Source: an uncultured bacterium
GTDB lineage: Bacteria; Omnitrophota; Omnitrophia; Omnitrophales; Abzuiibacteriaceae
Length of the DNA stretch: 64,000 bases
Direction: 5' to 3'
NCBI GenBank assembly: GCA_964387845.1
Contig: CAYLXA010000002.1
Location: forward strand, 211,584-275,583
Made by a program: the position numbers and the translations under genes
Shown: piece after piece, positions 1 to 64,000 of the stretch
How positions within the stretch are numbered: position 1 is the stretch's first letter
How the letters are laid out: each line of letters starts with the position of its first letter
The notes under the pieces: model-generated
Databases searched by the model: none
What the model was told of the DNA's origin: nothing
What the model saw: the letters and a program-made list of their open reading frames with translations, nothing else

Positions 1-197
1 AGTTGCAATCACAAGATCCGAGCGGTCTAGCGCGAGCCCGAGCGCGTCTTCGATTTTCTCAACCGAATCAACGCAGGCAGTTTGACGATTCACCTGAAAA
101 CCAAGGCTGGTCAACTCCTTACCCAAGTACTGCGCATTTGAATTTAGCGTACTTCCCTGCAGCAATTCGGAACCGATGGTCAAAATTTCCGCGGAGT

Positions 198-647
198 TCA
201 TTTGAGCAGAAAATGAGAAGCTAATTGAAGGATAATGTTTGATGCAACACCCGCCGCAAGATCGTCCGTCATAACACCCCATCCTTTCGGCAGTTTTTCT
301 AACTGGCGGATCGGAAACGGCTTTACAATATCAAAAAACCGAAACAAGATAAAACCGCTCACCGCCGTGACCCAACTCACCGGCACCAAGAAAAAAGTAA
401 CCAAAATGCCGCATACTTCGTCGATTACAACCTCGCTCGGATCCATTTTTCCGGTTTTTGTGATAACAAAATTGGAAGCTTTCACACCCAAAAAATATAC
501 CGCTAAAATTAAAACCAATTGAGTTTGCGGGGTTGAGCGATTTAACAAAAAAAGAAGAGCTGCCAAACTTGCCGCAGTACCGGGAAGGAACTTTAATTTA
601 CCGATTCCGAAGAAAGTAGCAAACAATGTCCAAAACTGAGCGTTCAT
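198..647 (-). CDS. pgpA: phosphatidylglycerophosphatase A
   Basis: The 149-aa membrane protein has a PgpA-like N-terminus (FFGIGKLKFLPGTAASL) and sits next to pgsA. Confidence 0.7.
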   Translation of the reverse strand: MNAQFWTLFATFFGIGKLKFLPGTAASLAALLFLLNRSTPQTQLVLILAVYFLGVKASNFVITKTGKMDPSEVVIDEVCGILVTFFLVPVSWVTAVSGFILFRFFDIVKPFPIRQLEKLPKGWGVMTDDLAAGVASNIILQLASHFLLK

Positions 648-650
648 ATG

Positions 651-1199
651 TCAGCGAATGGTTTGCTTTAAAAATAAATACCCGGAAAATAACGTCAGTG
701 CATTTGCAATCAAAAGAGAAGCATGTAAAACGATGTTTAAAACCGGGACGATTCCTGACCAGTTTATCCGGAAAGCCCACACCAATAAAAATGCCAACCC
801 AACGGTTGCAAATTGAACCACGGCCTTTACTTTTCCGGAATATTCAGCTGCCAAAATTTTACCGCGCAATATATTCTGCGTCCGGATCCAAGTCACTGCC
901 GCTTCGCGGATAAAGATCGGGATTACCCACCATATCGAATAAATCTTCAAATATGAAAAACTGAACAGAAGGCCAAGCACCAGAATTTTATCGGCAATTG
1001 GGTCCGCAATTTTTCCGAAATCGGTGATTAATCCTTTTGCGCGTGCCAGATGGCCATCCCACCAATCCGTCAAACATGCCGCCAGAAATATCAGGAATGA
1101 AAATCCAAGAGCTCGCAAATCGTTCGAGCTGGTCAGAATCAAACAGGACAGAACCGCCATGACAATTCTGGCGATGGTCAACATATTGGGCGTAATCAT
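651..1199 (-). CDS. pgsA: CDP-diacylglycerol--glycerol-3-phosphate 3-phosphatidyltransferase
   Basis: It carries the CDP-alcohol phosphatidyltransferase motif (DWWDGHLAR...G...DPIADK) and is a multi-TM protein of 182 aa. Confidence 0.8.
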   Translation of the reverse strand: MITPNMLTIARIVMAVLSCLILTSSNDLRALGFSFLIFLAACLTDWWDGHLARAKGLITDFGKIADPIADKILVLGLLFSFSYLKIYSIWWVIPIFIREAAVTWIRTQNILRGKILAAEYSGKVKAVVQFATVGLAFLLVWAFRINWSGIVPVLNIVLHASLLIANALTLFSGYLFLKQTIR

Positions 1200-2596
1200 G
1201 AAATCAAATCGGCGGTTAAATCGTATTCATTTGCCGCAGCGACCTTGGCTTTTACAAAATCACCGGGTTTGAGATTGAGTTTTTTGGTTTTGCTTGAAGG
1301 GCGTAAATAAACAATGCCATCCACGTCCGGAGCATCCATCTGGCTTCTTCCTTGAAACATGTTCGGATAATCTTGGCTGGCCCCGTCTACCAAAATATCC
1401 AGTTCCCGTCCGATCCATTTTTGATTATTTTCCAGTGAAATTTTCTGCTGAAGTTGCATGGCTTGCTTAAACCGTTCCTGCTTTACTTTTTCCGGAATTT
1501 GATTCTTCATCACACCGGCCGGCGTACCGTCTTCCTGCGAATACTGAAAAACACCCAATCTTTCAAATTTGGTCTCGTGCATAAATTCAAGCAGCTCATT
1601 AAAATCTCGGTCGGTTTCTCCGGGAAACCCGACAATGAATGTGGTCCGGATAGCAACGCCCGGAACTTCCTTCCGGATTTGCTCAACCAAACGCAGCGTC
1701 CGCTCTTTCGTAACACCGCGCTTCATCGCCAAAAGCATCGGATCGCTGATGTGCTGGAGCGGCATGTCCAAATAATTGCACACTTTTGGAAGTTTTGCGA
1801 TCGCTTGAATCATTGATAAATTCACGCAAGACGGATACAAATACAAAACGCGGATCCATTTGATTCCGCGGATCGAATTCAGTTCATTTAATAACTCGGG
1901 TAAGATATATTTTCCAGTCAAATCACGGCCGTAAAAAGAAGTGTCCTGGCCGGTTAAAATCACTTCCTTAGCACCCTCTGCTGCCAATTTTTCAATTTCT
2001 TTTACAATATCCGAAACCGGCCGCGACCGGTGTTTCCCGCGAAATGACGGAATCGAACAGAAAGTACAAATATGATCGCAGCCCTCCGAAATTTTGACAT
2101 AGCGAAAATGCACTGGCGTTAATGCGACACGCGAATTTTCTGCGCTGTAAACATAACCGGGACTACCCAGGGCAATAATTGGTTTGGTGTTGGTGCGGTA
2201 TATTTTTTTTCGCCTTGCCAATTCCGAAAAAACGGATTCAATTTTGTCATACTCTCCCGTCCCCACAAATGCGTCCACTTCCTTGAATTCTTTTTGCAGC
2301 GTTTTTGAATACCGTTGAAAGAGGCAGCCCAAAACAACCAGCCCTTTGATTTGCCCGGCTTTTTTCAACTCGACCAATTCGATAATTTTATCGATCGACT
2401 CCTGCTTTGCCTCTTGAATAAAAGAACAGGTGTTCAAAACGGCAACATCGCAATGAGAAATATCCGAGGTAACGGAAAATCGCGCAGAATCAAGCCTTCC
2501 GAGGGCCAATTCACTGTCTACAAGGGTTTTGGGACACCCAAGCGACAATATACCGACCGAGATAGGTTTTTGGGCTTTTGAGGCAGTTTTTAGCAT
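1196..2596 (-). CDS. rimO: ribosomal protein S12 methylthiotransferase RimO (radical SAM MTTase)
   Basis: It has an N-terminal MTTase domain (ISVGILSLGCPK), a radical SAM CxxxCxxC motif (CDHICTFCSIP) and a C-terminal TRAM-like domain. Confidence 0.75.
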   Translation of the reverse strand: MLKTASKAQKPISVGILSLGCPKTLVDSELALGRLDSARFSVTSDISHCDVAVLNTCSFIQEAKQESIDKIIELVELKKAGQIKGLVVLGCLFQRYSKTLQKEFKEVDAFVGTGEYDKIESVFSELARRKKIYRTNTKPIIALGSPGYVYSAENSRVALTPVHFRYVKISEGCDHICTFCSIPSFRGKHRSRPVSDIVKEIEKLAAEGAKEVILTGQDTSFYGRDLTGKYILPELLNELNSIRGIKWIRVLYLYPSCVNLSMIQAIAKLPKVCNYLDMPLQHISDPMLLAMKRGVTKERTLRLVEQIRKEVPGVAIRTTFIVGFPGETDRDFNELLEFMHETKFERLGVFQYSQEDGTPAGVMKNQIPEKVKQERFKQAMQLQQKISLENNQKWIGRELDILVDGASQDYPNMFQGRSQMDAPDVDGIVYLRPSSKTKKLNLKPGDFVKAKVAAANEYDLTADLIS

Positions 2597-2662
2597 AAAT
2601 CGGCGTTATTGTAGCATATGGGGTCAGCTATTTCGATTGAGATTTGACTAAGCGATAAGAAA

Positions 2663-2736
2663 TGGAGCGGGCGAAGGGAATCGAACCCTCGTCATGGGCT
2701 TGGGAAGCCCAGGTAATGCCATTATACGACGCCCGC
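2663..2736 (-). tRNA. tRNA-Gly (anticodon CCC)
   Basis: The reverse complement reads GCGGGCG...TGGGC-TTCCCAA-GCCCA...GGTTCGATTCC...CGCCCGCTCCA, a cloverleaf with a 7-bp acceptor stem and an encoded CCA. Confidence 0.8.
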
Positions 2737-2826
2737 ATTTTTTAGTGATCAGTGATAAGTTGTAGTAAAGCACAAATTGTTTTTTATCTTTTGTTTATCA
2801 CTTAACACTTATCACTTATAACTGAC

Positions 2827-3741
2827 TTAAAAGTGGCAGATTTTTTTAAATTCTTGATACCGGTTCTCAATTTCGTCTATGGCAAGAGATCTGAGGCGCT
2901 CAAGGCCGAATTGCTCAACCGTAAACGAAGCCACCACACTTCCGTAAGCAACCGCACGCTTCAAAGTCTCAAAATTGAGAACATTTTGCTTTGCCAAATA
3001 TCCCACCATCCCGCCCGCAAAGGTGTCTCCTGCGCCGGTAGGATCAAATACTTCTTCCAACGGAAATGCCGGCAATGCAAAAAAATTGCTTTCGTAGAAC
3101 AAAAGCGCGCCATGCTCGCCTTTTTTAATGACGACAATCGACGGGCCGAACTCCTGAATCATGCGCCCGGCCTTGATGAGACTTGGTTGGCCGGTCAATT
3201 GACGAGCTTCCCCGTCATTGACCACAATCATATCCACGCGCTTGAGGACTTTGAGCAATTCGTTTTTCTTGCTCGCAATCCAAAAATTCATCGTATCGCA
3301 GGCAACCAGCTTGCACTTCGGACGCTTGACCTGATTGAGGACTTCCTGCTGGAGAATCGGATCAATGTTTGCTAAAAATAAGAAATCAGGTTCGACTCCG
3401 TGGTTAAGCTTTGGTTTGAAATCAAGCAAAACGTTCAGTTGCGTATCAAGCGTAATCGCCGTGTTTAGATCCGATTCATATTTCCCTTTCCAACGAAATG
3501 TTTTTCCGGCGGATAAAACTTCAAGGTGATCTAACCCGATTTTACGTTCTTCTAAAATTTTGCGGTATTCGACAGGAAAATCCGCACCCACCACCGCTAC
3601 CAGTTCGGCGGGGACAAAAAAACTGGATGCGTATGAAAAATAAGAAGCCGAGCCGCCGAACACTTCTTGCTTGGCACCGAACGGTGTTTCAACCGAGTCA
3701 ATCGCGACCGTGCCAATGACCATGAGAGGATACTGACTCAT
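2827..3741 (-). CDS. PfkB-family carbohydrate/heptose-type kinase
   Basis: It carries the ribokinase-family signature DPTGAGDTFAGG and an N-terminal GG...SA..F motif, over 304 aa. Confidence 0.65.
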   Translation of the reverse strand: MSQYPLMVIGTVAIDSVETPFGAKQEVFGGSASYFSYASSFFVPAELVAVVGADFPVEYRKILEERKIGLDHLEVLSAGKTFRWKGKYESDLNTAITLDTQLNVLLDFKPKLNHGVEPDFLFLANIDPILQQEVLNQVKRPKCKLVACDTMNFWIASKKNELLKVLKRVDMIVVNDGEARQLTGQPSLIKAGRMIQEFGPSIVVIKKGEHGALLFYESNFFALPAFPLEEVFDPTGAGDTFAGGMVGYLAKQNVLNFETLKRAVAYGSVVASFTVEQFGLERLRSLAIDEIENRYQEFKKICHF

Positions 3742-3742
3742 T

Positions 3743-4375
3743 TTAGGCCATCCTTTGTTTTAATTGCTGAGCAGCCGCTTTCGGGTTTGCATCATTAAAA
3801 ATAGCCCGAACGACCGCAATGCGTTTGGCGCCTGCGCCAACAACTTGTTTTGCATTTAACCGATTGATGCCGCCGATACAGACAAACGGAATTTTAACTC
3901 TTTGACTGACTGTGTGAATTGAACGAAGTCCGATTGGTTGATAGTCCGGCTTTGTCGGGGTACCGAAAATCGGCCCAAAGCCGATGTAATCCGCACCGTT
4001 TTTTTCGGCTCTAACCGCTTGCTCGACGCTATGAGTCGAAATGCCGATTATTTTTTCTTTTCCCGTAATCTTACGCGCCGCCTGAATCGGCAAATCATCC
4101 TGTCCCAAATGCACACCGTCAGCACCTGCCGCCATTGCCAAGTCAATGCGGTCATTGATGATAAAAAGCTTTTTTTGCTTCGCCGTCATCTTCTGAATTT
4201 TAACCGCAAGTCTATACAATTCATTATCCAGTAATGATTTGGAGCGAAGCTGAATAATATCAACACCGCCGCAAAGCGCGTCATTGATTTTTTGCAGAAT
4301 CGCGGAACCGGATTCTTTCAGATCAGTGATTGCGTAAAGCTGAAAATTTTTTAATAATTCCTTTTTCCAGTTCAT
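3743..4375 (-). CDS. thiE: thiamine-phosphate synthase
   Basis: ThiE motifs are present (LYAITD, VHLGQDDLP, GADYIGFGPIFGTPTKPD). The start was moved to the internal Met (MNWKKELL) from the ORF-track extension. Confidence 0.8.
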   Translation of the reverse strand: MNWKKELLKNFQLYAITDLKESGSAILQKINDALCGGVDIIQLRSKSLLDNELYRLAVKIQKMTAKQKKLFIINDRIDLAMAAGADGVHLGQDDLPIQAARKITGKEKIIGISTHSVEQAVRAEKNGADYIGFGPIFGTPTKPDYQPIGLRSIHTVSQRVKIPFVCIGGINRLNAKQVVGAGAKRIAVVRAIFNDANPKAAAQQLKQRMA

Positions 4376-4754
4376 AAATATCAAACCGAAGCGCTTGAAA
4401 GCCGGATACGGCTCGCGGCGCCGCCATTTTTGCGCATTCTTCCAACGTGCGCAAACTTTCTTCAACGCGCTTGAAATTGGCAGCCGCCAGATCGTTCAGG
4501 CGAATGTGGTGCTGATCGGCAATCCGGCTTTTTTTACCGACATCCCGTTTTGAATTCCGGGACTCCAGTAAGTGAAGCGAGCTCACTGCCGGGCTTAACA
4601 AAATACGGCTGACTTGATGGCGGATGCGCTTAATTTTGGCTGTGCTCTTTTTATCATTTAACACAAAACGCGCAAGATCTTCTAAAACACGCAAGCCTTC
4701 CCGCGCCCGGTTAAAATTGGCATCCATTATCCGTTTAATCGAAGTCATGCGCAT
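4323..4754 (-). CDS. hypothetical protein with an internal duplicated motif, overlapping and probably co-translated with thiE
   Basis: The ORF carries a two-fold internal repeat (ANFNRAREGLRVLEDLARF and ANFKRVEESLRTLEECAKM). The start was placed at an internal Met to avoid overlap with the upstream gene. It overlaps the thiE start by 53 nt in another frame. Confidence 0.4.
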   Translation of the reverse strand: MRMTSIKRIMDANFNRAREGLRVLEDLARFVLNDKKSTAKIKRIRHQVSRILLSPAVSSLHLLESRNSKRDVGKKSRIADQHHIRLNDLAAANFKRVEESLRTLEECAKMAAPRAVSGFQALRFDIYELEKGIIKKFSALRNH

Positions 4755-4756
4755 GC

Positions 4757-5233
4757 CTAAAGCTTTGAAATCTTTTTCAAAACGGCAGTCGTCGATCTGC
4801 CCTTCAAAAGGCGAACTCGTTTTACCCGGCCTCCCCATCCCTTTACTTCTTTGGCGCCGACAATTTTGGAAAGAGGCCAATCGCCCCCTTTCACCAAAAC
4901 GTGAGGCTTTACAGCCATAATTAAACGAATGGGCGTCGGATCTGAGAAAACAGAGACTGAACCTACAAAAGCTAGAGATGAAAGAATGAGCGCACGGTCA
5001 CGTTCATTTTGAACCGGACGCGTTTTGCCTTTGATTTTCCGGACCGACAAATCGCTATTGAGACCCACAATCAAATGATCGCCGAATGACTTTGCCTTCT
5101 TGAGATACATCACATGGCCGGCATGCAGGATATCAAAGCAGCCGTTGGTGAACACGATTTTTTTGCCCTGCCGGCGAAGTTTCGCGGCTAAAGATTTTAA
5201 TTGCGGGCGTGATTTAATTTTTAAGTTGTCCAT
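4757..5233 (-). CDS. D-glycero-beta-D-manno-heptose 1-phosphate adenylyltransferase (RfaE domain II-like cytidylyltransferase)
   Basis: It has the cytidylyltransferase-fold motif FTNGCFDILHAGHVMYL over 158 aa and sits next to gmhA. Confidence 0.75.
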   Translation of the reverse strand: MDNLKIKSRPQLKSLAAKLRRQGKKIVFTNGCFDILHAGHVMYLKKAKSFGDHLIVGLNSDLSVRKIKGKTRPVQNERDRALILSSLAFVGSVSVFSDPTPIRLIMAVKPHVLVKGGDWPLSKIVGAKEVKGWGGRVKRVRLLKGRSTTAVLKKISKL

Positions 5234-5242
5234 GAAAACTGC

Positions 5243-5830
5243 TTATTTGGAAAGAACTTCTTCGGCAATTTCAGAAACCGCATGTAAAGCGGTAATGTGC
5301 ATTTCTTGGATGTGCGAGGTTTCGTTAGACGCTGCAGAAAAGTTCAAATCCGTCATTGGCTTGAGCGCGCCGCCTTTTTCTCCGGTAAACGAAACGGTCT
5401 TGAGGCCTATTTGCTGCGCAGCTTTTACGGCTTCAATCACATTTTTTGAGTTTCCGCTCGTTGAAATTGCAATCAAGAGGTCGCCCTTCCGCCCCAAACC
5501 CTCCACCTGCCTTTTAAACACACAATCATAATTATAGTCATTGGCAAGCGCAGTTAAAATTGAAGAGTCAGTTGTCAGCGCAATCGCAGGCAGGCTTTTG
5601 CGCTCTTTTTTGAACCGGGCGATGAACTCGGCTGCGATGTGCTGCGAATCAGCCGCGCTTCCCCCGTTGCCGCAAATCAAGAGTTTACCGCCCTTTTGAA
5701 GTGTTTGAATTATGGCTTCTGCGACTTTTACAAGATCGGCATTCCGGCTTGATTGAAAGGTCTTGCCTGCAATTTCAATGTGGTCGCCCAATATCACTTC
5801 TAATTTTGCCTGGATATCCGCACTCGACAT
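5243..5830 (-). CDS. gmhA: D-sedoheptulose 7-phosphate isomerase (SIS domain)
   Basis: It carries the SIS-domain motif GKLLICGNGGSAADSQH over 195 aa. Confidence 0.8.
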   Translation of the reverse strand: MSSADIQAKLEVILGDHIEIAGKTFQSSRNADLVKVAEAIIQTLQKGGKLLICGNGGSAADSQHIAAEFIARFKKERKSLPAIALTTDSSILTALANDYNYDCVFKRQVEGLGRKGDLLIAISTSGNSKNVIEAVKAAQQIGLKTVSFTGEKGGALKPMTDLNFSAASNETSHIQEMHITALHAVSEIAEEVLSK

Positions 5831-5843
5831 TACGCTTCCTCGA

Positions 5844-6869
5844 TTAACCGAAAAATATTTTTGCCATGTCGTAGTACTCTTTTGGGACTACTTTCAGCTC
5901 GCCGGTTGCTTGAGAGAGCGGCACCGAAACGATCTTCGTTCCGGCTAAGCTCACCATCTGGCCAAACTGCTTCGCCTTGATTAATTCAACCGCCTTAACG
6001 CCAAACCGCGTGCCCAAAACGCGGTCAAAGGCAGTCGGTGTTCCGCCGCGCTGGATGTGGCCCAGTACGGTCACGCGGGTCTCGAATCCCGTGTTTTTTT
6101 CGATCATTTCGGCAAGGGTCTGCCCGATACCACCCAGGCGGACGTGGCCAAATTGATCCTTCTTTTCTTCCAAGGTAACGTCTTTTCCCGCAAGCTTGGC
6201 ACCTTCCGCGACCGCGACAATGCTGAAAGTTTTTCCGCGCGCATGGCGCTTTTTGATCAAACTGCAGACTTCGTTGATATCAACCGGAATTTCAGGGATC
6301 AAAATCACGTCCGCGCCGCCCGCAATACCGGACTCCAAAGCAATCCAACCGGCATGCCGGCCCATGATTTCGACAACAATCACGCGATTATGCGATTCTG
6401 CGGTCGTGTGAAGCCGGTCAATGCACTCGGTCACAATATTGATTGCCGTGTCAAAGCCGAACGTATAGTCCGTTGCGGAAAGATCGTTATCGATGGTTTT
6501 TGGAACACCGACAACCGGTAAGCCGTCCTTGACCAGCTTGCTCGCAACGCCCAGCGTGTCTTCGCCGCCGACTGCAACAAGTGCTGTAAGCTGATTTTTT
6601 TCAAACGTTTTTTTGACTTTCTCGAGGCCGTTTGCATCTTTATACGGATTGGTTCGTGAAGTTCCGAGAATCGTTCCACCCTTCGGCAAAATACCTGACA
6701 CAACCTTTCCATCCACCACCATAAACTCATTTTCCATGACGCCTTTCCAGCCGTACCGAAAACCAAGCACTTGCCAGCCTTCCATGCTGGCTGTTTTTTC
6801 TACAGCGCGAATCACTGAATTAAGGCCGGGGCAATCACCGCCGCCCGTTAAAATACCTATTTTCCCCAT
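5844..6869 (-). CDS. pfkA: 6-phosphofructokinase
   Basis: The N-terminus reads GILTGGGDCPGLNSVIRAV, a PFK family signature, over 341 aa. Confidence 0.85.
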   Translation of the reverse strand: MGKIGILTGGGDCPGLNSVIRAVEKTASMEGWQVLGFRYGWKGVMENEFMVVDGKVVSGILPKGGTILGTSRTNPYKDANGLEKVKKTFEKNQLTALVAVGGEDTLGVASKLVKDGLPVVGVPKTIDNDLSATDYTFGFDTAINIVTECIDRLHTTAESHNRVIVVEIMGRHAGWIALESGIAGGADVILIPEIPVDINEVCSLIKKRHARGKTFSIVAVAEGAKLAGKDVTLEEKKDQFGHVRLGGIGQTLAEMIEKNTGFETRVTVLGHIQRGGTPTAFDRVLGTRFGVKAVELIKAKQFGQMVSLAGTKIVSVPLSQATGELKVVPKEYYDMAKIFFG

Positions 6870-6887
6870 TGCTTCCTCCGTTTGAAT

Positions 6888-7436
6888 TTATGATGCCATC
6901 TGTAAAGGCGATTCTACTATTTTCGAAACATTCATGAAAACGTCAATCAATATTTCATACCCAACGATTTTTAAAATTCTTTCCTTGATTTCGACTTCAA
7001 TAAGCGGCTTTAGCGCCTGCAAATCTGCCGATGAAAGAACGGTTAAATCAATATTAATTTTAAGCACTTGTTGCTCAAAACTCGACGTCGCTTCGCAGCT
7101 CTGCACTGCGTCAAATTTCTTTAAGGCGCGCCTGACAATTTCGTTAATTGCCGAGAAGCGCAACGTGGTCTGCCCGCCATCTCCAAAGACTAAAAACTCG
7201 TCTTCGCTACGCACCTTTTTAACAAGCGATTTTGTTAGCGCAAGCCCTGTGATGATAAAAAAAAGCCCTGCGATTCCGATTTGAAAGCGCTGTCCGCCCG
7301 AGTCATAAAGATCTTGAAGTTTAATCAGCGCATCCTCCATCGGGAGAACTCTGAGCGCCACAATCATCATTAAACTTCCGAATGTCAAAAGAGCGATAAT
7401 ACAAAAAACATCGACAAAAAAATTAAAAACCCTCAT
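6888..7436 (-). CDS. membrane-anchored Asp23/Gls24-like envelope stress protein (tentative)
   Basis: It has N-terminal TM helices, and the C-terminal region resembles the Asp23 fold pattern. The assignment is weak. Confidence 0.35.
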
Positions 7437-8809
7437 CCTGCTGTTTCTTTCTCGGCGTTGTTGGCGGGCGGTGTCAGCATCGTATCAATGAACGTTGTGG
7501 TTACCTTGCCCTGCCGAAAGCGCGGCCTGTTCAAAATCTTCTCAAGCAGCGGGATCGTGGTTTTAATGGGGCCGACAGTCATCTCATGAAGAGCCCGCTG
7601 CATCATTGCAATTGCTTCATTCCGGTCATGGCCGTGAACAATTACCTTTGCAATCATCGAGTCATAAAATGGCGGGACACTGTAACCGGAATAAATATGC
7701 GTATCTACGCGCACATTCGGCCCGCCGGGAATGATAAGTGTGTCGATTTTGCCCGGTGATGGCATAAAATTCTTTTCGGAATCCTCCGCATTAATCCGGC
7801 ATTCAATCGCAGCACCTTTGAACTGAATTTGGTCCTGCTTAAACCGCAGTTTGTGGCCGGCCGCAATCCGGATTTGCTCTTTCACCAAATCGATTCCTGT
7901 AATGAACTCGGTCACAGGATGCTCAACCTGAAGCCGCGTGTTCATCTCCATGAAATAAAAATTTCCGTCGACATCTAACAAAAATTCAACAGTGCCGACA
8001 TTTTCATATTTCACCGCTTTCGCCACTTTAATTGCGGCCTCACCCATTTTTTTGCGTAGTTTTGCGTCAACCGATGTTGACGGCGATTCCTCGAGCAATT
8101 TCTGGTGGCGCCGTTGAATCGAGCAGTCACGCTCACCCAAATGAATAACATTTCCGTGTGCGTCTGCCATGATTTGAATTTCAATGTGCCGCGGCTCCCG
8201 GATATATTTCTCGATATACACTTCGCGGTCTCCGAAAGCAGCCTCGGCTTCGGCTTGTGCAGTTAAAAAAGCATTCACCAACTTGCCGTCATTATGTGCA
8301 ACTTTCATTCCCTTACCGCCGCCGCCGGCTTTTGCCTTGATAATAACGGGATACCCGAACTTTTTAGCGATTTTGAGCGCTTGCTCTTGATCTTCGACAA
8401 CGCCTTTACTGCCTGGCGTCGTAGGAACACCTGCCTTGTCCATTGTGATCCGCGCCATGACTTTATCGCCCATCAAACGAACGCTTTCGGGTTTGGGCCC
8501 GATAAATTTGATCTGGCAGGATTCACAAATTTCTGCAAAGTGCGGATTCTCGGACAGAAATCCATAACCGGGGTGAATGGCTTCGACGTCCGCAATTTCG
8601 GCAGCGCTGATAATCGCGGGAATATTTAAGTAGCTCTCGCTGGAAGGCGCCTCGCCGATGCAAATGGCTTCGTCCGCCATTTTCACGTGGAGCGATTCGC
8701 GGTCGGCTTTCGAATAAACGGCGACGGTTTTGATGCCGAGGTCGCGGCACGCCCGGATGACGCGCACCGCAATTTCACCGCGATTGGCAATTAAAATTTT
8801 GTTAAACAT
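7433..8809 (-). CDS. accC: acetyl-CoA carboxylase biotin carboxylase subunit
   Basis: It shows ATP-grasp biotin carboxylase motifs ([23 protein letters not shown]). The start was placed at an internal Met, since the ORF-track N-terminal extension is unlikely. Confidence 0.9.
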
Positions 8810-8861
8810 TGATGATTGCTCTTTCGAGTTGATTGATTCAAAAGCATGAGGAAGCGGTGGG

Positions 8862-9323
8862 TTATGCTTTTTGAATTTTGAATAAGGGCTGGTCGAACTC
8901 GACGGGTTGGCCGTTTTGGACCAAAATATCAATTACACGCCCGCTAAGCTCCGCCTTGATTTCATTCATCAGCTTCATTGCTTCGATAATGCAGAGAGTG
9001 TCACCCGAGGCGATGTTTTTACCTTTTGTCACATAAGCCTCTTGGTCAGGCGCCGGCGCTGAGTAAAATGTTCCAACCATGGGTGAGCGGACAATCACAA
9101 CCCCAACCTCTTCCTTGGCCGCACCCGCATTCACGGATTTCGGCTCTGCTTTCTCTGCTGACTTGATTACCTGAACTTCTCCGGCCTCCTCGCGCTGGAT
9201 GACAACGCTGCCGCCGGATCCCTTTTTGAGCCGAATCTTAAATCCGTTTTTCTCGATCTCAAGCTCCGTAAGCCCGTATTCCGCCATCAAATTCAGCATT
9301 TCCTTAAGTTCCTTAGGATTCAT
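8862..9323 (-). CDS. accB: acetyl-CoA carboxylase biotin carboxyl carrier protein
   Basis: The biotinyl-lysine motif EAMKLMNEI is present and the gene lies upstream of accC. Confidence 0.85.
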
Positions 9324-9395
9324 TCGCGTATCTCCGTTATCAGCCCCATGTTGAATAATTAAATCATCATCTTTTTGAGATAATCGGTTGATTAA

Positions 9396-9563
9396 TTAGG
9401 AAGGTCTTTCGGCCTCATCGATCAGCATAATAGGAATTCCGTCTTTAATCGGAAATTTCAAGCCGCATTTTGCATTCTGGCAGACGATTTTTTGCCCTTC
9501 CAGTCGGATGGCCTGCTTACAGGCCGGGCAAGCTAAAATATCGAGCAATGATTGATCGATCAT
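9396..9563 (-). CDS. Trm112-like small protein (UPF0434 / YcaR family)
   Basis: This 55-aa ORF is not in the supplied track. It reads MIDQSLLDILACPACKQAIRLEGQKIVCQNAKCGLKFPIKDGIPIMLIDEAERPS, with a CPxC...C..C pattern and a DGIPIML motif. An ATGA start-stop overlap links it to the upstream gene. Confidence 0.7.
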   Translation of the reverse strand: MIDQSLLDILACPACKQAIRLEGQKIVCQNAKCGLKFPIKDGIPIMLIDEAERPS

Positions 9564-10540
9564 GATTGATGAGTTGTTGTGTGACGGATTTTACCGCCAA
9601 ATACGGCATATAGAATACCACAAAGAAGGCCCAATCCATAGAGCAAAATATCATTGGCCAGGGCGAAGGCTGCGGCATGCGCTTTGCTCGTGTATTGGCT
9701 AAGAAAATAGATAAGCGACGCCTCGCGGACACCCAAACCGCCAAGCGAAGGTGCCATGGATGCAATTCCGCTTACGGGAATAACTAGAAATAAAACCAGA
9801 AATGATATGTCCGCCGAGAGACTCTTAAAAATCATATAGCCGATATAAATGGAAATAATCTGGACTGCGATTGAAATCAAAAAACCTGAGAAAAGTGCGG
9901 CGTGTGAATGACGGTATCGCGCAATAGCTTGATAAAGTTCTGATATCTTCTGCTTCCCCATTTCACTGGGAATAAACCGGGTAACAAATTTGAACTTGCG
10001 CGCCAGCGGCTCATTCAATAGAAGTGCGATCACGATCACAAACATAATCGCAATGCAAAAAACGATAATCGGAAGCTGCCAATTGTGAAACTGGACAATA
10101 AAAAACGGCAGAGAAACAAGCGCAACGAACACGAGCGTGGTTAACCCCACCAGGCGATCGACAAAAATTGCGGAAACGGCCCGAATGGTTGACCCGGAGT
10201 CTCTTCCGAGGTAATAGGCTTTCACGAGGTCGCCTCCGAGCGAGGAAGGTAGAAATAAATTAAAGAAAAGCCCCACAAAACTCATGTAAAACACTCGTCC
10301 GGCCGGGACAACAATTTTTTCGGCACGCATAATGATGAAAAGCCTTAAAGCAATCAACGCGTTCAGGCCGACAAAAAGCAGGAAGACAAACGCAAAGAGC
10401 GCCAAATCGATTTGGCGAACGGCCGCAAGCGCGTGCATCCACCGGTCACGCAAAAAATAGATCACGCCGGCCACAAACGCCAGGCTGACCCCTACCCGGA
10501 GGAACTCTTTTAATATTTTTTGACGACTGATTCTGATCAC
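9560..10540 (-). CDS. flippase-like / lysylphosphatidylglycerol-synthase TM-region family membrane protein
   Basis: The 326-aa polytopic membrane protein has a UPF0104-like N-terminus (RQKILKEFLRVGVSLAFV). Confidence 0.55.
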   Translation of the reverse strand: MIRISRQKILKEFLRVGVSLAFVAGVIYFLRDRWMHALAAVRQIDLALFAFVFLLFVGLNALIALRLFIIMRAEKIVVPAGRVFYMSFVGLFFNLFLPSSLGGDLVKAYYLGRDSGSTIRAVSAIFVDRLVGLTTLVFVALVSLPFFIVQFHNWQLPIIVFCIAIMFVIVIALLLNEPLARKFKFVTRFIPSEMGKQKISELYQAIARYRHSHAALFSGFLISIAVQIISIYIGYMIFKSLSADISFLVLFLVIPVSGIASMAPSLGGLGVREASLIYFLSQYTSKAHAAAFALANDILLYGLGLLCGILYAVFGGKIRHTTTHQS

Positions 10541-10558
10541 AGCCCGTTATCTTTAGTT

Positions 10559-10611
10559 AAAAAAAAGAGGTTCACGGCATCCGCGGAATCGGATATTACC
10601 GTGAACCTCTT
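10559..10611 (-). terminator. Rho-independent terminator after the STAS-PilZ gene
   Basis: A perfect 13-bp stem (aagaggttcacgg / ccgtgaacctctt) is followed on the minus strand by a T8 run, immediately 3' of the CDS that ends at 10683. Confidence 0.6.
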
Positions 10612-10682
10612 ACTGGGTGAGAGAGACGTCCGTCTCTTGAAACGTAAGTGAATTTATATCACAACCATATCAGACTGTCAAA

Positions 10683-11417
10683 TCAAACTTGTTTGGAATC
10701 GAGAAATTGAATACCCAGCCCCACCTGGCGCTTCGACAACTCGATTCGCTTAATACAACCTTGAATCTTGACCTCCTCCGGAAAGCTTTCATTGGCCGGA
10801 ACCAAGATAGTTACCTTGTTGCTCTCCAGGTCTGACATCTGTGAAACCTGAAGCGAACTGTCCAAATCCAGATATTCAGCGAACAAGCCGCCTTGGCTGA
10901 TGTTGGTCGCAATCGCTTTAGAGTGAACCTTCTTGCCATCCGCGGTTTCGAATTCGATTTCGATCGGAATCGCCACCCGAATACGTTTACTCCGCCTGCG
11001 CTCCAGGCCGTATTTGTCATGCAGCAAGCCGAGTTCCTTTGGAACACCGGTATCCTTGTCCTTTTCGAACAAGAACGAACCCACTGAATCGGCAATTTCA
11101 GCTTCCGAAATACAGAGTTTGATATTTTTCGGCAGGTAGGTCCCCTTGAAAAACTGGGTGAACCGGTCGTTGGTGCAGAACACCAAACTTTTCTGTGGCC
11201 GGATCAGGCTCGCAATAAGCCGCCTAACGATCAGCTCGTCAAGCTCCTGGACCTTCTGCAGGTTCAGGATCACCCGCTTCAGTTTCTTTTTTTGGATGAC
11301 GTGATCAATTTTATCGATCACCTCCACCGACTGCTCGCCGGTCAGAGTTCCGTACAAGTCGAAGACCTGAACTCTTCCGATCTGTCTTTGCTCAACTTTT
11401 GGCATTAATGTTTTCAT
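10683..11417 (-). CDS. STAS (SpoIIAA-like) domain - PilZ domain fusion protein
   Basis: The N-terminus matches the anti-sigma-antagonist pattern (VFDLYGTLTGEQ...RVILNLQKVQELDELIVRRL). The C-terminus carries PilZ motifs (RRSKRIR ... NISQGGLFAEY). Confidence 0.65.
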   Translation of the reverse strand: MKTLMPKVEQRQIGRVQVFDLYGTLTGEQSVEVIDKIDHVIQKKKLKRVILNLQKVQELDELIVRRLIASLIRPQKSLVFCTNDRFTQFFKGTYLPKNIKLCISEAEIADSVGSFLFEKDKDTGVPKELGLLHDKYGLERRRSKRIRVAIPIEIEFETADGKKVHSKAIATNISQGGLFAEYLDLDSSLQVSQMSDLESNKVTILVPANESFPEEVKIQGCIKRIELSKRQVGLGIQFLDSKQV

Positions 11418-11627
11418 AACACACCTCTCTCTTTCATCTAGAATTAAAACGCTCGATGCCGCCGTATGCGTTCCAACGCTTGAAACTTGGCATGCATCTT
11501 TTCTCCAATATACCCCGTCAAAATCTCATAACCATACACATGCAGCGGAACCGCAAAGCGCCCGCTTTTCTTATGTTTCACTTTTAGCAGCTTATTAAAT
11601 AACCGTTTCATTGAGAGCCCCTTTACT

Positions 11628-12443
11628 TTACTTATCCAGATCCGTCAAAAGCTGTCTGATTTTCTTTTTCGCTTCCGCCGCAATTCCGTAAAATTCGATT
11701 CCAATTCCGACTTGATCGCCGTCTGCCTTGACGTGAATTACCTTGCCCTCGGCTTCAATCGGCATGTCGTCCGGCCCCGCGATTTCCAGTTTCAACAAAC
11801 TCAATTCATAAGGATTGATAATCGCTTTTGACTTCTCCGCGTCTTCCAAGTCGATGTACTCCGCAAACAGACCGCCTTCGCTCATATTTGTCACAATCGC
11901 CCGAAACTGAATCATCTTCCCCTTTTTATCCTTGCAGTAAAAAAACATCGGTAACGCGGTTTTGATTCTGCGAAAAAGCCTTTTGTCCGTCTTGGCATCC
12001 GTTTGCGCCATTTCCCTTCCAAATAGTTTCACAAGCTCCTCTTCTCCGTTAATCACATTCATACTTCGCTTTACCGGATACGCTTTAATCATGCTCATGA
12101 CCTGTTCACTGCCGCGGATCATTCCGCTTCGTTCCCTTTTGATCAAATTCTCCACCACTGCTTTCGCGCCAAGCGAATCCATCGTTTCGAGCGGCCTTAA
12201 ATTAAGAACCAGCGCGGATGCCAGATCGTTTTCGGCCATTGAATCTATTTCTTGCTGAACGCGAACTGCCCAAGGCCCCACCAAATCACCTTTAAGGTCC
12301 ACCAAGTCCAACTTGCCGATTCTCCTTTTTACCACTTGTGGAAATTTAGCTGGCTTCATGCGCTCATACTCCTCGTTGGGTGTCAATAGTACAACAAGCG
12401 TGCCAACTTTATTTGATTTCTTCAGTATCTTTAAAGGATTCAA
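11628..12443 (-). CDS. STAS-like domain - PilZ domain fusion protein (paralog)
   Basis: It has the same architecture as its neighbour: a STAS-like N-terminus (LVDLKGDLVG...LVLNLRPLETMDSLGAKAV) and a PilZ C-terminus (RLFRRIK ... NMSEGGLFAEY). Confidence 0.65.
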   Translation of the reverse strand: MNPLKILKKSNKVGTLVVLLTPNEEYERMKPAKFPQVVKRRIGKLDLVDLKGDLVGPWAVRVQQEIDSMAENDLASALVLNLRPLETMDSLGAKAVVENLIKRERSGMIRGSEQVMSMIKAYPVKRSMNVINGEEELVKLFGREMAQTDAKTDKRLFRRIKTALPMFFYCKDKKGKMIQFRAIVTNMSEGGLFAEYIDLEDAEKSKAIINPYELSLLKLEIAGPDDMPIEAEGKVIHVKADGDQVGIGIEFYGIAAEAKKKIRQLLTDLDK

Positions 12444-12540
12444 AACAAAGGGGTTACAACTTTCTTAAAAATCGGTAGTTTGAAACTAACAATTTAAACT
12501 GTAACAACTTTTTGACAGTTGTCACAAAAAAGAGACAGGA

Positions 12541-13572
12541 TTATGCGAGGTCGATTTGATAGAGTTTCAGTTTGCGGTTTAAATCCTGGCGGGAAATACC
12601 CAGCGCTTTTGCGGCTTGTGTTTGATTGCCTTTTGTGCGAAGGAGCGCTTCTTCGATAACCGTTTTTTCAAAACTGGATACCAGATCGCTTTTCCTTTTC
12701 TTGAGAGATTGATCCTCCGAAATGGAATCGCCGCCCTTTTTCTTCATTGCGGCTTCAATCAAATGGCGCGACAAATCTTTGGCTTCGACTTTCGGCCCCG
12801 AAGCCATGATACAGGCTTTCTCAAGTTCATTCTCAAGTTCTCGGATATTCCCGGGCCAATCATAAGATTGCAAAGCCTTTAAAACTTCCGGCTCCAGCGC
12901 TTTGACGGGTTGGCTATTTTTAGCCGATATCTTTTGGACGATGTGCGTGACCAGTTGCGGGATGTCTTCGCGGCGATCGCGCAAGGCGGGTAAATTGATA
13001 TGCATAACGTTTAATCGATAAAACAAGTCATTTCGAAATTTTCCGGAATCCACCATTTTCTGTAAATCTTGGTTGGTGGCTGCAATAATTCTGACATCCA
13101 CCTGGATCGGTTTTGTGCCGCCGATTTTAAAAAAAACACCTTCCTGCAGAACCCGCAATAATTTCACCTGAAGCGCCGGGCTCATGTCACCGACTTCATC
13201 CAAGAAAAAAGTCCCCTTGTCCGCAATCTCGAAAAGTCCTTTCTTTTCGGCAAGCGCACCAGTGAATGACCCCCGCATGTGGCCAAAAAGCTCGCTTTCC
13301 AAAAGCGCATCCGAGAATGCGGAACAATTGATGATCACAAATTCGTTGTTTTTGCGTTTACTGTGATAATGGATGGCGCGCGCCACCAATTCCTTCCCCG
13401 TTCCGCTTTCGCCCTGAATCAAAACCGTGACGTCATAGGCCGCAATCCGCTGGAGCAAATCACGGACATACTGAATCGACGCGCTCCCGCCCACCAGCCC
13501 GAAATCAGGGCCTGCCGACGCCGCCTTCGGGTTGATGCTACTTTTGGGATTTGTTTTTGCTTTTGAGGTCAT
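12541..13572 (-). CDS. sigma-54-dependent transcriptional activator lacking an N-terminal regulatory domain (AAA+ plus Fis-type HTH)
   Basis: AAA+ motifs are present (GESGTGKE, ESELFGH, a GSFTGA variant of GAFTGA). The C-terminal HTH reads QAAKALGISRQDLNRKL. At 343 aa it has no receiver or GAF domain. Confidence 0.8.
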   Translation of the reverse strand: MTSKAKTNPKSSINPKAASAGPDFGLVGGSASIQYVRDLLQRIAAYDVTVLIQGESGTGKELVARAIHYHSKRKNNEFVIINCSAFSDALLESELFGHMRGSFTGALAEKKGLFEIADKGTFFLDEVGDMSPALQVKLLRVLQEGVFFKIGGTKPIQVDVRIIAATNQDLQKMVDSGKFRNDLFYRLNVMHINLPALRDRREDIPQLVTHIVQKISAKNSQPVKALEPEVLKALQSYDWPGNIRELENELEKACIMASGPKVEAKDLSRHLIEAAMKKKGGDSISEDQSLKKRKSDLVSSFEKTVIEEALLRTKGNQTQAAKALGISRQDLNRKLKLYQIDLA

Positions 13573-14884
13573 TAAATTCCTTCAGTCTCTTTTGAATTTC
13601 GCGCTCATAGCCTTGTTCGGTCGGATGATAGTAAGCTTTATCGCCTTTCCGGTACGCTTGGTCAACCACGTGGCCCGGAAAGTTATGAGCATACTGATAA
13701 CCCTCGCCGCGGCCCATGCGCTTGGCGCCTGAATAACTTTTGTCGCGCAAATGATTCGGAACCTCTTCGGCCGCATCTTCTTTAACATCGCTGGCCGCAT
13801 TTTCAAGCGCCATGTAAGCCGCATTGCTTTTGGGTGCCGAAGCCATATAGGTCACCAGCTGCGCCAAAATGATTCTCGCTTCAGGCATCCCGACAAATTC
13901 AATGGCTTGCAAACCGGCAGAGGCCAAAATCAAGGCCTGCGGATCCGCATTTCCGATGTCTTCAGATGCCAATATGACGATGCGCCGTGCAATGAACCGC
14001 GGATCCTCGCCGGCATAAAGCATTTTCGCAAGCCAATAAACCGCCGAATCCGGGTCCGAGCCGCGCATGCTTTTAATAAAAGCACTTGCCGTATCGTAGT
14101 GATAATCTTCGTCGTGATCATAATACACGATCCGTTTTTGGCAGGATTCCTGTGCAACCGTCCGATCAAAATGAACGGAACCGTCTTGAGCAGGTTCAGT
14201 TGTCAGCACACCGATTTCTAAAGCATTGAGTGCCCTGCGCGCATCGCCTGAAGCATATTTGGCCAGATAATTCAGCGCATCCTCCGTAATTTCAACCCGA
14301 ATTTTTCCAAAACCCCGTTCCGGATCTTGAAGTGCAGATTTCATCACAGAAATCAGCTCGGCTTCAGTGAGCGGCTTGAGCTCGCAGAGAAGTGAGCGCG
14401 AAAGAAGCGGCCCATTAATTGAAAATGAAGGGTTGTGGGTCGTTGCCCCGATCAAAATCAAGTTGCCATTTTCGACATCGGGCATCAAAACGTCCTGCTG
14501 CGCTTTGTTAAAGCGGTGAATTTCATCGACAAACAAAATAGTCCGGCGCTCTGTGTGTTCGCGGTTATATTTTGCTTCCTCAATAACTTTACGTAAATCT
14601 TGAACGGTGGCCGAGACTGCATTCACGTTCCGGAATACGGATTTTGTAACTCTGGAAATCAGATAAGCCAGCGTGGTTTTGCCGCTTCCCGGCGGCCCGA
14701 ATAAAATCAAAGAACTGAGCCGGTCAGAAAGAATGACGCGCCGTAGAAGTTTTCCGTCGCCCAACAGATGGCCTTGACCCACAAACTGTTCGAGCGTTTG
14801 AGGCCTCATACGGACCGCGAGCGGAGAGGTTGACGGTGTTTCGGTGTTGGAAGCAGGGGCAGAATCAGAGAAAAGATCAATCAT
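13538..14884 (-). CDS. rarA: replication-associated recombination protein A (AAA ATPase)
   Basis: It has the Walker A motif LILFGPPGSGKTTLA and the MgsA/RarA C-terminal helical domain, over 448 aa. Confidence 0.85.
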   Translation of the reverse strand: MIDLFSDSAPASNTETPSTSPLAVRMRPQTLEQFVGQGHLLGDGKLLRRVILSDRLSSLILFGPPGSGKTTLAYLISRVTKSVFRNVNAVSATVQDLRKVIEEAKYNREHTERRTILFVDEIHRFNKAQQDVLMPDVENGNLILIGATTHNPSFSINGPLLSRSLLCELKPLTEAELISVMKSALQDPERGFGKIRVEITEDALNYLAKYASGDARRALNALEIGVLTTEPAQDGSVHFDRTVAQESCQKRIVYYDHDEDYHYDTASAFIKSMRGSDPDSAVYWLAKMLYAGEDPRFIARRIVILASEDIGNADPQALILASAGLQAIEFVGMPEARIILAQLVTYMASAPKSNAAYMALENAASDVKEDAAEEVPNHLRDKSYSGAKRMGRGEGYQYAHNFPGHVVDQAYRKGDKAYYHPTEQGYEREIQKRLKEFNDLKSKNKSQK

Positions 14885-14913
14885 ACCTTATTGATCTCAC
14901 GCTAAAGTGAAAA

Positions 14914-15681
14914 CTACCAGTGCAACGCATCGCGGACAGGCCGTGCGAAGCGTCTTGAAAGCGGAATCCGTGTCTGTTTTGAATCGTTCAGGTCAATCGA
15001 GAAATTGCCGCTGGATTGCGGTGAAATCCGGGCAATAAAATCAATGTTCACGACATGCGCCTTGTGAACCTGGAAAAATTTCTTGGGGTCCAATTTCGTC
15101 AGCAATTCTTTCAAGGTCGACTTCACCAAATACATTTGCTGATCCGTTTGATGCGCATAAATATCCGCCAGGTCCGCATGAAAATAAGTGACTTTGCTGA
15201 CATCAAAGAAAATACGCTCTTTACTCTCCGGTTTATAACCGCAAATCCGGTCCAGATGATTGCCTTTGCTTGCGGCCCGGTTTAAAACCTGAAATTGATC
15301 CTTCAAGACTTCCGTTTGGCCCAGCAATGTTTTGGCCCGGTCCATGGCACGTAAAATCCGGTCCTTTTCGTAGGGCTTGAGCACATAATCAACTGCGCTG
15401 AGCTCAAATGCCTTGACGGCATATTCGTCGTAGGCGGTTGCAAAAATCACGACCGGCGGCTTTTCCATTTTTCCGACTTCCGTCGCCACATCAAGCCCGG
15501 TCATCTTCGGCATCCGGATATCCAGGAAAACAATCTGGGGGGACAACTCGCGAATCTTGTCGAGCGCTTCCTTTCCGTCTGACGCCTCACCCACAACGCG
15601 AACATCGTGGCAAGCGCCCAATAAACGCTTCAACCCTTCGCGGGCCAGCGGTTCGTCATCAACGATTAATGTGGTCGGCAT
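14914..15681 (-). CDS. LytR/AlgR-family response regulator (REC + LytTR)
   Basis: A receiver domain (LIVDDEPLAREGL...FLDIRMPKMTGL) is followed by a C-terminal LytTR DNA-binding domain. Confidence 0.85.
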   Translation of the reverse strand: MPTTLIVDDEPLAREGLKRLLGACHDVRVVGEASDGKEALDKIRELSPQIVFLDIRMPKMTGLDVATEVGKMEKPPVVIFATAYDEYAVKAFELSAVDYVLKPYEKDRILRAMDRAKTLLGQTEVLKDQFQVLNRAASKGNHLDRICGYKPESKERIFFDVSKVTYFHADLADIYAHQTDQQMYLVKSTLKELLTKLDPKKFFQVHKAHVVNIDFIARISPQSSGNFSIDLNDSKQTRIPLSRRFARPVRDALHW

Positions 15682-15686
15682 AATGA

Positions 15687-16982
15687 TTACTCCTCTTCCT
15701 CTGATGTTAAAGGTATTTTGAATTGTACTGCAGTTCCCTGTCCGATTGCACTAGAAATTTTTAACTCCGAATCACGCCCAAAATGATACCGCAGCCTCTC
15801 ATTAATGTTCTGAAGGCCGACTCCGGCACCTTCGCCTTCGTGGCTGACTTGCCCTTTCCGGACTTCCTCAAGCCTCTTTTCGTCCATTCCCACGCCGTGA
15901 TCTTTCACTAATATTTCGACATATTTTCCGTTTTCCCAAGCGGAAATAGAAAGAAGCGCGCCCTCTGATATGGGCGCAATCCCATGCTTAATCGCATTTT
16001 CCACAATAGGCTGAATAATCAAAACCGGCAGCTTGGCATTGGCGCCGCGCGGGCCCAGCTTGATGCTTTTCTCAATTTTCAGCCGGTTTTGATACCGGGC
16101 TTGTTCGATTGCTAAATACGCGTCGATATGATTAAGCTCTTCCTCAACCGATACCCAATCGCCTTCCTGTTTCACAATCCGGCGGAAAAAGTTTGAGAGT
16201 TTGATCACAAGTTCACGGGCATGCTCCGCTTTCTCGCGGCTGCAAATCGCTGCAATGGTGTTTAAAGCGTTAAACAAAAAATGCGGGTTGATTTGCGCCT
16301 GCAAAAATTTAAGCTTCATCTGCGGAAGCAGCCGTTCCAAATTTTTCCGGCGCTCATCCTGCACTAAGCCGATGGCCACCGCCATAAAAATATACGCGCT
16401 CATGGCTTCTAATACGACCAGTGAAAACAAAATACCGAGAAGCGCAGCCGCGTGAGTCGCTTGCCAGAGCGGCCAATATAAAATAATGCCCTGCAAAATC
16501 CCGGCAAACCCTGCAGCAAAAAGCGCGCTCCATCTTTTCGGTGTTTCGTTTCGCCGTAGATCGGACAACGCGCCCCCCAAAAGCCCTGCGCTTATTAAAA
16601 TCAGAACATGATGTAAATGAAATTCGCCGAGCATTGCTCGAAATAGAATGCCGACGGCAGCACAAATAACGCCTCCGCGAAAACCTGCTAACAAACCGCA
16701 GGCAACGGTAAACACGAGATAAAGGTCCAGAAAATACCAATCGGACTCGCCGTAGCGCAAATACCCCATTCCAGAGCCGACGATTCCCAAAATTGAAAAA
16801 GCGATGATTAGAAAATAATTATTTCGTGCATTTTGGGATTCGGTGGAATCTGTAGAAAAAAGCGAGCGAAACCATGGAAATCGAACCAGCAAGTAAGAGG
16901 AAAGCACCACGAAAGCGAATTTCTGAAAAATATCGCCGTAAATTTCAAGCCAGGCAATCCGGATCTGTTCTGCGTAAGGCAT
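15687..16982 (-). CDS. LytS/YehU-like sensor histidine kinase
   Basis: A polytopic N-terminus is followed by the His_kinase internal region (LQAQINPHFLFNALNTI) and an HATPase_c domain. Confidence 0.8.
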   Translation of the reverse strand: MPYAEQIRIAWLEIYGDIFQKFAFVVLSSYLLVRFPWFRSLFSTDSTESQNARNNYFLIIAFSILGIVGSGMGYLRYGESDWYFLDLYLVFTVACGLLAGFRGGVICAAVGILFRAMLGEFHLHHVLILISAGLLGGALSDLRRNETPKRWSALFAAGFAGILQGIILYWPLWQATHAAALLGILFSLVVLEAMSAYIFMAVAIGLVQDERRKNLERLLPQMKLKFLQAQINPHFLFNALNTIAAICSREKAEHARELVIKLSNFFRRIVKQEGDWVSVEEELNHIDAYLAIEQARYQNRLKIEKSIKLGPRGANAKLPVLIIQPIVENAIKHGIAPISEGALLSISAWENGKYVEILVKDHGVGMDEKRLEEVRKGQVSHEGEGAGVGLQNINERLRYHFGRDSELKISSAIGQGTAVQFKIPLTSEEEE

Positions 16983-19021
16983 TAATGCAACTTTGCGCTA
17001 AATTGCTTTGATAAAGAATCGACAATTGAAAAATGGAGCGCATTCACCTCTTCATTTTGAAGCGTCCGGTTTCCGGCTTGATAAGTGATCCGGAACGAAA
17101 TGCTTTGCTTTCCTTTTTCGATATTGCCGCCGCGGTAAAGGTCAAAAACATCCACTTGACGAATCATATCTTTCCCCATGGACCGGATAACGCCGATCAA
17201 TTGATTTGATTGAACCTTTCCTTCCACCAGCAGCGATAAATCACGGACAACACTCGGATGTTTATCAAGCTCCTGAAACGCTGCGAGCGGTCGGCCGATC
17301 TTTGCCAGTTGCGATAACGAAATCTCTCCGAAATAAACCGGCTTCTCGATTCCGAGCGGTTCCGATTTTTCCCTGCGGATTGAACCAAATTCACCGATTT
17401 TATTATTTTTCGAAACAATTTTAAAACTTTCGCCTGTAATAAAATAGGGTCTATCTTCCGGAAAAAAATGATCCGCGCCAATCTTAAATAACGATAAGCC
17501 AGATTCAAAAATACCTTTGAGATGAAAAAAACCATACTCTCTCACTTTATTCATCCAGTGAACCGGCGTTTCACCGGCAAACGCGACGGCAAGCGTTCGG
17601 TCTTCGATTGGCAATTCTTTTCCTGAAAACCAATACCGATTTCCAATTTCGAAAATGGCAACGGACGGCACGCCGGTGTTTAAATTATGGCGGATTACTT
17701 GCAGCAAGCTCAAAATAAAATTGGGGCGCATCAGCGTCAGATCTTGATTTCTGGGATTATCAATTCTGACATGATTGGTTGTATCATTATCTATTAGGAC
17801 TGCTAAATCCGGATCTACAACACTGAAGGTCACAACCTCTTGCAACCCTAGACCGGCACAATGATTTCGCACTTTTTCCTGAATTTCAAGCACAGGATCC
17901 GATTTGGATTCCACCATGGAAATTGTAGGAAGCGTTTCCGGAATTTTATCGTAACCATTGATGCGTGCGATTTCTTCGATTAAATCGGCCGGCTGCTCAA
18001 TGTCGCCGCGAAATGCGGGTGCTTCGGTAATGATTTTTTGTCCCTTCTGAACCGCTTTGATTCCGAGACGATTCAAAATGGTTTTGATTTTGCCCACAGA
18101 AATCACAACGCCCAGAACCTCGGGCACTTCGTCTAATTCTAAAATCACTTTCTTCCTTCTGACCGGAGCCGATCCGGATTTCAGAATCAATCCAACCGCG
18201 GCAGGTTTGCAAAAATCAGCGATCATCGACACTGCGCGCTCGCGTGCCCAATCGACGCCCAACGGATCGACGCCACGCTCAAAGCGGTAGGACGAGTCAC
18301 TGGCAAGTTTCAGACGTTTCGATGTTTTTCGGATCGCGGCAGGTGAAAAATAAGCCGACTCAATTAAAATATTCTTTGTCTGATCCGAAACTTCCGACTC
18401 ACGGCCTCCCATCACGCCGCCGATTGCCACCGCTTTCGATTCATCAGCAATCACGCAATCCTCCGGTGTCAATTTGCACATGGCTCCGTTAATTGCCGTC
18501 ATCTGCTCGCCTGCTTTCGCCCGGCGCGCTAAAATAACCGTACCGCTTAATTTTTCAAGATCAAACGCATGAAGCGGCTGTCCGCATTCCAACAAAACAT
18601 AATTCGTGACGTCGACAATAAAATTAATCGAACGCAAACCGCACGTTTCAAGTCGTTCGCGCATGCGGTCCGGTGTGCGAACCTGCGACAATCCTTCCAA
18701 AACGGTTCCCGTGTAACAAGAACACCATTTTTTATCCGGCGTTTGGACGCTAAACGAAGACGCGGTTTTCGTGCGCTTGATTTTCGGGATTTTTGGGATT
18801 TTCAGCGGCTTGTCGTAAAGCGCTGCGATTTCACGGGCCACTCCGATATGCGAAAGCCAATCGGGCCGGTTCGACGTGATTTCGGTTTCGAGGCGGTAAT
18901 CTGAACCAACCTTTTCAATTTTCTTCACTTCAAGGCCGGCCATGGTCAAACGCTCTGCCACTGCTTCGACTGGCGCAGAAACTGCCACGTAATCTTTAAT
19001 CCAATTCCAACTTAGCTTCAT
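16982..19021 (-). CDS. pheT: phenylalanine--tRNA ligase beta subunit
   Basis: It has B3/B4 and FDX-ACB-like regions, and is adjacent to pheS. At 679 aa it is short and lacks the N-terminal tRNA-binding extension. Confidence 0.85.
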   Translation of the reverse strand: MKLSWNWIKDYVAVSAPVEAVAERLTMAGLEVKKIEKVGSDYRLETEITSNRPDWLSHIGVAREIAALYDKPLKIPKIPKIKRTKTASSFSVQTPDKKWCSCYTGTVLEGLSQVRTPDRMRERLETCGLRSINFIVDVTNYVLLECGQPLHAFDLEKLSGTVILARRAKAGEQMTAINGAMCKLTPEDCVIADESKAVAIGGVMGGRESEVSDQTKNILIESAYFSPAAIRKTSKRLKLASDSSYRFERGVDPLGVDWARERAVSMIADFCKPAAVGLILKSGSAPVRRKKVILELDEVPEVLGVVISVGKIKTILNRLGIKAVQKGQKIITEAPAFRGDIEQPADLIEEIARINGYDKIPETLPTISMVESKSDPVLEIQEKVRNHCAGLGLQEVVTFSVVDPDLAVLIDNDTTNHVRIDNPRNQDLTLMRPNFILSLLQVIRHNLNTGVPSVAIFEIGNRYWFSGKELPIEDRTLAVAFAGETPVHWMNKVREYGFFHLKGIFESGLSLFKIGADHFFPEDRPYFITGESFKIVSKNNKIGEFGSIRREKSEPLGIEKPVYFGEISLSQLAKIGRPLAAFQELDKHPSVVRDLSLLVEGKVQSNQLIGVIRSMGKDMIRQVDVFDLYRGGNIEKGKQSISFRITYQAGNRTLQNEEVNALHFSIVDSLSKQFSAKLH

Positions 19022-19033
19022 AATAAGTAGACT

Positions 19034-20011
19034 TTACCTAAACTGTTCAAGAAACCGCAGATCATTTTCATAAAAAAGACGGATATCCTTTATGCCGTGC
19101 CTCAGCATGGCAATGCGTTCAACGCCCAGCCCAAACGCAAATCCTTTTACTCTCTTGGGATCATAACCCACCTGCTCAAATACTTTTGGGTTCACAACGC
19201 CCGCGCCCAGCACTTCCAGCCAGCCTTTCCCCCAATTAACATCAATTTCGACGCTGGGTTCTGTGAACGGAAAATAATGGGGCCTGAATCTGGTTTTAAT
19301 GCCGGAGCCGAATAATTTACGCAGAAAAACATCCAGCACACCTTTCAAATCCGAAAACTTAACATCCTGATCGACCATCAATCCTTCAATTTGATGGAAC
19401 ATGAACGAATGGCTCGCATCCACTTCATCAGGCCGGTACACGCGGCCTGGTGCAATAATTCGAAGCGGCGGTTTGCGGTCTTTCATCACGCGGACCTGAA
19501 CCGTTGAGGTCTGGCTTCTCAAGAGCGCGCCGCTTTCGGTATAAAACGTATCAAAAGCATCGCGCGAGGGATGATTGAGCGGAATGTTGAGGGCTGTAAA
19601 ATTACAAAATTCGGTTTCAATTTCGCGGCCGTCGACAAGTTCAAAGCCGAGCTTGAGAAATAAGTCGCTGATCTCGCGGATGGTTTGCGTAATCGGATGA
19701 AGGCGGCCTTCCGGATAACGAAAGCCCGGAAGTGTTGGATCGATTGTACTTTGACCGGAAGCGGTAGATCCGATTTTCTTTTTACGGGTTTCGAGCGCAG
19801 ATTCGACCGATGATTTCAGCTTGTTAACATTTTGCCCGAACGCAGAACGTTCTTCCGGCGCAAGCGATCCGACTTGCTTTAAAAGCGATGTGACTTCGCC
19901 TTTTTTTCCCAAATAACGGACTCGGAGAGACTCCAGCTCTTTCAAGTCAGAAGCGTGCTCAATGGTTTCGCACGCTTCCTTTTCTAAGGCTTCGAAATTG
20001 GCTGCAGTCAT
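19034..20011 (-). CDS. pheS: phenylalanine--tRNA ligase alpha subunit
   Basis: Class II aaRS catalytic motifs are present, over 325 aa. Confidence 0.9.
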   Translation of the reverse strand: MTAANFEALEKEACETIEHASDLKELESLRVRYLGKKGEVTSLLKQVGSLAPEERSAFGQNVNKLKSSVESALETRKKKIGSTASGQSTIDPTLPGFRYPEGRLHPITQTIREISDLFLKLGFELVDGREIETEFCNFTALNIPLNHPSRDAFDTFYTESGALLRSQTSTVQVRVMKDRKPPLRIIAPGRVYRPDEVDASHSFMFHQIEGLMVDQDVKFSDLKGVLDVFLRKLFGSGIKTRFRPHYFPFTEPSVEIDVNWGKGWLEVLGAGVVNPKVFEQVGYDPKRVKGFAFGLGVERIAMLRHGIKDIRLFYENDLRFLEQFR

Positions 20012-20056
20012 AAGAATGAAGCACGCTGTCCGAATTCAACAGCTGCTCGAGAGCTG

Positions 20057-20410
20057 TTATTTCGCTTTTTTTGCGAGATCGACCAACTGTTTAAAAGAAC
20101 TTGGATCCTGAATGGCCAGTTCGGAAATCGATTTCCGGTCCAGCTGAATCTTGGCTTTTTTCAACAGTGCGATGAATTTCGAATAGGAAATACCCTGTTC
20201 GCGGCATGCGGCATTCAGACGCACAATCCAAAGCGAGCGGTAAACCCGGCGCTTTTTTTTGCGGTCGCGTGTTGCAAACACCATGGCGCGCTGCACGGTT
20301 TCGCGGGCCATCCGGTAAAGTTTGCGGCGGCCTCCCCAAAAGCCTTTTGCGCGCTTAAGAAATTTTTTATGTCGTTTGCGTGATGCGGGTATTCTGGTTG
20401 CTCTTGGCAT
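20057..20410 (-). CDS. rplT: 50S ribosomal protein L20
   Basis: The sequence is L20-like (ARVKRGVNAR-like basic N-terminus, here PRATRIPASRKRHKKFLKRAKGF) over 117 aa. Confidence 0.9.
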   Translation of the reverse strand: MPRATRIPASRKRHKKFLKRAKGFWGGRRKLYRMARETVQRAMVFATRDRKKKRRVYRSLWIVRLNAACREQGISYSKFIALLKKAKIQLDRKSISELAIQDPSSFKQLVDLAKKAK

Positions 20411-20432
20411 AAATCACTTTTTTCCTTTTTAC

Positions 20433-20630
20433 TCAGCCGTACGGCAAAGCTTCTCTAACTTGTTTCGCATTGGTCACATCGACCCCACTCCAACCTCTGA
20501 GCTTGCGTTTAGAACCCGAGGTCTTATCGCCCAGCAAATGGCGGCGCTTGGTTTTCACCATGCGCACTTTCCCGTTCTTGCTGACTTTGAATCTTTTCCG
20601 AACTGCTTTGTTGGTTTTCAATTTTGGCAT
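20433..20630 (-). CDS. rpmI: 50S ribosomal protein L35
   Basis: MPKLKTNKAVRKRFKVSKNGKVR is an L35 signature, over 65 aa. Confidence 0.9.
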   Translation of the reverse strand: MPKLKTNKAVRKRFKVSKNGKVRMVKTKRRHLLGDKTSGSKRKLRGWSGVDVTNAKQVREALPYG

Positions 20631-20651
20631 TTTCCCACTCCGTTCTTAAAT

Positions 20652-21218
20652 TTATTTAACTGCTTTTTCGCCCGAACCCGACTTGGCAGGGCCTGGTTTT
20701 TTGGGCTGCTTTTTGGGCGAAAACATGATCGAAATAATTTTGCCTTCGAGCCCTTCGTTTTTTTCAATTTCGCCGACATCCGAAACATCCTGAACAAACC
20801 GGTCAATGATTCGCTGGCCGAGCTCGGCGTGCATGATTTCACGGCCACGGAACATCATGCTCAGCTTGACTTTGTCGCCGCGCTCCAAAAATCCGATCGC
20901 ACTTCTGAGCTTGGTCTGGTAATCGTGTTCCTCGATCTTTGAAGTCATTTTGACTTCCTTGATATTGATGACATGCTGTTTCTTTTTTGCTTCCTTTTCC
21001 TGCTTTTCGATTGAATAAAGGTACTTTCCAAAATCAATGATGCGGCAGACAGGCGGCTTCGCAGTCGGCGATATCTCAACCAAATCCAGCCCTTCCTCGC
21101 GGGCGCGCTTAACGCCTTCGTCCGGCGCGACAATTCCGATTAATTTGCCGTCGGACCCGATTAAACGAATTTGAGGAACTCGAATACGCTCGTTGATGCG
21201 AATGCTACTGTACCGGAT
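20652..21218 (-). CDS. infC: translation initiation factor IF-3 (probable non-AUG start)
   Basis: The ORF track starts the gene at an internal Met. The IF-3 N-domain (IRINERIRVPQIRLIGSDGKLIGIV) continues upstream in frame. An in-frame ATC codon lies 6 nt after an AGGAGG Shine-Dalgarno, and an ATT codon lies 5 codons further downstream. No in-frame ATG is available. Confidence 0.75.
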   Translation of the reverse strand: MRYSSIRINERIRVPQIRLIGSDGKLIGIVAPDEGVKRAREEGLDLVEISPTAKPPVCRIIDFGKYLYSIEKQEKEAKKKQHVINIKEVKMTSKIEEHDYQTKLRSAIGFLERGDKVKLSMMFRGREIMHAELGQRIIDRFVQDVSDVGEIEKNEGLEGKIISIMFSPKKQPKKPGPAKSGSGEKAVK

Positions 21219-21245
21219 ATGCCACCTCCTGATTTTGAATGCTGA

Positions 21246-23018
21246 TTATTCTAAAGACTTTGTTTCGATTTTGTTTTTCAGAAACTCAACGCACTTAGAC
21301 ACGTCCATCGTACCCAAATCTTTTCTGCCGCGTTCCCGGACGGCCACCTGGCCGGACTCGAGTTCGCGGTCGCCCACCACCAAAATATATGGGACTTTTT
21401 CGACTTCTGCCTGGCGAACTTTATAACTGATTTTCTCCGGCCGCGCGTCCAAATCCGTCCGGATTCCCGATTGCAATAAGACATCAACCACTTTTCGAGC
21501 ACCCGCCTCTTGCTTTTCAGAAATACACGCCACGCGCACTTGAACGGGCGCAAGCCAAACTGGGAATGCAGCGCCAAAATGTTCGACCAAAATACCCATA
21601 AAGCGCTCAACCGAACCGAACACTGCACGATGAACCATCACCGGCCGGTGGAGAGCGCCGTCTTCGCCTGTGTACTCCAAACCAAAGCGTTCCGGCATCT
21701 GGAAATCAAGCTGGATCGTTCCGCACTGCCAAATTCTACCAATGGAATCGGTAACTTCAAAATCTATTTTCGGGCCGTAAAAAGCGCCGCCGCCCGCATG
21801 GACATCAAAGCTGATGTCGTTCTTTTTCAGCGCTTCTTCCAAACCTTTGGTCGCCTTTTCCCATTGATCATCCGTTCCCATGGAATCTTTGGGACGTGTC
21901 GATAAATTGATCGCGATTTTTGAAAATCCGAAGGTTTTATACATGCGCAAAATCAGGGCGATGACTTTTGAAATTTCTTCCTTGATCTGATCGCCGTAGC
22001 AGAAAATATGCGTATCATCAATCGTAAACGCCTTGACGCGGAACAGGCCGTGCAAAACACCGGACAATTCATGCCGGTGCACAAGGCCGAGCTCGGACAG
22101 CCGAAGCGGCAGATCGCGGTATGAGCGCTGGCGCGAACGATAAACAATCGTGGAGCCCGGACAATTCATGGGCTTTAACGCAAAATCCTGGCTCTCGACT
22201 TTTGTGAAATACATGTTTTCTTTGTAATGAGCATAATGGCCGCTTTGCTTCCAAAGCTCGTCTTTCAAAATCATCGGCGTCCGGATTTCCTGATAATGCT
22301 CTTTTTCGTGCTCTTCGCGCCAAAATCGAATCAGCTCGTTATAAACAATAATTCCCTTCGGATGATAAAACGGGATTCCCGGCGATTCTTCATGAAACGT
22401 GAATAAGTCCAGCTCTTTGCCAAGCCGCCTGTGGTCGCGCTTCTTCGCTTCTTCGAGCTGTTTTAAATAATCATCGAGTTCTTTATCGGATGTAAACGCA
22501 ACACCGTAAACACGCTGCAGCATCGGATTGTGTTCATTGCCGCGCCAATAGGCACCCGCCACATTGGTCAACTTAAAACCTTTGATCTCTTTCGTGTTCG
22601 TCACGTGCGGCCCACGGCAAAGATCCATGAATTTCCCGTTTGAAAAAATCGAGACTTTATCGTCCGGAATTCCTTCCACAATTTCGCACTTAAACTTTTC
22701 GCCGCGCTTTTTAAAAAGCTCGATGGCTTCTTTCTTAGATAAGAAGCTCTGTTTAAATTCCTGCTGCTCCCCGATAATCCGAAGACATTCCTTTTCAATT
22801 GCAGCCAAATCGTCATCCGTGAGCGGTTTTTCGACCTGAAAGTCATAATAAAAACCGGTTGCGGTTGCCGGGCCTGTTCCAAGCTTCACATTCGGATACA
22901 AAGCCTGCATGGCTTGCGCCAACACGTGCGCTGCGCTGTGCCGGATCCGATGGAGCCGTTCAGACATATTTTCCGATGAAGAGCCCTTTGGGGCAGAATT
23001 TGCTTGCGATTGCGGCAT
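21246..23018 (-). CDS. thrS: threonine--tRNA ligase (lacking the N-terminal TGS domain)
   Basis: An editing-domain motif (HSAAHVLAQA) sits near the N-terminus, followed by class II catalytic and anticodon-binding domains, over 590 aa. Confidence 0.9.
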   Translation of the reverse strand: MPQSQANSAPKGSSSENMSERLHRIRHSAAHVLAQAMQALYPNVKLGTGPATATGFYYDFQVEKPLTDDDLAAIEKECLRIIGEQQEFKQSFLSKKEAIELFKKRGEKFKCEIVEGIPDDKVSIFSNGKFMDLCRGPHVTNTKEIKGFKLTNVAGAYWRGNEHNPMLQRVYGVAFTSDKELDDYLKQLEEAKKRDHRRLGKELDLFTFHEESPGIPFYHPKGIIVYNELIRFWREEHEKEHYQEIRTPMILKDELWKQSGHYAHYKENMYFTKVESQDFALKPMNCPGSTIVYRSRQRSYRDLPLRLSELGLVHRHELSGVLHGLFRVKAFTIDDTHIFCYGDQIKEEISKVIALILRMYKTFGFSKIAINLSTRPKDSMGTDDQWEKATKGLEEALKKNDISFDVHAGGGAFYGPKIDFEVTDSIGRIWQCGTIQLDFQMPERFGLEYTGEDGALHRPVMVHRAVFGSVERFMGILVEHFGAAFPVWLAPVQVRVACISEKQEAGARKVVDVLLQSGIRTDLDARPEKISYKVRQAEVEKVPYILVVGDRELESGQVAVRERGRKDLGTMDVSKCVEFLKNKIETKSLE

Positions 23019-23114
23019 GGCTTAAAACGTGAGCATGAGTGGAATTGAATGTAACTTCTGATGTTTCATACAGTTCGGTAGTATATCGGGAATCGCCATA
23101 AGCCGCAACAAGTA

Positions 23115-26100
23115 TTACGCCGCCTGTCGAATCGCCTGACGGCCCTGTTCTTCAATATAGAGCGCTTCGATTCTATCAAACATGATCGTAACGACACCCG
23201 TGTAATGGTCAAATTCGAACCCGAGGCTTTTTAAGGGAAAAAGAAGCCGCGCCTGCTCTTCGGGGCTCTTATTTTTAAGGATTTTCGCCAGGGTGCCCGC
23301 CGCGCGAAGAATCGGAATGGTAAGCTCTTGAATGGCTGCTTTACTTCGAACGCTTTCCCAATTGGCAAACGCGACAAAAACATTTGTCAAAGCCGCGAGC
23401 TGACTTTCGGTTTCTGCCATCGCAGCACCATCTGTTGTTTGCGCCAAAGGAACGAACGGCATATCGGAAATCCGCAGATTGCGTGAAAGTGCACCAGCCG
23501 CCTGCGCACGCTCCACCGCATCCGTAATAGCTTTTACAAATTCATTTCGAATTTTCTGGACATGCATTCTCGCTTCTGTATCCGGAGCCGAAAATGCGAT
23601 TCGCAATTCAGAGCGGGACAATTGATCGAGACTCATTAAGAGAGCTTTAGCCAACGCGCCCTTGCCGTCAACCGTCACGGTCGGGATTCCGATTTTTACA
23701 TCCGGCGTAATAAGAGCCTCGATTGCAGCTTCAATGCGGCTTGCAATGATAGCACCTGCGTCGGTCACTTGAACTGCTGCAGGAAGAATGGATGTGCTTG
23801 TGGTTAGGCTATTTAAAGTCGGTTCTACAACTAAACTGAAAAATCGAGAATTTTGTACCGCTAGAATATCAAATACATTATCAGAAACCGTTGTGGCCAC
23901 TATTTTTGAAGCGGCCTCACGCAATTCTGAGCGATTCTCTTCCGCTTTTGCTGCAAGCTCCAGCGCTTCTTCGCTGAATTCCACAGTGTCTTCTTGCGGC
24001 TGTCCGTTCACTTTCACTTGCGCCGGAGACTTTCGCGGCGCAAACTGCTGAATCGGTTTTCGATCAGGATTGATATCCACAACCGGCGGAACCGGCTGAA
24101 CCGCCGCCCGAAGTTCGGATTTCTTAGTTTTTGTCGAATCTGATACGGGCGGAGCAGATTCAGCGGGCGTCGAGTCAGTTTCGCTGCTAATTCCTGCGGT
24201 TTTCTCAGCCTCTGCCCTTACCTTAGCGACCTTCACCCATTCAATGAAATCGAGCATGGGCCTTTCAGGATTTCGTATTTTAAGATCACCTTTTAGCAAT
24301 CCATTAATAATTTTTACCGCCAATCGCTTCATTTGGTCATCAAATTCAGTGCTTTTAATAATAAAGCTCTGATTGCTTTCTGTCATGTTAAGCGCCATTA
24401 GCGCAATGCCCAATAAATCGCGCGTTGCATTCAACGGAAATTGAATGGTTTTCGATAGTTTTGGAAGGCGGTCGTTCAGTTTAACCATGACACCGCTTCT
24501 ATTAAAAATGATGTCGAATTGTCTATCAGTCAGGTTCATGTCCTTTTTCAATTGCTCCGGATTTTCTTTCGTTGAAAAAGCCAGCGCCCAATCAAGGACA
24601 ACTGGTCCGTTATCCGTTTCAATGATATTAGGCAGGCCCAGATCATTGTGAACGACACCGGCCTGATGTGCATAATCGATGATTTGAGCGACTTGGAGCA
24701 ATAAATCTGAAGAGCGAATGGGTTTGGTTCCCGGTTTTTCAAACCGAAGCCAAAGCTGAGGGCGGTTATTTTCCGAGCTCCCAACCACGCCGCTGCGGGC
24801 ACTAAATGGAAACCCTTCTTGCCATCCATTCGGATTAAGAAGTTTGATGAACTCATTTTCTCTGACGAGCAAGCGATGGTGAATTTTTATTTCATTTTCA
24901 AGACGCCTGTTGAAATCGTCCTTTTCATCCTCAGCCACACCATTGTTATAATCCTCCATTCCCGGCAGAACTTCCTTGACTATATTGAGCTCCCCGGTGC
25001 GCTCATTAATTACAAGGGTAATGTGAGATACCTCATGGGGACGTGGCGGACGGCTTCTTTTGATGACTTCAGCGTAATATAACTGCTTGCGAGGCTTGAA
25101 AGAAAAACTCCAGACCATTCGGCTTCTTACCTTAATATCATTTGCATTTCTTACTTTAATAATTTTATTCTCTTCGATATACCGAAGCGGCGTATCGCCG
25201 TCATGATCTTCCCAGATACGTCCGCGTATTGTTTTGCGCGATAATTCAAACACGCGCGCCCGCACGCGCTCTTCAGACTCGGAAACGATAAGCACGCGCC
25301 CGCTCAAAATCAAAGCGTTCACGATGTATGGCGTATGAACCGGAGAATCAGCGTCTATAATCATTCGCTGGCGTTCGTTTCGATCTTTTATAATTTGTTT
25401 GTCGTTCAGCACAACAATGCGATCCTTTTTTGGAATTCCTAACTTGTCGGCTAATTTTGTCATCCAGAAATGTTTCTTTAGCTGATCTTTTGTTAAACCG
25501 AGTTCATTGTCTTTATGCCGAAGCTCGGAGCGGCTGGGTTCGTCGCTATCCCTCCCTGTGCCGGACGGAAGCATATTTGGCCAGAAACGTGGCGTAATGT
25601 GCCAAGCAACCAAAAGCCCGAATCCTGCCGAAAGCGACACTGTCGCAAGAATTGAATAAACCATTTCCGGAATTTGTTGGGCAAGAAGCGGAACATTGAA
25701 GCGCAGTTCGGATTTCTGAGGCGTTAAATTACCGGAGATCACCTCAGCTTGCTTTTCCTCAATGATCGCCGTTGCTCGGCTGGAGGCTTCGATTTGCCGG
25801 TTTTGATCATCAATTAAAGCACTGGCTTCACGCGCCTTTTCCGCCAACTCGCTTGCCGAAGTGCTCTTGGGTAGAAATGATGAGATTTGTTTGAGACGGC
25901 GAAGTTCGACACGTTGAGCAGCCACCCGTTTGGGATTTTGTAGGATGTGTCTACGCTTAGAAGGATCAGAAGCAATCGGAAACTCAAACCGCGGAAGGTC
26001 ATCGACATAAGCAATTAACTTCTCTTTGCCATCAATTATGGCAGTGCGTATTTCTGATCGCTGTGTCAATGTAGCGACATCCGTGACTTGAGAGAAAATA

Positions 26101-27863
26101 GCGTCCAATTTTCTAATTTCACTGCGTGTAAAAGCACGGTGTTGAAGCGCTAAATTATTGGGGTAAAGTGCCTGTGCGACTTTTAATCTCTCGTCCTTCG
26201 ATACCAAGCTTAGAAGCTCCCGGATTTGAGATTGGTCAAACATGGTTTTGCGCGTTCCGAGCATGGATTCTAGATAGATTTTCTCAACACCTTCGACGGA
26301 CGAAAGCCGCGGGCTGATTTCGATATACGAAAAGTTTTCCTTTGCGAAACGTTCCTCCAGGCCCTCCGAGTGAAATCCGCCGCTCACCAGAATCGCAGAC
26401 TGACGGCCGAGTTTTTTTAAAACTGACTTTGCATTTTCAACAAAATGTCTCTCGCGCGAAACCGCGCCTTGATAAAAATCAATTGCGGATTCGAAAATAT
26501 CATCAAGTTCGGCGGAAACTTTTATCGAATCAGGACTCACATCCCGTCTCTCGGCCAGTGTTTTTATTAAAAAACTGGGGCTGAGCGAATCTTTTTGGTA
26601 CATCGCCACCGCCACTTCATTGCGGACGAGCTCGAGCTTGAGCAGCTTTTCGAGCAGGATTGATTTCTGAATCAAATCCACCAGCGATTTTTCCTGATCC
26701 GATTCGATCAGCACTTTAAAAACAGCGGCAACGGCCTTTTCAATTTCATCAAAAAACTGAATGCCGTCAATTTCGCTTTGGAATATCAAGGTCGCCAAAA
26801 CTTTCGACAGTTCGGGAAAATATTCAAACTCAAAACCGTGCGGCGATAATGCTTGATACAAATCCTCCAGAAAAACTCTCGGCAATCTTGCGCCAAGCCC
26901 CTTCACGCCGCTTTCTAACTTCCAATCGTCAAGGCCTGCTTTTAACTCCGCCGGCACATCCAGCGCGTGGACGAGTGATCGCAAGCTGTCCAACTCGCCT
27001 TGCGCTTCGTCTAACTTAATTTTAGACTCCAAATTTTGCGCTTTGAAAAATCGGACCAGCATCGGGTATTCAATTTGAGATTTTGCGTGTGCTATATCCA
27101 TCTCGAGCCTGCTCAATGCAAACCGCTTAATGACGTTCAAAAAGCCGATCAAATCCAGCCGTTCATCGCGCCAGGCCAGCCATGAGCGTAAAAAATCTTT
27201 TAAATCTTTATTGAAATAACGCGATCCTAGGACTTCAATCTGTCCGTGGAGATTTTTTAAATAACGATCAACATTGGTGCGATGCGACGCGACTTTTTGG
27301 AAAGTTTTGAGGTTTTTCGCAAACGCTTCTAAGTTTTCAACGCCTTCCGCATGAATGCTCGGATCGTCCAAATGATCCAGCAAAAATAATTCGGCGCCCG
27401 AAAGGTCCCCGTTCTGCGCCATGTAATCGGCGATTTTTTTGTTGAGATCTTCATCATCGAAGAAACGGAATTGCTCCGGGTCAAGCTCGGATGAAGCTGC
27501 TTCTAAAAGAATTGTTTTGATTCCGTAGGCTCCGGAAATGTGCTCGATAATTTCCTTGGTATGCCGCTGCGCTTCATAGCTTCCGTGCGCATCGCGGATA
27601 TGAATGATCGCGGGCGCTTCGTTACCTGCAGCTATTACCGGCCGGACCGACTCAACGCGGCCGAGCGATTCCGGGATACTGAGATCTAAAATTCTAAAAT
27701 ACGAGGTTTGTGCAGGTTCTGCAAAGTTGGCGATTTGAATGGTGGCCGGTGTTGCAAGCGCGGGGTCAATTGAAGAAGTGGCAAGAACCGTCAGAATAAG
27801 AAAACTTGAAAGCAATCTTACTGTAAACTTATATCTATTATTTCTCAATATTTTATCTGACAT
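23115..27863 (-). CDS. giant membrane protein of unknown function (1582 aa) with TraB/GumN/Tiki-like motifs and a kinase-like segment
   Basis: It is one uninterrupted ORF. It has an N-terminal signal/anchor and an internal TM helix near residue 745. Paired motifs IIHIRDAHGS and ILVSGGFHSEG lie in the N-terminal half. The motif VVHNDLGLPNIIETDNGPVVLDWALAF lies in the cytoplasmic half. Confidence 0.6.
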   Translation of the reverse strand: MSDKILRNNRYKFTVRLLSSFLILTVLATSSIDPALATPATIQIANFAEPAQTSYFRILDLSIPESLGRVESVRPVIAAGNEAPAIIHIRDAHGSYEAQRHTKEIIEHISGAYGIKTILLEAASSELDPEQFRFFDDEDLNKKIADYMAQNGDLSGAELFLLDHLDDPSIHAEGVENLEAFAKNLKTFQKVASHRTNVDRYLKNLHGQIEVLGSRYFNKDLKDFLRSWLAWRDERLDLIGFLNVIKRFALSRLEMDIAHAKSQIEYPMLVRFFKAQNLESKIKLDEAQGELDSLRSLVHALDVPAELKAGLDDWKLESGVKGLGARLPRVFLEDLYQALSPHGFEFEYFPELSKVLATLIFQSEIDGIQFFDEIEKAVAAVFKVLIESDQEKSLVDLIQKSILLEKLLKLELVRNEVAVAMYQKDSLSPSFLIKTLAERRDVSPDSIKVSAELDDIFESAIDFYQGAVSRERHFVENAKSVLKKLGRQSAILVSGGFHSEGLEERFAKENFSYIEISPRLSSVEGVEKIYLESMLGTRKTMFDQSQIRELLSLVSKDERLKVAQALYPNNLALQHRAFTRSEIRKLDAIFSQVTDVATLTQRSEIRTAIIDGKEKLIAYVDDLPRFEFPIASDPSKRRHILQNPKRVAAQRVELRRLKQISSFLPKSTSASELAEKAREASALIDDQNRQIEASSRATAIIEEKQAEVISGNLTPQKSELRFNVPLLAQQIPEMVYSILATVSLSAGFGLLVAWHITPRFWPNMLPSGTGRDSDEPSRSELRHKDNELGLTKDQLKKHFWMTKLADKLGIPKKDRIVVLNDKQIIKDRNERQRMIIDADSPVHTPYIVNALILSGRVLIVSESEERVRARVFELSRKTIRGRIWEDHDGDTPLRYIEENKIIKVRNANDIKVRSRMVWSFSFKPRKQLYYAEVIKRSRPPRPHEVSHITLVINERTGELNIVKEVLPGMEDYNNGVAEDEKDDFNRRLENEIKIHHRLLVRENEFIKLLNPNGWQEGFPFSARSGVVGSSENNRPQLWLRFEKPGTKPIRSSDLLLQVAQIIDYAHQAGVVHNDLGLPNIIETDNGPVVLDWALAFSTKENPEQLKKDMNLTDRQFDIIFNRSGVMVKLNDRLPKLSKTIQFPLNATRDLLGIALMALNMTESNQSFIIKSTEFDDQMKRLAVKIINGLLKGDLKIRNPERPMLDFIEWVKVAKVRAEAEKTAGISSETDSTPAESAPPVSDSTKTKKSELRAAVQPVPPVVDINPDRKPIQQFAPRKSPAQVKVNGQPQEDTVEFSEEALELAAKAEENRSELREAASKIVATTVSDNVFDILAVQNSRFFSLVVEPTLNSLTTSTSILPAAVQVTDAGAIIASRIEAAIEALITPDVKIGIPTVTVDGKGALAKALLMSLDQLSRSELRIAFSAPDTEARMHVQKIRNEFVKAITDAVERAQAAGALSRNLRISDMPFVPLAQTTDGAAMAETESQLAALTNVFVAFANWESVRSKAAIQELTIPILRAAGTLAKILKNKSPEEQARLLFPLKSLGFEFDHYTGVVTIMFDRIEALYIEEQGRQAIRQAA

Positions 27864-28241
27864 AAAATATAGTTTTTTAACGTCTTAAATAACTAAAACA
27901 AAGAATCCTCCCTTCTCTGAAAAATTTTTGGGATTGAACTGATAATAAATTATGCCAGATTAGTGAAAGCAATACAAGGGTGTATTGATTTGCTAACCTG
28001 TTGTTTTATATGGACTTACAGAAATTTCTTCTGTGGAGGTACTTTTAAACTGCAAAATAAGTCAAAATTTACTTAGATTTTGAACTTTTTTTGCTGTTTG
28101 CTTTTGCCTTTAAACGCTTAATTCTAGCGCGCCGGCGGGCTCTTTTTTTTCGTTTTTTTGCATCGCGTGTCATGTTTTCTTCCTTCCTTAATTAATAAAT
28201 ACTGCGATGCGGTGCGCGGCATCCTTGCCCGCGACAGCATC

Positions 28242-28280
28242 GTATTTTTGCATCGGCAAAAATGCGCGCTAGAGGACTCG
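28242..28280. repeat. direct repeat copy 1 (duplicate of tRNA-Val 3' end plus downstream hairpin)
   Basis: The 39 nt gtatttttgcatcggcaaaaatgcgcgctagaggactcg are identical to 28425-28463. Confidence 0.8.
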
Positions 28281-28424
28281 GCGCCTTCCGCTCGCAACCC
28301 TCGCTCCAGGTCGGCCACCCGCTCCTCAAATCTGACGCTCAGCTTACTTCGCGTCATGAGGAGCTCCCTTCGAGTCCTCATCTTGCAGTGCCGTAGAGAG
28401 CTTTCCTTAAACTCTCACGGCACA

Positions 28425-28463
28425 GTATTTTTGCATCGGCAAAAATGCGCGCTAGAGGACTCG
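28425..28463. repeat. direct repeat copy 2 (covers the 3' 18 nt of tRNA-Val and 21 nt downstream)
   Basis: It is a perfect 39-nt match to 28242-28280 and includes the palindrome tttttgc-cgat-gcaaaaa. Confidence 0.8.
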
Positions 28464-28519
28464 AACCTCTGACCCCCACCATGTCAAGGTGATGCTCTAA
28501 CCAACTGAGCTAAGCGCGC
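28446..28519 (-). tRNA. tRNA-Val (anticodon GAC)
   Basis: The reverse complement reads GCGCGCTTAGCTCAGTTGGTTAGAGCATCACCTTGACATGGTGGGGGTCAGAGGTTCGAGTCCTCTAGCGCGCA. CCA is not encoded. Confidence 0.8.
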
Positions 28520-28819
28520 ATAACTCCTTATATACGTGTTAACTTCTTTAATTTAATATACTTACAGAATAATTTATTTATTTTCATGTGACTCCTAGAA
28601 CTCCTGAAATACCCCAAAATATCTCAATCCTTATCAGAGTTTTATCAGAGTGACTATAGCCAAAAATAATTCACCGCTGACTCTCACCTTATAAAGAACG
28701 TGCTCCACCTTAGCACTTCGTGATTTGGAAGCAAGTCGAGAAGGGATTTTATTAGAAAGGAGTCAGATTAGCAAGTTCTAATTGCGGGATTTTAAGCTGT
28801 CGGATTGCTCGTTTGCAAG

Positions 28820-29050
28820 CTAAAGCTTCCTTGCGACGTGAGGCCTTCTTGCTGATATGCAGTTCTGCGCCAGCCAGGAATTGATTCTATCTCCGTGATA
28901 TCGGACAGCTCGGCCAAGCTTCAAATGAGGTATCAATTTTCGGCTGGTTAATTTCCGGACATGGCTTTTTGAGATATTTAATAAAATAGCAAGCTCACCA
29001 GCAGTTAAAAGGTGTATCGGCCGGCCGTCGCTGTTCTCTTGGTTTTCCAT
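28820..29050 (-). CDS. excisionase/AlpA-like helix-turn-helix DNA-binding protein
   Basis: LLTAGELAILLNISKSHVRKLTSRKLIPHLKLGRAVRY matches the excisionase-family HTH pattern. The start was placed at the internal Met (MENQEN). Confidence 0.55.
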   Translation of the reverse strand: MENQENSDGRPIHLLTAGELAILLNISKSHVRKLTSRKLIPHLKLGRAVRYHGDRINSWLAQNCISARRPHVARKL

Positions 29051-29121
29051 CTGATCCTGGCCTAACCTCCTTTCATAATTTGTCAATCGAACCAGCACGT
29101 GCCATAACTGGAGAGGCTTCC

Positions 29122-29853
29122 TTATTGCCTCGTCAGTGACAAATAGGACTCCATATTGCCAATCCCTTTCCAGACTCCCTCAATTCGAATCGCCACAGTC
29201 GGGACCATTCTGTAAAGCCAAGTAATAAAATCACCGAGCCTGTCGGGTTCATGCTTGTAGATTTTTAGATACTTATAGATCATGAAAGGAATTTCCTTCG
29301 GCAAAAAGTAGACTCCAGCGCTCACCAAAGACGATTTGGGCGCACGGGGCTTTTCGTCAAAACTTGTAACAATATGATCCTCGTTCATTTCAATGACGCC
29401 ATACTTCTTTGCTTGTTCAAGTACTTTTACATCATAGGCGGCTAACACCGGTCTCGGCATATGATGCAGAGCTTGCAAGATAAAATGATTCAGAGGGTAA
29501 TCAAAATAATTATCGCTTGCCAAGACCAAATATTCCGAACCTCTCACTCTGGAGTCGCAGACTGCATAATAAAGGTCTAAAACTGCGCCGTTTCTTTCGT
29601 CATTGGAATTTATCCCATTATTCAATATATGAATTGGAAATGCGTACTTTTGAAATGACTTCCAATACACAAACTGCTCATAAAACCGGTTGTTCGTCAC
29701 AATCAAAACAGAATCCGGTCTTGTCTTGGCGACATTTTCCATCAAATGGTCCAGCAGGCACTTACCACCGATATCAAGCAATGCTTTAGGCTTACCGAGA
29801 GTTAAGGGATAAAGCCTTGTCCCGAATCCTCCCGCGAGAATAATCGTGTTCAA
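29122..29853 (-). CDS. sugar-phosphate nucleotidyltransferase (NTP_transferase family)
   Basis: ILAGGFGTRLYPLTLGKPKALL is a nucleotidyltransferase signature, over 243 aa. Confidence 0.7.
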   Translation of the reverse strand: MNTIILAGGFGTRLYPLTLGKPKALLDIGGKCLLDHLMENVAKTRPDSVLIVTNNRFYEQFVYWKSFQKYAFPIHILNNGINSNDERNGAVLDLYYAVCDSRVRGSEYLVLASDNYFDYPLNHFILQALHHMPRPVLAAYDVKVLEQAKKYGVIEMNEDHIVTSFDEKPRAPKSSLVSAGVYFLPKEIPFMIYKYLKIYKHEPDRLGDFITWLYRMVPTVAIRIEGVWKGIGNMESYLSLTRQ

Positions 29854-30104
29854 TTCCGCACCTCTGCACTCGGGATTTTCAGCACAAAGACTGATTTGAT
29901 TTGGACAAATCCGCGTAAACCCGGCACAAGACCTACCGGCGGATTGGTAAGCCGAACAAGGATTCGTGATACATATTTTGTCCGGTAGATTTTCACGATT
30001 GTTTCTTCAACCTTGGCGTCCTTTTCGGAGATTTCACCGTCGAAATTTCCCCGTACTGAATTAAACGTTACTCTAGCCCTGTCACCTACTTTTACATGGT
30101 TCAA
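29850..30104 (-). pseudogene. possible C-terminal fragment of an RND membrane-fusion (HlyD-family) protein
   Basis: This 84-aa ORF resembles an MFP C-terminal beta-domain (VRLTNPPVGLVPGLRGFVQIKS...LKIPSAEV) and has no N-terminal part. Confidence 0.3.
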
Positions 30105-30339
30105 CTTCTCTTCTGTGATAAATGCCTCAAAATAGAACTCCTTGGGCTTTTTTCGAGAGTCACACTTTCTGCTACTGATTCAAATTTAATACTAAGTTCT
30201 TAAATGATGCAATTCCTTTCCGCAATTTTCTTGGGGTTATCTACTCACAAGAGATGAAAATCTCGCCACGCTAGATATTTTTTAGACAAAGCCTTGCAAA
30301 AGTTTTATAAAAAACCGAGACCTTTATCTGTCAAAAGGA

Positions 30340-30722
30340 CTAACTCGACCTATGAATCAGTCCTTTAGATAAAAGAAACTCGAACACCTTATCGTGATCA
30401 AAGGGCTTATCAAAGAAGGCGTCGGCCCCTTTCGTGAGCATGGCATATTTGAGAGTTGTATCCGCCGATATGGCGCAGACAATAACGTCTGGCCTTTTGG
30501 ATTTGAATATGCCCAATAGCTCAGTTCCATGCAATTTATCGCTTTCGTCCAAATGACCATCCAAGAAAACAACATGTGGATTGAATTTATCGAAGAGCTG
30601 AATGACGTATTCAGAAGTAGCCGCTTCTTCAATTTGAAAATGCGTTCCGGAAATATCTCGGTAGAATCCCTGACCTCATCATATCCTCCTCGATCAAGAG
30701 TCGTTTTTTCTTGTGGGATCAT
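30340..30722 (-). pseudogene. CheY-like response regulator receiver, disrupted by two frameshifts
   Basis: Three successive frames read MIPQEKTT / LLIEEDMMRSGIL / RDISGTHFQIEEAATSEYVIQLFDKFNPHVVFLDGHLDESDKLHGTELLGIFKSKRPDVIVCAISADTTLKYAMLTKGADAFFDKPFD. Joined, they reconstitute a complete REC domain. Confidence 0.55.
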
Positions 30723-30941
30723 TTGCTTAAACTGTGCGAATCTTGATCAGTTTGACAAATCATGTTTTAGAATTCCGGGGTTGTTCGATCCGTCTTCCCT
30801 ACAAAATTGTAAAGAAAGTGGCCATTTTTGTATTGTCCTTCACTGTTAACTTTCAAAATTTAAATGTTTCCTCCTTATTTTTTAGTTATGATGCCTTTGG
30901 CATGATTCCTGCAGTTAAACCTGCCTGAGAGGTTAAAAAAG

Positions 30942-31487
30942 ATGAAACTATCATTTAAAATTGCAGCTGCCTTGGGGTTGTTGCTTGGATTAATCAGCAC
31001 TTTCTATGTGCAAAATGGATTTTGCAATGATTCAGTCATCCCAGGCAAATATTTTGGGCACAAGTTGGCAGGAGATCAATATCTTCAATCCGAGAAATTT
31101 AATTCTGCAGTTTCAGAATATGAAAACGCTCTCCGAGTCAATCCAAAATCGACGGCAACTTACTTTAATCTTGCAATCGCCAGCTATTTAAACGGAGATT
31201 TAAGAGGAGCTGTTTCAGCGCTTGAAAAACTGCTTAAACTTGATCCCGCTGATGTTGAAGCTCATTACAACTTGGGATGTCTGAAGTTAATTTTGCAAGA
31301 TTTGAATGGCTCTAAGGCTTCGTTTGAAAAAGCAAAACTGTGTCGCGGCCAAAACCCCGCATTTTCTCCACTCGTGAGCCAAGGCCTTGAGTTTCTGGAT
31401 GAGTTTACGAAACTCGATCCAGCCACCCAAGACCTTAACCTATTTTTCCTTCAAGCATCACTTCCCGCACAAACCCTTGTTTCGTAA
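30942..31487 (+). CDS. secreted TPR-repeat protein
   Basis: It has a signal peptide and TPR-like repeats (AVSEYENALRVNPKSTATYFNLAIASYLNGDLRGAVSALEKLLKLDP). It is the only supported plus-strand gene. Confidence 0.55.
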   Translation: MKLSFKIAAALGLLLGLISTFYVQNGFCNDSVIPGKYFGHKLAGDQYLQSEKFNSAVSEYENALRVNPKSTATYFNLAIASYLNGDLRGAVSALEKLLKLDPADVEAHYNLGCLKLILQDLNGSKASFEKAKLCRGQNPAFSPLVSQGLEFLDEFTKLDPATQDLNLFFLQASLPAQTLVS

Positions 31488-31493
31488 ACCGCA

Positions 31494-31889
31494 TTATCGC
31501 GTAAACGCCACAATATCTTTTGTGCCGGAAACACGGCTTGCTGGTTTATACTCTGACATTGACGGATGAGTTTCAGCCAAACTTTGCCGGTTTTCATCGC
31601 CTCTTTTTAAAAAAGCGACGACATCCTTGGTTCCGCGGGCTGACTCCGGGGCATTGGACTCAAACCTCATGCGTGAAGGCTCAAGTGTAGGCTTCGGTGC
31701 CTTCTGAAGTGCAAGATACTCGTGATATTTGTTCCATGCCACAATCGGCTTCGTTCCAGAGTATTCTTTCTGGAAATCAGCCAATGTTCTCATCGGCATC
31801 TGCTCGCCTGATATTTCTGCCGTTAAAATAGGCGTTGTACTCAAAATAAACGCGACTGTTAAAGCTATAATCAAATATCTGTTTTTCAT
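31494..31889 (-). CDS. secreted protein, paralog family A (GTKD[IV]VAF repeats)
   Basis: After a signal peptide comes the block ADFQKEYSGTKPIVAWNKYHEYLALQKAPKPTLEPSRMR, and then two GTKDxVAF(T/L)(R/K) repeats. It is a paralog of 45444-45851. Confidence 0.5.
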   Translation of the reverse strand: MKNRYLIIALTVAFILSTTPILTAEISGEQMPMRTLADFQKEYSGTKPIVAWNKYHEYLALQKAPKPTLEPSRMRFESNAPESARGTKDVVAFLKRGDENRQSLAETHPSMSEYKPASRVSGTKDIVAFTR

Positions 31890-31962
31890 GGTAGTGCTCC
31901 TTTCCGCTATTGAAACACGTTGAAGGACAAAAAGTTCCTTCAAAGAAACGAGTGGGTGGAAA

Positions 31963-32346
31963 TCAAATGCGAAGCACGAGATTTTTGATGAAGAGTTTTG
32001 GAGCTGATAAAGAAAATATCTGAGGAGGGGAAGTAGTTTTTAAATCCTGCTCTTGAAAAAATCCGCGAGAGACCTGCTCGGCTTCAATGCTCGCTTGATG
32101 CTGAAGTATCGGTGTTTTCATTTCGATACCGTTGCCGATCTTTAGCGCAAAAAGGGGCAGCATGCTCATGAGGCCATACTCGCTGCATTTACCCATCGGA
32201 CAATTAGGCATTCGATCGCAGCAATCATGCGATTTGGAAAATCGCAGGTGATCGCCCATTTGCGCGGCAGCGCATGGACAAAGATGAATCGCTGCGAAGC
32301 TAAAAATCACAAGCATTAAGATTAGAAAAGTTCTCTTATTTCGCAT
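31963..32346 (-). CDS. small secreted Cys/His/Met-rich protein (putative metal-binding)
   Basis: The signal peptide is followed by HLCPCAAAQMGDH...HDCCDRMPNCPMGKCSEYGLMSM. Confidence 0.45.
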   Translation of the reverse strand: MRNKRTFLILMLVIFSFAAIHLCPCAAAQMGDHLRFSKSHDCCDRMPNCPMGKCSEYGLMSMLPLFALKIGNGIEMKTPILQHQASIEAEQVSRGFFQEQDLKTTSPPQIFSLSAPKLFIKNLVLRI

Positions 32347-32478
32347 TTTGATTTCTCTGTAATAATTATAACACCTAAAGAACGCGGCTTCTAATTCTCA
32401 TCGCCACTAATACTTTACGGACTTTGGCTTAAAAATTTGAATTTTTCATGCCACTTTTACCTTATTTTCACACTACTT

Positions 32479-33879
32479 TTACCTGGCCAAGGGTACTGTT
32501 TCTTGATCCAGAGCAACTTTTGCTTGCCAACCGAATCGGTTCTTAATTTCAGAGGCAAGATGTTCTGCGCCAAGCGGTTCTCCGTGGACAATATAAACGG
32601 AACCAGGCGGTTTTTTAAATCCTGAAAGCCATTTCAAGATTTCCTCTTTGTCCGCATGAGCAGAGATACCTTGGAGAATCTCGACTTTCGCACAAACCTG
32701 AACCTCCGCGCCATGAATCCGAATTCTTTTGGCGCCTTCTTGCAACGACCTACCGCGAGTTCCGGCTGCCTGGAAGCCAGCCAAAAGAACCGTAGTCTTT
32801 GGGTCAGGAAGTCTTAATTTTAAATGATGAAGAATACGGCCGCCGGTTGCCATGCCGCTTGCGGAAATAATGATCATGGGGCCTGAAAGATCATTAAGCT
32901 TCCTTGATTCCTGAGGCGTGCGTACGAGATGGTATTGCTTGCAGCACAAAGGACATTTGTGCTCATCCATTAATGTTTTCATGTCCAAATCGTGATCTTC
33001 GGGATGTCTGCAATAAATATCTGAAACGTTAATAGCCATAGGGCTGTCGACATAAACTGGAAGTTCCGGAATTTGTTTTGCTTCTTCAAATTGACGAATC
33101 ATCCAGATCAGTTCCTGCGCTCTTCCCACAGCAAACGCGGGTATGAGAAGAACGCCTCCTTTTTGCGCTGTCTCATTGATCACGCGCACAAATTCATTTT
33201 CTGGATCAGGTGGATGAATCCGGTTGCCGTAAGTGGATTCGACTAACAAAATATCCGCTTCCGGAACAAATTCCGGATCACAAATCATCGGCTGATTCCA
33301 GCGACCCAGATCGCCTGAGAAAACGAGCTTTATAGGGCTCCCTTCTCCGATTTGCAACTCCACAATCGCAGAACCCAGAATGTGACCCGCGCGCCAAAAT
33401 GAGCCCGCGATGCCTTTTGCAATTTGAAATGGTTTGTGGTATTCAACCGACCGAAGATATCCAAGCGCTTTTTCGGCGTCTTCTGTCGTGTAAAGAGGAA
33501 GAGCCGGTTTATGCTTGGAGCAACCGTGGCGATTTGCAAATTCCGCCTCTTCCTCTTGCAAATGAGCCGCGTCAAGAAGCATGACATTAAGAAGATCCTT
33601 TGTGCCCGATGTGCAAAATATCTTTCCACGGAATCCTTCACGTACGAGTAAAGGCAAATAGCCCGAATGATCAATGTGTGCATGACTCAAAGCAATCGCA
33701 TCCAAATCGGAGGGATTAAACGGCGGCTTCGCCCAATTCCGCAAGCGGAGTTGCTTCAAACCTTGAAAGAGGCCCGCATCAAGCAAAATCTGCGAACGAC
33801 CCATCCGGATCAAATATTTGGAACCCGTCACAGTTCCGGCACCCCCAAAAAATGATAAGGTTGGAGAAGATTTATCCAT
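32479..33879 (-). CDS. MBL-fold metallo-hydrolase of the beta-CASP (RNA-metabolising) family
   Basis: HAHIDHSG is the MBL motif 2, and beta-CASP and C-terminal RMMBL-like regions follow. The start was set at the internal Met (MDKSS) to remove a likely artifactual extension. Confidence 0.7.
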   Translation of the reverse strand: MDKSSPTLSFFGGAGTVTGSKYLIRMGRSQILLDAGLFQGLKQLRLRNWAKPPFNPSDLDAIALSHAHIDHSGYLPLLVREGFRGKIFCTSGTKDLLNVMLLDAAHLQEEEAEFANRHGCSKHKPALPLYTTEDAEKALGYLRSVEYHKPFQIAKGIAGSFWRAGHILGSAIVELQIGEGSPIKLVFSGDLGRWNQPMICDPEFVPEADILLVESTYGNRIHPPDPENEFVRVINETAQKGGVLLIPAFAVGRAQELIWMIRQFEEAKQIPELPVYVDSPMAINVSDIYCRHPEDHDLDMKTLMDEHKCPLCCKQYHLVRTPQESRKLNDLSGPMIIISASGMATGGRILHHLKLRLPDPKTTVLLAGFQAAGTRGRSLQEGAKRIRIHGAEVQVCAKVEILQGISAHADKEEILKWLSGFKKPPGSVYIVHGEPLGAEHLASEIKNRFGWQAKVALDQETVPLAR

Positions 33880-34696
33880 GCTTTGTCGCCCTTGAAACAT
33901 AACACGAAGGATCCGCCTCAAACTTTTGCGCACAGCCTTGAGAACAAAAGAAATAGATTTTGTTCTTGTGTATTTTTTTAACAACCGCCGTTTTGAGAAG
34001 AATCCACATCCCACAAACAGGGTCGAGTTTCATGCCAGGTTTCGGATGATGCATCACACCCAAAGCGCTCTTGCCATTAAAATGGGACGGTTTCTTGAAA
34101 TGTTCCTTTTGATAAACGTTGATTAATCGTTTAATCAAATTTCCCGGTTCTTTTGAGTAAACAACACGGGCGCCGGTTTCCTTCTTGCAAGCAGCCAGAA
34201 TATCCCTTGCGATGTTGCTGATTCCGCCCGTTCCAGTGAGCACACCGATTAATTTTCCTTCATCGTAAGCGATCGCAAGCTCACCCAAAGTTCCGCTCCG
34301 GCCGCCAATGATCACGACGATATCCGAGCTGCGGATATTCACAACTTCGCGCCCCATAAGACCGCTTCCGGTATAAATCAGGATGTCGTGAAACTCGGTT
34401 GGGGAATGATACTTATTCACATGCTCGTCAAGACTAAGAGCAGGGGAAATTCCGACAACGATTCCATCTTCTTGCTTTGCCCCGCAAGCTGAAGCAAGTG
34501 GAAGGCCGGGACATGCTCCTGTAATGAGCACGCAGCCATTCTTCGCAATCGCTTCTCCTAAAAGGTGAGCTTTCTCAAGATGGAATTTCTTGATTTTCCC
34601 TGTAGCGCCGCCCATCACACCGATTTTCACTCGCATTCCGGCAATAGAAGGCGCGCTTGTCTTCCTATCGTTATGCATTATCCTTTTAATTCCCAT
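33872..34696 (-). CDS. LOG/TIGR00725-family Rossmann protein fused to a C-terminal YHS metal-binding domain
   Basis: The LOG-like part reads GVMGGATG...IGGRSGTLGEL. The C-terminal part reads DPVCGMWILLKTAVVKKIHKNKIYFFCSQGCAQKF, which fits the YHS pattern. Confidence 0.6.
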   Translation of the reverse strand: MGIKRIMHNDRKTSAPSIAGMRVKIGVMGGATGKIKKFHLEKAHLLGEAIAKNGCVLITGACPGLPLASACGAKQEDGIVVGISPALSLDEHVNKYHSPTEFHDILIYTGSGLMGREVVNIRSSDIVVIIGGRSGTLGELAIAYDEGKLIGVLTGTGGISNIARDILAACKKETGARVVYSKEPGNLIKRLINVYQKEHFKKPSHFNGKSALGVMHHPKPGMKLDPVCGMWILLKTAVVKKIHKNKIYFFCSQGCAQKFEADPSCYVSRATKHG

Positions 34697-34992
34697 TAAC
34701 TCTTCACTTTTTTCTCTAGCTCAGGTTCACGTTTTAACATTTTGTCAATGTATCGCTCCGTGTTTTTTTTCATAGCTTCCTTACACCTCTCAACGAGCGG
34801 GCAACAAACGCCATAGCGCTTCCCGTCAACAACGACAAAATCTTTCCCGTTCACGGGGTTGCCGCTCACAGGACAGTATTTGTTCCCAACCTCAACAACT
34901 TGAGTTGGTGTAGCCGGAGTTGCAGGGTCCGCATACAGATAAACGTTTCCAAACAGTATCGCAACCAACATCAAAAAAATTATTATTTTCAT
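34696..34992 (-). CDS. secreted YHS-like Cys-rich protein
   Basis: A signal peptide is followed by NKYCPVSGNPVNGKDFVVVDGKRYGVCCPLVERC. It resembles 48521-48949. Confidence 0.45.
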   Translation of the reverse strand: MKIIIFLMLVAILFGNVYLYADPATPATPTQVVEVGNKYCPVSGNPVNGKDFVVVDGKRYGVCCPLVERCKEAMKKNTERYIDKMLKREPELEKKVKS

Positions 34993-35005
34993 GACGGCGC
35001 CTCCT

Positions 35006-35206
35006 TTATTTTTTTAATTCGAGATAATTTTTGCCGTTTTCTTGCTTCATCACCACATGACCTTCACGACAGAGCCAGCCTACTGCCATCAAACCTACTT
35101 CTTTTCCTATTGAAACTTTTTGAAGAACATGTTCAAGCTCCAAAGCACCGTGTTCATCGAGCATTTTCCAAATTTCACCGGCTGTGATTCCGATTTCTGT
35201 GATCAT
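35006..35206 (-). CDS. small winged-helix-like protein, paralog family B
   Basis: The 66-aa sequence is MITEIGITAGEIWKMLDEHGALE...LMAVGWLCREGHVV. It belongs to the same family as 44026-44343 and 56918-57139. Confidence 0.55.
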   Translation of the reverse strand: MITEIGITAGEIWKMLDEHGALELEHVLQKVSIGKEVGLMAVGWLCREGHVVMKQENGKNYLELKK

Positions 35207-35214
35207 GTTCTCAC

Positions 35215-35601
35215 TTAACCACCTTCACAATACTTCCTGTGATCGTCCTTTCTCAAAAGCCGCTCATCCCAAAGCCAAATGAGCGCCAGAAAACCAAGCG
35301 ACCAACCGCCGATTTGAGATGGCACTTGATGAAAAATGGCGGCAACTACGAAACTGCTTACCAAAAGAATAAGTAAAGTCGGCAAGAGATTTCGATGGCA
35401 CAAAAACGACATGAAGCTTCTCAAGAGAAAAACGGATAGAGAAACCAGCATCACGATTCGCAATATCTTTTCGCTTGCCATCCAACCGAGTCCAATTGCG
35501 CTAAGCGAAGCGACTAAAAAAGGCAGCGCAAAGAAGCACAACCCGGCGCACATCAGACTCAAGGGACTTGCAAAGTTACATTTTTTCATCGATGCGCTCA
35601 A
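35215..35601 (-). CDS. small Cys-containing membrane protein (MerT-like, tentative)
   Basis: It has three or four TM helices, an MCAGLC motif in TM1 and a C-terminal KYCEGG. Confidence 0.35.
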   Translation of the reverse strand: MSASMKKCNFASPLSLMCAGLCFFALPFLVASLSAIGLGWMASEKILRIVMLVSLSVFLLRSFMSFLCHRNLLPTLLILLVSSFVVAAIFHQVPSQIGGWSLGFLALIWLWDERLLRKDDHRKYCEGG

Positions 35602-35631
35602 ATGTTATAAATTACCGGGTGCGAGAAATGT

Positions 35632-36615
35632 TTACGTTGCCAAAATCGGTAACAGTTTCAAACGAAATGGGTTTAACAACTTCTTCTCTGTAAACGCTTG
35701 CCGAAAGGGCGTCATCACAAGCTGCCCTTTTATTTTTCCGACAGCAACTTTCGTTTTCCCATGAATCATCTGCTCCGCAGCAAAAGCTCCCAATTCGGTT
35801 GCGAGAATTCTGTCCTGCGCTGTCGGTGATCCGCCCCGCTGCAGATGCCCCAAAACAACAACCCGATACTCATTGCCGCTCATTCTCTTAAGTTTTTCAG
35901 CGACTTGAAATGCGCCTCCCTCTTTCTCCCCTTCCGCAATAACAAGGATGCTGCTTGTTTTTCCTTTTTTCCTTGATAAACACAGCCGGCCACACACTTC
36001 CTTCAGCACAGTTTTGATTTCCGGCGTCAACACCTCTTCGGCTCCGCCCGCAATTCCCACATCGAGCGCAATAAACCCTGCTTCTCGGCCCATGACCTCA
36101 ACGAGAAAAAAACGTTCGTGTGACTCTGCCGTGTCACGAATCTTATCAATCGCATCCAAAGCAGTGTTGACTGCTGTGTCGTAGCCAATTGTCGAATCTG
36201 TTCCATACAAATCGTTATCGATGGTCCCCGGAATTCCAATGATTTTGCCTTTCCATATTTTAGAAAGATCAAGTGCTCCGCGATACGTTCCATTTCCACC
36301 AATCACAAGCAGACCGTCAATTTCCCTTTGCTCTAAATTAAATTTTGCTTGTTTTAAACCCTTGAGTGTTTCAAACTCTTTGCAACGCGAAGTTTTGATA
36401 ATTGTTCCACCTCTTTGAATAATATTAGAAACCGAACGAGAGCCAAGTTCGATAAACTCATTCTTAATTAACCCCTGATAACCTCTTAAAACACCGCAGA
36501 CGTTAAGACCTGAGTGGGTTGCAATACGTACGACAGCCCGTATGGCTGCGTTCATTCCGGGCGCGTCTCCGCCGCTTGTGAGCACTGCTATTCTTTTAAG
36601 CTTTTCTTTTGGCAT
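35632..36615 (-). CDS. 6-phosphofructokinase (second copy)
   Basis: IAVLTSGGDAPGMNAAIRAV is a PFK signature, over 327 aa. Confidence 0.8.
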   Translation of the reverse strand: MPKEKLKRIAVLTSGGDAPGMNAAIRAVVRIATHSGLNVCGVLRGYQGLIKNEFIELGSRSVSNIIQRGGTIIKTSRCKEFETLKGLKQAKFNLEQREIDGLLVIGGNGTYRGALDLSKIWKGKIIGIPGTIDNDLYGTDSTIGYDTAVNTALDAIDKIRDTAESHERFFLVEVMGREAGFIALDVGIAGGAEEVLTPEIKTVLKEVCGRLCLSRKKGKTSSILVIAEGEKEGGAFQVAEKLKRMSGNEYRVVVLGHLQRGGSPTAQDRILATELGAFAAEQMIHGKTKVAVGKIKGQLVMTPFRQAFTEKKLLNPFRLKLLPILAT

Positions 36616-36641
36616 AATCTGACGCTCTCAATCAATCGAAT

Positions 36642-36863
36642 TCACCGAAGCATTGGGCACATGCTCTTCCAGTGCAGTAACGGGCAACCATAAAACAGAA
36701 AAAACAAAGCGACGCCTAGAAGCAAAACGACCGTCCAAAGCAGAACATGCTTGTTTCGTCTTTGAATGTTGCCCACAACACTTCGGAAAAGTGATTGCAG
36801 TGCGAGCCGAAGTTCTAGGTTTGCCTCCTCTATGCTCTCACCCAAATTTCTCTGATTCTCCAT
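36642..36863 (-). CDS. small membrane protein, hypothetical
   Basis: The 73-aa ORF has one TM helix and is tightly packed within an operon. Confidence 0.25.
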   Translation of the reverse strand: MENQRNLGESIEEANLELRLALQSLFRSVVGNIQRRNKHVLLWTVVLLLGVALFFLFYGCPLLHWKSMCPMLR

Positions 36864-36888
36864 GACGCACCTCCCATTTTAACTTATC

Positions 36889-37248
36889 TCACTTGCTTTG
36901 AAGCTTAGTAGCCTGTATGCGATGCCATTTAACAAACTCCGAATAAGACCTCTTCAACTTTTCAGCGGCTTTGATCACCGCATCACAATGTTTTTCCATT
37001 TCTTCAATACGGCCAGTCCAATGAATTTTTTCATTCGTTCCATAGGTAAAGCGATACTCTTTTTTCATTTTGAGGTGGCTCGCGATTTCAATATCCAGCT
37101 GGGCAATCTTCTCCTCATAAGAAATCGCCTGTTCAAGGTGATCTGCTACTAAGCGACCTTGCTCTGCTTCTGCCTGCAAAGGGTAAACCCACAGCAAATT
37201 TAGAATAATAAAAACATTTATTGTTTTTGTAAGATTTTTTCTTTGCAT
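36889..37248 (-). CDS. periplasmic protein, paralog family C
   Basis: It has a signal peptide and the motifs AISYEEKIAQLD...MKKEY...EKHCDAVIKAAEKL...WHRIQATKL. It is a paralog of 47639-48049. Confidence 0.45.
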   Translation of the reverse strand: MQRKNLTKTINVFIILNLLWVYPLQAEAEQGRLVADHLEQAISYEEKIAQLDIEIASHLKMKKEYRFTYGTNEKIHWTGRIEEMEKHCDAVIKAAEKLKRSYSEFVKWHRIQATKLQSK

Positions 37249-37312
37249 CTTTGCCTCCAGCCGTTCAGACCAATTTATATTTCTGCTCCGATACATTATA
37301 AATTTACAACAT

Positions 37313-37651
37313 TCATACATGATGACATGAGCATTCCTTGCCATTGCATTTGCAGGGTTTTGGTGCGTGTTCGATAAGACTTGACTTCAAATTCTCTGCA
37401 ACGGTTTCGGTGCCCTTTAAAGATTCTGCGAGCACGGAAAGGCTTGTCGCTTGAGTCCCAAGTTTTCTGCCCGTATTTTGGATGTGTTCAAGTAATGCAA
37501 GCTTCGCGCACTCATCGCACGTTGGAAGCTGTCCCAAAGCTTCTTCAAAGCGTTGGGCTGCTTTGACTATATTCTCAAGCGCGGAGCGCAATTCATGCAA
37601 ACCTATCCGCTTCCAAATTTGTTCTGACGATGAGAAAAGATCTTCTGACAT
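37313..37651 (-). CDS. cytoplasmic protein with a C-terminal Cys/His cluster
   Basis: The 112-aa protein ends in PKPCKCNGKECSCHHV. Confidence 0.4.
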   Translation of the reverse strand: MSEDLFSSSEQIWKRIGLHELRSALENIVKAAQRFEEALGQLPTCDECAKLALLEHIQNTGRKLGTQATSLSVLAESLKGTETVAENLKSSLIEHAPKPCKCNGKECSCHHV

Positions 37652-37948
37652 TTAAAACACCTCCATCACACAATTGACTGTCCCAAAAGGATTTGGAACG
37701 CATTCCTCCGGAAGTTGATCGCTCTGCCAGACTCCGTCCGCAAGAAACCGGTATTCATACCGGCCGGGAGTGAGCTCAATGGTTACTTTCCATGTCCCAT
37801 CTTCTTCTTTTTTGAGCGGATTTTTTGTCAGATCCCAATTGTTGAATGTGCCCGCAATTTGAACTTGTTTTGCTTCAGGGGCGTAGAATTCAAATGATGT
37901 TTTTCTCTTCCGAGCTTTTCTTTCTTTGCTTACGTTTTTTGTTTCCAT
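37652..37948 (-). CDS. stand-alone CBM48 / AMPK-beta glycogen-binding-like domain protein
   Basis: FEFYAPEAKQVQIAGTFNNWD...GTWKVTIELTPGRYEYRFLADGVW matches the E-set/CBM48 pattern. Confidence 0.5.
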   Translation of the reverse strand: METKNVSKERKARKRKTSFEFYAPEAKQVQIAGTFNNWDLTKNPLKKEEDGTWKVTIELTPGRYEYRFLADGVWQSDQLPEECVPNPFGTVNCVMEVF

Positions 37949-37974
37949 TTTCGACCTCCTCGTTTTGTGAAATC

Positions 37975-40900
37975 TTAACTTACAATCCAAGCTGCTTTTC
38001 CTTCCTTCATTTCAAATTTCCATTTCCAAATAGCATAGACCACGGGATAAACCAAGAGTTCCAAGATGAACGACGTGAAAAGTCCTCCGATCATGGGAGT
38101 TGCGATCCGCTTCATCACGTCAGAACCTGCGCCGCTCGCCCACATGATGGGAATGAGGCCCATAAAAGCAGCCATCACTGTCATCATTTTTGGCCGGACA
38201 CGTTTTACAGCGCCATGAATAATTGCTTCTTCCAAATCTTCCTCTGTTTTCATTTTTCCTTTTTCAATGGCATCATGATAAGAAAGATCTAGAAAGAGAA
38301 GCATGAAGACACCCGTCTCCGCGTCCAGACCCATTAAAGCAATCATGCCGACCCAAACGGCGATTGAAACATTGTAGCCCAAAATCCAAAGCAGCCACAC
38401 GGCGCCAATTAAAGAAAATGGAACCGCGAGAAGCACAATGCCTGTTTTGACCGCGGATCGCGTATTCATATAAAGAAGAATACAAATCAAGAAGAGGGTG
38501 AGCGGAAGCACGACTTTTAAGCGCTCTTTCACACGGATCATATTTTCATATTGACCGCTCCAGAGAAGCGCATAACCTGGCTGAAGTTTAAGCTCCTTGG
38601 CCACAATCTTTTTTGCTTCTTCAACGTAAGTTCCAATGTCCCGTCCGGCCATATCCACATAAACATAACCAGCCAGAAGGCCGTTTTCATTTCGGATCAT
38701 CGCAGGACCTGTCACCATGCGAATATCTGCAAGCTGCGTGATGGGAATGTGCTGACCTGCCATCGTTGGAACAAGCACGCGTTTTAATTTCTCAATGTCG
38801 TCTCTCAGTTCTCGGGGATAACGAACATTCACAGGATAACGTTCTCTGCCTTCAATGGTCGTCGTAATGTTTTCACCACCAATGGCGGACATAATCACCA
38901 TCTGAACGTCAGCGATTGAAAGACCATAGCGGGCAATCTCATCACGTTTTATATCGAAATCAATAAAATAACCACCTGCCACACGTTCAGCGTAAATACT
39001 TCGAGTGCCCGGAACATCTTTTAAAATCATCTCAAGATGAGTCCCTATTTTTTCAATTTCATTAATGTCTGATCCTAAGACTTTAATTCCGATCGGCGTC
39101 CTGACACCTGTTGTCAACATATCAATCCTGTTTTTAATGGGCATTGTCCACGCGTTCGTAGTTCCGGGAAGCTTAAGCGCTTGATCCATTTCATTAATGA
39201 GATCTTCATGGGAAATCCGTTCCGGCCAAATATATTCAAATGGCCATTTGAACCATTCGGGCATCCATTTGGAATACCAACGGGTCTTCTTTCGCCATTC
39301 ACCGTGTGGTTTCAGCGTCACCACCGTTTCCCCCATGGAAAATGGAGCTGGATCTGTCGAACTCTCGATACGGCCAGATTTTCCGAAAACGCGCTCAACT
39401 TCTGGGAACGATTTTAGAATCTGATCTTGTTTCTTAAGAAGCTTCTGCGCGCTTGCCACAGAAATGCCAGGCAATGTCGTCGGCATATAAAGAAGAGAGC
39501 CTTCCCATAAAGGCGGCATGAATTCAGATCCTAAACGCAAATAGATTGGAATCGTCGTCAACACAAGGAAAAGTGCTGTCACAATCGTCGTCTTGCGATG
39601 TTTTAGAACGAAACGACAAACGGGTTCATAGATCCTGAAAAGAACTTTGCTGACGGGATGTTTTTCTTCCGGATAATAAGTCCCGACCGCAACCGTCGTG
39701 GCAATTTTGGAAGCCCATTTTGATTTAAATTTAAAAGGTTCCATTCTGGTAAAAAGCATTCGCAGAGCTGGATCTAACGTAATGGCCAAGATAGCGGCAA
39801 CCGCCATCGCCAAATTCTTTGCCCAAGCAAGCGGTTTAAAAAGACGGCCTTCTTGATCAACCAAGGTGAAAATGGGCATGAAAGAAACGGCTATTACAAG
39901 AAGCGAGAAAAAAACAGCAGGGCCAACTTCTTTTAAAGCTTGAAGCCGGATCGCATGATAATCGCCTTTTCGCCCACCCTCGATCCATTGTTCCAGTCGC
40001 TTGTACGCATTTTCGACTTCCACAATAGCACCGTCTACCAAGACGCCGATGGAAATCGCTATTCCTGAAAGTGACATAATGTTCGAGGTTAAATTCATCC
40101 GGTGAAGAAAAATAAAAGAAAGCAAAACTGAAATTGGAATGGTGACAATTGGAATAACCGCGGATGGGAAATGCCAGAGAAATATCAGAATGACGATGCT
40201 GACAATGATCATTTCCTCAAACAGTTGGTGTTTTAAAGTATCGATGGCATGTTCGATTAATTCAGAGCGGTCATAGGTCACGACCAGTTCAACGCCGACA
40301 GGAAGAGAAGGCCCCAAATCTTTGATCTTTGCTTTGACACGGTTAATCACGTTGAGCGCATTTTCTCCAGAGCGCATGATAACGGTGCCTGTGACCGTAT
40401 CGCCTTGGCCATCAAGATCAGCGAGACCGCGCCGGATTTCAGGCCCAAGCGAAACCGTCCCGATGTGCTTCACTAAGACGGGCGTTCCTTTGGAATCCAC
40501 CGCGACCACAATTTGTTCAAAATCCTCAACTGATTTTCCGTAACCGCGCCCTCTCACCATATATTCCGCGCCCGAAAATTCAATTAATCGCCCGCCCACT
40601 TCTTGATTTCCGCTGCGAATGGCTTCCACCACTTTCGTCAGCGGAATGTTATAGGCGAGGAGTTTGTTGGGATCTACGGTTATTTGATATTGCTTGACGA
40701 AACCGCCGAGTGTTGCGACTTCCGCTACACCGGAAACACTTTGAAGGTGGTAACGAAGATACCAATCTTGAAAGGATCTTAATTCTTGTAGATTGTGCTT
40801 GCCGGTTTTATCAACCAATGCGTATTGAAAAACCCACCCGACACCAGTCGCGTCAGGGCCAAGTTCAGTTTGGACGCCTTGCGGAAGGCGCGGGATGATT

Positions 40901-41295
40901 TTGCTTAAATATTCAAGTGTGCGGCTTCTCGCCCAATATAGATCCGTACCGTCCTTAAAAATGACGTACACATAGGAAAACCCAAAATCTGAAAATCCCC
41001 GAATGGCTTTGACATTTGGCGCACCCAACATCGAAGTGACAATGGGGTAAGTCACTTGGTCTTCAATAATGTCCGGGCTTCTGTCCCATCTTGAATAAAT
41101 AATGACTTGCGTATCAGAAAGATCAGGAATCGCATCGAGTGGAATACTTTTAATCGACCACACAGCTGCGGCAATCGCAACAGCAGTGAGAATAAAAATA
41201 AGGAATTTGTTATGCGCTGAGAATTCGATGATTTTTTCGACAAAACCGCCCTGCCTCAGCTTGTGCGATTGAAGCCCTTCTTTTTCATCCGCCAT
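37975..41295 (-). CDS. heavy-metal efflux RND permease, CusA/CzcA family
   Basis: The 1106-aa protein has 12 TM helices and large periplasmic loops, with an HME-RND family N-terminus. Confidence 0.9.
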   Translation of the reverse strand: MADEKEGLQSHKLRQGGFVEKIIEFSAHNKFLIFILTAVAIAAAVWSIKSIPLDAIPDLSDTQVIIYSRWDRSPDIIEDQVTYPIVTSMLGAPNVKAIRGFSDFGFSYVYVIFKDGTDLYWARSRTLEYLSKIIPRLPQGVQTELGPDATGVGWVFQYALVDKTGKHNLQELRSFQDWYLRYHLQSVSGVAEVATLGGFVKQYQITVDPNKLLAYNIPLTKVVEAIRSGNQEVGGRLIEFSGAEYMVRGRGYGKSVEDFEQIVVAVDSKGTPVLVKHIGTVSLGPEIRRGLADLDGQGDTVTGTVIMRSGENALNVINRVKAKIKDLGPSLPVGVELVVTYDRSELIEHAIDTLKHQLFEEMIIVSIVILIFLWHFPSAVIPIVTIPISVLLSFIFLHRMNLTSNIMSLSGIAISIGVLVDGAIVEVENAYKRLEQWIEGGRKGDYHAIRLQALKEVGPAVFFSLLVIAVSFMPIFTLVDQEGRLFKPLAWAKNLAMAVAAILAITLDPALRMLFTRMEPFKFKSKWASKIATTVAVGTYYPEEKHPVSKVLFRIYEPVCRFVLKHRKTTIVTALFLVLTTIPIYLRLGSEFMPPLWEGSLLYMPTTLPGISVASAQKLLKKQDQILKSFPEVERVFGKSGRIESSTDPAPFSMGETVVTLKPHGEWRKKTRWYSKWMPEWFKWPFEYIWPERISHEDLINEMDQALKLPGTTNAWTMPIKNRIDMLTTGVRTPIGIKVLGSDINEIEKIGTHLEMILKDVPGTRSIYAERVAGGYFIDFDIKRDEIARYGLSIADVQMVIMSAIGGENITTTIEGRERYPVNVRYPRELRDDIEKLKRVLVPTMAGQHIPITQLADIRMVTGPAMIRNENGLLAGYVYVDMAGRDIGTYVEEAKKIVAKELKLQPGYALLWSGQYENMIRVKERLKVVLPLTLFLICILLYMNTRSAVKTGIVLLAVPFSLIGAVWLLWILGYNVSIAVWVGMIALMGLDAETGVFMLLFLDLSYHDAIEKGKMKTEEDLEEAIIHGAVKRVRPKMMTVMAAFMGLIPIMWASGAGSDVMKRIATPMIGGLFTSFILELLVYPVVYAIWKWKFEMKEGKAAWIVS

Positions 41296-42562
41296 GTTGA
41301 TGCCCTCCGCCTCCGCCCATTCCCTGAAGCGCCGCTTTTAAACGGCTTTCCGAGTCAATCAGAAAATTGCCGCTTGTCACAACGATCTCACCTTCCTCAA
41401 GCCCGCTTTTGACTTGATAACCATTTTCCGTTTTGACTCCCAAGCTTACTTCGCGGGGCTCAAAGACACCTCCTTCTTTCATCACGAAAACAACGTTTTT
41501 CTCGCCCGTTGAAAATACCGCTTCCGTGGGAACCGTCACGCTTTCTCCCAAATTAATTTTGAGCATCGCGTTCGCGTACATTTCCGGTTTGAGCAAACCT
41601 TCCGGATTCTCAAGAATCGCCCGAACGCGCACAGACCGCGTCATGGGATCGAGAACAGAATCAATCGAACGGATAACTCCTTGAACCTTTTTATCCGGAA
41701 CAGACGGAATTTCAATTTCAAGCGTATCGCCAACTTTCACAAGGGGGATTTCATATTCATAAATCGGCGCATAAAGCCACACGCGGCCCCCCACATCGGA
41801 ATAAAGAAGAGAGCGATCCGGTTTTCCCAAAGTTTCTATTTCGCCGACAAGATCGCTGCTTAATCCGAGAAGTCGCAGCTTAATTTTGGCGGAATCGACA
41901 AGCTTCGCGGCTTGTTCTTTAATTTCCGGAACTGCGTTTTCGGCTTTTTTGAGAGCGCTAATCGCTTGTAAATACTCTTCTTGTGCTTGATAAAGCTCAG
42001 GGTCATAAGCAATGCGGCCTACGGTGCGTATCGTTTTTTCAATAACCATTTTTTTCACCGGCGCCGTCTCAATTCCGATTGCCTGTTGTTTGTCATGCGA
42101 TACAGTCACTTTGGCGTAGCCCTCGGGCGCCATTTGTTTAATCAGGATTCCTAAATCTTCACCGCAGTGAGGGCATTTGCCCGTTTTCGCAATTTCTTCC
42201 GTTATGGCAAACATGCACTTGCCCATTTTGCATTTATGAAGAAGGCAAATCTCTCCGGGTTTCATATTCATTAACTCTTTTATGGTTAATTCTTTAACAG
42301 CATCTGCGCCAGTGGGCGTAGCTTGTTGATGAGCTTCGTGAGAAGATTGTTCGCTGGTCTCTTCTTTTTTCACGAGCGACATATTGCAGATTGGGCAGCT
42401 GCCCGGGCGGTCGGACGTGTAAGTCGGATGCATGGGACAGTAATAAAGAGCCTTTTTTGATGATACTTTTTGACCCGCACCTTGGATAATTCCAGATTGG
42501 TAAGCCCAAATTCCTCCAAAGACGACAATAAAGATTAAAGCAATTGGAATAATTCTTTTCAT
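41285..42562 (-). CDS. RND efflux periplasmic adaptor (CusB-like) with N-terminal CPMHP-type metal-binding module
   Basis: The N-terminus reads YYCPMHPTYTSDRPGSCPICNMSL, with a second KCPHCGEDL motif, ahead of the HlyD-like barrel and lipoyl regions. Confidence 0.8.
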   Translation of the reverse strand: MKRIIPIALIFIVVFGGIWAYQSGIIQGAGQKVSSKKALYYCPMHPTYTSDRPGSCPICNMSLVKKEETSEQSSHEAHQQATPTGADAVKELTIKELMNMKPGEICLLHKCKMGKCMFAITEEIAKTGKCPHCGEDLGILIKQMAPEGYAKVTVSHDKQQAIGIETAPVKKMVIEKTIRTVGRIAYDPELYQAQEEYLQAISALKKAENAVPEIKEQAAKLVDSAKIKLRLLGLSSDLVGEIETLGKPDRSLLYSDVGGRVWLYAPIYEYEIPLVKVGDTLEIEIPSVPDKKVQGVIRSIDSVLDPMTRSVRVRAILENPEGLLKPEMYANAMLKINLGESVTVPTEAVFSTGEKNVVFVMKEGGVFEPREVSLGVKTENGYQVKSGLEEGEIVVTSGNFLIDSESRLKAALQGMGGGGGHQHGG

Positions 42563-43935
42563 TTTTTCTCCTCGCTCTGAATTAAATCAATACCCGTAGC
42601 GCGTACTAAATCCGCAAAACTACTGACTGCTTCCGTATAAAAACGAATCTGCGTGAGTTTTGCGTTCAAATAAACGCGCTCACTGTCTAATAGATTCAAA
42701 AAATCCATTTTGCCAGCCTCATATCCTGCTTGATCGGCAGAGAGAGCAAGCTTGGCTTGAGGGATGACAGCGGTTTCATAAAGGTCTGAAATGTCGCTTG
42801 CTGCTTTGTATCTGTGATAAGCGTCTTTGACTTCATAAAAGGTTGTGTTCTTAGCTTCCAGGAGTTTCGCTTGACTTGCTTCAAACATCTTTTGTGCTTC
42901 CTGAATTTCAGGAATAATCCGGTTCTGCCAAATAGGAAGGTTAAACCGTATGGGAAACATCCAGCTATCCTTGCCGTCGTCAGGATCCTCGGTCATTCCG
43001 GAACCGACCTGCGTGTATTCAAATCCGATATTGATATCCGGAATATTGGCAAGCTTGGCAAGCGTCTTCGCCTGTCCGCTTCGCGCCACCATGGCTTCCA
43101 TTTCTTTGATTTCTTGGCGATTTCGAACCGCCAAATTTACAAGCTCTACCAAAGATTGTTTTAAAACCGGCTTTTCGGGAGTGTTCGGAGAACCTAACGA
43201 AAGCATCGGATCACGGTCTAAAAGAGCATTGATCATTGCAGTGGTCGTTTCCCGTTCCCGTTTGAGCATAAATAATTTCTCCAATGTCATTGAGACTTCG
43301 GCTTGAGCTTTCGCCACATCGCGCTGAGCGCCTGACAGATTGGAATAGCGCGCCTCGGCCACGCTTTCAAATTTCTTGAGAAGCTCCTTGACCTCCTCAA
43401 TGGTTTGAAGCGATTGATCGACATAATAAAGTTCGCTGTAAAGCTTAGTGAGTTGATTGATCACATCGCGCTGCACGGCAAGATACTTTTGATATTTTGC
43501 ACGTGCCTCTTCATTTGCCATTTTTCCTTTCTTAACCAGCTTCAAGGGAAAGGGCATCTCCTGCGAAACCATAACCCTGTTTTCTTGAGGCCCGACTCGC
43601 GTCTCGACCATTTCCCCCATCAGGTCAAAACCTGCCATCGGATCCGGAAGCGCAGAATCGATCCAAATTCTTTTTTTGGCGGCAAGCCATTCGGCATGAG
43701 CGGCCACAATTCCGGGATTTTTTTCTCTGGCCATTTTGATCAAATCAGGCAGAAGTAAAACCAATTCCGCCGGTGCTTTTTCTGTCGGAGGAATCTCTGG
43801 CGCTTGAGTTTCTTGGGCATGGGTGGCTGCGGCGAAGTTCATCGCTAAGATGAAGAACAGAAAGTATTTAAAAAAAATCCGCCTCGATCTTTTCTCACAA
43901 CCCGCTTTTTTTAGATTAACCATAAATGATTCCAC
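42559..43935 (-). CDS. TolC-family outer-membrane efflux protein
   Basis: It has a signal peptide and two OEP repeats, and it overlaps the adaptor start. Confidence 0.8.
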   Translation of the reverse strand: MESFMVNLKKAGCEKRSRRIFFKYFLFFILAMNFAAATHAQETQAPEIPPTEKAPAELVLLLPDLIKMAREKNPGIVAAHAEWLAAKKRIWIDSALPDPMAGFDLMGEMVETRVGPQENRVMVSQEMPFPLKLVKKGKMANEEARAKYQKYLAVQRDVINQLTKLYSELYYVDQSLQTIEEVKELLKKFESVAEARYSNLSGAQRDVAKAQAEVSMTLEKLFMLKRERETTTAMINALLDRDPMLSLGSPNTPEKPVLKQSLVELVNLAVRNRQEIKEMEAMVARSGQAKTLAKLANIPDINIGFEYTQVGSGMTEDPDDGKDSWMFPIRFNLPIWQNRIIPEIQEAQKMFEASQAKLLEAKNTTFYEVKDAYHRYKAASDISDLYETAVIPQAKLALSADQAGYEAGKMDFLNLLDSERVYLNAKLTQIRFYTEAVSSFADLVRATGIDLIQSEEKK

Positions 43936-44025
43936 ACCTTAATCCTAACGAACAAGAAAAAGCATCGTACCAAAGAATAAAAGCATAATTAACGTGAGGA
44001 TGTTAAAGAATCCAGTCCTGTGGAT

Positions 44026-44343
44026 TCACTCTTTGCTCCTCTCACTGAGCATGACAAACAATTTCCCATTCGTCCTTAGCATCAGCACATGTCCTTCCCG
44101 GCAGAGCCATCCCAAAGCCATAAGAGTAATTACCCGATTCTGTGACAGGCGGCTTGTCAGCAATGAAAACTCAAGCGGGTCTTCCTCATCCAGGACAGTC
44201 CAGATTTCACCGGCAGCAATACCGATCTTTGTAATTGTGGAAGTATCTGAAAAAATCCTTACGTTCATTTCTTGAAGAACGCTTGACAATTCTGATTTTG
44301 TGGCAACAAAAGTTTCCGTTATCATATTCGCCTCCTGAAGCAA
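44026..44343 (-). CDS. small winged-helix-like protein, paralog family B (start uncertain)
   Basis: ITKIGIAAGEIWTVLDEEDPLEF...LMALGWLCREGHVL places it in family B. It has a longer N-terminus, and the start could be M7 or M26. Confidence 0.5.
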   Translation of the reverse strand: MLQEANMITETFVATKSELSSVLQEMNVRIFSDTSTITKIGIAAGEIWTVLDEEDPLEFSLLTSRLSQNRVITLMALGWLCREGHVLMLRTNGKLFVMLSERSKE

Positions 44344-44805
44344 TTACGCTTCCATGCCGGCCATGTTCATTTGTTTCATCGATTCCTGAAGTTTGGCGTG
44401 CAGCTGTGCTAAGTATTTCTCGGTTTGTTCGGACGTCAGTTCTTTTCTCACTTCGAGAATGTGTGCGGCGACTCCTTTTTCCAAGGAAATCTGTAGCGCG
44501 CCAATTTCCTCAACCTTTTGATCAATCGTCTTCGCATTCGCTTTTGGGTCCCCCAACATTCGCAGTAGTTCAAAACGCCCTTGGCATACTTTCATGCAAA
44601 TTTGATCCGCCGATTTCTGGAAGGTGGAATCCAATTTCTTCAAAGTTTCCGTCTGCTTCGCACTCAGTCCCAAGTTGGAATACCCTTCCCCTTGAGAGCG
44701 ATAACCCATCGGGCACATGGTCATGTTGCACATTTTTTGACTTGCCCAAAATCCAAAAAGCGTCACCATGGCAATCAACACTGCAAAGAAAAGCAGTCTC
44801 CTCAT
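44344..44805 (-). CDS. periplasmic LTXXQ-motif (CpxP/Spy/ZraP-like) heavy-metal sensor/chaperone
   Basis: A signal peptide is followed by a Met/Cys cluster (CNMTMCPMGY) and two LTxxQ-type motifs (LSAKQTETL, LTSEQTEKY). An ATGA overlap links it to the anti-sigma gene. Confidence 0.6.
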   Translation of the reverse strand: MRRLLFFAVLIAMVTLFGFWASQKMCNMTMCPMGYRSQGEGYSNLGLSAKQTETLKKLDSTFQKSADQICMKVCQGRFELLRMLGDPKANAKTIDQKVEEIGALQISLEKGVAAHILEVRKELTSEQTEKYLAQLHAKLQESMKQMNMAGMEA

Positions 44806-45299
44806 GACAAATTCCTTTCTTCGATCATAGTTAAATACGTTCCAGCGATCGAAGGAGATGGAATTCCTTTGTATTCTTGAAATCCGGAAAGGGTCTGAAT
44901 GGCTGAAGCAGGCCTTTGATTGAGACTCCAAATTTGGCCGCCGGAAGCCGAAAACCATCCGCCTGCGCTTCCAATAAGAAAAGCGATTGAAAGCACGGCA
45001 AACGCTTGAGATAAATTTGGAATTGGAATCGTCCATTCAAGATTCTTGAGGAGCTTTGAAAACCATGGCTCCTTGGAACGCGCGTAAACCTTACGCCAGA
45101 AAGCAGCATCAAAATCAGGGGAAGGCTCAATTGTTGCAATTGAAGTCCGGAGAACGTTCTGAAGCGTTTTTGCGACTTCAAATTCCTTTTGACAGGAAAA
45201 ACAAGCCTTTACATGCAATTCAAAGTCCCTTCCAACGGACTCTCGCAAGTTTCCATCCAGCCACCGTTCCATATTTTCTTGAATCAATTGACATTTCAT
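44802..45299 (-). CDS. zf-HC2 anti-sigma factor (membrane-spanning)
   Basis: The N-terminal zinc-finger motif reads HVKACFSCQKEF, with a single TM helix and a periplasmic tail. It lies immediately downstream of the ECF sigma region. Confidence 0.6.
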   Translation of the reverse strand: MKCQLIQENMERWLDGNLRESVGRDFELHVKACFSCQKEFEVAKTLQNVLRTSIATIEPSPDFDAAFWRKVYARSKEPWFSKLLKNLEWTIPIPNLSQAFAVLSIAFLIGSAGGWFSASGGQIWSLNQRPASAIQTLSGFQEYKGIPSPSIAGTYLTMIEERNLS

Positions 45300-45443
45300 T
45301 TTTTTATTCCTCTTATCAGTTCAACGCATGAAAGAACTGTCTCCCCCAAACTTTTTTCAAAAAATTCACGGTTGACCTTCCAAAAACAAAGACCCTGAAT
45401 CATTTCGTCAACCAATTCAAGGCCTTTTCCTTTTTGATTTCAA

Positions 45444-45851
45444 TTACCGCCTCGGCCTTGTGAAAGCAACGACTGCTTTCGTGCCGGGCGCCGGATTGGG
45501 ATTCAAAAAGGGGCGGCTTTTATCCACGTATTTTTCAAGTCCCTCGCTATTCCAGTTGCGGGATCTGGTAAATTTAACAATATCCTTGGTACCGCTAATC
45601 CCCTCAAACGGCGGTGCGGGTTCTATTCGCATGCGGGACGGCTCCAAGGTGGGCTTTGGCATTTTTTGAAGTGCGAGGTAATCATGATACTTCATCCATG
45701 CCACAACGGGTTTTGTCCCGTAGTATTCTTTCTGAAAATCTGCGAACGTCTTTGTGGGGGTTTGCTCGACTGCTGAATCAAGTGCGTAAGCGGATACAGC
45801 CAATATCCCCAAACTGATTAAAAAGCTTGAGTATTTTATAAGGTGTTTCAT
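45444..45851 (-). CDS. secreted protein, paralog family A (GTKD[IV]VAF repeats)
   Basis: The block FADFQKEYYGTKPVVAWMKYHDYLALQKMPKPTLEPSRMR is followed by GTKDIVKFTR and GTKAVVAFTR repeats. Confidence 0.5.
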   Translation of the reverse strand: MKHLIKYSSFLISLGILAVSAYALDSAVEQTPTKTFADFQKEYYGTKPVVAWMKYHDYLALQKMPKPTLEPSRMRIEPAPPFEGISGTKDIVKFTRSRNWNSEGLEKYVDKSRPFLNPNPAPGTKAVVAFTRPRR

Positions 45852-45930
45852 CTTCCCCTCCTCCTCGTTTTATGTTCCTACTTAGTAAACGCTTGAGGAG
45901 AGAAAAACCCCCTTACTTTTTTAGGATTAA

Positions 45931-46551
45931 TCAGGATAGGTATTTTGCCAGTCTTTTCCTTAACTCGCCCTTAGCGTGGTAAATCCGTCTTTCAACTGCT
46001 TTTGTGGTGATCCCCAAAATTTGAGCAATTTCTCCATAAGGTAGTTCTTCAAACTGATAAAGGAGGAGCGGCGATCTTATATGCTCTGGCAATTGATAAA
46101 TTTCATTTTGAAGGAGCGCTTTAAGCTCATCGCGATCAAGAGCTTCTTTCGGAGAAGGCGATCTTAAGTTGGGCAAGTTCTCAAGAAAAGTTTGCTCATC
46201 ACCGCTTTCCTTCTGGATTTTCTGATCCAGCGAGATCGGAAAGAATTTCCTTCTGCGAATTAAATCGAGCGACGCGTTGACCGTGATGCGATAAAGAAGG
46301 GTGTAGAACTTGGCGCGCGGATCGTAACGGATTTTCTTCTCGTAGATCCGAATAAAAACTTCCTGAGCGATATCTTCGGCGCTTTGTGCTTCTTTCAAAA
46401 ACCGGAAAGCCAGGTTAATTACTTTCTTTTTATATTTTTCAAAAATACTCTCAAACGCAGACTCTTTTCCTTGAAGAAAGTCATTGATGAGAAGCCAGTC
46501 TTCATCAGCATGTTGAGTGGGCAGCGCATTCTGTATCGGTGTCTGCATCAT
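45931..46551 (-). CDS. ECF-subfamily RNA polymerase sigma-70 factor
   Basis: It has region 2 (DIAQEVFIRIYEK) and the region 4 HTH (LPYGEIAQILGITTKAVERRIYHAKGELRK). Confidence 0.85.
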   Translation of the reverse strand: MMQTPIQNALPTQHADEDWLLINDFLQGKESAFESIFEKYKKKVINLAFRFLKEAQSAEDIAQEVFIRIYEKKIRYDPRAKFYTLLYRITVNASLDLIRRRKFFPISLDQKIQKESGDEQTFLENLPNLRSPSPKEALDRDELKALLQNEIYQLPEHIRSPLLLYQFEELPYGEIAQILGITTKAVERRIYHAKGELRKRLAKYLS

Positions 46552-46557
46552 ATCTCA

Positions 46558-46956
46558 TTATAATTTGTTACTAATCTCACAATCAAATGGCGATTTATCA
46601 GAGCGCCAGACCGCAATCATCAGTTCTTTTGTTGATCCAATAAAACCGCCATACTTTTGATTATACAAATCTATGATTTCACCCTCCCGGTGCCCTTGCT
46701 TAAAGAGCGAAATTAGATACGCTTTTCTTTCCAAAGCGCCTCCGGGTTCATGACACGGACATTCGGCAACCGTGAGAGAACAGTTCATTGGGCAAATGCA
46801 GCGAAACTTCTTCCCGATTTTTTCAACCAGCATGTTTTCATCGTGTTTTTTACCTTCATAAACCGCAAATGAAATCATCATAATAAGCGTTCCCACCCCG
46901 ACGCCGATGCCAAGTGCATTTCTTAGATGATCAAATTTCTTCGCTTTTTTATTCAA
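46558..46956 (-). CDS. CcmH/NrfF-like membrane-anchored Cys-motif protein
   Basis: A TM anchor is followed by FRCICPMNCSLTVAECPCH and a ...RYG..-like tail (YNQKYGGFI) that resembles the CcmH fold pattern. Confidence 0.4.
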   Translation of the reverse strand: MNKKAKKFDHLRNALGIGVGVGTLIMMISFAVYEGKKHDENMLVEKIGKKFRCICPMNCSLTVAECPCHEPGGALERKAYLISLFKQGHREGEIIDLYNQKYGGFIGSTKELMIAVWRSDKSPFDCEISNKL

Positions 46957-46989
46957 CCTGATAGCCTTTGGTTTCGTGCACTATTTGCT

Positions 46990-47619
46990 TTATTCATGAC
47001 CGTGATCGTGGGAATGCTCATGAGAAGGTTCGACTGATTCATGCGTCATGCTTTTCAAACCAACACCCACGCCCTTTGAAAAAACCATCCTTCCGCCCAA
47101 ATCGGCTCCTTGAGTTAAAACCAAAGCTAAAAACGCGAGACCTATTAAGAAAAACGTTCTGCCTTTGGATGGAATATTTGCTTTTGAGAAAAAAACCCAT
47201 ATGCAAAGCACAAGGCCTAAAGCCAGCACCGCAAATCCAAAATATTGGTGTGCCATCATCATTTTATGCACCTGTTCGTCATGCTGGACAGTTCCCGCGG
47301 CTTGAAGCCCTGTCCAGACGGCAAGCGCGGCACTTAAAGTTCCGAAATAAAGCTCCCATCTCGCGGCAGCGAAGAGTTCTTCTTTACGAAAGATACTGCC
47401 CAAAAAATAAAAGGCGGTTGACGTTAAAAGAAGAGCGATCGGAAAATGGACAAAAAGCGGGTGGAAATTAATAAGCTCTTGAGCGCCTTTGAGTCCCCAT
47501 TCCACTCCGACTGGAACGTTGGATGCGTGCTCATGACCTTCATGCGCTACCAATATAGGTGGCAAGAAAACCGAGAATAAAACCACAACCAAAATGATTC
47601 CCAACATAAGCTTCTTCAT
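46990..47619 (-). CDS. 4-TM membrane protein with His-rich termini (DUF2231-like, tentative)
   Basis: The N-terminus reads HEGHEHAS, the TM core carries an HPLFVHFPIALL motif, and the C-terminus reads HEHSHDHGHE. Confidence 0.45.
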   Translation of the reverse strand: MKKLMLGIILVVVLFSVFLPPILVAHEGHEHASNVPVGVEWGLKGAQELINFHPLFVHFPIALLLTSTAFYFLGSIFRKEELFAAARWELYFGTLSAALAVWTGLQAAGTVQHDEQVHKMMMAHQYFGFAVLALGLVLCIWVFFSKANIPSKGRTFFLIGLAFLALVLTQGADLGGRMVFSKGVGVGLKSMTHESVEPSHEHSHDHGHE

Positions 47620-47638
47620 ATTTCACCCCTTTTTTTAG

Positions 47639-48049
47639 TCATTCTTGATGTTCCATAGCGCCGGGTTCTTCAAGTTCCGCCGCTCGCATCCGATGCCATT
47701 GGGAAAATGCGAGGAGCCGCTCGCGTAAACCTTGAGCAGCTGCTAAGATGGCATCGCAATGCTCTTCAAACTTCTGAATCTTAATCTCTGAAAACAGCTC
47801 CGGCCGCTGCGGATTCGCTGCGTATTCATTCTGGTAATCTTTTTTCATTTGCTGGTGTTCTGTGATTAATTTGTCTTGCTCGGCAATTTTCTCTTCATAA
47901 TCTTGAGCAAGCTTTGAATGATAGGAAATCGCTTCTGCTATGGCCGATTTTGAATTTTGATCCGAATCACTTTCAGCTGATGCGAAACCAATTACTGCCA
48001 TTCCAAAAAGCATGATTCCAATGAATGATACTTGAAATTTAACGTTCAT
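47639..48049 (-). CDS. periplasmic protein, paralog family C
   Basis: AISYHSKLAQDYEEKIAEQD...MKKDY...EEHCDAILAAAQGL...WHRMRAAEL marks it as a paralog of 36889-37248. Confidence 0.45.
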   Translation of the reverse strand: MNVKFQVSFIGIMLFGMAVIGFASAESDSDQNSKSAIAEAISYHSKLAQDYEEKIAEQDKLITEHQQMKKDYQNEYAANPQRPELFSEIKIQKFEEHCDAILAAAQGLRERLLAFSQWHRMRAAELEEPGAMEHQE

Positions 48050-48137
48050 TTATCATTTCTCCTACTTGATAGGAAAGTAACGCTAGAGGCCGGAGTGGAC
48101 GGTTGATCCACTCCGGCTCTGGCTGTTTTCCGCTCAA

Positions 48138-48494
48138 TTAGTGCTTATGGCCTGACATACCGTGTATGTCGTGACCTGCGCCTTGAGTTTCTTCTTTTAT
48201 TTCCTCTTTTGTTTCTTGAATCACTTCTTCCCTTGCCGCAAACTTTTCGAGATTCATCCCGCATTTCGGGCATTTCCCTGGTTGATCTTGCTTGACCTCG
48301 GGATGCATCGGACAGGTGTAAACCATCTTTTCTCCCATGGTTCCGTCATGTTCGTGTGACTTTTCATCGCCGCTGTGTTGATGCGTGGCTTCCTCTTTTC
48401 CTTGATGCGAATCATGCATCTCATGCTGCGCCCACACGTTACCTCCAAAACCCAAAACAACCGCTAAAAGCAGCATACAAAATCTGATTTTCAT
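48138..48494 (-). CDS. His-rich periplasmic protein with CPMHP-type heavy-metal-binding module
   Basis: A signal peptide is followed by an H/E-rich stretch, then YTCPMHPEVKQDQPGKCPKCGMNL, then a C-terminal GHDIHGMSGHKH. Confidence 0.6.
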   Translation of the reverse strand: MKIRFCMLLLAVVLGFGGNVWAQHEMHDSHQGKEEATHQHSGDEKSHEHDGTMGEKMVYTCPMHPEVKQDQPGKCPKCGMNLEKFAAREEVIQETKEEIKEETQGAGHDIHGMSGHKH

Positions 48495-48520
48495 TTTTTC
48501 TCCTTTTGACGTTGAAATTG

Positions 48521-48949
48521 TTAAACTTTTCGTGTTTTTAAGTAGCGTTTGTAGTTTTCTTTTGATTCAAAATAAAGCACCTCCTGTTTTGCTGAATTTG
48601 GTTTTTTGACAATGAAAGCGCTTGCCTTATCCACTTCAACACCTGAATAAGGATCGCGCGCGTAACGAACTGATCTGTTATTTTGAATAGACCCCACACA
48701 GCCTTGGCAGCAACCATAATAAGTTTTGCCTTCAGCCACGACCGGAATTTGTTCTGTCCCAAAGTATTTGTTATTGACCATGCAAACAAGGTTATTTTTC
48801 AGTTGTGCTTTGCCTACATCCAGCATATTCTGTGATAAAGCTGACCATGCAAAAACGCCAATCCCAGTGATCGTAAGAAAGATGACCGTAAAACCAACTG
48901 GCCTGAAAATCCTTTTTTTAATTGCCCCGAACAGGTCGCGACTTTCCAT
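48521..48949 (-). CDS. membrane-anchored YHS-like Cys-rich protein
   Basis: A TM anchor is followed by LVCMVNNKYFGTEQIPVVAEGKTYYGCCQGC. Confidence 0.45.
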   Translation of the reverse strand: MESRDLFGAIKKRIFRPVGFTVIFLTITGIGVFAWSALSQNMLDVGKAQLKNNLVCMVNNKYFGTEQIPVVAEGKTYYGCCQGCVGSIQNNRSVRYARDPYSGVEVDKASAFIVKKPNSAKQEVLYFESKENYKRYLKTRKV

Positions 48950-48975
48950 TTGAAATTTCCTCCTCCATGCATCAG

Positions 48976-49089
48976 TTACATGTTTGCGTGTTCTGCGGGA
49001 GACATGTTATGGCCTGTAGAACTGCTTTGACATCCTGCCACAGTCGCAATCATGAGCGTGATTAAAAAGATCGATAGTAATGTTTTCAT
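48976..49089 (-). CDS. 37-aa lipoprotein with His/Met-rich tail (not in ORF track)
   Basis: A GGAGGAGAG Shine-Dalgarno is followed by ATG and the sequence MKTLLSIFLITLMIATVAGCQSSSTGHNMSPAEHANM. The lipobox is VAGC, and the gene lies immediately upstream of the multicopper oxidase. Confidence 0.4.
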   Translation of the reverse strand: MKTLLSIFLITLMIATVAGCQSSSTGHNMSPAEHANM

Positions 49090-49103
49090 TTTCTCTCCTC
49101 CAA

Positions 49104-50543
49104 TTACATTTTCATGTTTTTGTGATCTTCTGGTTGATCAGAAGACATTGCATTTGCTGCCGAGTCTTTCGGCAACGATTCCGCCTGAAGAGTCATTCCG
49201 CAAATTGAGCAAGAGCCCGGGGTTTTCTGATGCACTTCTGGATGCATCGGACAGGTGTAGATTTGGTTCTCCGACTCAAAAATATTCACATCCCCAGGAA
49301 CTCTTTCCGACACGGTTCCGGACGGATTTTTGTACCATCCAAAATCGCCAGGCAGCTTTACTTGTTTTGTGTATGCTTCAGCTGTCTTAAAATCGGGGAT
49401 ATCTTCATGGACTTTCAGGACTGTGAACATGCCACCCATTCCAATCGCCCCAAAAGGCCCATCTCCTGCCATCATGGGAAGCGTATTTTCAGGACCTTTC
49501 ATGTGTTTGACGTGTTCGAGATGCTCATACATCCCTTTTTCACCCATCGCCATGTAACCAGGAACGAGGGCTTTAATTTTTTCTTCAACGCCTTTTTGGT
49601 CAACTCCAAGCACATTCGGAATATCATGTCCCATCGCATTCATGGGGTGATGCCGAAGGTGACAATGAAGCGCCCAGTCCCCGGGGATCGCGATGAATTC
49701 ATAATCGCGGGTTTGACCGGGGCCAATAGCCACAGTGGTTTCAGGCCACTGGGCAGATTCTGGGATATCTCCTCCGTCAGTAGCGACCGTTTTAAACGTG
49801 TGGCCATGCATGTGGATGGCATGAAAATCCTGTCCCACATGTCCAATGCGAACGCGCACCCGTTCACCGGGTCTGGCGAGAAGCGGAGCCGTGCCGGGAA
49901 ATGCGCGGCTGTTAAACGTAAAGATATTGAAATCCGTCATGACGTTGGGATCCGGACGAGAAGTTCCGGGTGCAACAAACCATTCATTGAGGAAGATCGC
50001 GTAGTCTCTGTCGATTTTTGGGCTTCTTGTTCTGGGATGAATGATGAAAAAGCCCATTGTCCCAAGACCGATTTGCACCATCTCATCACCGTGAGAGTGG
50101 TACATCTGGGTGCCGTGTTGAACGAGCGTAAATTCGTAGGCAAATGTCTCGCCCGGCATGATGGGTTTTTGTGTCAATCCCTGAACACCATCCATGCCGC
50201 TCGGAAGAATAACGCCGTGCCAGTGAACGGCTGTAGGTTCAGGCAATTTGTTGGTCACAAGAATCCGGACTTTATCACCTTCAACTGCTTCGATCGTGGG
50301 CCCCGGGGTTTGTCCGTTATAGCCCCATGCTTTGATCTTCATACCAGGAGCCATCTCCCATTCAATTTCCTCTACCGTGAGGTGGAATTCCTTCACACCG
50401 TCCACCATTTTCCAAGGAAGGGTTGAACCATTCAGTGTAACGACAGGCGTGTAAGGTAATTCTTCTGCGCTAGCCAATTTGCTGAATGCAAATCCTACAA
50501 TAACAATCACAAATATGTGTTTAATGATCTCGTTTACTTTCAT
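49104..50543 (-). CDS. multicopper oxidase with a C-terminal CPMHP-type metal-binding module
   Basis: Copper-site motifs are present (HWHG, HCHLRHHPMNAMG). The C-terminus reads IYTCPMHPEVHQKTPGSCSICGMTL. Confidence 0.85.
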   Translation of the reverse strand: MKVNEIIKHIFVIVIVGFAFSKLASAEELPYTPVVTLNGSTLPWKMVDGVKEFHLTVEEIEWEMAPGMKIKAWGYNGQTPGPTIEAVEGDKVRILVTNKLPEPTAVHWHGVILPSGMDGVQGLTQKPIMPGETFAYEFTLVQHGTQMYHSHGDEMVQIGLGTMGFFIIHPRTRSPKIDRDYAIFLNEWFVAPGTSRPDPNVMTDFNIFTFNSRAFPGTAPLLARPGERVRVRIGHVGQDFHAIHMHGHTFKTVATDGGDIPESAQWPETTVAIGPGQTRDYEFIAIPGDWALHCHLRHHPMNAMGHDIPNVLGVDQKGVEEKIKALVPGYMAMGEKGMYEHLEHVKHMKGPENTLPMMAGDGPFGAIGMGGMFTVLKVHEDIPDFKTAEAYTKQVKLPGDFGWYKNPSGTVSERVPGDVNIFESENQIYTCPMHPEVHQKTPGSCSICGMTLQAESLPKDSAANAMSSDQPEDHKNMKM

Positions 50544-50544
50544 T

Positions 50545-51975
50545 TTAGCGATGACCTCCATGATGCGTTTCTTTGACAGGTTCAGATGGCGGGGTGGAAA
50601 GAATCTCTTCAGGTTTACTTATTTCGTCTCCCGGAAGTCTCCCACCAACAGCGCGCTCAAGCTCCGTATGCGCAATCCAATAATTCTTCAAAGCTTCGAT
50701 GTATGCTCGCTCAGCTTCAATTTCATCTTTCTTACTTTCAAGAAGCCGAAAGACTCCTTGAAGCATGAAGTTATAGTGTAGCTGAAACGCTTCGACGAGC
50801 TCTTGTCTAATCGGAATGGTTTGATCGCGGTAGCGCTCCGCAATTTGCCGGTAGGCAAACATTTTTTCACGTGTCTTTCTAACGTCGGAAAGAACGTCAA
50901 CCTCAAAAGCGGATGCTTTAAACTCGCCTAGACGTAATTCGGATTTCGCACGGGAGCTGGCTGCTTGCTGCCAATCAAAAAGAGGAATGGGAAACCACCA
51001 CATGGGGCCGGCCACTCTGTCCCCATCCGGTTCTCGTTCGGTATTAAATCCAATTTCACCCTCGGGGATAATTCCAAGTCTTGTTGCGAGAAGTGCTCTT
51101 CTTAAGACTTCGATTTCTTGACGAACCGCTGCGTAATCGAGCCTTTCTTTTAGCGCAAGCTCTTCAAGATCTTCAAGCGGCGGATCGGATTTTGGAAGTT
51201 CAGGAAGGACGCGGGTCACTTGCCACACTCCGGCCAAATTCCCGCGCAAACCTAAGAGTCGATTGAGTGGCTCGCGTGCAACTTTCGCCTCATATTCACT
51301 TTGCATGAGTTCAATCATTGCTTGTTCGTGAAAGGATTTTTGAATTCCAATTTCAATGGTATTGATATTTCCGGCGGCAAATAAGCGCTCTGCCATTTCT
51401 CTGGCTGCGTCAGATGCTTCCGTGATCGACTTTCTTAAAAGTTTCACTCGCTCCGCCGCAAGTAATTCATAGTAAGCCGTCTTGATTTCAGCGACGACAC
51501 TAATCACTGCATCGCTTGTTCTAAGCTTTGCTTCTTCAAATTCGGCGGCGGCAACACGCCTGCGAACTGGCATCAGAATCACGCTCATGACGTCTTGGAC
51601 AAAGGCAAGTTCAACATTGGTTTTGCCGTCTCCTTCAGGTGCTCTTGCGTGACCTTCAAACCTTGGATTCTTAAAAAGCGTGGCTTGAAGAAGATCAGCT
51701 TTTACTATTCCAAGTTCCTGATACACACCCTGAAGCGTCGGGTTATGCATGAGCCCGATTCTCAAGGCAGAATCGAGCGTTAATTCTTCTTGAAGCATAG
51801 GCTCAATGGCTTTCTTAATTTCAATGTCTTCCGGTTGATTGGATTGAGTAAGCGAAAATCCGGTTTTGGGATTGGTTGCTTTCTCAATGTGATTGAGATC
51901 GTTTTTGCCAAAAGAAGCGCATCCGGCTAAAAAGAATGTTGTAAAAAAAAGTAAGGAAATAGTTTTTGCTCTCAT
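50545..51975 (-). CDS. NodT-family outer-membrane efflux lipoprotein
   Basis: It has the lipobox FLAGC and two OEP repeats, over 476 aa. Confidence 0.8.
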   Translation of the reverse strand: MRAKTISLLFFTTFFLAGCASFGKNDLNHIEKATNPKTGFSLTQSNQPEDIEIKKAIEPMLQEELTLDSALRIGLMHNPTLQGVYQELGIVKADLLQATLFKNPRFEGHARAPEGDGKTNVELAFVQDVMSVILMPVRRRVAAAEFEEAKLRTSDAVISVVAEIKTAYYELLAAERVKLLRKSITEASDAAREMAERLFAAGNINTIEIGIQKSFHEQAMIELMQSEYEAKVAREPLNRLLGLRGNLAGVWQVTRVLPELPKSDPPLEDLEELALKERLDYAAVRQEIEVLRRALLATRLGIIPEGEIGFNTEREPDGDRVAGPMWWFPIPLFDWQQAASSRAKSELRLGEFKASAFEVDVLSDVRKTREKMFAYRQIAERYRDQTIPIRQELVEAFQLHYNFMLQGVFRLLESKKDEIEAERAYIEALKNYWIAHTELERAVGGRLPGDEISKPEEILSTPPSEPVKETHHGGHR

Positions 51976-52054
51976 AAATTTTTTAGTGTTGAAATAATAA
52001 CCGAAAAAAGTTTAAGACAGACTGATTGCGTTCAGGATTGCGGAAAAGTGAGGA

Positions 52055-52495
52055 TCAAATCCGTAAGACGGAAATGCTGATGAAAAGAGGAATGGGAGAA
52101 AAACGAGAACCCGGAGGACCGGTTCCGCTAAGCGTTGGTAGTTTTGTGTGAGGTGAAGAAATGTTAATTACAAAAGTCGCATCTTGCAAAAACTTGCTTG
52201 TGACTTTTTCGGACGAACTGAGCGAAGATAGATATTGAAGAGAGTTTTGATTGACTAAATTGCAAATAATTTGAGGATGGGAGCATTTTTCATGACTGTG
52301 CGGCGTTCCTGATTCATTTCCATGCCGGTGACAATCGTCATCTTGCCCGCCATTTCTTGCGGTGCCATGTTCATGGGAATCGGTTTGAGCAATCGCGTTG
52401 CAGCAACAGAACGAAACTGCGATCGGGGTAATGAAGGAAAGTAAAATCACTACCACAAAAACCTTTTGCGACAGATTCCGTTTCATCCGATTCAT
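52055..52495 (-). CDS. secreted His/Cys-rich protein, hypothetical
   Basis: A signal peptide is followed by CCCNAIAQTDSHEHG...DDDCHRHGNESGTPHSHEKCSHP. Confidence 0.35.
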   Translation of the reverse strand: MNRMKRNLSQKVFVVVILLSFITPIAVSFCCCNAIAQTDSHEHGTARNGGQDDDCHRHGNESGTPHSHEKCSHPQIICNLVNQNSLQYLSSLSSSEKVTSKFLQDATFVINISSPHTKLPTLSGTGPPGSRFSPIPLFISISVLRI

Positions 52496-52571
52496 GGCGT
52501 TAATTTACTCCTTGATACTTGAAAAAGCAAGTGATTTTCACATCCGAAACACTTTCGATTTAAAAAGCGCA

Positions 52572-52904
52572 TTACGCACCAATCACAAAGCGATGGATCA
52601 AGTAGCTAAGCGCGAGGCATCCCAATCCGAGAATCAGCGAAACTCCAAAATTAAGGTGCCACCACCGGTTTAAGAAAAAAGGCAGGAAGAAAGCAAGTGA
52701 TAAAGGAACAGCAGCCACAATTGAAATCGCAAGCTGGTTGATCTTTTCCATATCACGAAATTCAGCGTATGTCCAAATAATTGTCAGAATCGAAACCAGA
52801 GGGACGGCCACCAAAAAACCAGCCAAACGCGGATTGCGCCCGGTAAGCCATGAGGCAAACGCGATCACAAAAGCGGAAATCAAGATTTTCAGAAAGAACA
52901 ACAT
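52572..52904 (-). CDS. small 4-TM membrane protein, hypothetical
   Basis: The 110-aa ORF is uniformly hydrophobic. Confidence 0.35.
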   Translation of the reverse strand: MLFFLKILISAFVIAFASWLTGRNPRLAGFLVAVPLVSILTIIWTYAEFRDMEKINQLAISIVAAVPLSLAFFLPFFLNRWWHLNFGVSLILGLGCLALSYLIHRFVIGA

Positions 52905-52940
52905 TAATCAATCTCCTTTCCCCAGAATAAGAATTGTTTT

Positions 52941-54833
52941 TTATCGCAACAGCCGTAAACCGTTTACTACTGCCAAAATTTCAGAGGATTCATGGATAAA
53001 GACAGCAAGAGCAACAGTCATTACTCCCATTAAAGCTGATGGAACAAGAACCGCAAGAAGCGCTAAAGAGAAAACAATATTTTGAAAGCTTATTTTTCGC
53101 GCTTTTTTTCCGAGTCTGATTGCAAAAGTAAGTTTTTCCAAATCGTCGGCCATGAGGGCTACGTCAGCCGCTTCAATGGCAGCATCCGTTCCCGCGGTTC
53201 CCATCGCTATACCAACTGTTGCTTTTGCCAAAGCGGGAGCGTCATTAACGCCATCTCCAACCATCGCCACGTTCACGTACGCTTCTTTAAGCTCTTCAAT
53301 GGCTTTGATTTTATCTTCCGGTTTTAAATCGGCTTTGACTTCATCGATTCGGAGCTCATCGGCAATAGCTTTTGCGGTAAGCTGATTATCCCCCGTCAGC
53401 ATAGCTATTTTGATTCCCATTTCTCTTAGCTCATTGACCGCTTTTTTCGATTCGAGTCGTATCTGATCACGAATCGCAATAAGACCGACAAGATTTTCTT
53501 TCATTCCGACAAGAATGACCGTATTTCCTTGATTTCTTAATCTTTGAATGTCGGCAATTTCTGCAACGTCAATTCCTAATTCCTTAAAGAGTTCTACTTT
53601 ACCAATATAAACCGTTCGGCCTTGAACATTTGCTTTTACGCCTGAACCCACAAGAGCACTAAAATCACTTGCTTCAAGATAAGTCACTTTCGATTCAATT
53701 GCTTTTTGAACGATGGCTTCCGCCAATGGATGCTCTGAAAATCGCTCAATACTATAAGCAAGTTCAAGCACTCTTTTTTCAGACGTTCTAAAAGACACGA
53801 TTTCCGTTACCTCAGGTTTTCCTTTGGTAAGCGTTCCAGTTTTGTCGAAAGCAATGGCTTTGACTTTGCCTAAATTCTCAAGGTGCATACCACCCTTGAT
53901 TAAAACACCGGATTTCCCCGCTTTTCCGATTCCAGCTGCAATGGCAACTGGTGTGGACATAATGAGCGCACATGGAGCAGCAGCAACCAGTAGAACAACG
54001 GCTCGAACAGCCCATGAAGCGAAGGGCAATCCGAATAGAAACGGAACAATTAATAAAACGAGCGATGCCACAAGTACTAAAGGCGTGTAGAACTTGCCAA
54101 AGCGGTCAATGAAAAGTTGCGCTTTTCCTTTTTGTTCCTGAGCTTCCTCAACTAAATGAACAATTTTAGAAAGCGTATTGTTTTCAAAAGTCGCCGTTAC
54201 TTTAATTTCAAGCACACCTGTTTGATTCATCGTTGCCGCAAAAACTTTCATTCCTTCTTTTTTTTCAACCGGCATGGATTCACCTGTAACGGCTGCTTCA
54301 TTGAGGCTTGAGCTGCCTCTGACGATGAGGCCATCGGTTGGAAGAGATTCCCCCGGACGGACGATAAAAATGTCATCTAATTTTAAGTCTTGGGCGGAGA
54401 TAATTGTTTCTTCGCCATTTCTTAAAACGCGGGCTTCTTTGGGAGCTAAATCAAGAAGCTTACGAATCGAAGCTCTCGTCTTGGCAAACGTATATTCTTC
54501 GAGCCCTTCCGCTGCGCCGTAGAGAAAAACGAGAAAAGCGGCTTCATCCCACATGCCCAAAATGACGGAACCGACCGTTGCCGCCATCATCAGGATTTCA
54601 ATCCCGATTTCTCGTTCTTTGATTAATTCTTCAAGGCCTTCGCGAATCCAATGATAACCGCCGATAAAGATCGCGGCAATGTAAAGGAGGATTTCAATAA
54701 GAGGTGGCGTGAACCGAAGATGCGCTGAAGCGAAGGATAGAGTCGTCAAGCCACCGGCAATAAGGGCATTTCGCATGACCGGATGCGAATACCATTTTCC
54801 ATCAAATGCTTCTTTATGATCATTGCCCGGCAT
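52941..54833 (-). CDS. heavy-metal translocating P-type ATPase, P1B-4-like (no N-terminal metal-binding domain)
   Basis: DKTGTLT and GDGVNDAPAL are present. The TM metal site reads APC, and an HESSEI motif lies in the last TM. At 630 aa it has no HMA domain. Confidence 0.85.
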   Translation of the reverse strand: MPGNDHKEAFDGKWYSHPVMRNALIAGGLTTLSFASAHLRFTPPLIEILLYIAAIFIGGYHWIREGLEELIKEREIGIEILMMAATVGSVILGMWDEAAFLVFLYGAAEGLEEYTFAKTRASIRKLLDLAPKEARVLRNGEETIISAQDLKLDDIFIVRPGESLPTDGLIVRGSSSLNEAAVTGESMPVEKKEGMKVFAATMNQTGVLEIKVTATFENNTLSKIVHLVEEAQEQKGKAQLFIDRFGKFYTPLVLVASLVLLIVPFLFGLPFASWAVRAVVLLVAAAPCALIMSTPVAIAAGIGKAGKSGVLIKGGMHLENLGKVKAIAFDKTGTLTKGKPEVTEIVSFRTSEKRVLELAYSIERFSEHPLAEAIVQKAIESKVTYLEASDFSALVGSGVKANVQGRTVYIGKVELFKELGIDVAEIADIQRLRNQGNTVILVGMKENLVGLIAIRDQIRLESKKAVNELREMGIKIAMLTGDNQLTAKAIADELRIDEVKADLKPEDKIKAIEELKEAYVNVAMVGDGVNDAPALAKATVGIAMGTAGTDAAIEAADVALMADDLEKLTFAIRLGKKARKISFQNIVFSLALLAVLVPSALMGVMTVALAVFIHESSEILAVVNGLRLLR

Positions 54834-54840
54834 GTGTGCT

Positions 54841-55239
54841 TCATACCCTCATTTTTTTCACCGCTTCATCCATCATATCGAAAAGTAAGTCTTCCACTTC
54901 TTCGGCCACGCGCTTAAGACTAGGTTTGCCAAATTGCTCAATCAATACGGTTGGCCGAATGGTCGCCAGTTTTACTTTGGTGCCTTCTTGATAAACGGAA
55001 ATGCGACATGGTAACGCGGTGGAAATAGCCATATCGCCTTCCAAAACCTTTTTGGCCTGATCGGGATTACACACCTCGTAAATCCGGCATTCGTTGGAGA
55101 AAGAAACTCCTTTTTTCTCTAACGTTTCTTTCAGATTATGAATCGCCAATATTCCAAATTTTCGATTCTTGACGGCTTCTTCCAGGTCTTTACCCACTTG
55201 ATCGATTGTTTTTTGATCTGTTTCAACAATTTTTAACAT
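54841..55239 (-). CDS. DUF302-domain protein
   Basis: The 132-aa ORF has the overall DUF302 pattern and sits between the DsbA-like genes and the ATPase. Confidence 0.5.
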   Translation of the reverse strand: MLKIVETDQKTIDQVGKDLEEAVKNRKFGILAIHNLKETLEKKGVSFSNECRIYEVCNPDQAKKVLEGDMAISTALPCRISVYQEGTKVKLATIRPTVLIEQFGKPSLKRVAEEVEDLLFDMMDEAVKKMRV

Positions 55240-55258
55240 AACGATCCTCCTTCGTAAT

Positions 55259-56293
55259 CTACTCTTTGCCTAGTTTCTGATCTACCATTTGTTTTAACGC
55301 GGGATAGGGCTGAGCGCCCGAAAACAAGGTTCCGTTGATAAAGGTAGTCGGCGTTCCGCGCGCACCAACCGATTGCGCATAAGCTATATCGTCATCGATT
55401 TGTTTGTCAAGCTGTGGGTCTTTCATGCAGGCATCAAACGCGTCCATTTTAAGACCGGCGGTCTCCGCATATTTTCGGATACTGGCATCGTCCAGCGCCT
55501 TCTGATTGGCAAAGAATTGATCCCTCAATTCCCAAAATTTCCCTTGCTTTTGTGCGCAAATTCCGGCGCGTGCCGTGGGTTTTGCATGAGTGTGGAAAGG
55601 AAGTGGATTGTTTCTAAAAACATGTTTCACGTCGTTGGGATATTCTTTGACGAGTTGATCCAAAGTGTCCTTAAACCGTCCGCAAAACGGGCATTCGAAA
55701 TCAGAAAATTCAACGACCGTTACTTTTGCATTCTCCGGGCCGCGAAAAGGAGATCCTGCCACATTGATTTCTACTTTAGGTTCCTCTAAAAATATTTGGA
55801 CGGGGTGTTTTTGCTTGATTTCATCCAGAATTTTGGTTTTTTCTTTGGCTGTTTTTGCCTGGACAAGCATTTGGCGGATTTGTTCTTTTACCTCAGCCAA
55901 AGGCTTCCCCTGAAATTGAGCTTGGTTGGCATCGTAATAGACTTCAATGGCGTCATCACTGACGACAGAAACAGAGGTATTGCTTAGTTCTTTCTTAAAA
56001 TCCTCAACCGATTTCTTTTGGTCTTTAGCTCCCAGTTCGATCAATTTGTTTTGAATCATATCATCCAAACGGCGTTTCTTAATCGTGTAAATTTGAGACG
56101 CCATCGGCATCAAATCATTTTTAGCAGCTTCATCTAATTCAAACATGGTAATTTTTTGCCCATTTATTTCTGCCGCAATCGGTTGCTCGTCTTTCTTGGC
56201 TAACAGATTACTCACGCTTAACACCATGAATAATATTGAGAAATATGTGAACACTATTATTTTTTTCATATCAATTCCTCCGTTTAGTTTCAT
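55259..56293 (-). CDS. DsbA-family thiol:disulfide oxidoreductase with N-terminal extension
   Basis: The thioredoxin-fold CxxC motif reads VVEFSDFECPFCGRF, and a signal/anchor is present. Confidence 0.7.
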   Translation of the reverse strand: MKLNGGIDMKKIIVFTYFSILFMVLSVSNLLAKKDEQPIAAEINGQKITMFELDEAAKNDLMPMASQIYTIKKRRLDDMIQNKLIELGAKDQKKSVEDFKKELSNTSVSVVSDDAIEVYYDANQAQFQGKPLAEVKEQIRQMLVQAKTAKEKTKILDEIKQKHPVQIFLEEPKVEINVAGSPFRGPENAKVTVVEFSDFECPFCGRFKDTLDQLVKEYPNDVKHVFRNNPLPFHTHAKPTARAGICAQKQGKFWELRDQFFANQKALDDASIRKYAETAGLKMDAFDACMKDPQLDKQIDDDIAYAQSVGARGTPTTFINGTLFSGAQPYPALKQMVDQKLGKE

Positions 56294-56909
56294 TTAATTT
56301 CCTTTGAATCACAGACAATCCATCTTGAGAAAGTTGGTTTGAGCCTACTAACCGCTCACCGTTAATAAAGAAAGTTGGCGTTGAATGCACCTGAAGCCCC
56401 GCCCCCATTTGCTTATCACGCTCAATGGCTGTATTAACCGTAGAATCCGAAAGGCAAGCAGCAAATTGGTCGAGATCCACACCGATCTCTTTGGCAGACT
56501 TAAAGAAAAGCGTTGTGGCGTTTGCATCCTTAGACCATTTTTCTTGATTGTCAAATAACCAATCATGGAATTCCCAAAATTTATTTTGCTTTAGGGCACA
56601 TTCGCTCGCTCTGGCAGCGTCAAAAGCCATGGCGTGCATTTGAAGCGGAAAGTGGTGAAACTGCAGCTGAATCAAACCAGGGAACTGATTAAAAAGCGCT
56701 TTAAGCGGCGATTGACTCTTAGCACATGAAGGGCACTGAAAATCGCTGAACTCGATGATGGTAATAGGCGCATTCTTAGAACCTTTGATTTTACCCGGAA
56801 TATTGGCCTCTGAATCTCTTTTAACATTTCGCGCAATCGTGACACCAATCACGAGGACGCTTAGCAAAATTGCTGATACAACTAGTCTTTTGAGTTTTGT
56901 TTCGCGCAT
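56271..56909 (-). CDS. DsbA-family thiol:disulfide oxidoreductase
   Basis: IIEFSDFQCPSCAKS carries the CxxC motif, and a signal anchor is present. Confidence 0.7.
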   Translation of the reverse strand: MRETKLKRLVVSAILLSVLVIGVTIARNVKRDSEANIPGKIKGSKNAPITIIEFSDFQCPSCAKSQSPLKALFNQFPGLIQLQFHHFPLQMHAMAFDAARASECALKQNKFWEFHDWLFDNQEKWSKDANATTLFFKSAKEIGVDLDQFAACLSDSTVNTAIERDKQMGAGLQVHSTPTFFINGERLVGSNQLSQDGLSVIQRKLNETKRRN

Positions 56910-56917
56910 CGATGAAC

Positions 56918-57139
56918 CTATTCTGAAAATTCTTTCTTGTTTGATCTTAGTTCAACAAACGTTTTTCCATTTTGCTGGCTAATCACCACATGACCTTCCC
57001 GGCAAAACCAGCCGAGAGCCATTAACGTCAATTCTTCGCTATAGGGTGTTTGCTTGACTAATTTTGAGAATTCCAGACACCCTTTTTCATCTAAAAGCTT
57101 CCAAATATCACCTGCCGCAAAACCGATTTCAGTAATCAT
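56918..57139 (-). CDS. small winged-helix-like protein, paralog family B
   Basis: MITEIGFAAGDIWKLLDEKGCLEF...LMALGWFCREGHVV places it in family B. Its start overlaps the stop of the upstream RND gene. Confidence 0.55.
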   Translation of the reverse strand: MITEIGFAAGDIWKLLDEKGCLEFSKLVKQTPYSEELTLMALGWFCREGHVVISQQNGKTFVELRSNKKEFSE

Positions 57140-60100
57140 TTTGTTTTTTCTTTCTCGAATGCAAGATAAAGCACGGGCAAAACAACGAGAGTGAGAAGCG
57201 TTGATGAAATCAGCCCTCCGATAACAACTGTGGCGAGCGGCATTTGGACTTCAGCGCCCGTTCCATGGGCAAAGGCCATCGGAAAGAAGCCAAGACTTGC
57301 CACGAGGGCCGTCATCAAAACCGGCCTAAGGCGAGTATGAGCACCTTTAATGACTGCCTCTTTGAGTCCCATGCCTTCCTTGCGCAATTGATTGATGTAA
57401 GAGACCATGACGACACCGTTCAACATCGCAACACCAAAAAGAGCGATAAAACCAACCCCCGCTGAAATGCTGAAGTGGATCTGACGGATGAAAAGCGCCA
57501 GAACTCCGCCTGTGATTGCCATCGGAATGCCCGTAAAAACGAGTACCGCTTGTTTGACCGAATTAAACGTCGTAAATAGAAGAATGAAGATTAAGAAAAG
57601 ACAAATTGGAATCACAATCATAAGTCTTTCGCGGGCCGCTTCCAGATTTTCAAATTGTCCGCCCCACACAAGTGAATAACCCGGAGGAAGTTTGACTTGT
57701 TTTTCAATCGCTTTCTGAGCTTCTGCCACAAAACTGCCAATGTCTCTTCCTCTCACGTTTGCTTCGATGGCAACTCTCCTTCTTGCGTGCTCATGGCTAA
57801 TTTGAGCAGGTCCTTCTTCGATAGCGATTTTTTTGGCTAGCTGTGCTAAGGGAATTTTTTGTCCAGAAGGGCTTGTGATGAGAATGTTGCCGATGGCTTC
57901 CGGACTGTTTCGGTACTCTTCCGGGTATCGTAAAACAAGATCAAAACGCTTGATTCCCTCAAAAACTTCACCAGCTGATTTGCCGCCTACCGCAACTTCA
58001 ATTACTTCAAGCACGTCCGCAACGTCGATTCCATAACGGGCAATTTTACTGCGATCCACTTCAATTTGAAGCATGGGAAGTCCTGAAATTTGTTCCGCTT
58101 TCGCATCCCTCGCACCGCGTATTTGAGAAATGACCCTTACAATCTCATCTCCTTTTCTTTTAAGTTCGTCGAGGTCATCACCAAAGAGTTTAATCGCAAT
58201 ATCCGAGCGAACACCGGAGATTAATTCATTGACCCTGAGTTCAATGGGCTGTGAAAACCCAAAAACCATACCGGGAATGAGCGAAACCTTTTTTGCCATT
58301 TCTTCAACGAGCTTTTCTTTGTTTTTGACTTTTCCTTTCATCATGATGTAAGTGTCTGTCACGTTAGGGCCCATGGGATCAGTCGCCACTTCGGCAGTTC
58401 CTGTACGGCTGAAACTGGTCAAGACTGCGGGAAACTCAAGTGTGGCTTTTTCTAAAAGGCCTGCCAGTTTGGTTGATTCTGTGAGAGAAATGCCGGTCGG
58501 TTTAATTGATTGAATTGACAGAGATTCTTCATCAAGCCGAGGGATGAATTCGGAACCGAGAAATGGAAAAAGCGAAAAGCTAATCACGACTAAGACAAGA
58601 ACCCGAAATATCACTTTCTTAGGGTGTGCAATTGCCCAATCGAGCGTGGGTTTATAGCGTTCATGGATAAAACGTAAAATCTTATTTTCTTTTTCCTCCA
58701 CGTGCCGGCCAAGAAAAAAAGAACAAAGAACGGGAATGAGTGTTACCGTAAAAATGAGAGAGCCAATCAGCGCCATCACCACCGTTAAAGCCATTGGCTT
58801 AAACATTTTGCCTTCGATGCCTTCCAAGGTCAGAATCGGTAGATAAACGACCGTGATAATAAAAACAGCAAAGAAAACAGGACGCGCGACTTCTTTGGCA
58901 GCTTCATAGATTTCTTCCGGATATTCTTTAGACGTAATGGGGACTTCTTCCGTCTTCTTTCTTTCAGAAAGTCTCCGAATGATATTTTCAACCATCACGA
59001 CAGCGCCATCGACGATCAAACCAAAATCAATGGCGCCAAGACTCATGAGATTCCCGGAAGTCTTGGTTGCCACCATACCGGTCATGGCGAAGAGCATGGA
59101 AAGCGGAATAGCGGAAGCTACAATCAGCCCTGCTCTTAAATTGCCAAGCAAGACGAGCAAAACGACGATAACTAAAATACCTCCTTCAAAGAGGTTTTTC
59201 TGCACGGTATGGATGGTTTTATTGACAAGATCTGTTCGGTTATAAACGGTCTCAATCTTGGCGCCTTCTGGAAGTGATTTCCGGATTTCATCAAGCCTTT
59301 GGTGGACATTTTCTGAAACGACACGGCTATTCTCGCCTTTCAGCATGATGGCAGTTCCCAAAACAACTTCTTTTCCGTCTCGCGTGGCGGATCCTGTTCT
59401 AAGGGCGGGACCTATTTTAACTTCGGCAACGTCCTTCACATAAACAGGAACGTTTTCTTTCTCTCGGATGGAAATATTGCGAATGTCATCCATCGTTTGG
59501 ACGAAACCGACACCTCTCACCAAATATTGTTCCTCTTTGTGCTCAATGTAAGCGCCGCCCGCATTGGCGTTGTTTTGAGCGAGCGTTTCAAACAATTCCC
59601 GAAGACTGATGCCGTAGGATGCCAATTTATTCGGATCGGGAATGACTTGAAATTGTTTTTCAAAACCGCCGATGGAATTGACTTCGGTAACGCCCGGCGT
59701 CGTCCGAAGCTGCGGCTTGATGATCCAATCCTGAATGGTAGCGAGTTCAATCGGGTCATATTTTTCACCTTCAACGGTATAAAGATAAATTTCTCCAAGG
59801 CCAGTTGCGATGGGGCCCATGGTGGGAGTTCCGAGGCCTTCTGGGATTTCCTCCTTAGCGGCTTGCAGCCGTTCCAAAACAAGCTGGCGGGCAAAATAAA
59901 TGTCCACATGATCTTTAAAAACAATCGTCACTTGAGAGAGACCGTATCTTGAAAGAGAGCGAACTTCTTCAACATCTGGAAGCCCGCCCATGGCCGTTTC
60001 AATTGGATAAGTAACAAGTTTTTCAACTTCGACAGGGGCAAGCGCGGGAACCGATGTGTTAATCTGCACTTGTACATTTGTCACGTCAGGCACTGCATCA

Positions 60101-60207
60101 ATGGGAAGTTTTTGGATAGACCAAATTCCAAGGCCCATTAAGATGGAGCTTAAAATGACGATCAAAATCCTTTGTCTGAGTGCAAAATGAATGATTTGCT
60201 CAATCAT
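57136..60207 (-). CDS. heavy-metal efflux RND permease, CzcA/CusA family (second system)
   Basis: The 1023-aa protein has the HME-RND architecture. Confidence 0.9.
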   Translation of the reverse strand: MIEQIIHFALRQRILIVILSSILMGLGIWSIQKLPIDAVPDVTNVQVQINTSVPALAPVEVEKLVTYPIETAMGGLPDVEEVRSLSRYGLSQVTIVFKDHVDIYFARQLVLERLQAAKEEIPEGLGTPTMGPIATGLGEIYLYTVEGEKYDPIELATIQDWIIKPQLRTTPGVTEVNSIGGFEKQFQVIPDPNKLASYGISLRELFETLAQNNANAGGAYIEHKEEQYLVRGVGFVQTMDDIRNISIREKENVPVYVKDVAEVKIGPALRTGSATRDGKEVVLGTAIMLKGENSRVVSENVHQRLDEIRKSLPEGAKIETVYNRTDLVNKTIHTVQKNLFEGGILVIVVLLVLLGNLRAGLIVASAIPLSMLFAMTGMVATKTSGNLMSLGAIDFGLIVDGAVVMVENIIRRLSERKKTEEVPITSKEYPEEIYEAAKEVARPVFFAVFIITVVYLPILTLEGIEGKMFKPMALTVVMALIGSLIFTVTLIPVLCSFFLGRHVEEKENKILRFIHERYKPTLDWAIAHPKKVIFRVLVLVVISFSLFPFLGSEFIPRLDEESLSIQSIKPTGISLTESTKLAGLLEKATLEFPAVLTSFSRTGTAEVATDPMGPNVTDTYIMMKGKVKNKEKLVEEMAKKVSLIPGMVFGFSQPIELRVNELISGVRSDIAIKLFGDDLDELKRKGDEIVRVISQIRGARDAKAEQISGLPMLQIEVDRSKIARYGIDVADVLEVIEVAVGGKSAGEVFEGIKRFDLVLRYPEEYRNSPEAIGNILITSPSGQKIPLAQLAKKIAIEEGPAQISHEHARRRVAIEANVRGRDIGSFVAEAQKAIEKQVKLPPGYSLVWGGQFENLEAARERLMIVIPICLFLIFILLFTTFNSVKQAVLVFTGIPMAITGGVLALFIRQIHFSISAGVGFIALFGVAMLNGVVMVSYINQLRKEGMGLKEAVIKGAHTRLRPVLMTALVASLGFFPMAFAHGTGAEVQMPLATVVIGGLISSTLLTLVVLPVLYLAFEKEKTK

Positions 60208-61142
60208 TAGTGTGCGTGTCCTTCTTCAAGTTCGCCTTTTAAAAGTTCAGCTTTGAGATAGAAGCTGCCGTTTTCCACAACCTGCTCGCCTTCATTAAGT
60301 CCCATAATTATTTGCACTACGTCTTCCGAAGTACGCCCTGTCTTTATTTCTTTCACTATAAATTCTCCCTTTTCATCTGGTTTTGGGACAAAAACGACAT
60401 TCGTTCCTTTTACTTCTTGAACCGCTTCAAGAGGAAGCAGCAAAACATCGTCAGAAATCGGCGCCAATATTTTTCCCGTGACGAACATTCCAAATTTAAG
60501 CAGGTGTTCTTCATTTTTGATATTGACCCGGATTTTAATAGCGCGTGTTTCGGTATCCACAGAAGGAGAGATAAAAACAAGCTCTCCTTCAAATTGTTTG
60601 TCGGGGTAAGCCACGGATTCCACGACGACTTTCTGGCCGAGTTTTAATCCTGCAAGGTCTTTCTCATAGACGTTAAAACTTGCGCGCAAAACATCTGGAT
60701 TTGCAATTGTCATGATGGAAGTGAGGGAATCGACCGAATCGCCGGGCTTGACGTATTGCGCGAGCACAATGCCGTGGCTGGGAGATTCGATTTGGCGGGT
60801 TTCGCCCGTCTTTGTTTGAATGACACAAATGGGCGTTCCTTTCTCAACCACGTCTCCGATGTTACAGAGATGCGACTGGAAAACCCCGTTCTCGGAAGAC
60901 GTCACGTGTGAAACGTTTTCGGTTTCTGCAGCAATTTCACCAACTACTTTGAGCGATGAAAAAAGCGGCTTTTTTTCGACAGTCACAAGCTTGAGATCGA
61001 TCATTTTCTGAGATTCTTCCTTTAGATGAACCGTTCCTTCTTCTTCGTGATGCTCACCTTCTTGTTTATCATGAGATTTCGTGCAGCCACCACATCCAGA
61101 AAGCATTGAAATCATGAAGCACAGTAAAATTAACCTAATCAT
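60207..61142 (-). CDS. RND efflux periplasmic adaptor lipoprotein
   Basis: The lipobox is LSGCGGC. HlyD-like beta-barrel and lipoyl domains follow, over 311 aa. Confidence 0.8.
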   Translation of the reverse strand: MIRLILLCFMISMLSGCGGCTKSHDKQEGEHHEEEGTVHLKEESQKMIDLKLVTVEKKPLFSSLKVVGEIAAETENVSHVTSSENGVFQSHLCNIGDVVEKGTPICVIQTKTGETRQIESPSHGIVLAQYVKPGDSVDSLTSIMTIANPDVLRASFNVYEKDLAGLKLGQKVVVESVAYPDKQFEGELVFISPSVDTETRAIKIRVNIKNEEHLLKFGMFVTGKILAPISDDVLLLPLEAVQEVKGTNVVFVPKPDEKGEFIVKEIKTGRTSEDVVQIIMGLNEGEQVVENGSFYLKAELLKGELEEGHAH

Positions 61143-62416
61143 CGCTTGACCCCTTCCGGAATGGGTGTCGCCTGAATCACACGCTCAAGTTCGGCCACCC
61201 TTTCTTTGTAGTTTCTCAGTGCATTGAAATACGCAAGACGCGTTTCTTTGATCGTTTTGATGTTTTCAAGAAAAGTGAGAAATGGAATTTCACCACCCTC
61301 ATAACGAAGTGTCACTTGACGCAAAAGTTCGTTGGCTTCATCGAGTGCTCTTTTTTGGAGCGCAACTTGTTTATCAGCAAGTTCCGCTTCAAGAAATGCT
61401 TCATACACCTCAAGACCGACTCTGCGCTTTAAAGCTTCCAGAATGATTTGCTGTTTTTCTTTTTCTGCTTTTGCTTCTTTGACTTCTCCCAAATTAAAAC
61501 CCCAAAGAGGGTAAGACGCTTTTAGTAGAATGGCTGTATCGTTTTCATAATCTTCCGTAGTTCGTTCAACGCCGATTCCCATTTTGGGCAAGATGACTTT
61601 TAAAAGAGCTGACCACTGGCTTTTCTTTCGAGATTTTAATCTTGTAGTTTCATTTCGGATATCCGCTCTATTTTCGAGGGCCTGCTCCATGATCTGGGCA
61701 TATTGCAATTGAAGCGTTTCATAGCCAAGGGAATCGCTTAACTCAAGCGGAGAATCGACGGAACGACCTAACGCAAGATTCAGCTCTCCTCTCGATACTT
61801 TTAAATTTTTCTCTGCAACGAGCAAGTCGTTTTCTGAACGCGATACCTCAATTCTTGCCCGAATGACCTCACTTTGAAGAGCGCTTCCTGATTGAAAGCG
61901 TGTTTCTACCCGAGTAAAGAATTGCCGTGTGGCATTTAAGTTTTCTCTCGCGATTTCAAGCGCTTTTTCATCCGTCAGAATACGTGCATAAAAACTAGTG
62001 ACCTCTTGACGAACGCGTGCCCAAACGAGTTCAAGACTGCCTTTTGCAATCTTGACATTGTCCCATCCAATCCGGCCTCTTAAAAATCGTGTGCCCAAAG
62101 GGTCAAGCGGCTGCTCTAATGCCACCGCGTCAATTTTTGGATCTCGGCCTGATTTTTCCTCAGTGGTTTGTCTTTTGTATCCTCCCACATCGATGGAAAA
62201 CTCCGGGTCAGGCAGTGCTTCTGCCTGAATCCACCTACCTGTGGCCGCCGAAATTTCTTTTCGTGCCTCAAGCATTTGAGGATTCTGCTCATAAGCTAGT
62301 TTGAGCGCTTGGCCGAGAGAAATAGCCTGCCCTTGGTTTTCTGCTGCAGAAAGAAAACATGCATTAAAAAGTAGCATAAAATATAAGAATAAAATCAGTT
62401 TTTTCATAGCTTTCAC
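61139..62416 (-). CDS. TolC-family outer-membrane efflux protein
   Basis: It has a signal peptide and two OEP repeats, over 425 aa. Confidence 0.8.
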   Translation of the reverse strand: MKAMKKLILFLYFMLLFNACFLSAAENQGQAISLGQALKLAYEQNPQMLEARKEISAATGRWIQAEALPDPEFSIDVGGYKRQTTEEKSGRDPKIDAVALEQPLDPLGTRFLRGRIGWDNVKIAKGSLELVWARVRQEVTSFYARILTDEKALEIARENLNATRQFFTRVETRFQSGSALQSEVIRARIEVSRSENDLLVAEKNLKVSRGELNLALGRSVDSPLELSDSLGYETLQLQYAQIMEQALENRADIRNETTRLKSRKKSQWSALLKVILPKMGIGVERTTEDYENDTAILLKASYPLWGFNLGEVKEAKAEKEKQQIILEALKRRVGLEVYEAFLEAELADKQVALQKRALDEANELLRQVTLRYEGGEIPFLTFLENIKTIKETRLAYFNALRNYKERVAELERVIQATPIPEGVKR

Positions 62417-62478
62417 ATGTAAAAATATATTGAATTAAATGGACGGCGAAACTACGGGCAGACGAATGGCGTCTGAAA

Positions 62479-62769
62479 TTAGAGGGCTATCGGAGGATGA
62501 AAAATCAATCCTGTGGGAGGATTGAGAACGGTTTCTGCGGTTTCGTGGGAAACAATAGTTGCCGGAAGTAAGCCGGAAAAACTGATTAAATTTTGAGAGC
62601 CGACCCATTGGTGATGGCATGAATGACAAATGAAACAGGGATGATTTTCATCCTGGCAAGATGTCGTTGTACATTCATCTTTGTAGGCAAACGCGGGCTC
62701 AATGATTGTGCAATTAATCATCCCCACCAGCGCGATCACACCAAATGCAAACAATGCAAACTTTTTCAT
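62479..62769 (-). CDS. small secreted Cys/His-rich protein (putative metal-binding)
   Basis: The signal peptide is followed by CTTTSCQDENHPCFICHSCHHQW. The start was set at the internal Met (MKKFALF). Confidence 0.4.
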   Translation of the reverse strand: MKKFALFAFGVIALVGMINCTIIEPAFAYKDECTTTSCQDENHPCFICHSCHHQWVGSQNLISFSGLLPATIVSHETAETVLNPPTGLIFHPPIAL

Positions 62770-63188
62770 ATTTTTCCTTAGCCGAAGTTTAGCACCTGTC
62801 TTTTCTGATTGCAAACACAAATTTACTTTCAATTTACTTTCCTTTCGAGTGCCCTACGAGCACCTTAAATGAAGCCCTGATTTTCCAAAAGGAATCTTTT
62901 GAATAGCTCTGGTTTTCTTAAGTCTTTCGATTTATTGCCTTATTGCCTTATTGCCGATATAAATCGAATCGCGAGATCGCAGGGCGTACGCATCTAAATT
63001 TCTTCGACTCTTTATCTGAAAACGATGCAATGAGGGAAAAAATGATTGCTTTAGGAACCTCATTTTTGAGCCACTGTTTTTGTATGTGTTTGTATTTACA
63101 AGAGTTTAAGATATGTAGGCTCTGGAGATCGACACATCTATTGCTGTATCCCCCCATTCATTGAGGTACAATTTCCACTTCTTGTACT

Positions 63189-63920
63189 TCACTTATTTTT
63201 TTTGAAATTATATTTCAACTTCTGAATCTCAGCTTGATTACGACTTGGTAGCAAGTGGGTGTAAATCTCGGTCGTCCGTATGCTGGCATGTCCCAGAAAT
63301 TCTTGAACTACTTTCAAAGGAACGCCTTGAGCCACAAGCTCTGACGCAAAGGTATGCCGAAGCATATGGAAGGTAATATGATTCAACCCTGCAGATTTCC
63401 GTAACTTACCAAATTCCCTATTGAAATTATTCACAAATGCTTTGCCATTGCTCAAACCGAAAACATATTTGCCTGTACGTTTCAATTTGCCAAGGGTCTC
63501 ACGGCAAATTTTATTCATGGGAATAAATCTGTTTTTTTGACTTTTTGTATGAAACTCCTCTTGATTGACGATATCTATTTGATTTCGGTCAAAATCGATA
63601 TCCTTCCAACGTAAGTGTTGAAGTTCTGCTCGTCTAAGACCTGTTGAAATAGTAATTGCAATGATGGCCTTCCACCGGCTATTCGCCGCTTTCATGAGAG
63701 TTTTTATTTCATCACGCGATAAAGACTGAACTTTTTTTTCTGGTTCATGCAATCTTTTGAGCATATTCTTTCCAGCGGGGTCCTTTAGCGGGTTAGCCGG
63801 CAACTTTCTAAGCTGCACCGCCCTCGTCAACATTGCGCAGAAAATCGTGAGTTCTCGATTTAAACAGCTAGGACTAACCTTTTTAATTCTCATACTTTTA
63901 TAGCTTTCCAACAAGCTCAA
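63189..63920 (-). CDS. tyrosine-type site-specific recombinase/integrase (short N-terminus; TTG start in track)
   Basis: The catalytic region reads HMLRHTFASELVAQGVPLKVVQEFLGHASIRTTEIYTH. It has only about 50 aa before the catalytic domain and an in-frame stop just upstream, so it may be truncated. Confidence 0.75.
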   Translation of the reverse strand: MSLLESYKSMRIKKVSPSCLNRELTIFCAMLTRAVQLRKLPANPLKDPAGKNMLKRLHEPEKKVQSLSRDEIKTLMKAANSRWKAIIAITISTGLRRAELQHLRWKDIDFDRNQIDIVNQEEFHTKSQKNRFIPMNKICRETLGKLKRTGKYVFGLSNGKAFVNNFNREFGKLRKSAGLNHITFHMLRHTFASELVAQGVPLKVVQEFLGHASIRTTEIYTHLLPSRNQAEIQKLKYNFKKNK

Positions 63921-64000
63921 AGATATCTGATTTAATTGATTGATGTTTGACCTTCCCCAATTTAGTGGACAGTTTGTTTAGACAGGGTCGCCTGCCTTTC

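What the first reader, a model, noticed from the sequence alone, without database searches (positions are those of the whole stretch)
31494..45851. Novel secreted paralog family with an internal GTKD[IV]VAF(T/L)R repeat
The genes at 31494-31889 and 45444-45851 both encode proteins of about 130 aa with a signal peptide. They share a conserved block (A/L)DFQKEY(S/Y)GTKP(I/V)VAW(N/M)KYH(E/D)YLALQK.PKPTLEPSRMR and then two copies of a short GTKD(I/V)V(A/K)F(T/L)(R/K) motif. One copy lies at the end of the YHS/LOG operon and the other inside the ECF sigma / anti-sigma cluster. I do not recognise the family.
Basis: seen in the sequence. Interest (0 to 1): 0.5.

Follow-up and report, generated by a model that had tools for sequence, protein, structure and literature searches.

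The report
Undescribed secreted protein in metal-stress loci
The two genes are real paralogs of an undescribed family of small exported proteins that, in uncultivated (Omnitrophota-type) bacteria, sits between a stress sigma factor and its anti-sigma factor in copper/heavy-metal efflux loci and is nearly always paired with a secreted TPR protein, so it is probably a new periplasmic accessory part of a metal-stress signalling circuit and not a metal binder.

Summary
Both ORFs lie on the minus strand and encode 131-aa and 135-aa proteins with signal peptides. They are 55% identical (E 2e-37). The GTK motif occurs three times, not twice.

No Pfam, NCBIfam or PDB family matches. An exhaustive profile search finds 49 cluster representatives, all 78-175 aa. 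dN/dS is 0.10.

The family unit is a 26-aa helix-loop-helix module, KTLADFQxEYSGTKPVVAWxKYxEY, present 1-3 times. The short GTKxVVxF motifs are degenerate half-modules in a disordered, basic, Cys-free tail.

Context in 21 loci:
- 14 have an adjacent secreted 3-TPR protein. In the window this is 30942-31487, next to copy A.
- About 10 show ECF sigma, then the family member, then anti-sigma, a CnrX-like Metal_resist protein and a CusA/CzcA pump. Copy B is of this type.
- A conserved two-block motif, GGGGG-N16/17-CGTT, precedes the sigma-adjacent copies and the anti-sigma genes. This suggests ECF control.

Best reading (0.4): a periplasmic protein-interaction accessory of a CnrYXH-like metal-stress circuit, with the TPR protein as partner. 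Metal binding is unlikely because no His, Met or Cys is conserved.

I rate it a new variant of a known kind, of moderate interest.

The parts
45444..45851 (-). Copy B of the new family (135 aa), between the ECF sigma and anti-sigma genes. Signal peptide is about aa 1-23.
   Evidence: dN/dS 0.10 against the L001 ortholog. AF2 is confident only for aa 36-63, a helix-loop-helix.
31494..31889 (-). Copy A of the new family (131 aa), convergent with the TPR gene and downstream of the Cys-rich 127-aa gene.
45675..45752 (-). Copy B full 26-aa module KTFADFQKEYYGTKPVVAWMKYHDYL.
   Evidence: module HMM i-E 2.9e-19; coordinates checked
45627..45662 (-). Copy B Pro-rich linear motif MPKPTLEPSRMR. Family consensus is P-x-P-T-L-x-x-S-R-phi-R, with L invariant and P, T, R nearly invariant.
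45564..45593 (-). Copy B short motif 2, GTKDIVKFTR (degenerate half-module).
45456..45485 (-). Copy B short motif 3, GTKAVVAFTR (degenerate half-module).
31713..31790 (-). Copy A full 26-aa module RTLADFQKEYSGTKPIVAWNKYHEYL.
   Evidence: module HMM i-E 3.2e-21
31665..31700 (-). Copy A linear motif APKPTLEPSRMR.
31605..31634 (-). Copy A short motif 2, GTKDVVAFLK.
31497..31526 (-). Copy A short motif 3, GTKDIVAFTR, at the C-terminus.
30942..31487 (+). Secreted 181-aa protein with three TPR repeats and a conserved C-terminal tail (QGLEFL...QDL..FLL.QGLP). It is convergent with copy A across a 6-nt gap and is the conserved gene partner of the family.
   Evidence: Pfam TPR hits. Orthologs lie adjacent to the family member in 14 of 21 loci.
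31963..32346 (-). Cys/His/Met-rich secreted 127-aa protein with no family match. It is the conserved upstream neighbour of A-type copies.
   Evidence: no hits; homologs upstream in L011, L012, L026/L007, L009
32359..32375 (-). Sigma-70-like extended -10 region (GGTGTTATAATTATTAC) upstream of the Cys-rich gene and copy A.
   Evidence: TATAAT/TATACT at the same position in L011, L012, L026. Inference only.
45931..46551 (-). ECF sigma factor (206 aa), immediately upstream of copy B.
   Evidence: Pfam Sigma70_r2/r4_2/ECF; NCBIfam sigma70-ECF
45888..45912 (-). Candidate ECF-type promoter GGGGG-N16-CGTT upstream of copy B.
   Evidence: Only strict match in the window. The same two-block motif lies upstream of the family member in L001, L006, L010, L014/L019, L015, L016, L021, L024.
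45323..45347 (-). Second copy of the GGGGG-N16-CGTT motif, upstream of the anti-sigma gene.
   Evidence: Same position in L006, L014/L019, L015, L016, L018.
44802..45299 (-). Single-pass anti-sigma factor (165 aa) with an N-terminal zf-HC2-like domain and a conserved ~30-aa periplasmic tail.
   Evidence: Pfam zf-HC2 18.9 bits, below the cutoff. Orthologs in L021 hit PF13490. Alignment of tails.
44344..44805 (-). Membrane-anchored Metal_resist (CnrX/CpxP/ZraP-type) protein. Its start overlaps the anti-sigma stop by 4 nt (ATGA).
   Evidence: PF13801 33.4 bits, above the 29.2 cutoff
37975..43935 (-). OEP, membrane-fusion protein with a heavy-metal-binding domain, and CusA/CzcA-family RND pump.
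   Evidence: TIGR00914, 1088.8 bits

Best explanation
The two genes encode paralogs of an undescribed family of small, Sec-exported, basic, cysteine-free proteins. Family members are built from 1-3 copies of a 26-aa helix-loop-helix module (KTLADFQxEYSGTKPVVAWxKYxEY, with GTKP in the loop and N-cap of the second helix). The module is followed by a Pro-rich linear motif (PxPTLxxSRphiR) and a disordered tail that carries degenerate half-modules (GTKxVVxF[LT][KR]). I propose that the protein is a periplasmic protein-interaction accessory of a CnrYXH-like metal-stress circuit made of an ECF sigma, a single-pass anti-sigma and a membrane-anchored CnrX-like sensor, which controls a CusA/CzcA-type efflux pump. 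In this model the sigma-adjacent copy (B) is the first gene transcribed from a conserved ECF-type promoter, so it is induced with the anti-sigma and the pump. Its module and linear motifs are bound by the co-encoded secreted 3-TPR protein and/or by the periplasmic parts of the anti-sigma and sensor, and so tune signalling by feedback. Copy A is a copy under housekeeping-type promoter control, kept with the TPR gene and a Cys-rich secreted protein. Shown here: homology, family extent, export signals (rule-based), purifying selection, synteny, conservation of the promoter-like motif, and the lack of conserved metal ligands. Inferred: binding to the TPR protein, the regulatory role, and the direction of any feedback.
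For: The family is real and under selection. Modular helix-loop-helix units sit on disordered linkers: AF2 pLDDT is 85-95 for the module only, with pTM 0.33-0.34, in both copy B and the 3-module member P0007. ECF sigma lies immediately upstream in W_B, L001, L006, L010, L014/L019, L015, L021, L024 and L028. The anti-sigma lies directly downstream, with a 4-nt overlap in L024 and L029, or after the TPR gene or an insert. A Metal_resist protein and an OEP/MFP(HMBD)/CusA-CzcA pump follow. The two-block motif GGGGG-N16/17-CGTT occurs upstream of the family member and again upstream of the anti-sigma gene across genomes that differ widely in GC content and sequence. The strict pattern has no off-target hits in the window or the loci. 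A TPR partner is adjacent in 14 of 21 loci, 13 convergent and 1 divergent. Charges are complementary: the family has median pI 9.8 and net charge +6, while 8 of 11 TPR partners have pI 4.8-5.6. In the CnrYXH precedent the sensor binds the anti-sigma's periplasmic C-terminus and the sigma drives two promoters (PMC6851896).
Against: There is no direct evidence of any interaction. The family shows no detectable similarity to the anti-sigma tail, to Metal_resist or to TPR profiles, so mimicry is not supported. Gene adjacency fits an effector role as well as a regulatory one. Five loci lack an adjacent TPR gene (W_B/L001, L021, L024, L025, L028/L029). The promoter assignment rests on motif conservation only, and its -35 block (GGGGG) is not the usual GGAAC of ECF promoters. 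Only one locus has a taxon name (Candidatus Omnitrophota).
Confidence: 0.4

Rival explanations
1. The protein is an effector of the regulon and not a regulator. On this view it is a periplasmic protective or chaperone-like factor (a basic, disordered 'shield' or holdase, possibly loaded or held by the TPR protein) produced with the efflux pump during metal stress. It would have no influence on sigma activity.
For: It is the first gene behind the conserved ECF-type promoter and is co-transcribed with pump genes. It also occurs away from sigma/anti-sigma genes in metal islands next to a multicopper oxidase, CsoR, CDF and MerT/CopZ-like genes. It has a disordered, basic tail under purifying selection. 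The neighbouring Metal_resist family includes the periplasmic chaperones Spy, CpxP and ZraP (Pfam PF13801; family knowledge).
Against: The position between sigma and anti-sigma, with translational coupling to the anti-sigma in L024 and L029, is more typical of a signalling partner. No chaperone-like fold or family similarity was found.
Confidence: 0.3
2. The protein is a periplasmic metal-binding protein or metallochaperone, analogous to CusF, CopK or SilE/PcoE, that hands Cu/Ag to the pump or buffers it.
For: It always sits in copper or heavy-metal contexts. It is small, periplasmic, repetitive and partly disordered, like SilE/PcoE (comparison from my own knowledge).
Against: The family is Cys-free, with a mean of 1.6 His and 2.2 Met per mature protein. 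None of these is conserved. The invariant or near-invariant residues are F, G, K, P, P, T, L, R, K. The net charge of +6 disfavours cation binding.
Confidence: 0.07
3. The protein is a precursor of secreted or modified peptides (RiPP-like, with repeated core peptides GTKxVVAF), or an activator peptide for a PDZ protease, as MucE is.
For: It has repeated short motifs, one of them close to the C-terminus, and a signal peptide.
Against: No modifying enzyme, peptidase or transporter is conserved next to it in the 21 loci. The C-terminus ends in basic residues (TR, TRPRR, LKR), not in a free aromatic-x-aromatic end as in MucE or OMP signals. The motifs are remnants of a larger folded module.
Confidence: 0.03
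4. The ORFs are spurious or untranslated, and the similarity is a chance or DNA-level repeat.
For: None was found.
Against: BLASTP gives E 2e-37. There are 49 diverged relatives. dN/dS is 0.10 with dS 0.85. Both ORFs have strong ribosome-binding sites. Synteny is conserved.
Confidence: 0.01

Closest known systems
CnrYXH nickel/cobalt-sensing module of Cupriavidus metallidurans (ECF sigma CnrH, anti-sigma CnrY, periplasmic sensor CnrX) controlling the CnrCBA RND pump
   Same: The locus has the same logic: an ECF sigma, a single-pass anti-sigma, a membrane-anchored Metal_resist (PF13801) protein coupled to the anti-sigma gene, and an HME-RND tripartite pump. It also has two copies of a candidate sigma-dependent promoter, matching cnrYp and cnrCp (PMC6851896 read).
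   Different: CnrYXH has no counterpart of the new family or of the secreted TPR protein. Gene order differs: here it is sigma, new family, anti-sigma, sensor, whereas cnr is Y-X-H. The anti-sigma here is zf-HC2-like and not CnrY-like. The metal context is copper (multicopper oxidase, P-type ATPase, HMBD domains) and not Ni/Co. Sigma group membership was not tested.
SilE/PcoE periplasmic disordered metal-binding proteins of Ag/Cu resistance loci (comparison from my own knowledge)
   Same: Both are small, exported, repetitive and largely disordered, and both are encoded in Cu/Ag efflux loci.
   Different: SilE/PcoE bind metal through repeated His/Met motifs. The new family has none conserved and is Cys-free.
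MucE/RseB-type small periplasmic modulators of ECF sigma/anti-sigma signalling (comparison from my own knowledge)
   Same: Both are small exported proteins that are genetically linked to an ECF sigma/anti-sigma pair and could act on the periplasmic side.
   Different: There is no sequence or fold similarity. The new family lacks a free C-terminal aromatic motif. No PDZ protease is conserved nearby.
Three-TPR proteins that bind short linear peptides, such as class II type III secretion chaperones with PxLxxP ligands, or NlpI as an adaptor (comparison from my own knowledge)
   Same: The partner is a ~150-aa mature protein with three TPRs close to the TPR consensus. The new family offers conserved Pro-rich and short helical linear motifs in a disordered chain.
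   Different: The partner here is exported and is not linked to type III secretion or to a protease. Binding has not been shown.
CpxP/Spy/ZraP LTXXQ helical-hairpin proteins
   Same: Both have a helical-hairpin unit. The module begins L-x-D-F-Q, which resembles LTXXQ (exactly LTDFQ in P0013). The gene next door is of that superfamily.
   Different: Profile comparisons fail: no Pfam hit and hhalign probability of 3.4% against the neighbouring Metal_resist proteins.

Membership tests
Any curated family in Pfam-A (2025) or NCBIfam 20.0 | Profile match at or above the curated cut-off | tested here: not met
   Both copies give 0 families at E<=10 in both libraries. When 35 members were scanned singly, only scattered chance hits appeared, best E 0.005 in 2 members.
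Proteins with a solved structure (PDB) | Sequence-profile or fold match | tested here: not met
   Profile against PDB sequences: best E 0.039, and not credible. Foldseek against PDB: best E 2.7. The model has low pTM, so the fold search is weak evidence.
CpxP/Spy/ZraP/CnrX superfamily (LTXXQ, Metal_resist PF13801) | Profile similarity to the LTXXQ/Metal_resist helical hairpin | tested here: not met
   No Pfam hit. hhalign against six neighbouring Metal_resist proteins gives probability 3.4%.
Sec-exported proteins | N-terminal signal peptide: basic n-region, hydrophobic core, small-x-small cleavage site | tested here: met
   Rule-based check: 70 of 74 full-length members pass, with PAYA/PAFA/PAYG before the cut in 34. 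Copy B has SAYA|L and copy A has ILTA|E, which is less canonical. SignalP was not available.
CnrYXH-like ECF metal-sensing locus (locus level, not the new protein itself) | ECF sigma factor encoded in the locus | tested here: met
   Sigma70_r2 56.7 bits, r4_2 43.4 bits, Sigma70_ECF 28.7 bits; TIGR02937 99.7 bits.
CnrYXH-like ECF metal-sensing locus | Single-pass anti-sigma factor encoded with the sigma | tested here: inconclusive
   zf-HC2 scores 18.9 bits, below the 22.2 cut-off. Orthologs in L021 and L023 carry PF13490 without a weak mark. The transmembrane segment was judged by eye only. It is not of the CnrY class.
CnrYXH-like ECF metal-sensing locus | Membrane-anchored periplasmic sensor of the Metal_resist/CnrX family coupled to the anti-sigma | tested here: met
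   PF13801 scores 33.4 bits against a 29.2 cut-off. There is a 4-nt ATGA overlap with the anti-sigma stop. The metal-binding residues of CnrX were not checked.
CnrYXH-like ECF metal-sensing locus | Heavy-metal RND tripartite pump as target operon | tested here: met
   TIGR00914 CusA/CzcA scores 1088.8 bits against a 701 cut-off. The MFP has an HMBD domain, and an OEP is present.
CnrYXH-like ECF metal-sensing locus | Sigma-dependent promoters in front of the regulatory and pump operons | tested here: inconclusive
   A conserved GGGGG-N16/17-CGTT motif lies in both places in 6 or more genomes. There are no transcription data.
SilE/PcoE-type periplasmic metal sponge | Repeated His/Met (or Cys) metal-binding motifs | tested here: not met
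   Mean Cys is 0.02, His 1.6 and Met 2.2 per mature protein. None of these residues is conserved.
MucE-type activator of a PDZ site-1 protease | Free C-terminal aromatic-x-aromatic motif | tested here: not met
   C-termini are ...AFTR...AFTRPRR...FLKR...LKRG.
TPR-ligand pair | Physical binding of the ligand in the TPR groove | not testable with these tools
Only adjacency (14 of 21 loci) and charge complementarity are available.

The most novel reading that the evidence does not exclude
The new protein and the secreted TPR protein together form a periplasmic signalling pair that has not been described before, adding a fourth and fifth component to CnrYXH-type metal sensing. In this reading the protein is an ECF-induced, intrinsically disordered, multivalent ligand (hairpin module, PxPTLxxSRxR motif and GTKxVVxF half-modules) that titrates the TPR protein away from, or onto, the anti-sigma/CnrX-like complex. 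This would set the gain or shut-off of the copper-stress response. The window's genome has split this function into an inducible copy (B) and a copy A whose operon carries a conserved sigma-70-like -10 element, pointing to ECF-independent expression.
Probability: 0.15. Interest if true: 0.65.

Novelty: new variant of a known kind. Interest (0 to 1): 0.45.

Why it matters
ECF sigma/anti-sigma pairs are a main route by which bacteria sense the envelope, and only a few metal-responsive mechanisms are understood (FecIR, CnrYXH, CorE, CarQR). This locus resembles a CnrYXH-type circuit in an uncultivated lineage, and it carries two extra conserved exported components with no described relatives. One of them lies between the sigma and anti-sigma genes behind a conserved promoter-like motif. 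If the pair modulates signalling, it would be a new kind of periplasmic input or feedback. It would also be a compact set of parts (sigma, promoter motif, anti-sigma, modulators) that could be tested in heterologous hosts. If it is only an effector, it is still an unannotated family that could now be named and modelled for genome annotation of Omnitrophota-type MAGs.

Tried and rejected
- Pfam and NCBIfam scans of both copies at E<=10, and of 35 members singly, found nothing.
- The PDB sequence-profile search and Foldseek against PDB found nothing credible. The afdb50 library was unavailable.
- Mimicry idea. By eye, the anti-sigma periplasmic tail (LSGFQEYKGIPSPSIAGTYL) resembles the module (LADFQKEYSGTKPIVAWNKY). 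The test failed: module HMM against seven anti-sigma sequences gave E>=0.05 with no hit on the tail, and hhalign gave probability 0.8%. Rejected.
- LTXXQ/CpxP-like idea (L-x-D-F-Q against LTXXQ): hhalign against the neighbouring Metal_resist proteins gave 3.4%. Rejected.
- The word-indexed homolog search found only 4 proteins with one sequence. With the 35-sequence profile it was swamped and returned 8 hits. The exhaustive search and a second profile were needed.
- The first genome contigs attempt failed because the alignment was too diverse. The second found only one GTDB genome, so taxonomy rests on one named MAG. The window's organism was not identified.
- The generic sigma-70 promoter and terminator scan was at shuffle level and uninformative.
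- Literature searches for ECF, TPR and heavy metal, or for Omnitrophota, sigma factor and copper, found nothing relevant.
- No further copies of the family or of the TPR partner occur in the window.

Full report
**Observation**

The two ORFs exist at exactly the stated coordinates, but on the minus strand. The plus-strand translations are full of stops.
- Copy A (31494-31889) encodes 131 aa and copy B (45444-45851) encodes 135 aa.
- Both have strong Shine-Dalgarno sequences.
- They align at 55% identity over 104 residues, E 2e-37.
There are three GTK motifs, not two, because the first (GTKP[IV]VAW) lies inside the conserved block.

**Is it a real, translated family?**

Neither copy matches any Pfam-A or NCBIfam model, even at E<=10. 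The word-indexed search found only the two proteins themselves and two close orthologs of B.

An exhaustive HMMER search of 1.84 billion cluster representatives, using a profile of the mature regions, found 49 representatives with E<=1e-3 and 25 with E<=1e-10. All are 78-175 aa. A second profile search added about 28 more sequences.

By a simple rule (basic n-region, hydrophobic core, small-x-small site), 70 of 74 full-length members have a Sec-type signal peptide, most often ending PAYA or PAFA.

Copy B compared with an 83%-identical ortholog on a metagenomic contig gives dN 0.086 and dS 0.85, so dN/dS is 0.10. The ratio is 0.08 in the C-terminal tail. These values are similar to or lower than those of the flanking sigma and anti-sigma genes.

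**Anatomy of the protein**

The family consensus has these parts in order:
- a signal peptide;
- the module KTLADFQ(K/R)EYSGTKPVVAWxKYxEY;
- the linear motif APRPTLExSRMR;
- a linker, then GTKPVVxFLK, another linker, and GTKPVVxxLKR at or near the C-terminus.

Several members repeat the whole 26-aa module two or three times (P0006, P0007, P0009, P0015, P0022). A module HMM aligns the short C-terminal motifs of copies A and B in register to module positions 11-21. It detects two significant copies in 24 members and three in 8. MAFFT also aligns the last short motif of single-module proteins with the last full module of multi-module proteins. The short 'GTKD[IV]VAF' repeats are therefore degenerate half-modules.

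AlphaFold2 on copy B with a 35-sequence alignment is confident only for residues 36-63: a short helix, the YYGTKP loop, then a longer helix, with pLDDT 85-95. The rest is predicted disordered with weak short helices at the GTK motifs. Mean pLDDT is 70.7 and pTM 0.34. The three-module member P0007 gives three separate helix-loop-helix units on low-confidence linkers, pTM 0.33.

The mature proteins are basic (median pI 9.8, net charge +6) and essentially Cys-free. They average 1.6 His and 2.2 Met, and none of these is conserved. The invariant or near-invariant residues are F, G, K, P, P, T, L, R, K. Foldseek and PDB sequence searches give nothing.

**Genomic context**

I collected 21 distinct loci: the two in the window, one GTDB genome, ten metagenome contigs and further contigs looked up by exact protein. 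Three associations recur.

(i) A secreted protein of about 175 aa with three TPR repeats.
- It is orthologous to window 30942-31487 and has a conserved C-terminal tail.
- It lies next to the family member in 14 of 21 loci: 13 convergent and one divergent.
- In the window it pairs with copy A across a 6-nt gap. Copy B has none.

(ii) An ECF sigma factor.
- It lies immediately upstream in W_B, L001, L006, L010, L014/L019, L015, L021, L024 and L028.
- A zf-HC2-type single-pass anti-sigma follows, either directly (4-nt overlap in L024 and L029) or after the TPR gene.
- In L014, L015 and L019, Amt/PII/glutamine-synthetase genes are also inserted before the anti-sigma.
- Next come a membrane-anchored Metal_resist (PF13801) protein and an OEP/MFP(HMBD)/CusA-CzcA pump.

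(iii) Other loci still lie in metal islands.
- In five loci a Cys/His/Met-rich secreted protein (window 31963-32346) lies upstream.
- Neighbours elsewhere include a multicopper oxidase, CsoR-like repressors, CDF, and MerT/HMA/CopZ-like genes.

In the window, 47-62 kb is a copper island. It holds a multicopper oxidase with an HMBD domain, a P-type ATPase, HMBD proteins, DsbA-like proteins and a second RND pump.

**A conserved promoter-like motif**

In all sigma-adjacent loci the family member is preceded by an A/T-rich stretch followed by GGGGG(G/A)-N16/17-CGTT(T). The spacer sequence is not conserved and the distance to the start codon varies. This holds for W_B, L001, L006, L010, L014/L019, L015, L016, L021 and L024.

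The same motif recurs upstream of the anti-sigma gene whenever that gene is separated from the family member: W 45323-45347, L006, L014/L019, L015, L016 and L018.

The strict pattern occurs once in the 64-kb window (0.39 expected) and nowhere else in the loci.

I read this as the ECF-dependent promoter, which makes copy B the first gene of the sigma's target operon. This is inference from conservation only. The -35 block is not the usual GGAAC.

Copy A and its Cys-rich upstream gene lack the motif. They have instead a TATAAT/TATACT -10-like element that is conserved in L011, L012 and L026.

**Mechanism**

The locus as a whole resembles CnrYXH/CnrCBA. In that system a membrane-anchored Metal_resist-type sensor holds the periplasmic C-terminus of a single-pass anti-sigma, and the sigma drives two promoters (PMC6851896). 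The new family and the TPR protein have no counterpart there.

Four features point to a protein-interaction role:
- the placement between sigma and anti-sigma;
- translational coupling to the anti-sigma in the compact loci;
- an exported, disordered, multivalent architecture;
- the absence of conserved metal ligands.

The most likely function is therefore a periplasmic protein-interaction accessory of this circuit, with the three-TPR protein as its likely partner (confidence 0.4). TPR proteins of this size typically bind short linear or helical peptides (my own knowledge). The family is basic, whereas 8 of 11 partners are acidic.

A weak correlation fits the PxPTLxxSRxR motif as the TPR ligand. 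The multi-module members that lack this motif (L024, L025, L028, L029) have no TPR neighbour, while motif-bearing members mostly do. The numbers are small.

Rivals:
- an effector with a protective or chaperone-like role (0.3);
- a metal-binding protein (0.07);
- a peptide precursor or protease activator (0.03);
- a spurious ORF (0.01).

**Ideas tested and rejected**
- The anti-sigma's conserved periplasmic tail looks similar to the module by eye, but neither HMM nor profile-profile comparison supports this.
- The L-x-D-F-Q start of the module resembles LTXXQ, but there is no profile similarity to the neighbouring Metal_resist proteins.
- Complex prediction was not possible.

**Novelty and limits**

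The family is not in Pfam, NCBIfam or the PDB. The one named member is a 'hypothetical protein' of Candidatus Omnitrophota. Literature searches found nothing on it.

I class it as a new variant of a known kind: a CnrYXH-like ECF metal circuit with two extra, undescribed exported components.

Taxonomy rests on a single named MAG, and the window's organism was not identified. All functional statements beyond homology, export signals, selection, synteny and motif conservation are inference.

Noticed in passing
window 31963-32346 (-): Secreted 127-aa protein rich in Cys, His and Met (LCPC, HDCC, MPNCPMGKC; C-terminal PP..LFI...L(L/R)I). It has no Pfam or NCBIfam match. Homologs lie directly upstream of the family member in L011, L012, L026/L007 and L009. 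It is a candidate periplasmic copper-binding protein and an undescribed family of its own.
   Followed up: partly
window 45888-45912 and 45323-45347 (-); L006 7849 and 8999; L014 7919 and 11098; L015 2273 and 7910; L016 591 and 1702; L018 1121; L021 2640; L024 1784: Two-block motif GGGGG-N16/17-CGTT(T), preceded by an A/T-rich stretch. It is conserved upstream of the family member and of the anti-sigma gene across diverged genomes. It is a candidate ECF promoter with an unusual G-run in the -35 block.
   Followed up: yes
window 35006-35206 (-) and 44026-44343 (-): Two paralogous DUF2582 winged-helix proteins, one in each half of the metal island. DUF2582 genes also recur in related loci (L001, L007, L026).
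   Followed up: no
window 33872-34696 (-): A fusion of a SLOG (LDcluster4) domain with a C-terminal YHS domain. It is conserved in L001. A 98-aa secreted protein with a CPVSG...CC motif lies just upstream (34696-34992).
   Followed up: no
window 44802-45299 (-); L001, L006, L014, L015, L018 orthologs: The anti-sigma factor has a conserved ~30-aa periplasmic C-terminal tail, SG[FY]x[ED][YF]KG[ILM]PxSS..[TA]YL..IE. Its stop overlaps the Metal_resist start by 4 nt (ATGA). This fits a CnrY/CnrX-like docking pair.
   Followed up: partly
L014 8900-11166, L015 3240-7908, L019 7900-10166: In relatives, ammonium transporter, PII and (in L015) type III glutamine synthetase genes lie between the TPR gene and the anti-sigma gene. 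This splits the sigma from its anti-sigma by 2-5 kb.
   Followed up: no
window 31485-31496; L014 8370-8408; L015 2710-2748; L019 7370-7408: The family member and the TPR gene are convergent with almost no spacer. The gap is 6 nt in the window and the 3' ends overlap by ~39 nt in L014, L015 and L019. No terminator lies between them, so transcriptional interference or antisense effects are possible.
   Followed up: no
window 47639-62416 (-): A copper island. It contains DUF2231 (46990-47619), a stand-alone HMBD protein (48138-48494), a multicopper oxidase with a C-terminal HMBD (49104-50561), an OEP, a P-type ATPase (52941-54833), DUF302, two DsbA-like thioredoxins and a second RND tripartite pump (57136-62416). 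Several 110-146-aa ORFs there have no Pfam hit.
   Followed up: partly
window 23115-27863 (-): A 1582-aa ORF with no Pfam hit at E<=1e-4, lying between threonyl-tRNA synthetase and the metal island.
   Followed up: no
window 35632-36615 (-) and 37652-37990 (-): A phosphofructokinase gene and a small CBM48/AMPK-CBM domain protein lie inside the metal-resistance gene string. The CBM48 gene is also kept in L001.
   Followed up: no
window 46558-46956 (-): A 132-aa membrane-anchored protein with a weak CcmH-like match (19.5 bits, below the cutoff) and a CxxC-type motif lies directly upstream of the ECF sigma. It is conserved in L001.
   Followed up: no

Follow-up and report, generated by a model that had tools for sequence, protein, structure and literature searches.

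A SLOG-YHS fusion protein translationally coupled to a beta-CASP RNase near copper-resistance genes in an uncultured Omnitrophota bacterium

The 64,000-nucleotide stretch of DNA analyzed here (the window) contains three open reading frames for which the original prediction had proposed a LOG-YHS fusion and two further YHS-like proteins. All three are real and lie on the minus strand (Table 1). The fusion gene is translationally coupled to the gene of the small protein p98 upstream and to that of a beta-CASP RNase downstream. The p98 stop codon overlaps the fusion ATG as TAATG, with a AAAGGAGG Shine-Dalgarno sequence present, and the RNase gene starts within the end of the fusion gene, its ATG lying in an 8-nt overlap (cATGGATAA). 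This coupled RNase, missed by the original prediction, is the most informative feature of the locus.

Table 1. Features of the fusion locus and of the neighboring copper-related genes in the window.
Feature	Coordinates	Strand	Basis
TTHA0252-like beta-CASP metallo-beta-lactamase RNase, 466 aa	32479..33879	(-)	domains, 2dkf match
C-P-L-C-C triad, RNase residues 309-313	32941..32955	(-)	alignment to TTHA0252
SLOG cluster 4 - YHS fusion protein, 274 aa	33872..34696	(-)	PF18306 and PF04945 matches
C-terminal YHS domain, fusion residues 225-269	33890..34024	(-)	Pfam; ligands D225, C228, C251, C255
SLOG/Rossmannoid domain, fusion residues 23-187	34136..34630	(-)	Pfam, residue conservation, structural matches
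p98, small secreted divergent YHS-family protein	34696..34992	(-)	family profile, Shine-Dalgarno, TAATG overlap
DUF2582 winged-helix protein and MerC-like membrane protein, directly upstream of p98	35006..35601	(-)	Pfam
cusCBA-type RND efflux operon: outer-membrane factor, membrane-fusion protein with N-terminal HMBD, RND pump	37975..43935	(-)	
ECF sigma factor, putative anti-sigma factor, p135, Metal_resist (PF13801) periplasmic protein	44344..46551	(-)	
Small secreted HMBD-domain protein	48138..48494	(-)	PF19335, E 3.8e-14
p142, membrane-anchored YHS/TRASH-like protein	48521..48949	(-)	homologue domain matches, p98-family HMM
Multicopper oxidase with C-terminal HMBD	49104..50561	(-)	Cu-oxidase_3, Cu-oxidase_2, HMBD

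Pfam analysis of both halves of the fusion confirmed the proposed pairing of a LOG-like and a YHS domain on one ORF. The match to PF18306 (SLOG cluster4) scores 150 bits (cut-off 26.3, E 5e-44) and covers profile positions 2-150 of 151, with the GVMGGATG and IGGRSGTLGEL motifs at residues 26-33 and 130-140. The PF04945 (YHS) match reaches 37.9 bits (cut-off 30.3, E 1.8e-9), and the stretch DPVCGMW...FFCSQGC provides an intact ligand set, D225-x2-C228-x22-C251-x3-C255, kept in every YHS-bearing family member. In the SLOG domain, T59-G60, R116-E117, G131-G132, G135-T136, E139 of the GTxxE motif and D145-E146 are invariant, C62 is kept in 64 of 65 members, and C170 is kept in 60 of 66, its loss being confined to YHS-less Nitrospirota members. 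Neither half is degenerate: the YHS ligands are intact, and all 66 members carry R116, T136, E139 and the GGxxGT loop unchanged. A linker of about 35 residues with a conserved HFxxPSxF motif (H199...P203-S204-x-F206) connects the two domains. The AF2 model of the protein has a pLDDT of 83.9. The fusion has no signal peptide and is thus presumed cytoplasmic.

The proposed label "LOG/TIGR00725-type" calls for refinement. The N-terminal domain is TIGR00725-like, but its NCBIfam score of 78.7 bits falls under the curated cut-off of 106.9, marking it as a divergent subfamily. It is not a LOG proper, both LOG models scoring far under their cut-offs (TIGR00730, 25.0 bits against 96.35; NF058542, 24.3 bits against 300). 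The closest structures found with Foldseek are TM1055 (1rcu) and the Moco carriers CrMCP (2iz5/6/7) and RoMCP (6y01), which have the same fold and PF18306 domain at 25-30% identity and a TMt of 0.85-0.90, compared to 0.70-0.76 for LOG enzymes. The GGxxGTxxE loop is common to them and the fusion, as are the Arg and Thr that bind phosphate. In fold, the fusion agrees with a Moco carrier protein (26-30% identity). However, only two of the eight Moco contacts proposed for RoMCP are retained (R89->R116 and T109->T136, phosphate-binding residues of LOGs and MCPs alike), while the other six are replaced (R42->C62, S67->A86, N72->P99, N87->L113, K118->D145, N119->E146). A 7-residue insertion (LSLDEH...), an extra C-terminal helix, the linker and the YHS domain are specific to the fusion. 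LOG phosphoribohydrolases and PpnN-type nucleosidases (PF03641, TIGR00730) have the SLOG Rossmannoid fold in common with the fusion, where equivalents of their catalytic Arg and Glu and of their GT-containing phosphate loop are found. Their PGGxGTxxE motif is changed to IGGRSGTLGE, one residue longer and without the Pro, and their GGGxxGxMG loop to TGACPGLP, where C62 takes the place of an Arg of MCP and TM1055. Since the Arg and Glu are also retained in the non-catalytic Moco carrier proteins, their conservation is no proof of catalysis. These comparisons place the domain in a subfamily of its own within SLOG cluster 4/TIGR00725, nearest to TM1055 and the Moco carrier proteins.

For the YHS half, a precedent exists in the class IIIc adenylyl cyclase of Mycobacterium phlei, an enzyme with a C-terminal YHS domain that is switched on by 1-10 uM Cu2+ (PMC4626032). 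In both proteins, the YHS domain lies at the C-terminus of a nucleotide-related domain and follows the same D-x2-C-x22-C-x3-C pattern, the ligand spacing of the fusion being identical to that of D178/C181/C204/C208 in the cyclase (PMC4626032). The output differs, being a cyclase homology domain in one and a SLOG domain in the other, as does the linker, which spans 8-11 residues in the cyclase. Unlike the fusion, the M. phlei enzyme has neither an RNase partner nor a copper-island context. It offers the closest functional parallel to the way in which the fusion protein may work.

The two other YHS-like proteins were placed correctly by the original prediction: p98, directly upstream of the fusion, has a signal-peptide-like N-terminus, and p142, just downstream of the multicopper oxidase, a hydrophobic anchor (both by inspection). 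Their YHS affiliation is supported by relatives and profile searches, but not by Pfam matches of the proteins themselves. For p98, there is no Pfam match even at E 10; it belongs, as a divergent sequence, to a CPVSG...CCPxC family in which 47 of 50 profile-search relatives match YHS (best E 3.4e-28). Its Cys pattern, C40...C63-C64-x5-C70, has three extra residues inside the CCPxC motif, and it is devoid of the F...DPxKY tail of the family. For p142, with a C56...C80-C81-x2-C84 pattern followed by a Cys-less second half, Pfam gives no significant match (a weak YHS alignment at E 0.1 over 13 residues) and hhalign a probability of 35%, whereas 16 of 26 aligned homologues match Arc_trans_TRASH and 4 match YHS. 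In a search of about 1,100 ORFs, the p98-family HMM matches both the fusion (E 5.6e-6) and p142 (E 3.1e-4), thus cross-matching all three window proteins. The C-terminus of the fusion and p98 belong, and p142 probably belongs, to the superfamily of the TRASH/YHS modules found in Cu-ATPases, in archaeal CopT-type regulators and in ribosomal protein L24e. In contrast to those modules, p98 and p142 are stand-alone, secreted or anchored proteins with a CC-x2-C second half-motif, and the first Asp/Cys ligand is absent, with an Asn at that position in p98 and no fixed residue in the p142 family.

The partner RNase has the Beta-Casp, RMMBL and Lactamase_B domains (Pfam) and matches TTHA0252 of Thermus thermophilus (2dkf) at E 8e-82, with the same beta-CASP MBL architecture. 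Inspection of the sequence shows every catalytic motif of the MBL/beta-CASP type (SHAHIDH, ESTYG, GGRILHHL, SAHAD). In the partner RNase, about 14 conserved residues are inserted (EEEAxFANRxGxSKHxPAxPL). It also differs by the CPLCC motif, which replaces N-P-F-R-P of TTHA0252 and is found in 17 of 20 SLOG-linked beta-CASPs as a clade-specific feature. A beta-CASP gene directly follows the fusion gene in 23 of 72 informative loci, whose records are labeled Omnitrophota, Gemmataceae, Pirellulaceae, Binatia, Sumerlaeota, Bacteroidales and a proteobacterium.

In the window, the cassette shares its strand with copper-efflux and copper-oxidase genes, and an integrase lies at the end of this island. 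The sigma factor group is a candidate regulator set of the island, although the putative anti-sigma factor has no Pfam match of its own; the same gene order recurs in L084, the locus of a 91%-identical relative. There, on one strand, the cusCBA operon runs straight into genes for a MerC-like protein, DsbA, p98, SLOG-YHS and beta-CASP, so that the cassette forms the tail of the operon downstream of the ECF sigma factor. Across loci, 40 of the 69 YHS-bearing members (58%) have Cus, MCO or HMBD genes within 8 kb, compared to 3 of the 11 YHS-less ones (raw counts). Genes of the p98 family occur within 3 kb of the fusion gene in at least 12 other loci, and extra YHS proteins are encoded directly upstream of it in about 11. 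Type II P-type ATPases, V-/F-type ATPase operons, glycogen phosphorylase/GlgX and glutamate dehydrogenase are also recurrent neighbors, indicating that the family is not exclusively tied to copper.

The pairing of the two domains had been considered uncommon, which the homologue searches contradict. Among 5975 homologues of the fusion, the best 120 clusters have 60-91% identity and 117 of them the same SLOG-YHS architecture. Relatives are encoded in 277 GTDB species genomes, mostly of Planctomycetota, Omnitrophota and Binatia; the family is thus taxonomically concentrated rather than rare. A literature search returned nothing on SLOG-YHS fusions and no biochemical data for any member, and the protein belongs to a catalogued yet uncharacterised family. 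Widespread as this family is, the protein is a lead open to testing and not a rare case.

This conserved copper-resistance context agrees with the idea that the fusion links copper status to an activity involving nucleotides. The reading we favor, tentatively, is that a cytoplasmic copper-gated SLOG-YHS protein, binding or hydrolyzing nucleotides, would form, jointly with the RNase, an auxiliary branch of a copper-stress regulon, and that the p98/SLOG-YHS/beta-CASP cassette would be an accessory part of the copper-resistance island (cusCBA, multicopper oxidase, HMBD proteins, ECF sigma factor). We infer that, as cytoplasmic copper rises, Cu would bind the D225/C228/C251/C255 site and, through the conserved linker, switch the SLOG domain, which would then bind a 5'-phosphorylated nucleotide or hydrolyze it at the N-glycosidic bond. 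The RNase, with its own Cys triad, could supply 5'-NMPs from RNA or obey the same signal. Counting against this reading, two thirds of the loci have no adjoining beta-CASP gene, and YHS/TRASH domains are able to bind metals besides copper. A more far-reaching version, which we consider rather doubtful, is that the fusion and the CPLCC RNase constitute an undescribed copper-gated RNA/nucleotide turnover module. Cys sites on both proteins would read cytoplasmic copper and trigger RNA decay to 5'-NMPs followed by N-glycosidic cleavage, or a nucleotide-derived signal would be made or destroyed. If true, Planctomycetota, Omnitrophota, Binatia and their relatives would possess a direct link from metal stress to their pools of RNA and nucleotides.

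Alternatively, the fusion and the RNase could be a housekeeping pair for nucleotide and RNA turnover, with YHS as a structural Zn/Cys ribbon and the copper genes nearby through hitch-hiking on mobile metal-resistance islands. The heterogeneous neighborhoods agree with this, as do the beta-CASP pairing that persists in two YHS-less members (L072 and L073) and the high mobility of the island, seen in its integrase and in the 78% (CusA) and 86% (MCO) identity of window proteins to those of loci whose records carry different phylum labels. We nevertheless regard it as unlikely, given that the copper-gene association spans many lineages, that extra YHS proteins cluster beside the fusion gene, that the RNase has gained a Cys triad, and that the ligand set equals that of a demonstrated Cu-responsive YHS domain. 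A somewhat smaller chance is given to a cytoplasmic copper buffer or metallochaperone, in which the YHS Cys site, Cys62 and Cys170 would sequester or hand over Cu(I) with no nucleotide chemistry. The replacement of a phosphate-binding Arg by Cys62, the loss of Cys170 only along with YHS and the copper-island context would suit such a function, but nucleotide-phosphate-binding residues and a Rossmannoid core kept at 60-70% identity across phyla exceed the needs of a Cys-chaperone, and the conserved RNase partner would be left unexplained.

The RNase is equally unaccounted for if the fusion is a variant Moco/molybdopterin carrier that stores the dithiolene cofactor or shields it from copper captured by YHS. 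Cu can occupy the molybdopterin dithiolene. The best matches of known function are indeed the carriers 2iz5/2iz6 and 6y01 (E 1e-13 to 9e-15; PMC7470044), yet this function is improbable in view of the few contacts retained, the basic crevice turned acidic in the fusion and the lack of recurrent Moco-biosynthesis genes in the surveyed neighborhoods. Least probable is an anti-phage role, as a nucleotide-centered conflict system whose sensor would be the SLOG domain and whose effector would be the nuclease. SLOG domains are sensors or processors in conflict systems, according to the summary of Burroughs 2015 in PMC6459960, and the best NCBIfam match of the RNase is a Cas14 beta-CASP model. Its score of 383 bits is far under the 800-bit cut-off, however, and no PADLOC model is matched at E <= 0.01 by the fusion, the RNase, p98, the DUF2582 winged-helix or the MerC-like protein. 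The neighbors are metal, ion and energy genes rather than defense genes, and the family is very highly conserved, unlike fast-evolving defense genes.

The three ORFs of interest, encoding a fusion protein of 274 aa, the small secreted protein p98 and the membrane-anchored protein p142, were all found as described in the original prediction; they lie on the minus strand. Comparison of the fusion with Pfam revealed a SLOG cluster 4 domain (PF18306, E 5e-44) at residues 23-187 and a YHS domain (PF04945, E 1.8e-9; 37.9 bits for a cut-off of 30.3) at residues 225-269. The predicted YHS part therefore stands, whereas the LOG-family label does not: the NCBIfam TIGR00725 score is 78.7 bits, under the 106.9 cut-off, and true LOG models reach only 24-25 bits, so that the N-domain is better assigned to a divergent SLOG cluster 4/TIGR00725-like subfamily. 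The YHS ligand pattern (D225-x2-C228-x22-C251-x3-C255) has the same spacing as D178/C181/C204/C208 of the Mycobacterium phlei adenylyl cyclase, a YHS-containing enzyme activated by copper (PMC4626032). Among YHS-regulated enzymes with biochemistry, our literature search turned up one adenylyl cyclase only.

In a PDB sequence profile search, the N-domain matches the Moco carrier proteins (MCPs) RoMCP (6y01, E 9e-15) and CrMCP (2iz5, E 2e-13), as well as TM1055 (1rcu, E 3e-13), while true LOG enzymes are found only at E 1e-5 to 3e-3. The same ranking is obtained by Foldseek with the AF2 model of the fusion (pLDDT 83.9, linker 204-215 disordered), with TMt values of 0.85-0.90 for TM1055 and the MCPs and 0.70-0.76 for the LOGs. 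The proposed Moco contacts of RoMCP, which include R42, R89, T109, K118, and N119 (PMC7470044), were mapped onto the fusion via a HMMER alignment. Just the generic phosphate-binding pair is kept (R89 as R116, T109 as T136), whereas R42 corresponds to the invariant C62 and K118-N119 to the invariant D145-E146. With only the equivalents of R89 and T109 surviving, the N-domain thus resembles the MCPs by its fold, while its binding site does not. It also retains the LOG-type Arg/Glu pair; since non-catalytic carrier proteins retain it too, this pair is no guide to catalysis, for or against.

Relatives of the fusion number 5,975 proteins at E <= 1e-3. The pairing of the two domains had been thought uncommon, but both are present in 117 of the 120 best homologue clusters (60-91% identity), and when one genome of each GTDB species was scanned, 277 stretches proved to code for a relative, mainly in Planctomycetota (Gemmataceae, Pirellulaceae, Planctomycetaceae) and also in Omnitrophota, Binatia, Sumerlaeota, Nitrospirota, and single records under other labels. 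The YHS domain is retained in 69 of the 80 best loci, and those without it are mostly labeled Nitrospirota, Thermodesulfovibrionales or Binatia. Public annotations read just 'YHS domain-containing protein' or 'TIGR00725 family'. As the architecture is already catalogued under such generic names and the copy in the window is a typical member, we regard the fusion as belonging to a known but uncharacterised kind. No paper on the SLOG-YHS family was found in a literature search whose scope did not extend to the SLOG-defining paper (Burroughs 2015), and in a plasmid collection the fusion is absent, TIGR00725 and YHS genes occurring there only separately.

In an alignment of 26 fusion sequences, 80 columns are invariant. 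Across 66 species, the invariant or near-invariant positions are T59-G60, C62 (64/65), R116-E117, G131-G132, G135-T136, E139, D145-E146, H199, and P203. The linker motif H-F-(R/K)-(R/K)-P-S-x-F (residues 199-206) is almost invariant, with H199 and P203 in 66/66 and S204 and F206 in 60/66 sequences, and is retained even by YHS-less members. It falls in the sole low-confidence, apparently disordered segment of the AF2 model and may be a partner-binding motif. C71, near-invariant among the 26 sequences, was discarded as a candidate ligand because it is present in only 13/66 of the wider set.

Neither p98 nor p142 has a significant Pfam match of its own. While a word-indexed search with p98 gave only three close relatives, a full profile search with HMMER, covering 1.8 billion representatives, gave 454 at E <= 1e-3, many of them with the module repeated two to six times; YHS is matched by 47 of 50 relatives (best E 3.4e-28) and a TRASH model by 37 of 50. 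Relative to the family consensus, GNKxCPVSG...GKRYGLCCPxCxxxFxKDPEKY, p98 in the window contains three inserted residues (CCPLVERC) and no longer has the F...DPxKY tail, hence its lack of a Pfam match. For p142, whose AF2 model is confident over residues 50-140, 381 homologues were found, several called 'YHS domain-containing protein' by JGI; Arc_trans_TRASH is matched by 16/26 aligned homologues and YHS by 4/26. The structurally characterised TRASH prototype is L24e (PMC4626032). Direct profile-profile comparison of both proteins with the YHS part of the fusion gave weak local matches only (probabilities 5-36%) and was less informative on kinship than transitive Pfam matches and HMM cross-search. 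Among ~1,100 ORFs, the p98-family HMM matches the window fusion (E 5.6e-6) and p142 (E 3.1e-4), which, at the level of sequence, points to one YHS/TRASH superfamily for the three proteins.

The stop codon of p98 overlaps the start of the fusion gene (TAATG), preceded by a strong Shine-Dalgarno sequence (AAAGGAGG), and the real ATG (33879) of the downstream gene overlaps the final 8 nt of the fusion gene (cATGGATAA). The product of this third gene of the cassette is a 466-aa beta-CASP metallo-beta-lactamase RNase with intact catalytic motifs, whose best PDB match is the T. thermophilus RNase TTHA0252 (E 8e-82). At residues 309-313 it carries C-P-L-C-C, in place of N-P-F-R-P in TTHA0252. Thus, the fusion and the RNase each carry clade-specific cysteine clusters. 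CPLCC is present in 17/20 SLOG-linked beta-CASPs, the exceptions being those of GTDB loci L024, L072 (SLOG partner without YHS), and L010 (frameshifted). The RNase clade also has a specific conserved insertion of ~14 residues, EEEAxFANRxGxSKHxPAxPL. Among the 80 GTDB loci, 72 had enough downstream sequence, and in 23 of these a beta-CASP gene lies immediately 3' of the SLOG gene on the same strand; L024 and L043, where the two genes overlap by 4 nt, are included. Every one of the closest relatives is among the 23 loci, whose records bear six or more phylum-level labels. The YHS-less L072 and L073 likewise have a beta-CASP gene, and a small DUF2934 ORF (76-98 aa) separates the two genes in L010, L015, L017, and L021. 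Just 3' of the RNase gene in the window, a 127-aa secreted protein with a segment rich in Cys, His, and Met (HLCPCAAAQMGDHLRFSKSHDCCDRMPNCPMGKC) but without a Pfam match may be another metal-binding protein.

Around the cassette, the window from ~30 to 64 kb is a metal-resistance island. It encodes a cusCBA-type RND system whose CusB has an HMBD domain, a multicopper oxidase (MCO) with a C-terminal HMBD, an HMBD protein, a Metal_resist protein, a MerC-like protein with two DUF2582 winged-helix proteins, a P-type ATPase, two DsbA-like proteins, a second RND system, an ECF sigma factor, and a putative anti-sigma factor assigned from gene order, with no Pfam match of its own. The direct repeat at tRNA-Val, the integrase and the density of metal-resistance genes over ~30-63 kb suggest an integrated genomic island with putative boundaries. 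Scanning 32-38.2 kb for promoters and terminators gave a chance-level result. The CcmH/NrfF-like and DUF2231 genes lie in the stretch from the ECF sigma gene to the oxidase cluster, and DUF2231 is again near SLOG-YHS in L003, L007, and L033, and a p151/p136-type protein is also found twice in L001.

Coordinates of the cassette and of neighboring features in the window
Feature	Position	Strand	Remarks
tRNA-Val	28445-28520	-	
47-nt direct repeat	28234-28280 and 28417-28463		183 bp apart; takes in 3' 19 nt of tRNA-Val
p149/p135 paralogues	31494-31943 / 45444-45851	both -	55% identity, repeated GTKD(I/V)VxF, no Pfam match
127-aa secreted protein	31963-32346	-	
beta-CASP RNase	32479-33879	-	
RNase C-P-L-C-C	32941-32955	-	
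SLOG-YHS fusion	33872-34696	-	
Fusion linker motif	34079-34102	-	
p98	34696-34992	-	
DUF2582 winged-helix paralogues	35006-35206 / 44026-44343	both -	51% identity
Phosphofructokinase	35632-36615	-	within copper island
p151/p136 paralogues	36889-37344 / 47639-48049	both -	38% identity, no Pfam match
CBM48/AMPK-beta-like glycogen-binding protein	37652-37990	-	stand-alone; within copper island
CcmH/NrfF-like CxxC protein	46558-46956	-	weak match, E 6e-4
DUF2231 membrane protein	46990-47619	-	His-rich termini
p142	48521-48949	-	
Phage-type integrase	63189-63920	-	end of window

Neighborhoods in other genomes were counted from tblastn, HMM, and motif-based searches. L084, which carries the 91%-identical relative, has on one strand the order ECF sigma, anti-sigma, Metal_resist, OEP, CusB, CusA, CBM48, p112, MerC-like, DsbA, p98, SLOG-YHS, beta-CASP. 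A gene for CusA, CusB, MCO or HMBD is present within 8 kb in 40/69 YHS-bearing loci, versus 3/11 in the small YHS-less sample; both are raw counts, uncorrected for genomic background. At 12 loci or more, a secreted p98-family protein is encoded within 3 kb of SLOG-YHS. In about 11 planctomycete loci (among them L013, L015, L017, L018, L021, L034, L038, L057, and L063), a second YHS protein of 221-280 aa, with an unannotated N-domain and a C-terminal PF04945 (E 3e-10), is encoded directly 5', often with a secreted CPVSG-type YHS protein one gene further 5'. Other recurrent neighbors are ECF sigma/zf-HC2 anti-sigma pairs and glutamate dehydrogenase.

The description of the cassette can be held with great confidence: its domains are identified, its motifs intact, its genes translationally coupled, and its neighborhoods conserved. 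As to function, the best-supported reading, a tentative one, is that of a cytoplasmic copper-responsive protein binding or hydrolysing nucleotides and acting with the RNase, the two forming a putative accessory arm of an envelope copper-efflux regulon. The YHS site would bind copper and, on the model of the M. phlei cyclase, gate the SLOG domain allosterically in its copper-bound form. The SLOG ligand could be a 5'-phosphorylated nucleotide, since the R/T/GT loop is retained, and the RNase products (5'-NMPs) may be linked to this domain. A variant Moco or pterin carrier would fit the fold but not the binding site, which is not conserved, and appears improbable. Even less credible is a conflict (defence) system, rejected for want of a PADLOC match. 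It is somewhat easier, if still doubtful, to envisage a Cys-based copper buffer or chaperone, and slightly easier again, although unlikely, a housekeeping pair hitch-hiking on islands. If such alternatives were true, the finding would come down to an ordinary representative of a family without a known role, carried along on a metal-resistance island.

Bacterial copper homeostasis is viewed chiefly in terms of efflux, oxidation, and chaperoning, and we know of no nucleotide-binding or RNA-degrading component in its standard picture. Owing to its conservation across phyla (60-70% identity), its translational coupling to the RNase and its repeated embedding in cus/multicopper-oxidase islands, the cassette is a clear-cut candidate for a cytoplasmic branch of the copper response that acts on nucleotides or RNA. 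What makes it worth taking to the bench is its conserved pairing with the RNase, together with the CPLCC triad and the setting in copper islands.

Several other genes adjoin SLOG-YHS or lie near it. In Pirellulaceae and relatives, a V-type ATPase operon lies directly 3' (L030, L049, L052, L059, L061, L062, L068) or an F/N-type ATPase operon nearby (L008, L031, L044, L056); in other loci, the adjacent gene encodes a type II P-type cation ATPase. A link to glycogen and energy metabolism also recurs, with CBM48 and phosphofructokinase in the window and, elsewhere, glycogen phosphorylase and GlgX flanking SLOG-YHS in several Planctomycetaceae loci (L020, L022, L027, L032, and L040).

Follow-up and report, generated by a model that had tools for sequence, protein, structure and literature searches.

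The window (the whole 64-kb stretch of DNA analyzed here) contains three small paralogous genes, all on the minus strand and each where an earlier note on this DNA had placed it. They belong to the Pfam family PF10771 (DUF2582), as described below, and are referred to as copies #1 to #3:

35006-35206, minus strand: DUF2582 copy #1, 66 aa, Cys46/His50, PF10771 E=6e-14
44026-44325, minus strand: DUF2582 copy #2, 99 aa, PF10771 E=6e-13 (residues 39-98 in the numbering of the 105-aa form)
56918-57139, minus strand: DUF2582 copy #3, 73 aa, Cys46/His50, PF10771 E=2e-15

The lengths of 66, 99, and 73 aa replace the range of 66-81 aa given earlier. For copy #2, the longest open reading frame (44026-44343) has a TTG start and encodes 105 aa; the 99-aa form begins at an ATG at 44325, preceded by an AGGAGG ribosome-binding site, and is the form present in the public protein collection (P0003). 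Copy #2 also carries a 33-aa N-terminal insertion directly after the residues MITE. The copies are 50-56% identical in pairwise comparisons and were mutually found by tblastn with E-values of 1e-18 to 1e-25, whereas no fourth copy was found by tblastn across the 64-kb window. The three copies share 29 invariant alignment columns, ITxIG..AG.IW and LMAxGW.CREGHV among them, and the consensus motif originally given for them was correct.

Copy #1 lies between a MerC-like gene, which ends 8 nt before it, and a 98-aa YHS-like gene, which begins 13 nt after it, and is thus the copy that had been placed just upstream of YHS genes; only the SLOG-YHS fusion, and not the 98-aa gene, reached Pfam significance for YHS. 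Orthologs of a nearby 112-aa CDEC protein lie directly upstream of Cys-type DUF2582 genes elsewhere (L089, L097, L098).

33872-34992, minus strand: YHS-like 98-aa gene and SLOG-cluster4/YHS fusion, downstream of copy #1
35215-35601, minus strand: MerC-like membrane protein (PF03203 E=2e-6), immediately upstream of copy #1
37313-37651, minus strand: cytoplasmic protein of 112 aa that contains CDEC and ends in a KPCKCNGKECSCHH tail

Copy #2 lies, as had been described, between an LTXXQ sensor gene (Metal_resist/LTXXQ) and a TolC gene (OEP):

37975-43935, minus strand: OEP1-CzcB1(HMBD)-CzcA1 efflux genes, lying 90 bp downstream of copy #2
44344-46551, minus strand: Cnr-like regulatory module, upstream of copy #2, comprising the next three features and a 135-aa gene on the same strand
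44344-44805, minus strand: CnrX/Metal_resist protein, ATGA-coupled to the anti-sigma gene
44802-45299, minus strand: zf-HC2 anti-sigma factor
45931-46551, minus strand: ECF sigma factor

Copy #3 is the one that had been recognized as stop-start overlapped with a CzcA-type pump gene; the overlap is ATGA, and the pump, CzcA2, is a 1023-aa AcrB/CzcA-type protein carrying DFG..DGA..VEN. The HME-RND (CzcA-type) pumps adjoining the copies have an ACR_tran domain and the DFG...DGA...VEN motif of divalent-cation pumps. Downstream, the 630-aa P1B-type ATPase contains an APC motif and no HMA domain, and the same DsbA/Thioredoxin_4-DUF302-P1B-ATPase set follows Cys-type DUF2582 genes in L083 and L090. 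All of the DUF2582 genes in the island are mid-operon, with gaps of 8-18 nt or overlaps.

52941-56909, minus strand: two DsbA/Thioredoxin_4 genes, a DUF302 gene, and a 630-aa P1B-type ATPase, downstream of copy #3
57136-62416, minus strand: OEP3-CzcB2-CzcA2 heavy-metal RND efflux genes (Pfam OEP, HlyD_D23, ACR_tran), upstream of copy #3
63189-63920, minus strand: phage-integrase family gene (PF00589 E=7e-37), at the upstream edge of the island

Family membership and fold

The three copies matched PF10771 ("Winged helix-turn-helix domain DUF2582") at 52.4, 49.1, and 57.2 bits, against a curated gathering cut-off of 24.2 bits, and the matches span profile positions 5-64 of 65; the genes are therefore members of this winged-helix family of ∼65 aa. 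Their sequence relatives in the PDB are the NMR structures 2L02 and 2L01, so that the small protein, which the earlier note could not assign to a characterized family, has both a named family and solved structures. The AlphaFold model of copy #3 (pLDDT 90.9) is a canonical winged helix with the topology H1-b1-H2-H3-b2-b3, bearing out the fold that had been proposed; 2L01 and 2L02 ranked first among its structural matches by Foldseek, ahead of ArsR, MarR, and Zalpha cores. The structural neighbors included the DNA-binding metal or thiol sensors CzrA, BigR, HlyU, and SqrR.

Helix 1 contains the family motif IG..AG.[IV]W..L, and helix 3 ends with the family motif GWL.RE; both are present in all three copies and were near-invariant across 191 domains obtained by an unbiased HMMER scan. 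The proteins are acidic (pI 5.2-5.9, net charge -1 to -3), and helix 3 (residues 35-48), the recognition helix, is largely hydrophobic or acidic, with a single basic residue. According to the title of Eletsky et al. (2012), a homodimer is formed through the winged-helix motif. DUF2582 structures have been available since 2010, yet the family is without a known function; in our literature search the name DUF2582 was not found in any paper and PF10771 was mentioned in only three.

Genomic settings of the two forms

The subfamily that includes the window copies is specific to Omnitrophota (MITEIG..AG.IW..LD ... LM.LGWL.REGHV). Within it, the copies form part of a derived clade that has Cys46 in place of Ala46 (GWLCREGH), four residues before the subfamily-invariant His50. 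The survey of contexts covered 80 species-representative genomes, almost all of them Candidatus Omnitrophota, and a locus was counted as a metal locus if a CzcA, P1B-ATPase, MCO, HMBD, DUF2231, DUF302, or similar gene lay within 6 kb. By this measure 15 of 16 de-duplicated Cys46 copies were in metal loci, vs. four of 92 non-Cys copies (Fisher p = 7e-14, uncorrected for shared ancestry or synteny), and all three window copies combine GWLCREGH with a metal gene within 6 kb. The Cys46 clade is thus confined almost wholly to metal-resistance clusters of Omnitrophota, where its settings include CzcCBA pumps, HMA-less P1B ATPases, a multicopper oxidase with HMBD and DUF2231, and the Cnr-like sensor module, and where two gene orders recur: CzcA-(c16)-DUF2582-P1B ATPase and DUF2231-(Cys-tail 112 aa)-DUF2582.

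Across the family, Cys at position 46 is rare: it was present in three of the 191 domains from the unbiased scan (1.84 billion representatives), Ala being usual. A second Cys46 lineage (L103, L108, P0087) retains the housekeeping signature H14/S41, yet two of its members, L103 and L108, are likewise found at MCO-HMBD-DUF2231 loci; Cys46 is the residue that tracks the context. Cys46 is not obligatory, however, because six members of the main Cys clade have Val (P0025), Ala (P0037, P0051, P0052, P0055), or Ser (P0046) instead, and because other non-Cys DUF2582 lineages occur in metal islands (L085 6314, A/N; L087 10541, G/Y). The window paralogs are split over three subclades, and the nearest relatives of each lie outside the window. 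For copies #1 and #3, closer relatives elsewhere occupy the matching operon type, the nearest orthologs of copy #1 (P0004, P0005) being 83-86% identical; copy #2 groups with its sole close relative, P0057, which is also N-extended and lies on a 1.2-kb contig.

The common form of the subfamily has a different setting. A UvrA-TPR-ExbB-ExbD operon without metal genes holds 70 of the 92 non-Cys copies; counted by genome loci, this context accounts for 60 of 76 non-Cys loci (59 with Ala46 and one with Ser46), and metal genes were absent within 10 kb of these 60. At 29 of 47 loci the DUF2582 gene is ATGA-overlapped with a gene for a small membrane-anchored zinc-ribbon protein. The common subfamily member is therefore a core gene of the UvrA-TPR-ExbB-ExbD operon, usually translationally coupled to the zinc-ribbon protein. 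Bacteroides plasmids also carry DUF2582, sometimes paired, in conjugation or replication contexts.

Together, the ExbB-ExbD operons and the plasmids amount, at the level of the family, to the refuting result that the earlier note had named, a family widespread beyond metal loci, and DUF2582 as a whole is not metal-specific. The earlier note's observation that the genes lie always inside efflux or sensor operons applies to the window copies and their close relatives but not to the family at large, and co-occurrence with efflux operons in other genomes likewise extends to the Cys46 clade and not to the whole family; its candidate metal-responsive accessory regulator is accordingly narrowed to the Cys46 clade at metal loci.

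Possible roles of the Cys46-type proteins

We tentatively favor, from sequence and context, a reading in which Cys46-type DUF2582 is a putative cytoplasmic, dimeric, metal- or thiol-responsive accessory protein that uses Cys46/His50 and acts via protein contacts. Each copy would be a homodimeric protein co-transcribed with its own efflux operon, and copy #3 would be co-translated with the pump gene. Cys46 and His50, probably of both protomers, would make a thiolate/imidazole site, which would either bind the metal that the operon handles or respond to thiol stress, and the metal-dependent state would be relayed by protein-protein contact to adjoining membrane transporters or sensors, in the manner of the small operon-embedded winged-helix proteins FeoC and DsrD and not of a classical repressor. 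A bolder proposal, which we consider unlikely, is that the single Ala-to-Cys change beside an invariant His, at the symmetric interface of the homodimer, gave rise to an unrecognized metal-sensor class in the HME-RND/P1B-ATPase/multicopper-oxidase operons of Omnitrophota, with an inter-subunit Cys2His2 or bis-thiolate site; this would be a new metalloregulator family, or a soluble subunit or chaperone that regulates, in a metal-dependent way, pumps without cytoplasmic metal-binding domains of their own.

It is possible, although doubtful, that the Cys46-type dimer is instead a classical metalloregulator that sits on the operator of its own operon and is released or activated by metal at Cys46/His50, with ArsR/SmtB-like logic and one paralog per operon as the cognate repressor. 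No other DNA-binding-fold regulator was recognized in the copy #3-type operons (the OEP3-CzcB2-CzcA2-...-ATPase cluster of the window, L084, L087, and L088), which favors DUF2582 itself as the regulator, as do the presence of one paralog subclade for each operon type, a conserved Cys beside His of the kind typical of metal sensors, and the DNA-binding sensors among the structural neighbors. However, the acidic pI, the mostly hydrophobic or acidic helix 3 with its single basic residue, and the tight mid- or late-operon placement, with one copy translationally coupled to a pump gene, count against simple DNA binding. The proteins also lack an alpha-5 or other extra dimerization helix and an ArsR/MarR Pfam match at E<=1; operon #2 comes with an ECF sigma/anti-sigma/CnrX module of its own; and in the ancestral form the gene is coupled to one for a membrane protein. 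Neither the intergenic regions of the island nor the sequences upstream of orthologous operons showed a shared palindrome, although this absence is weak evidence, and the authors of the 2012 structure paper on the family reportedly judged DNA binding unlikely.

Coupling of the ancestral copy (ATGA) to the membrane zinc-ribbon protein in the ExbB-ExbD operon would also suit a metal-independent assembly or scaffold factor, a generic adaptor for inner-membrane machines (ExbBD-type, RND, and P-type pumps) with Cys46 as a mere clade marker, as would the absence of the Cys from some island copies and the 2-4x tandem arrays and coiled-coil fusions in the wider DUF2582 family, which are typical of structural proteins. 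This explanation is rather improbable: Cys46 follows the metal context in two lineages whose other signature positions differ and is otherwise very rare, and partners vary by locus (CzcA, MerC-like, CnrX-like, DUF2231, periplasmic c16), which argues against one structural partner. Far less probable still is maintenance of the integrase-bearing island, either by a partition-type winged helix like AspA or TubR, both among the Foldseek matches, or through excision control. The phage-integrase gene and the sometimes paired copies on Bacteroides plasmids would fit this role, but no copy adjoins the integrase, all being closely embedded between efflux genes, and the gene of the commonest form belongs to the core genome, within an operon that is not mobile.

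Within one phylum, DUF2582 now has two genomic settings that are sharply defined, and one residue, at position 46, switches with the setting; together these turn an "unknown wHTH" into a directly testable hypothesis of metal or thiol sensing, with the Cys46 sub-branch as a candidate new metal-responsive accessory protein. If it is a sensor or pump-associated subunit, it would explain the control of Omnitrophota efflux operons without a recognizable regulator, and the few families of bacterial metal sensors would gain a minimal scaffold; if not, the gain is one of annotation, in that these genes should be labeled PF10771 members and not regulators.

Comparison with known systems

The Bacteroides proteins 2L01 (BVU3908) and 2L02 (BT2368) have the same length and winged-helix topology as the window proteins and share both family motifs. 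They differ in having Ala or Leu at position 46 and Lys-/Asn-type residues at 49-50 in place of Cys46/His50, and Bacteroides DUF2582 occurs in non-metal contexts such as plasmids, whereas the window proteins are encoded in metal-efflux clusters.

The ArsR/SmtB sensors (CzrA, BigR, HlyU, SqrR) are, as is proposed for the window proteins, small dimers encoded with the resistance genes they serve, with Cys/His sensing chemistry. They are, however, ∼100 aa long with an alpha-1/alpha-5 dimerization helix, which the window proteins of 66-73 aa do not have, and the ELCVCDL and alpha-5 His/Asp motifs are absent from the latter. ArsR/SmtB genes stand first in the operon, in contrast to the mid-operon DUF2582 genes, for whose family DNA binding is doubted. 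The model consists of three helices and a hairpin and does not show the five-helix a1-a2-a3-aR-b1-b2-a5 arrangement of ArsR/SmtB with its C-terminal dimerization helix; HTH_5 and HTH_20 were not matched by the three copies at E<=1 in Pfam.

FeoC (PF09012) is also a stand-alone winged helix (∼75 aa) with Cys ligands, its gene lies right after a membrane transporter gene, and its presumed target is the transporter and not DNA. In FeoC, however, four Cys in the wing hold an Fe-S cluster, whereas the window proteins have a single Cys at the end of helix 3, and no conserved Cys was found in their wing (residues 51-64 of the alignment). No homology was detected, with no Pfam match and an hhalign probability of 1.2% (E = 0.042; E. 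coli FeoC sequence), and the likeness is analogy only. The same holds for DsrD, itself a minimal winged helix, MerD, and ArsD, which are unrelated in sequence to the window proteins; these are small proteins inside structural operons that modulate an enzyme, a pump, or the primary regulator by contacts, and none is, to our knowledge, associated with HME-RND pumps.

We know of no DUF2582 component in the described Cnr and Czc systems. The surroundings of copy #2 resemble CnrYXH and CzcCBA, with the gene flanked by an ECF sigma factor, a zf-HC2 anti-sigma factor, a CnrX-like Metal_resist protein, and an OEP-MFP-RND triplet.

Three DUF2582 paralogs and their predicted fold

The three small paralogous ORFs described in the earlier note were recovered in the window as minus-strand genes, specifically:

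Copy #1: 35006–35206, minus strand, 66 aa
Copy #2: longest ORF 44026–44343, minus strand, 105 aa from a TTG start
Copy #3: 56918–57139, minus strand, 73 aa

The copies share 50–56% pairwise identity and 29 invariant columns in a three-sequence alignment, and each, used as a tblastn query against the whole 64-kb window, found the other two at E = 1e-18 to 1e-25; no fourth copy was detected there, with nothing further below E = 0.4. Three copies in one window is far beyond chance. Copy #2 likely starts at the ATG at 44325, which is preceded by AGGAGG and yields 99 aa; this form is present in a public protein collection (P0003), and its N-terminus reads ‘MITE’, as in the paralogs, followed by a 33-residue insertion and then ‘ITKIG’. 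The acidic N-terminus (‘MITEIG’) and the lack of a hydrophobic signal peptide or membrane segment, both read from the sequence, give the copies a cytoplasmic character. All three operonic settings proposed earlier also held: the gene for a 1023-aa ACR_tran pump ends in an ATGA overlap with the start of copy #3, copy #2 is flanked by a Metal_resist/LTXXQ protein gene and an outer membrane efflux (OEP) gene, and copy #1 is flanked by a MerC-like gene and a YHS-like gene, the latter followed by a SLOG-YHS fusion.

Although the earlier note had found no assignable family, all three copies clearly belong to Pfam PF10771, ‘Winged helix-turn-helix domain (DUF2582)’, scoring 49–57 bits against a gathering cut-off of 24.2 and sharing every testable feature of the family; no NCBIfam model matched them. 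They are therefore new members of a known domain-of-unknown-function family. Two NMR structures represent the family, 2L02 (BT2368; E = 2e-7 to copy #3) and 2L01 (BVU3908; E = 7e-5), both deposited as ‘uncharacterized protein’, and the title of one paper reports a homodimer via the winged-helix motif (Eletsky et al., 2012, J Struct Funct Genomics 13:1-7). Literature searches under the DUF2582 name returned nothing and those under structure or locus names only unrelated papers; no function for PF10771 was reported in the literature found.

An AlphaFold model of copy #3, built from a 50-sequence alignment (mean pLDDT 90.9), predicts the order H1 (2–19), b1, H2 (24–30), H3 (35–48), b2, b3, and as modelled is a textbook winged helix of the generic minimal kind, in agreement with the fold suspected earlier. 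Foldseek searches with this model placed 2L01 and 2L02 on top, with ArsR-family proteins (HlyU, SrnR, SqrR), AspA, MarR, and Zalpha at lower ranks. Domain fusions were considered as a functional clue and rejected, since the wider family offered no informative ones: just DUF2582 repeats in tandem, coiled-coil spacers, and a single weak match to PilX_N. The tandem forms carry 2–4 DUF2582 domains per protein (P0121, P0142, P0167, P0188, and P0189 are multi-domain examples), and family proteins of 280–360 aa contain two such domains with long coiled-coil-like regions between.

Organization of the metal island

From ~31 kb to 63.9 kb, nearly all genes are encoded by the minus strand and either overlap or are separated by short gaps, in the following order of transcription:

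1: phage-type integrase (63189–63920), then a Cys/His-rich secreted protein
2: OEP3-CzcB2-CzcA2 efflux genes, copy #3, two DsbA-like proteins, DUF302
3: P1B ATPase of 630 aa that has an APC motif but lacks an HMA domain
4: small Cys/His-rich proteins, OEP2, multicopper oxidase (MCO) fused to HMBD, HMBD and DUF2231 proteins
5: ECF sigma, zf-HC2 anti-sigma, CnrX-like protein (44344–44805), copy #2, OEP1-CzcB1-CzcA1 efflux genes
6: CBM48 protein, 112-aa protein, phosphofructokinase (PFK), MerC-like protein, copy #1, YHS-type genes

Both CzcA1 and CzcA2 contain DFG..DGA..VEN and are of the divalent-cation type. The Cnr-like sensing module (44344–46551) encodes the ECF sigma, a 135-aa secreted protein, the zf-HC2 anti-sigma, and the CnrX/Metal_resist protein, the real start of which is at 44805 in an ATGA overlap with the anti-sigma stop, so that its 230-aa longest ORF is an over-call. 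The surroundings of copy #1 are an expanded form of the order in three other DUF2582 loci (L089, L097, and L098), namely a Cys-tail protein, DUF2582, two neighbour-cluster genes (c13 and g45444-like), then TPR on the opposite strand. The 112-aa protein (37313–37651) is helical and cytoplasmic, has CDEC as an internal motif and KPCKCNGK.CSCHH as its C-terminal tail, ending KPCKCNGKECSCHH, and had no significant Pfam match. Its orthologs (L089 5629–5982, L097 9644–9982, and L098 2065–2403) each lie directly 5′ of a Cys-type DUF2582 gene, and because of this recurrent position it is a possible DUF2582 partner.

Several other neighbours recur or have unusual architectures. Small secreted Cys/His-rich families without Pfam matches recur in the islands (window 62479–62832, 52055–52495, and 31963–32346), examples having FCCC plus His-rich stretches ending ...PLFL...LRI, or C..CHS.HH, and the neighbour cluster c16 (L087 5523–5984) is a 150-aa protein ending C..CKRAEYACIC.H between CzcA and DUF2582. 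A PFK gene (35632–36615) and a CBM48/AMPK-beta-like glycogen-binding protein gene (37652–37990) lie beside DUF2582, a pairing that recurs with pyruvate kinase in L085 (6590–10150)/L091. At 33872–34696, a SLOG cluster-4 (LOG-like) domain is fused to a C-terminal YHS metal-binding domain; the beta-CASP/RMMBL ORF (32479–34014) overlaps this fusion by 143 nt as called, and its start therefore probably lies further downstream. A 1582-aa ORF at 23115–27863 had only sub-threshold Pfam matches.

Scans of the island for promoters and terminators gave counts at or below shuffled expectation, and no common inverted repeat was found in its ten intergenic regions of at least 40 bp or upstream of five orthologous first genes; L089 has a private palindrome with 7-bp arms. 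A stretch directly upstream of the first efflux-operon gene, GTAAATTTGTGTTTGCAAT.AGAAAAAACAGGTGCTAAACTT, is conserved in L090 and may be a TTGCAA-17-TAAACT promoter. In the 356-bp spacer (62833–63188) after the integrase gene, the inverted repeat TCGATTTAT/ATAAATCGA encloses three GGCAATAA units in tandem. No repeat was found joining tRNA-Val, at 28.4 kb (28445–28520, minus strand), to the integrase end of the island; a ~40-bp direct repeat (28242–28281 and 28425–28465, 183 bp apart) covers the 3′ end of the tRNA and may be a remnant attachment site.

Distribution of DUF2582 and residue 46

A profile search of 5.8 billion proteins yielded 333 matches, all PF10771, and a HMMER scan of 1.84 billion representatives yielded 1678 DUF2582 clusters at E ≤ 1e-3. 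The one-genome-per-species scan recovered 80 loci, labelled nearly all as Candidatus Omnitrophota, unclassified, or ‘Planctomycetia’ MAGs, and it is these labels of relatives that place the window in Omnitrophota; the motif itself was the bait in this and the metagenome scan, and apparent residue invariance among relatives is inflated by the 5-residue word index of the search. With 33 window-island proteins as queries, a metal gene was present within 10 kb only in L003–L006, the closest relatives, among the 80 loci. De novo clustering of neighbours together with Pfam instead revealed a conserved same-strand order in 50–54 loci: UvrA, an 820-aa TPR protein, ExbB/TolQ, ExbD, a variable gene, a membrane-anchored zinc-ribbon protein of 80–90 aa, and DUF2582, with a pilin-like protein, CutA1, or Memo-AMMECR1 on the 3′ side. 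This core operon occurs among the Omnitrophota loci L008–L082 (e.g., L009 2936–11912 and L008 1435–9289). The zinc-ribbon and DUF2582 genes overlap by ATGA in 29/47 core-operon loci, which suggests that their products may form a complex. DUF2582 genes also occur on Bacteroides plasmids in conjugation or replication settings. DUF2582 overall is therefore not a metal-locus family; it is present broadly outside metal loci, the outcome that the earlier note had named as counting against its reading.

Residue 46 is Cys (GWLCREGH) in the window proteins and in the relatives closest to them. Among the 80 genome loci it is Ala in 75, Ser in one, and Cys in four, the last being precisely the four loci with metal genes. 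Seven more Cys-type proteins were all in metal clusters on their own contigs (7/7, from precomputed Pfam neighbours). Gene orders in L083–L089 were:

L083: OEP-MFP-ACR_tran, DUF2582, HMBD, DsbA-like proteins, DUF302, P-type ATPase, CDF transporter
L084, L087, L088: OEP-MFP-RND-(150 aa)-DUF2582-P-type ATPase
L086, L089: OEP-multicopper oxidase-HMBD-DUF2231-(112 aa)-DUF2582
L085: three-copy locus, also with PFK and CBM48 protein, as in the window

The metagenome scan added 66 loci; duplicates of the same protein were dropped from the pooled set, as were copies with less than 3 kb of flank. With metal context defined by tblastn with the window’s own CzcA, CzcB, P1B-ATPase, MCO, HMBD, DUF302, and DUF2231 proteins (E ≤ 1e-5, at least 40% coverage, within 6 kb), a metal gene accompanied 15/16 Cys46 copies versus 4/92 non-Cys copies, 70 of the latter 92 being in ExbB/UvrA context. 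The link to metal loci raised earlier stands for the Cys46 clade and not for the family as a whole. The association has a Fisher p of 7e-14, which ignores shared ancestry and synteny and overstates independence, because many loci are syntenic relatives rather than independent events. In an unbiased sample of 191 family domains, position 46 was Ala in 145 and Cys in three, and position 50 was Lys in 107 and His in 37. A CxxxH site as a family-wide feature was accordingly rejected: Cys46 is clade-specific, His50 is specific to the Omnitrophota subfamily, and Lys is the family norm.

In a neighbour-joining tree, the main Cys clade had 59 tips, 53 of them with Cys; the six members without Cys are counter-examples, as are distant DUF2582 genes of A/N and G/Y types in islands L085 and L087. 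Each window paralog belonged to a subclade of its own and had closer relatives outside the window than within it: copy #1 grouped with P0004 and P0005 (83–86% identity), copy #3 with the P0007 group and with the P0006/L090 group (73–77%), and copy #2 with the N-extended P0057, from a 1.2-kb contig without usable context. A second Cys lineage (P0087, L103, L107, and L108) retains the housekeeping residues H14 and S41, is closer in similarity to the Ala clade, and may have arisen either at the base of the main clade or independently of it. L103 and L108 nonetheless adjoin MCO-HMBD-DUF2231 genes, which leaves position 46 as the only residue to track genomic context consistently. The Cys46 metal-island clade, its descent from an ExbBD-operon gene, and the correlation of residue with context appear to be undescribed.

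Possible function and comparison with known systems

The best explanation, which we hold tentatively as the case is not strong, is a metal-responsive protein that acts through partner proteins. The model puts Cys46 in helix 3, three residues from its end, and His50 where strand b2 starts. If DUF2582 dimerizes through the winged-helix motif, as the 2012 title states, a single Ala-to-Cys change near the two-fold axis would create a shared two-Cys (plus two-His) site, with chemistry that would suit Zn, Cd, Co, Ni, or Cu(I), or an inter-subunit disulfide. The efflux genes and DUF2582 copies are co-oriented with tight or overlapping spacing. Output via partner proteins would be favoured over DNA because the window-type proteins are acidic (pI 5.2–5.9) with one basic residue in helix 3, translation of the ancestral form is coupled to that of a membrane protein, copy #3 is coupled to CzcA, a Cnr-type sigma module is already present in operon #2, and a shared operator was not found.

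The same acidity, single basic helix-3 residue, and missing shared operator count against DUF2582 as a classical repressor, that is, a DNA-binding metalloregulator, which we consider rather unlikely, even though DUF2582 is the sole candidate regulator in #3-type operons and true DNA-binding sensors of metals and thiols are among its nearest structural neighbours. The winged-helix motifs themselves are said to form a tight dimer, and the DNA-contact residues of FadR and TubR are reportedly not conserved; taken as a lead, these points would make DNA binding unlikely. A metal-independent scaffold is less probable still, and a mobile-element role very improbable.

The window proteins do not match the ArsR/SmtB architecture (no fourth or fifth helix and no Pfam match). 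Homology to FeoC was tested and rejected, as none to the window proteins was found. FeoC and DsrD are minimal operon-embedded winged helices that act on proteins, and the window proteins are like both in being a minimal winged helix inside an operon.
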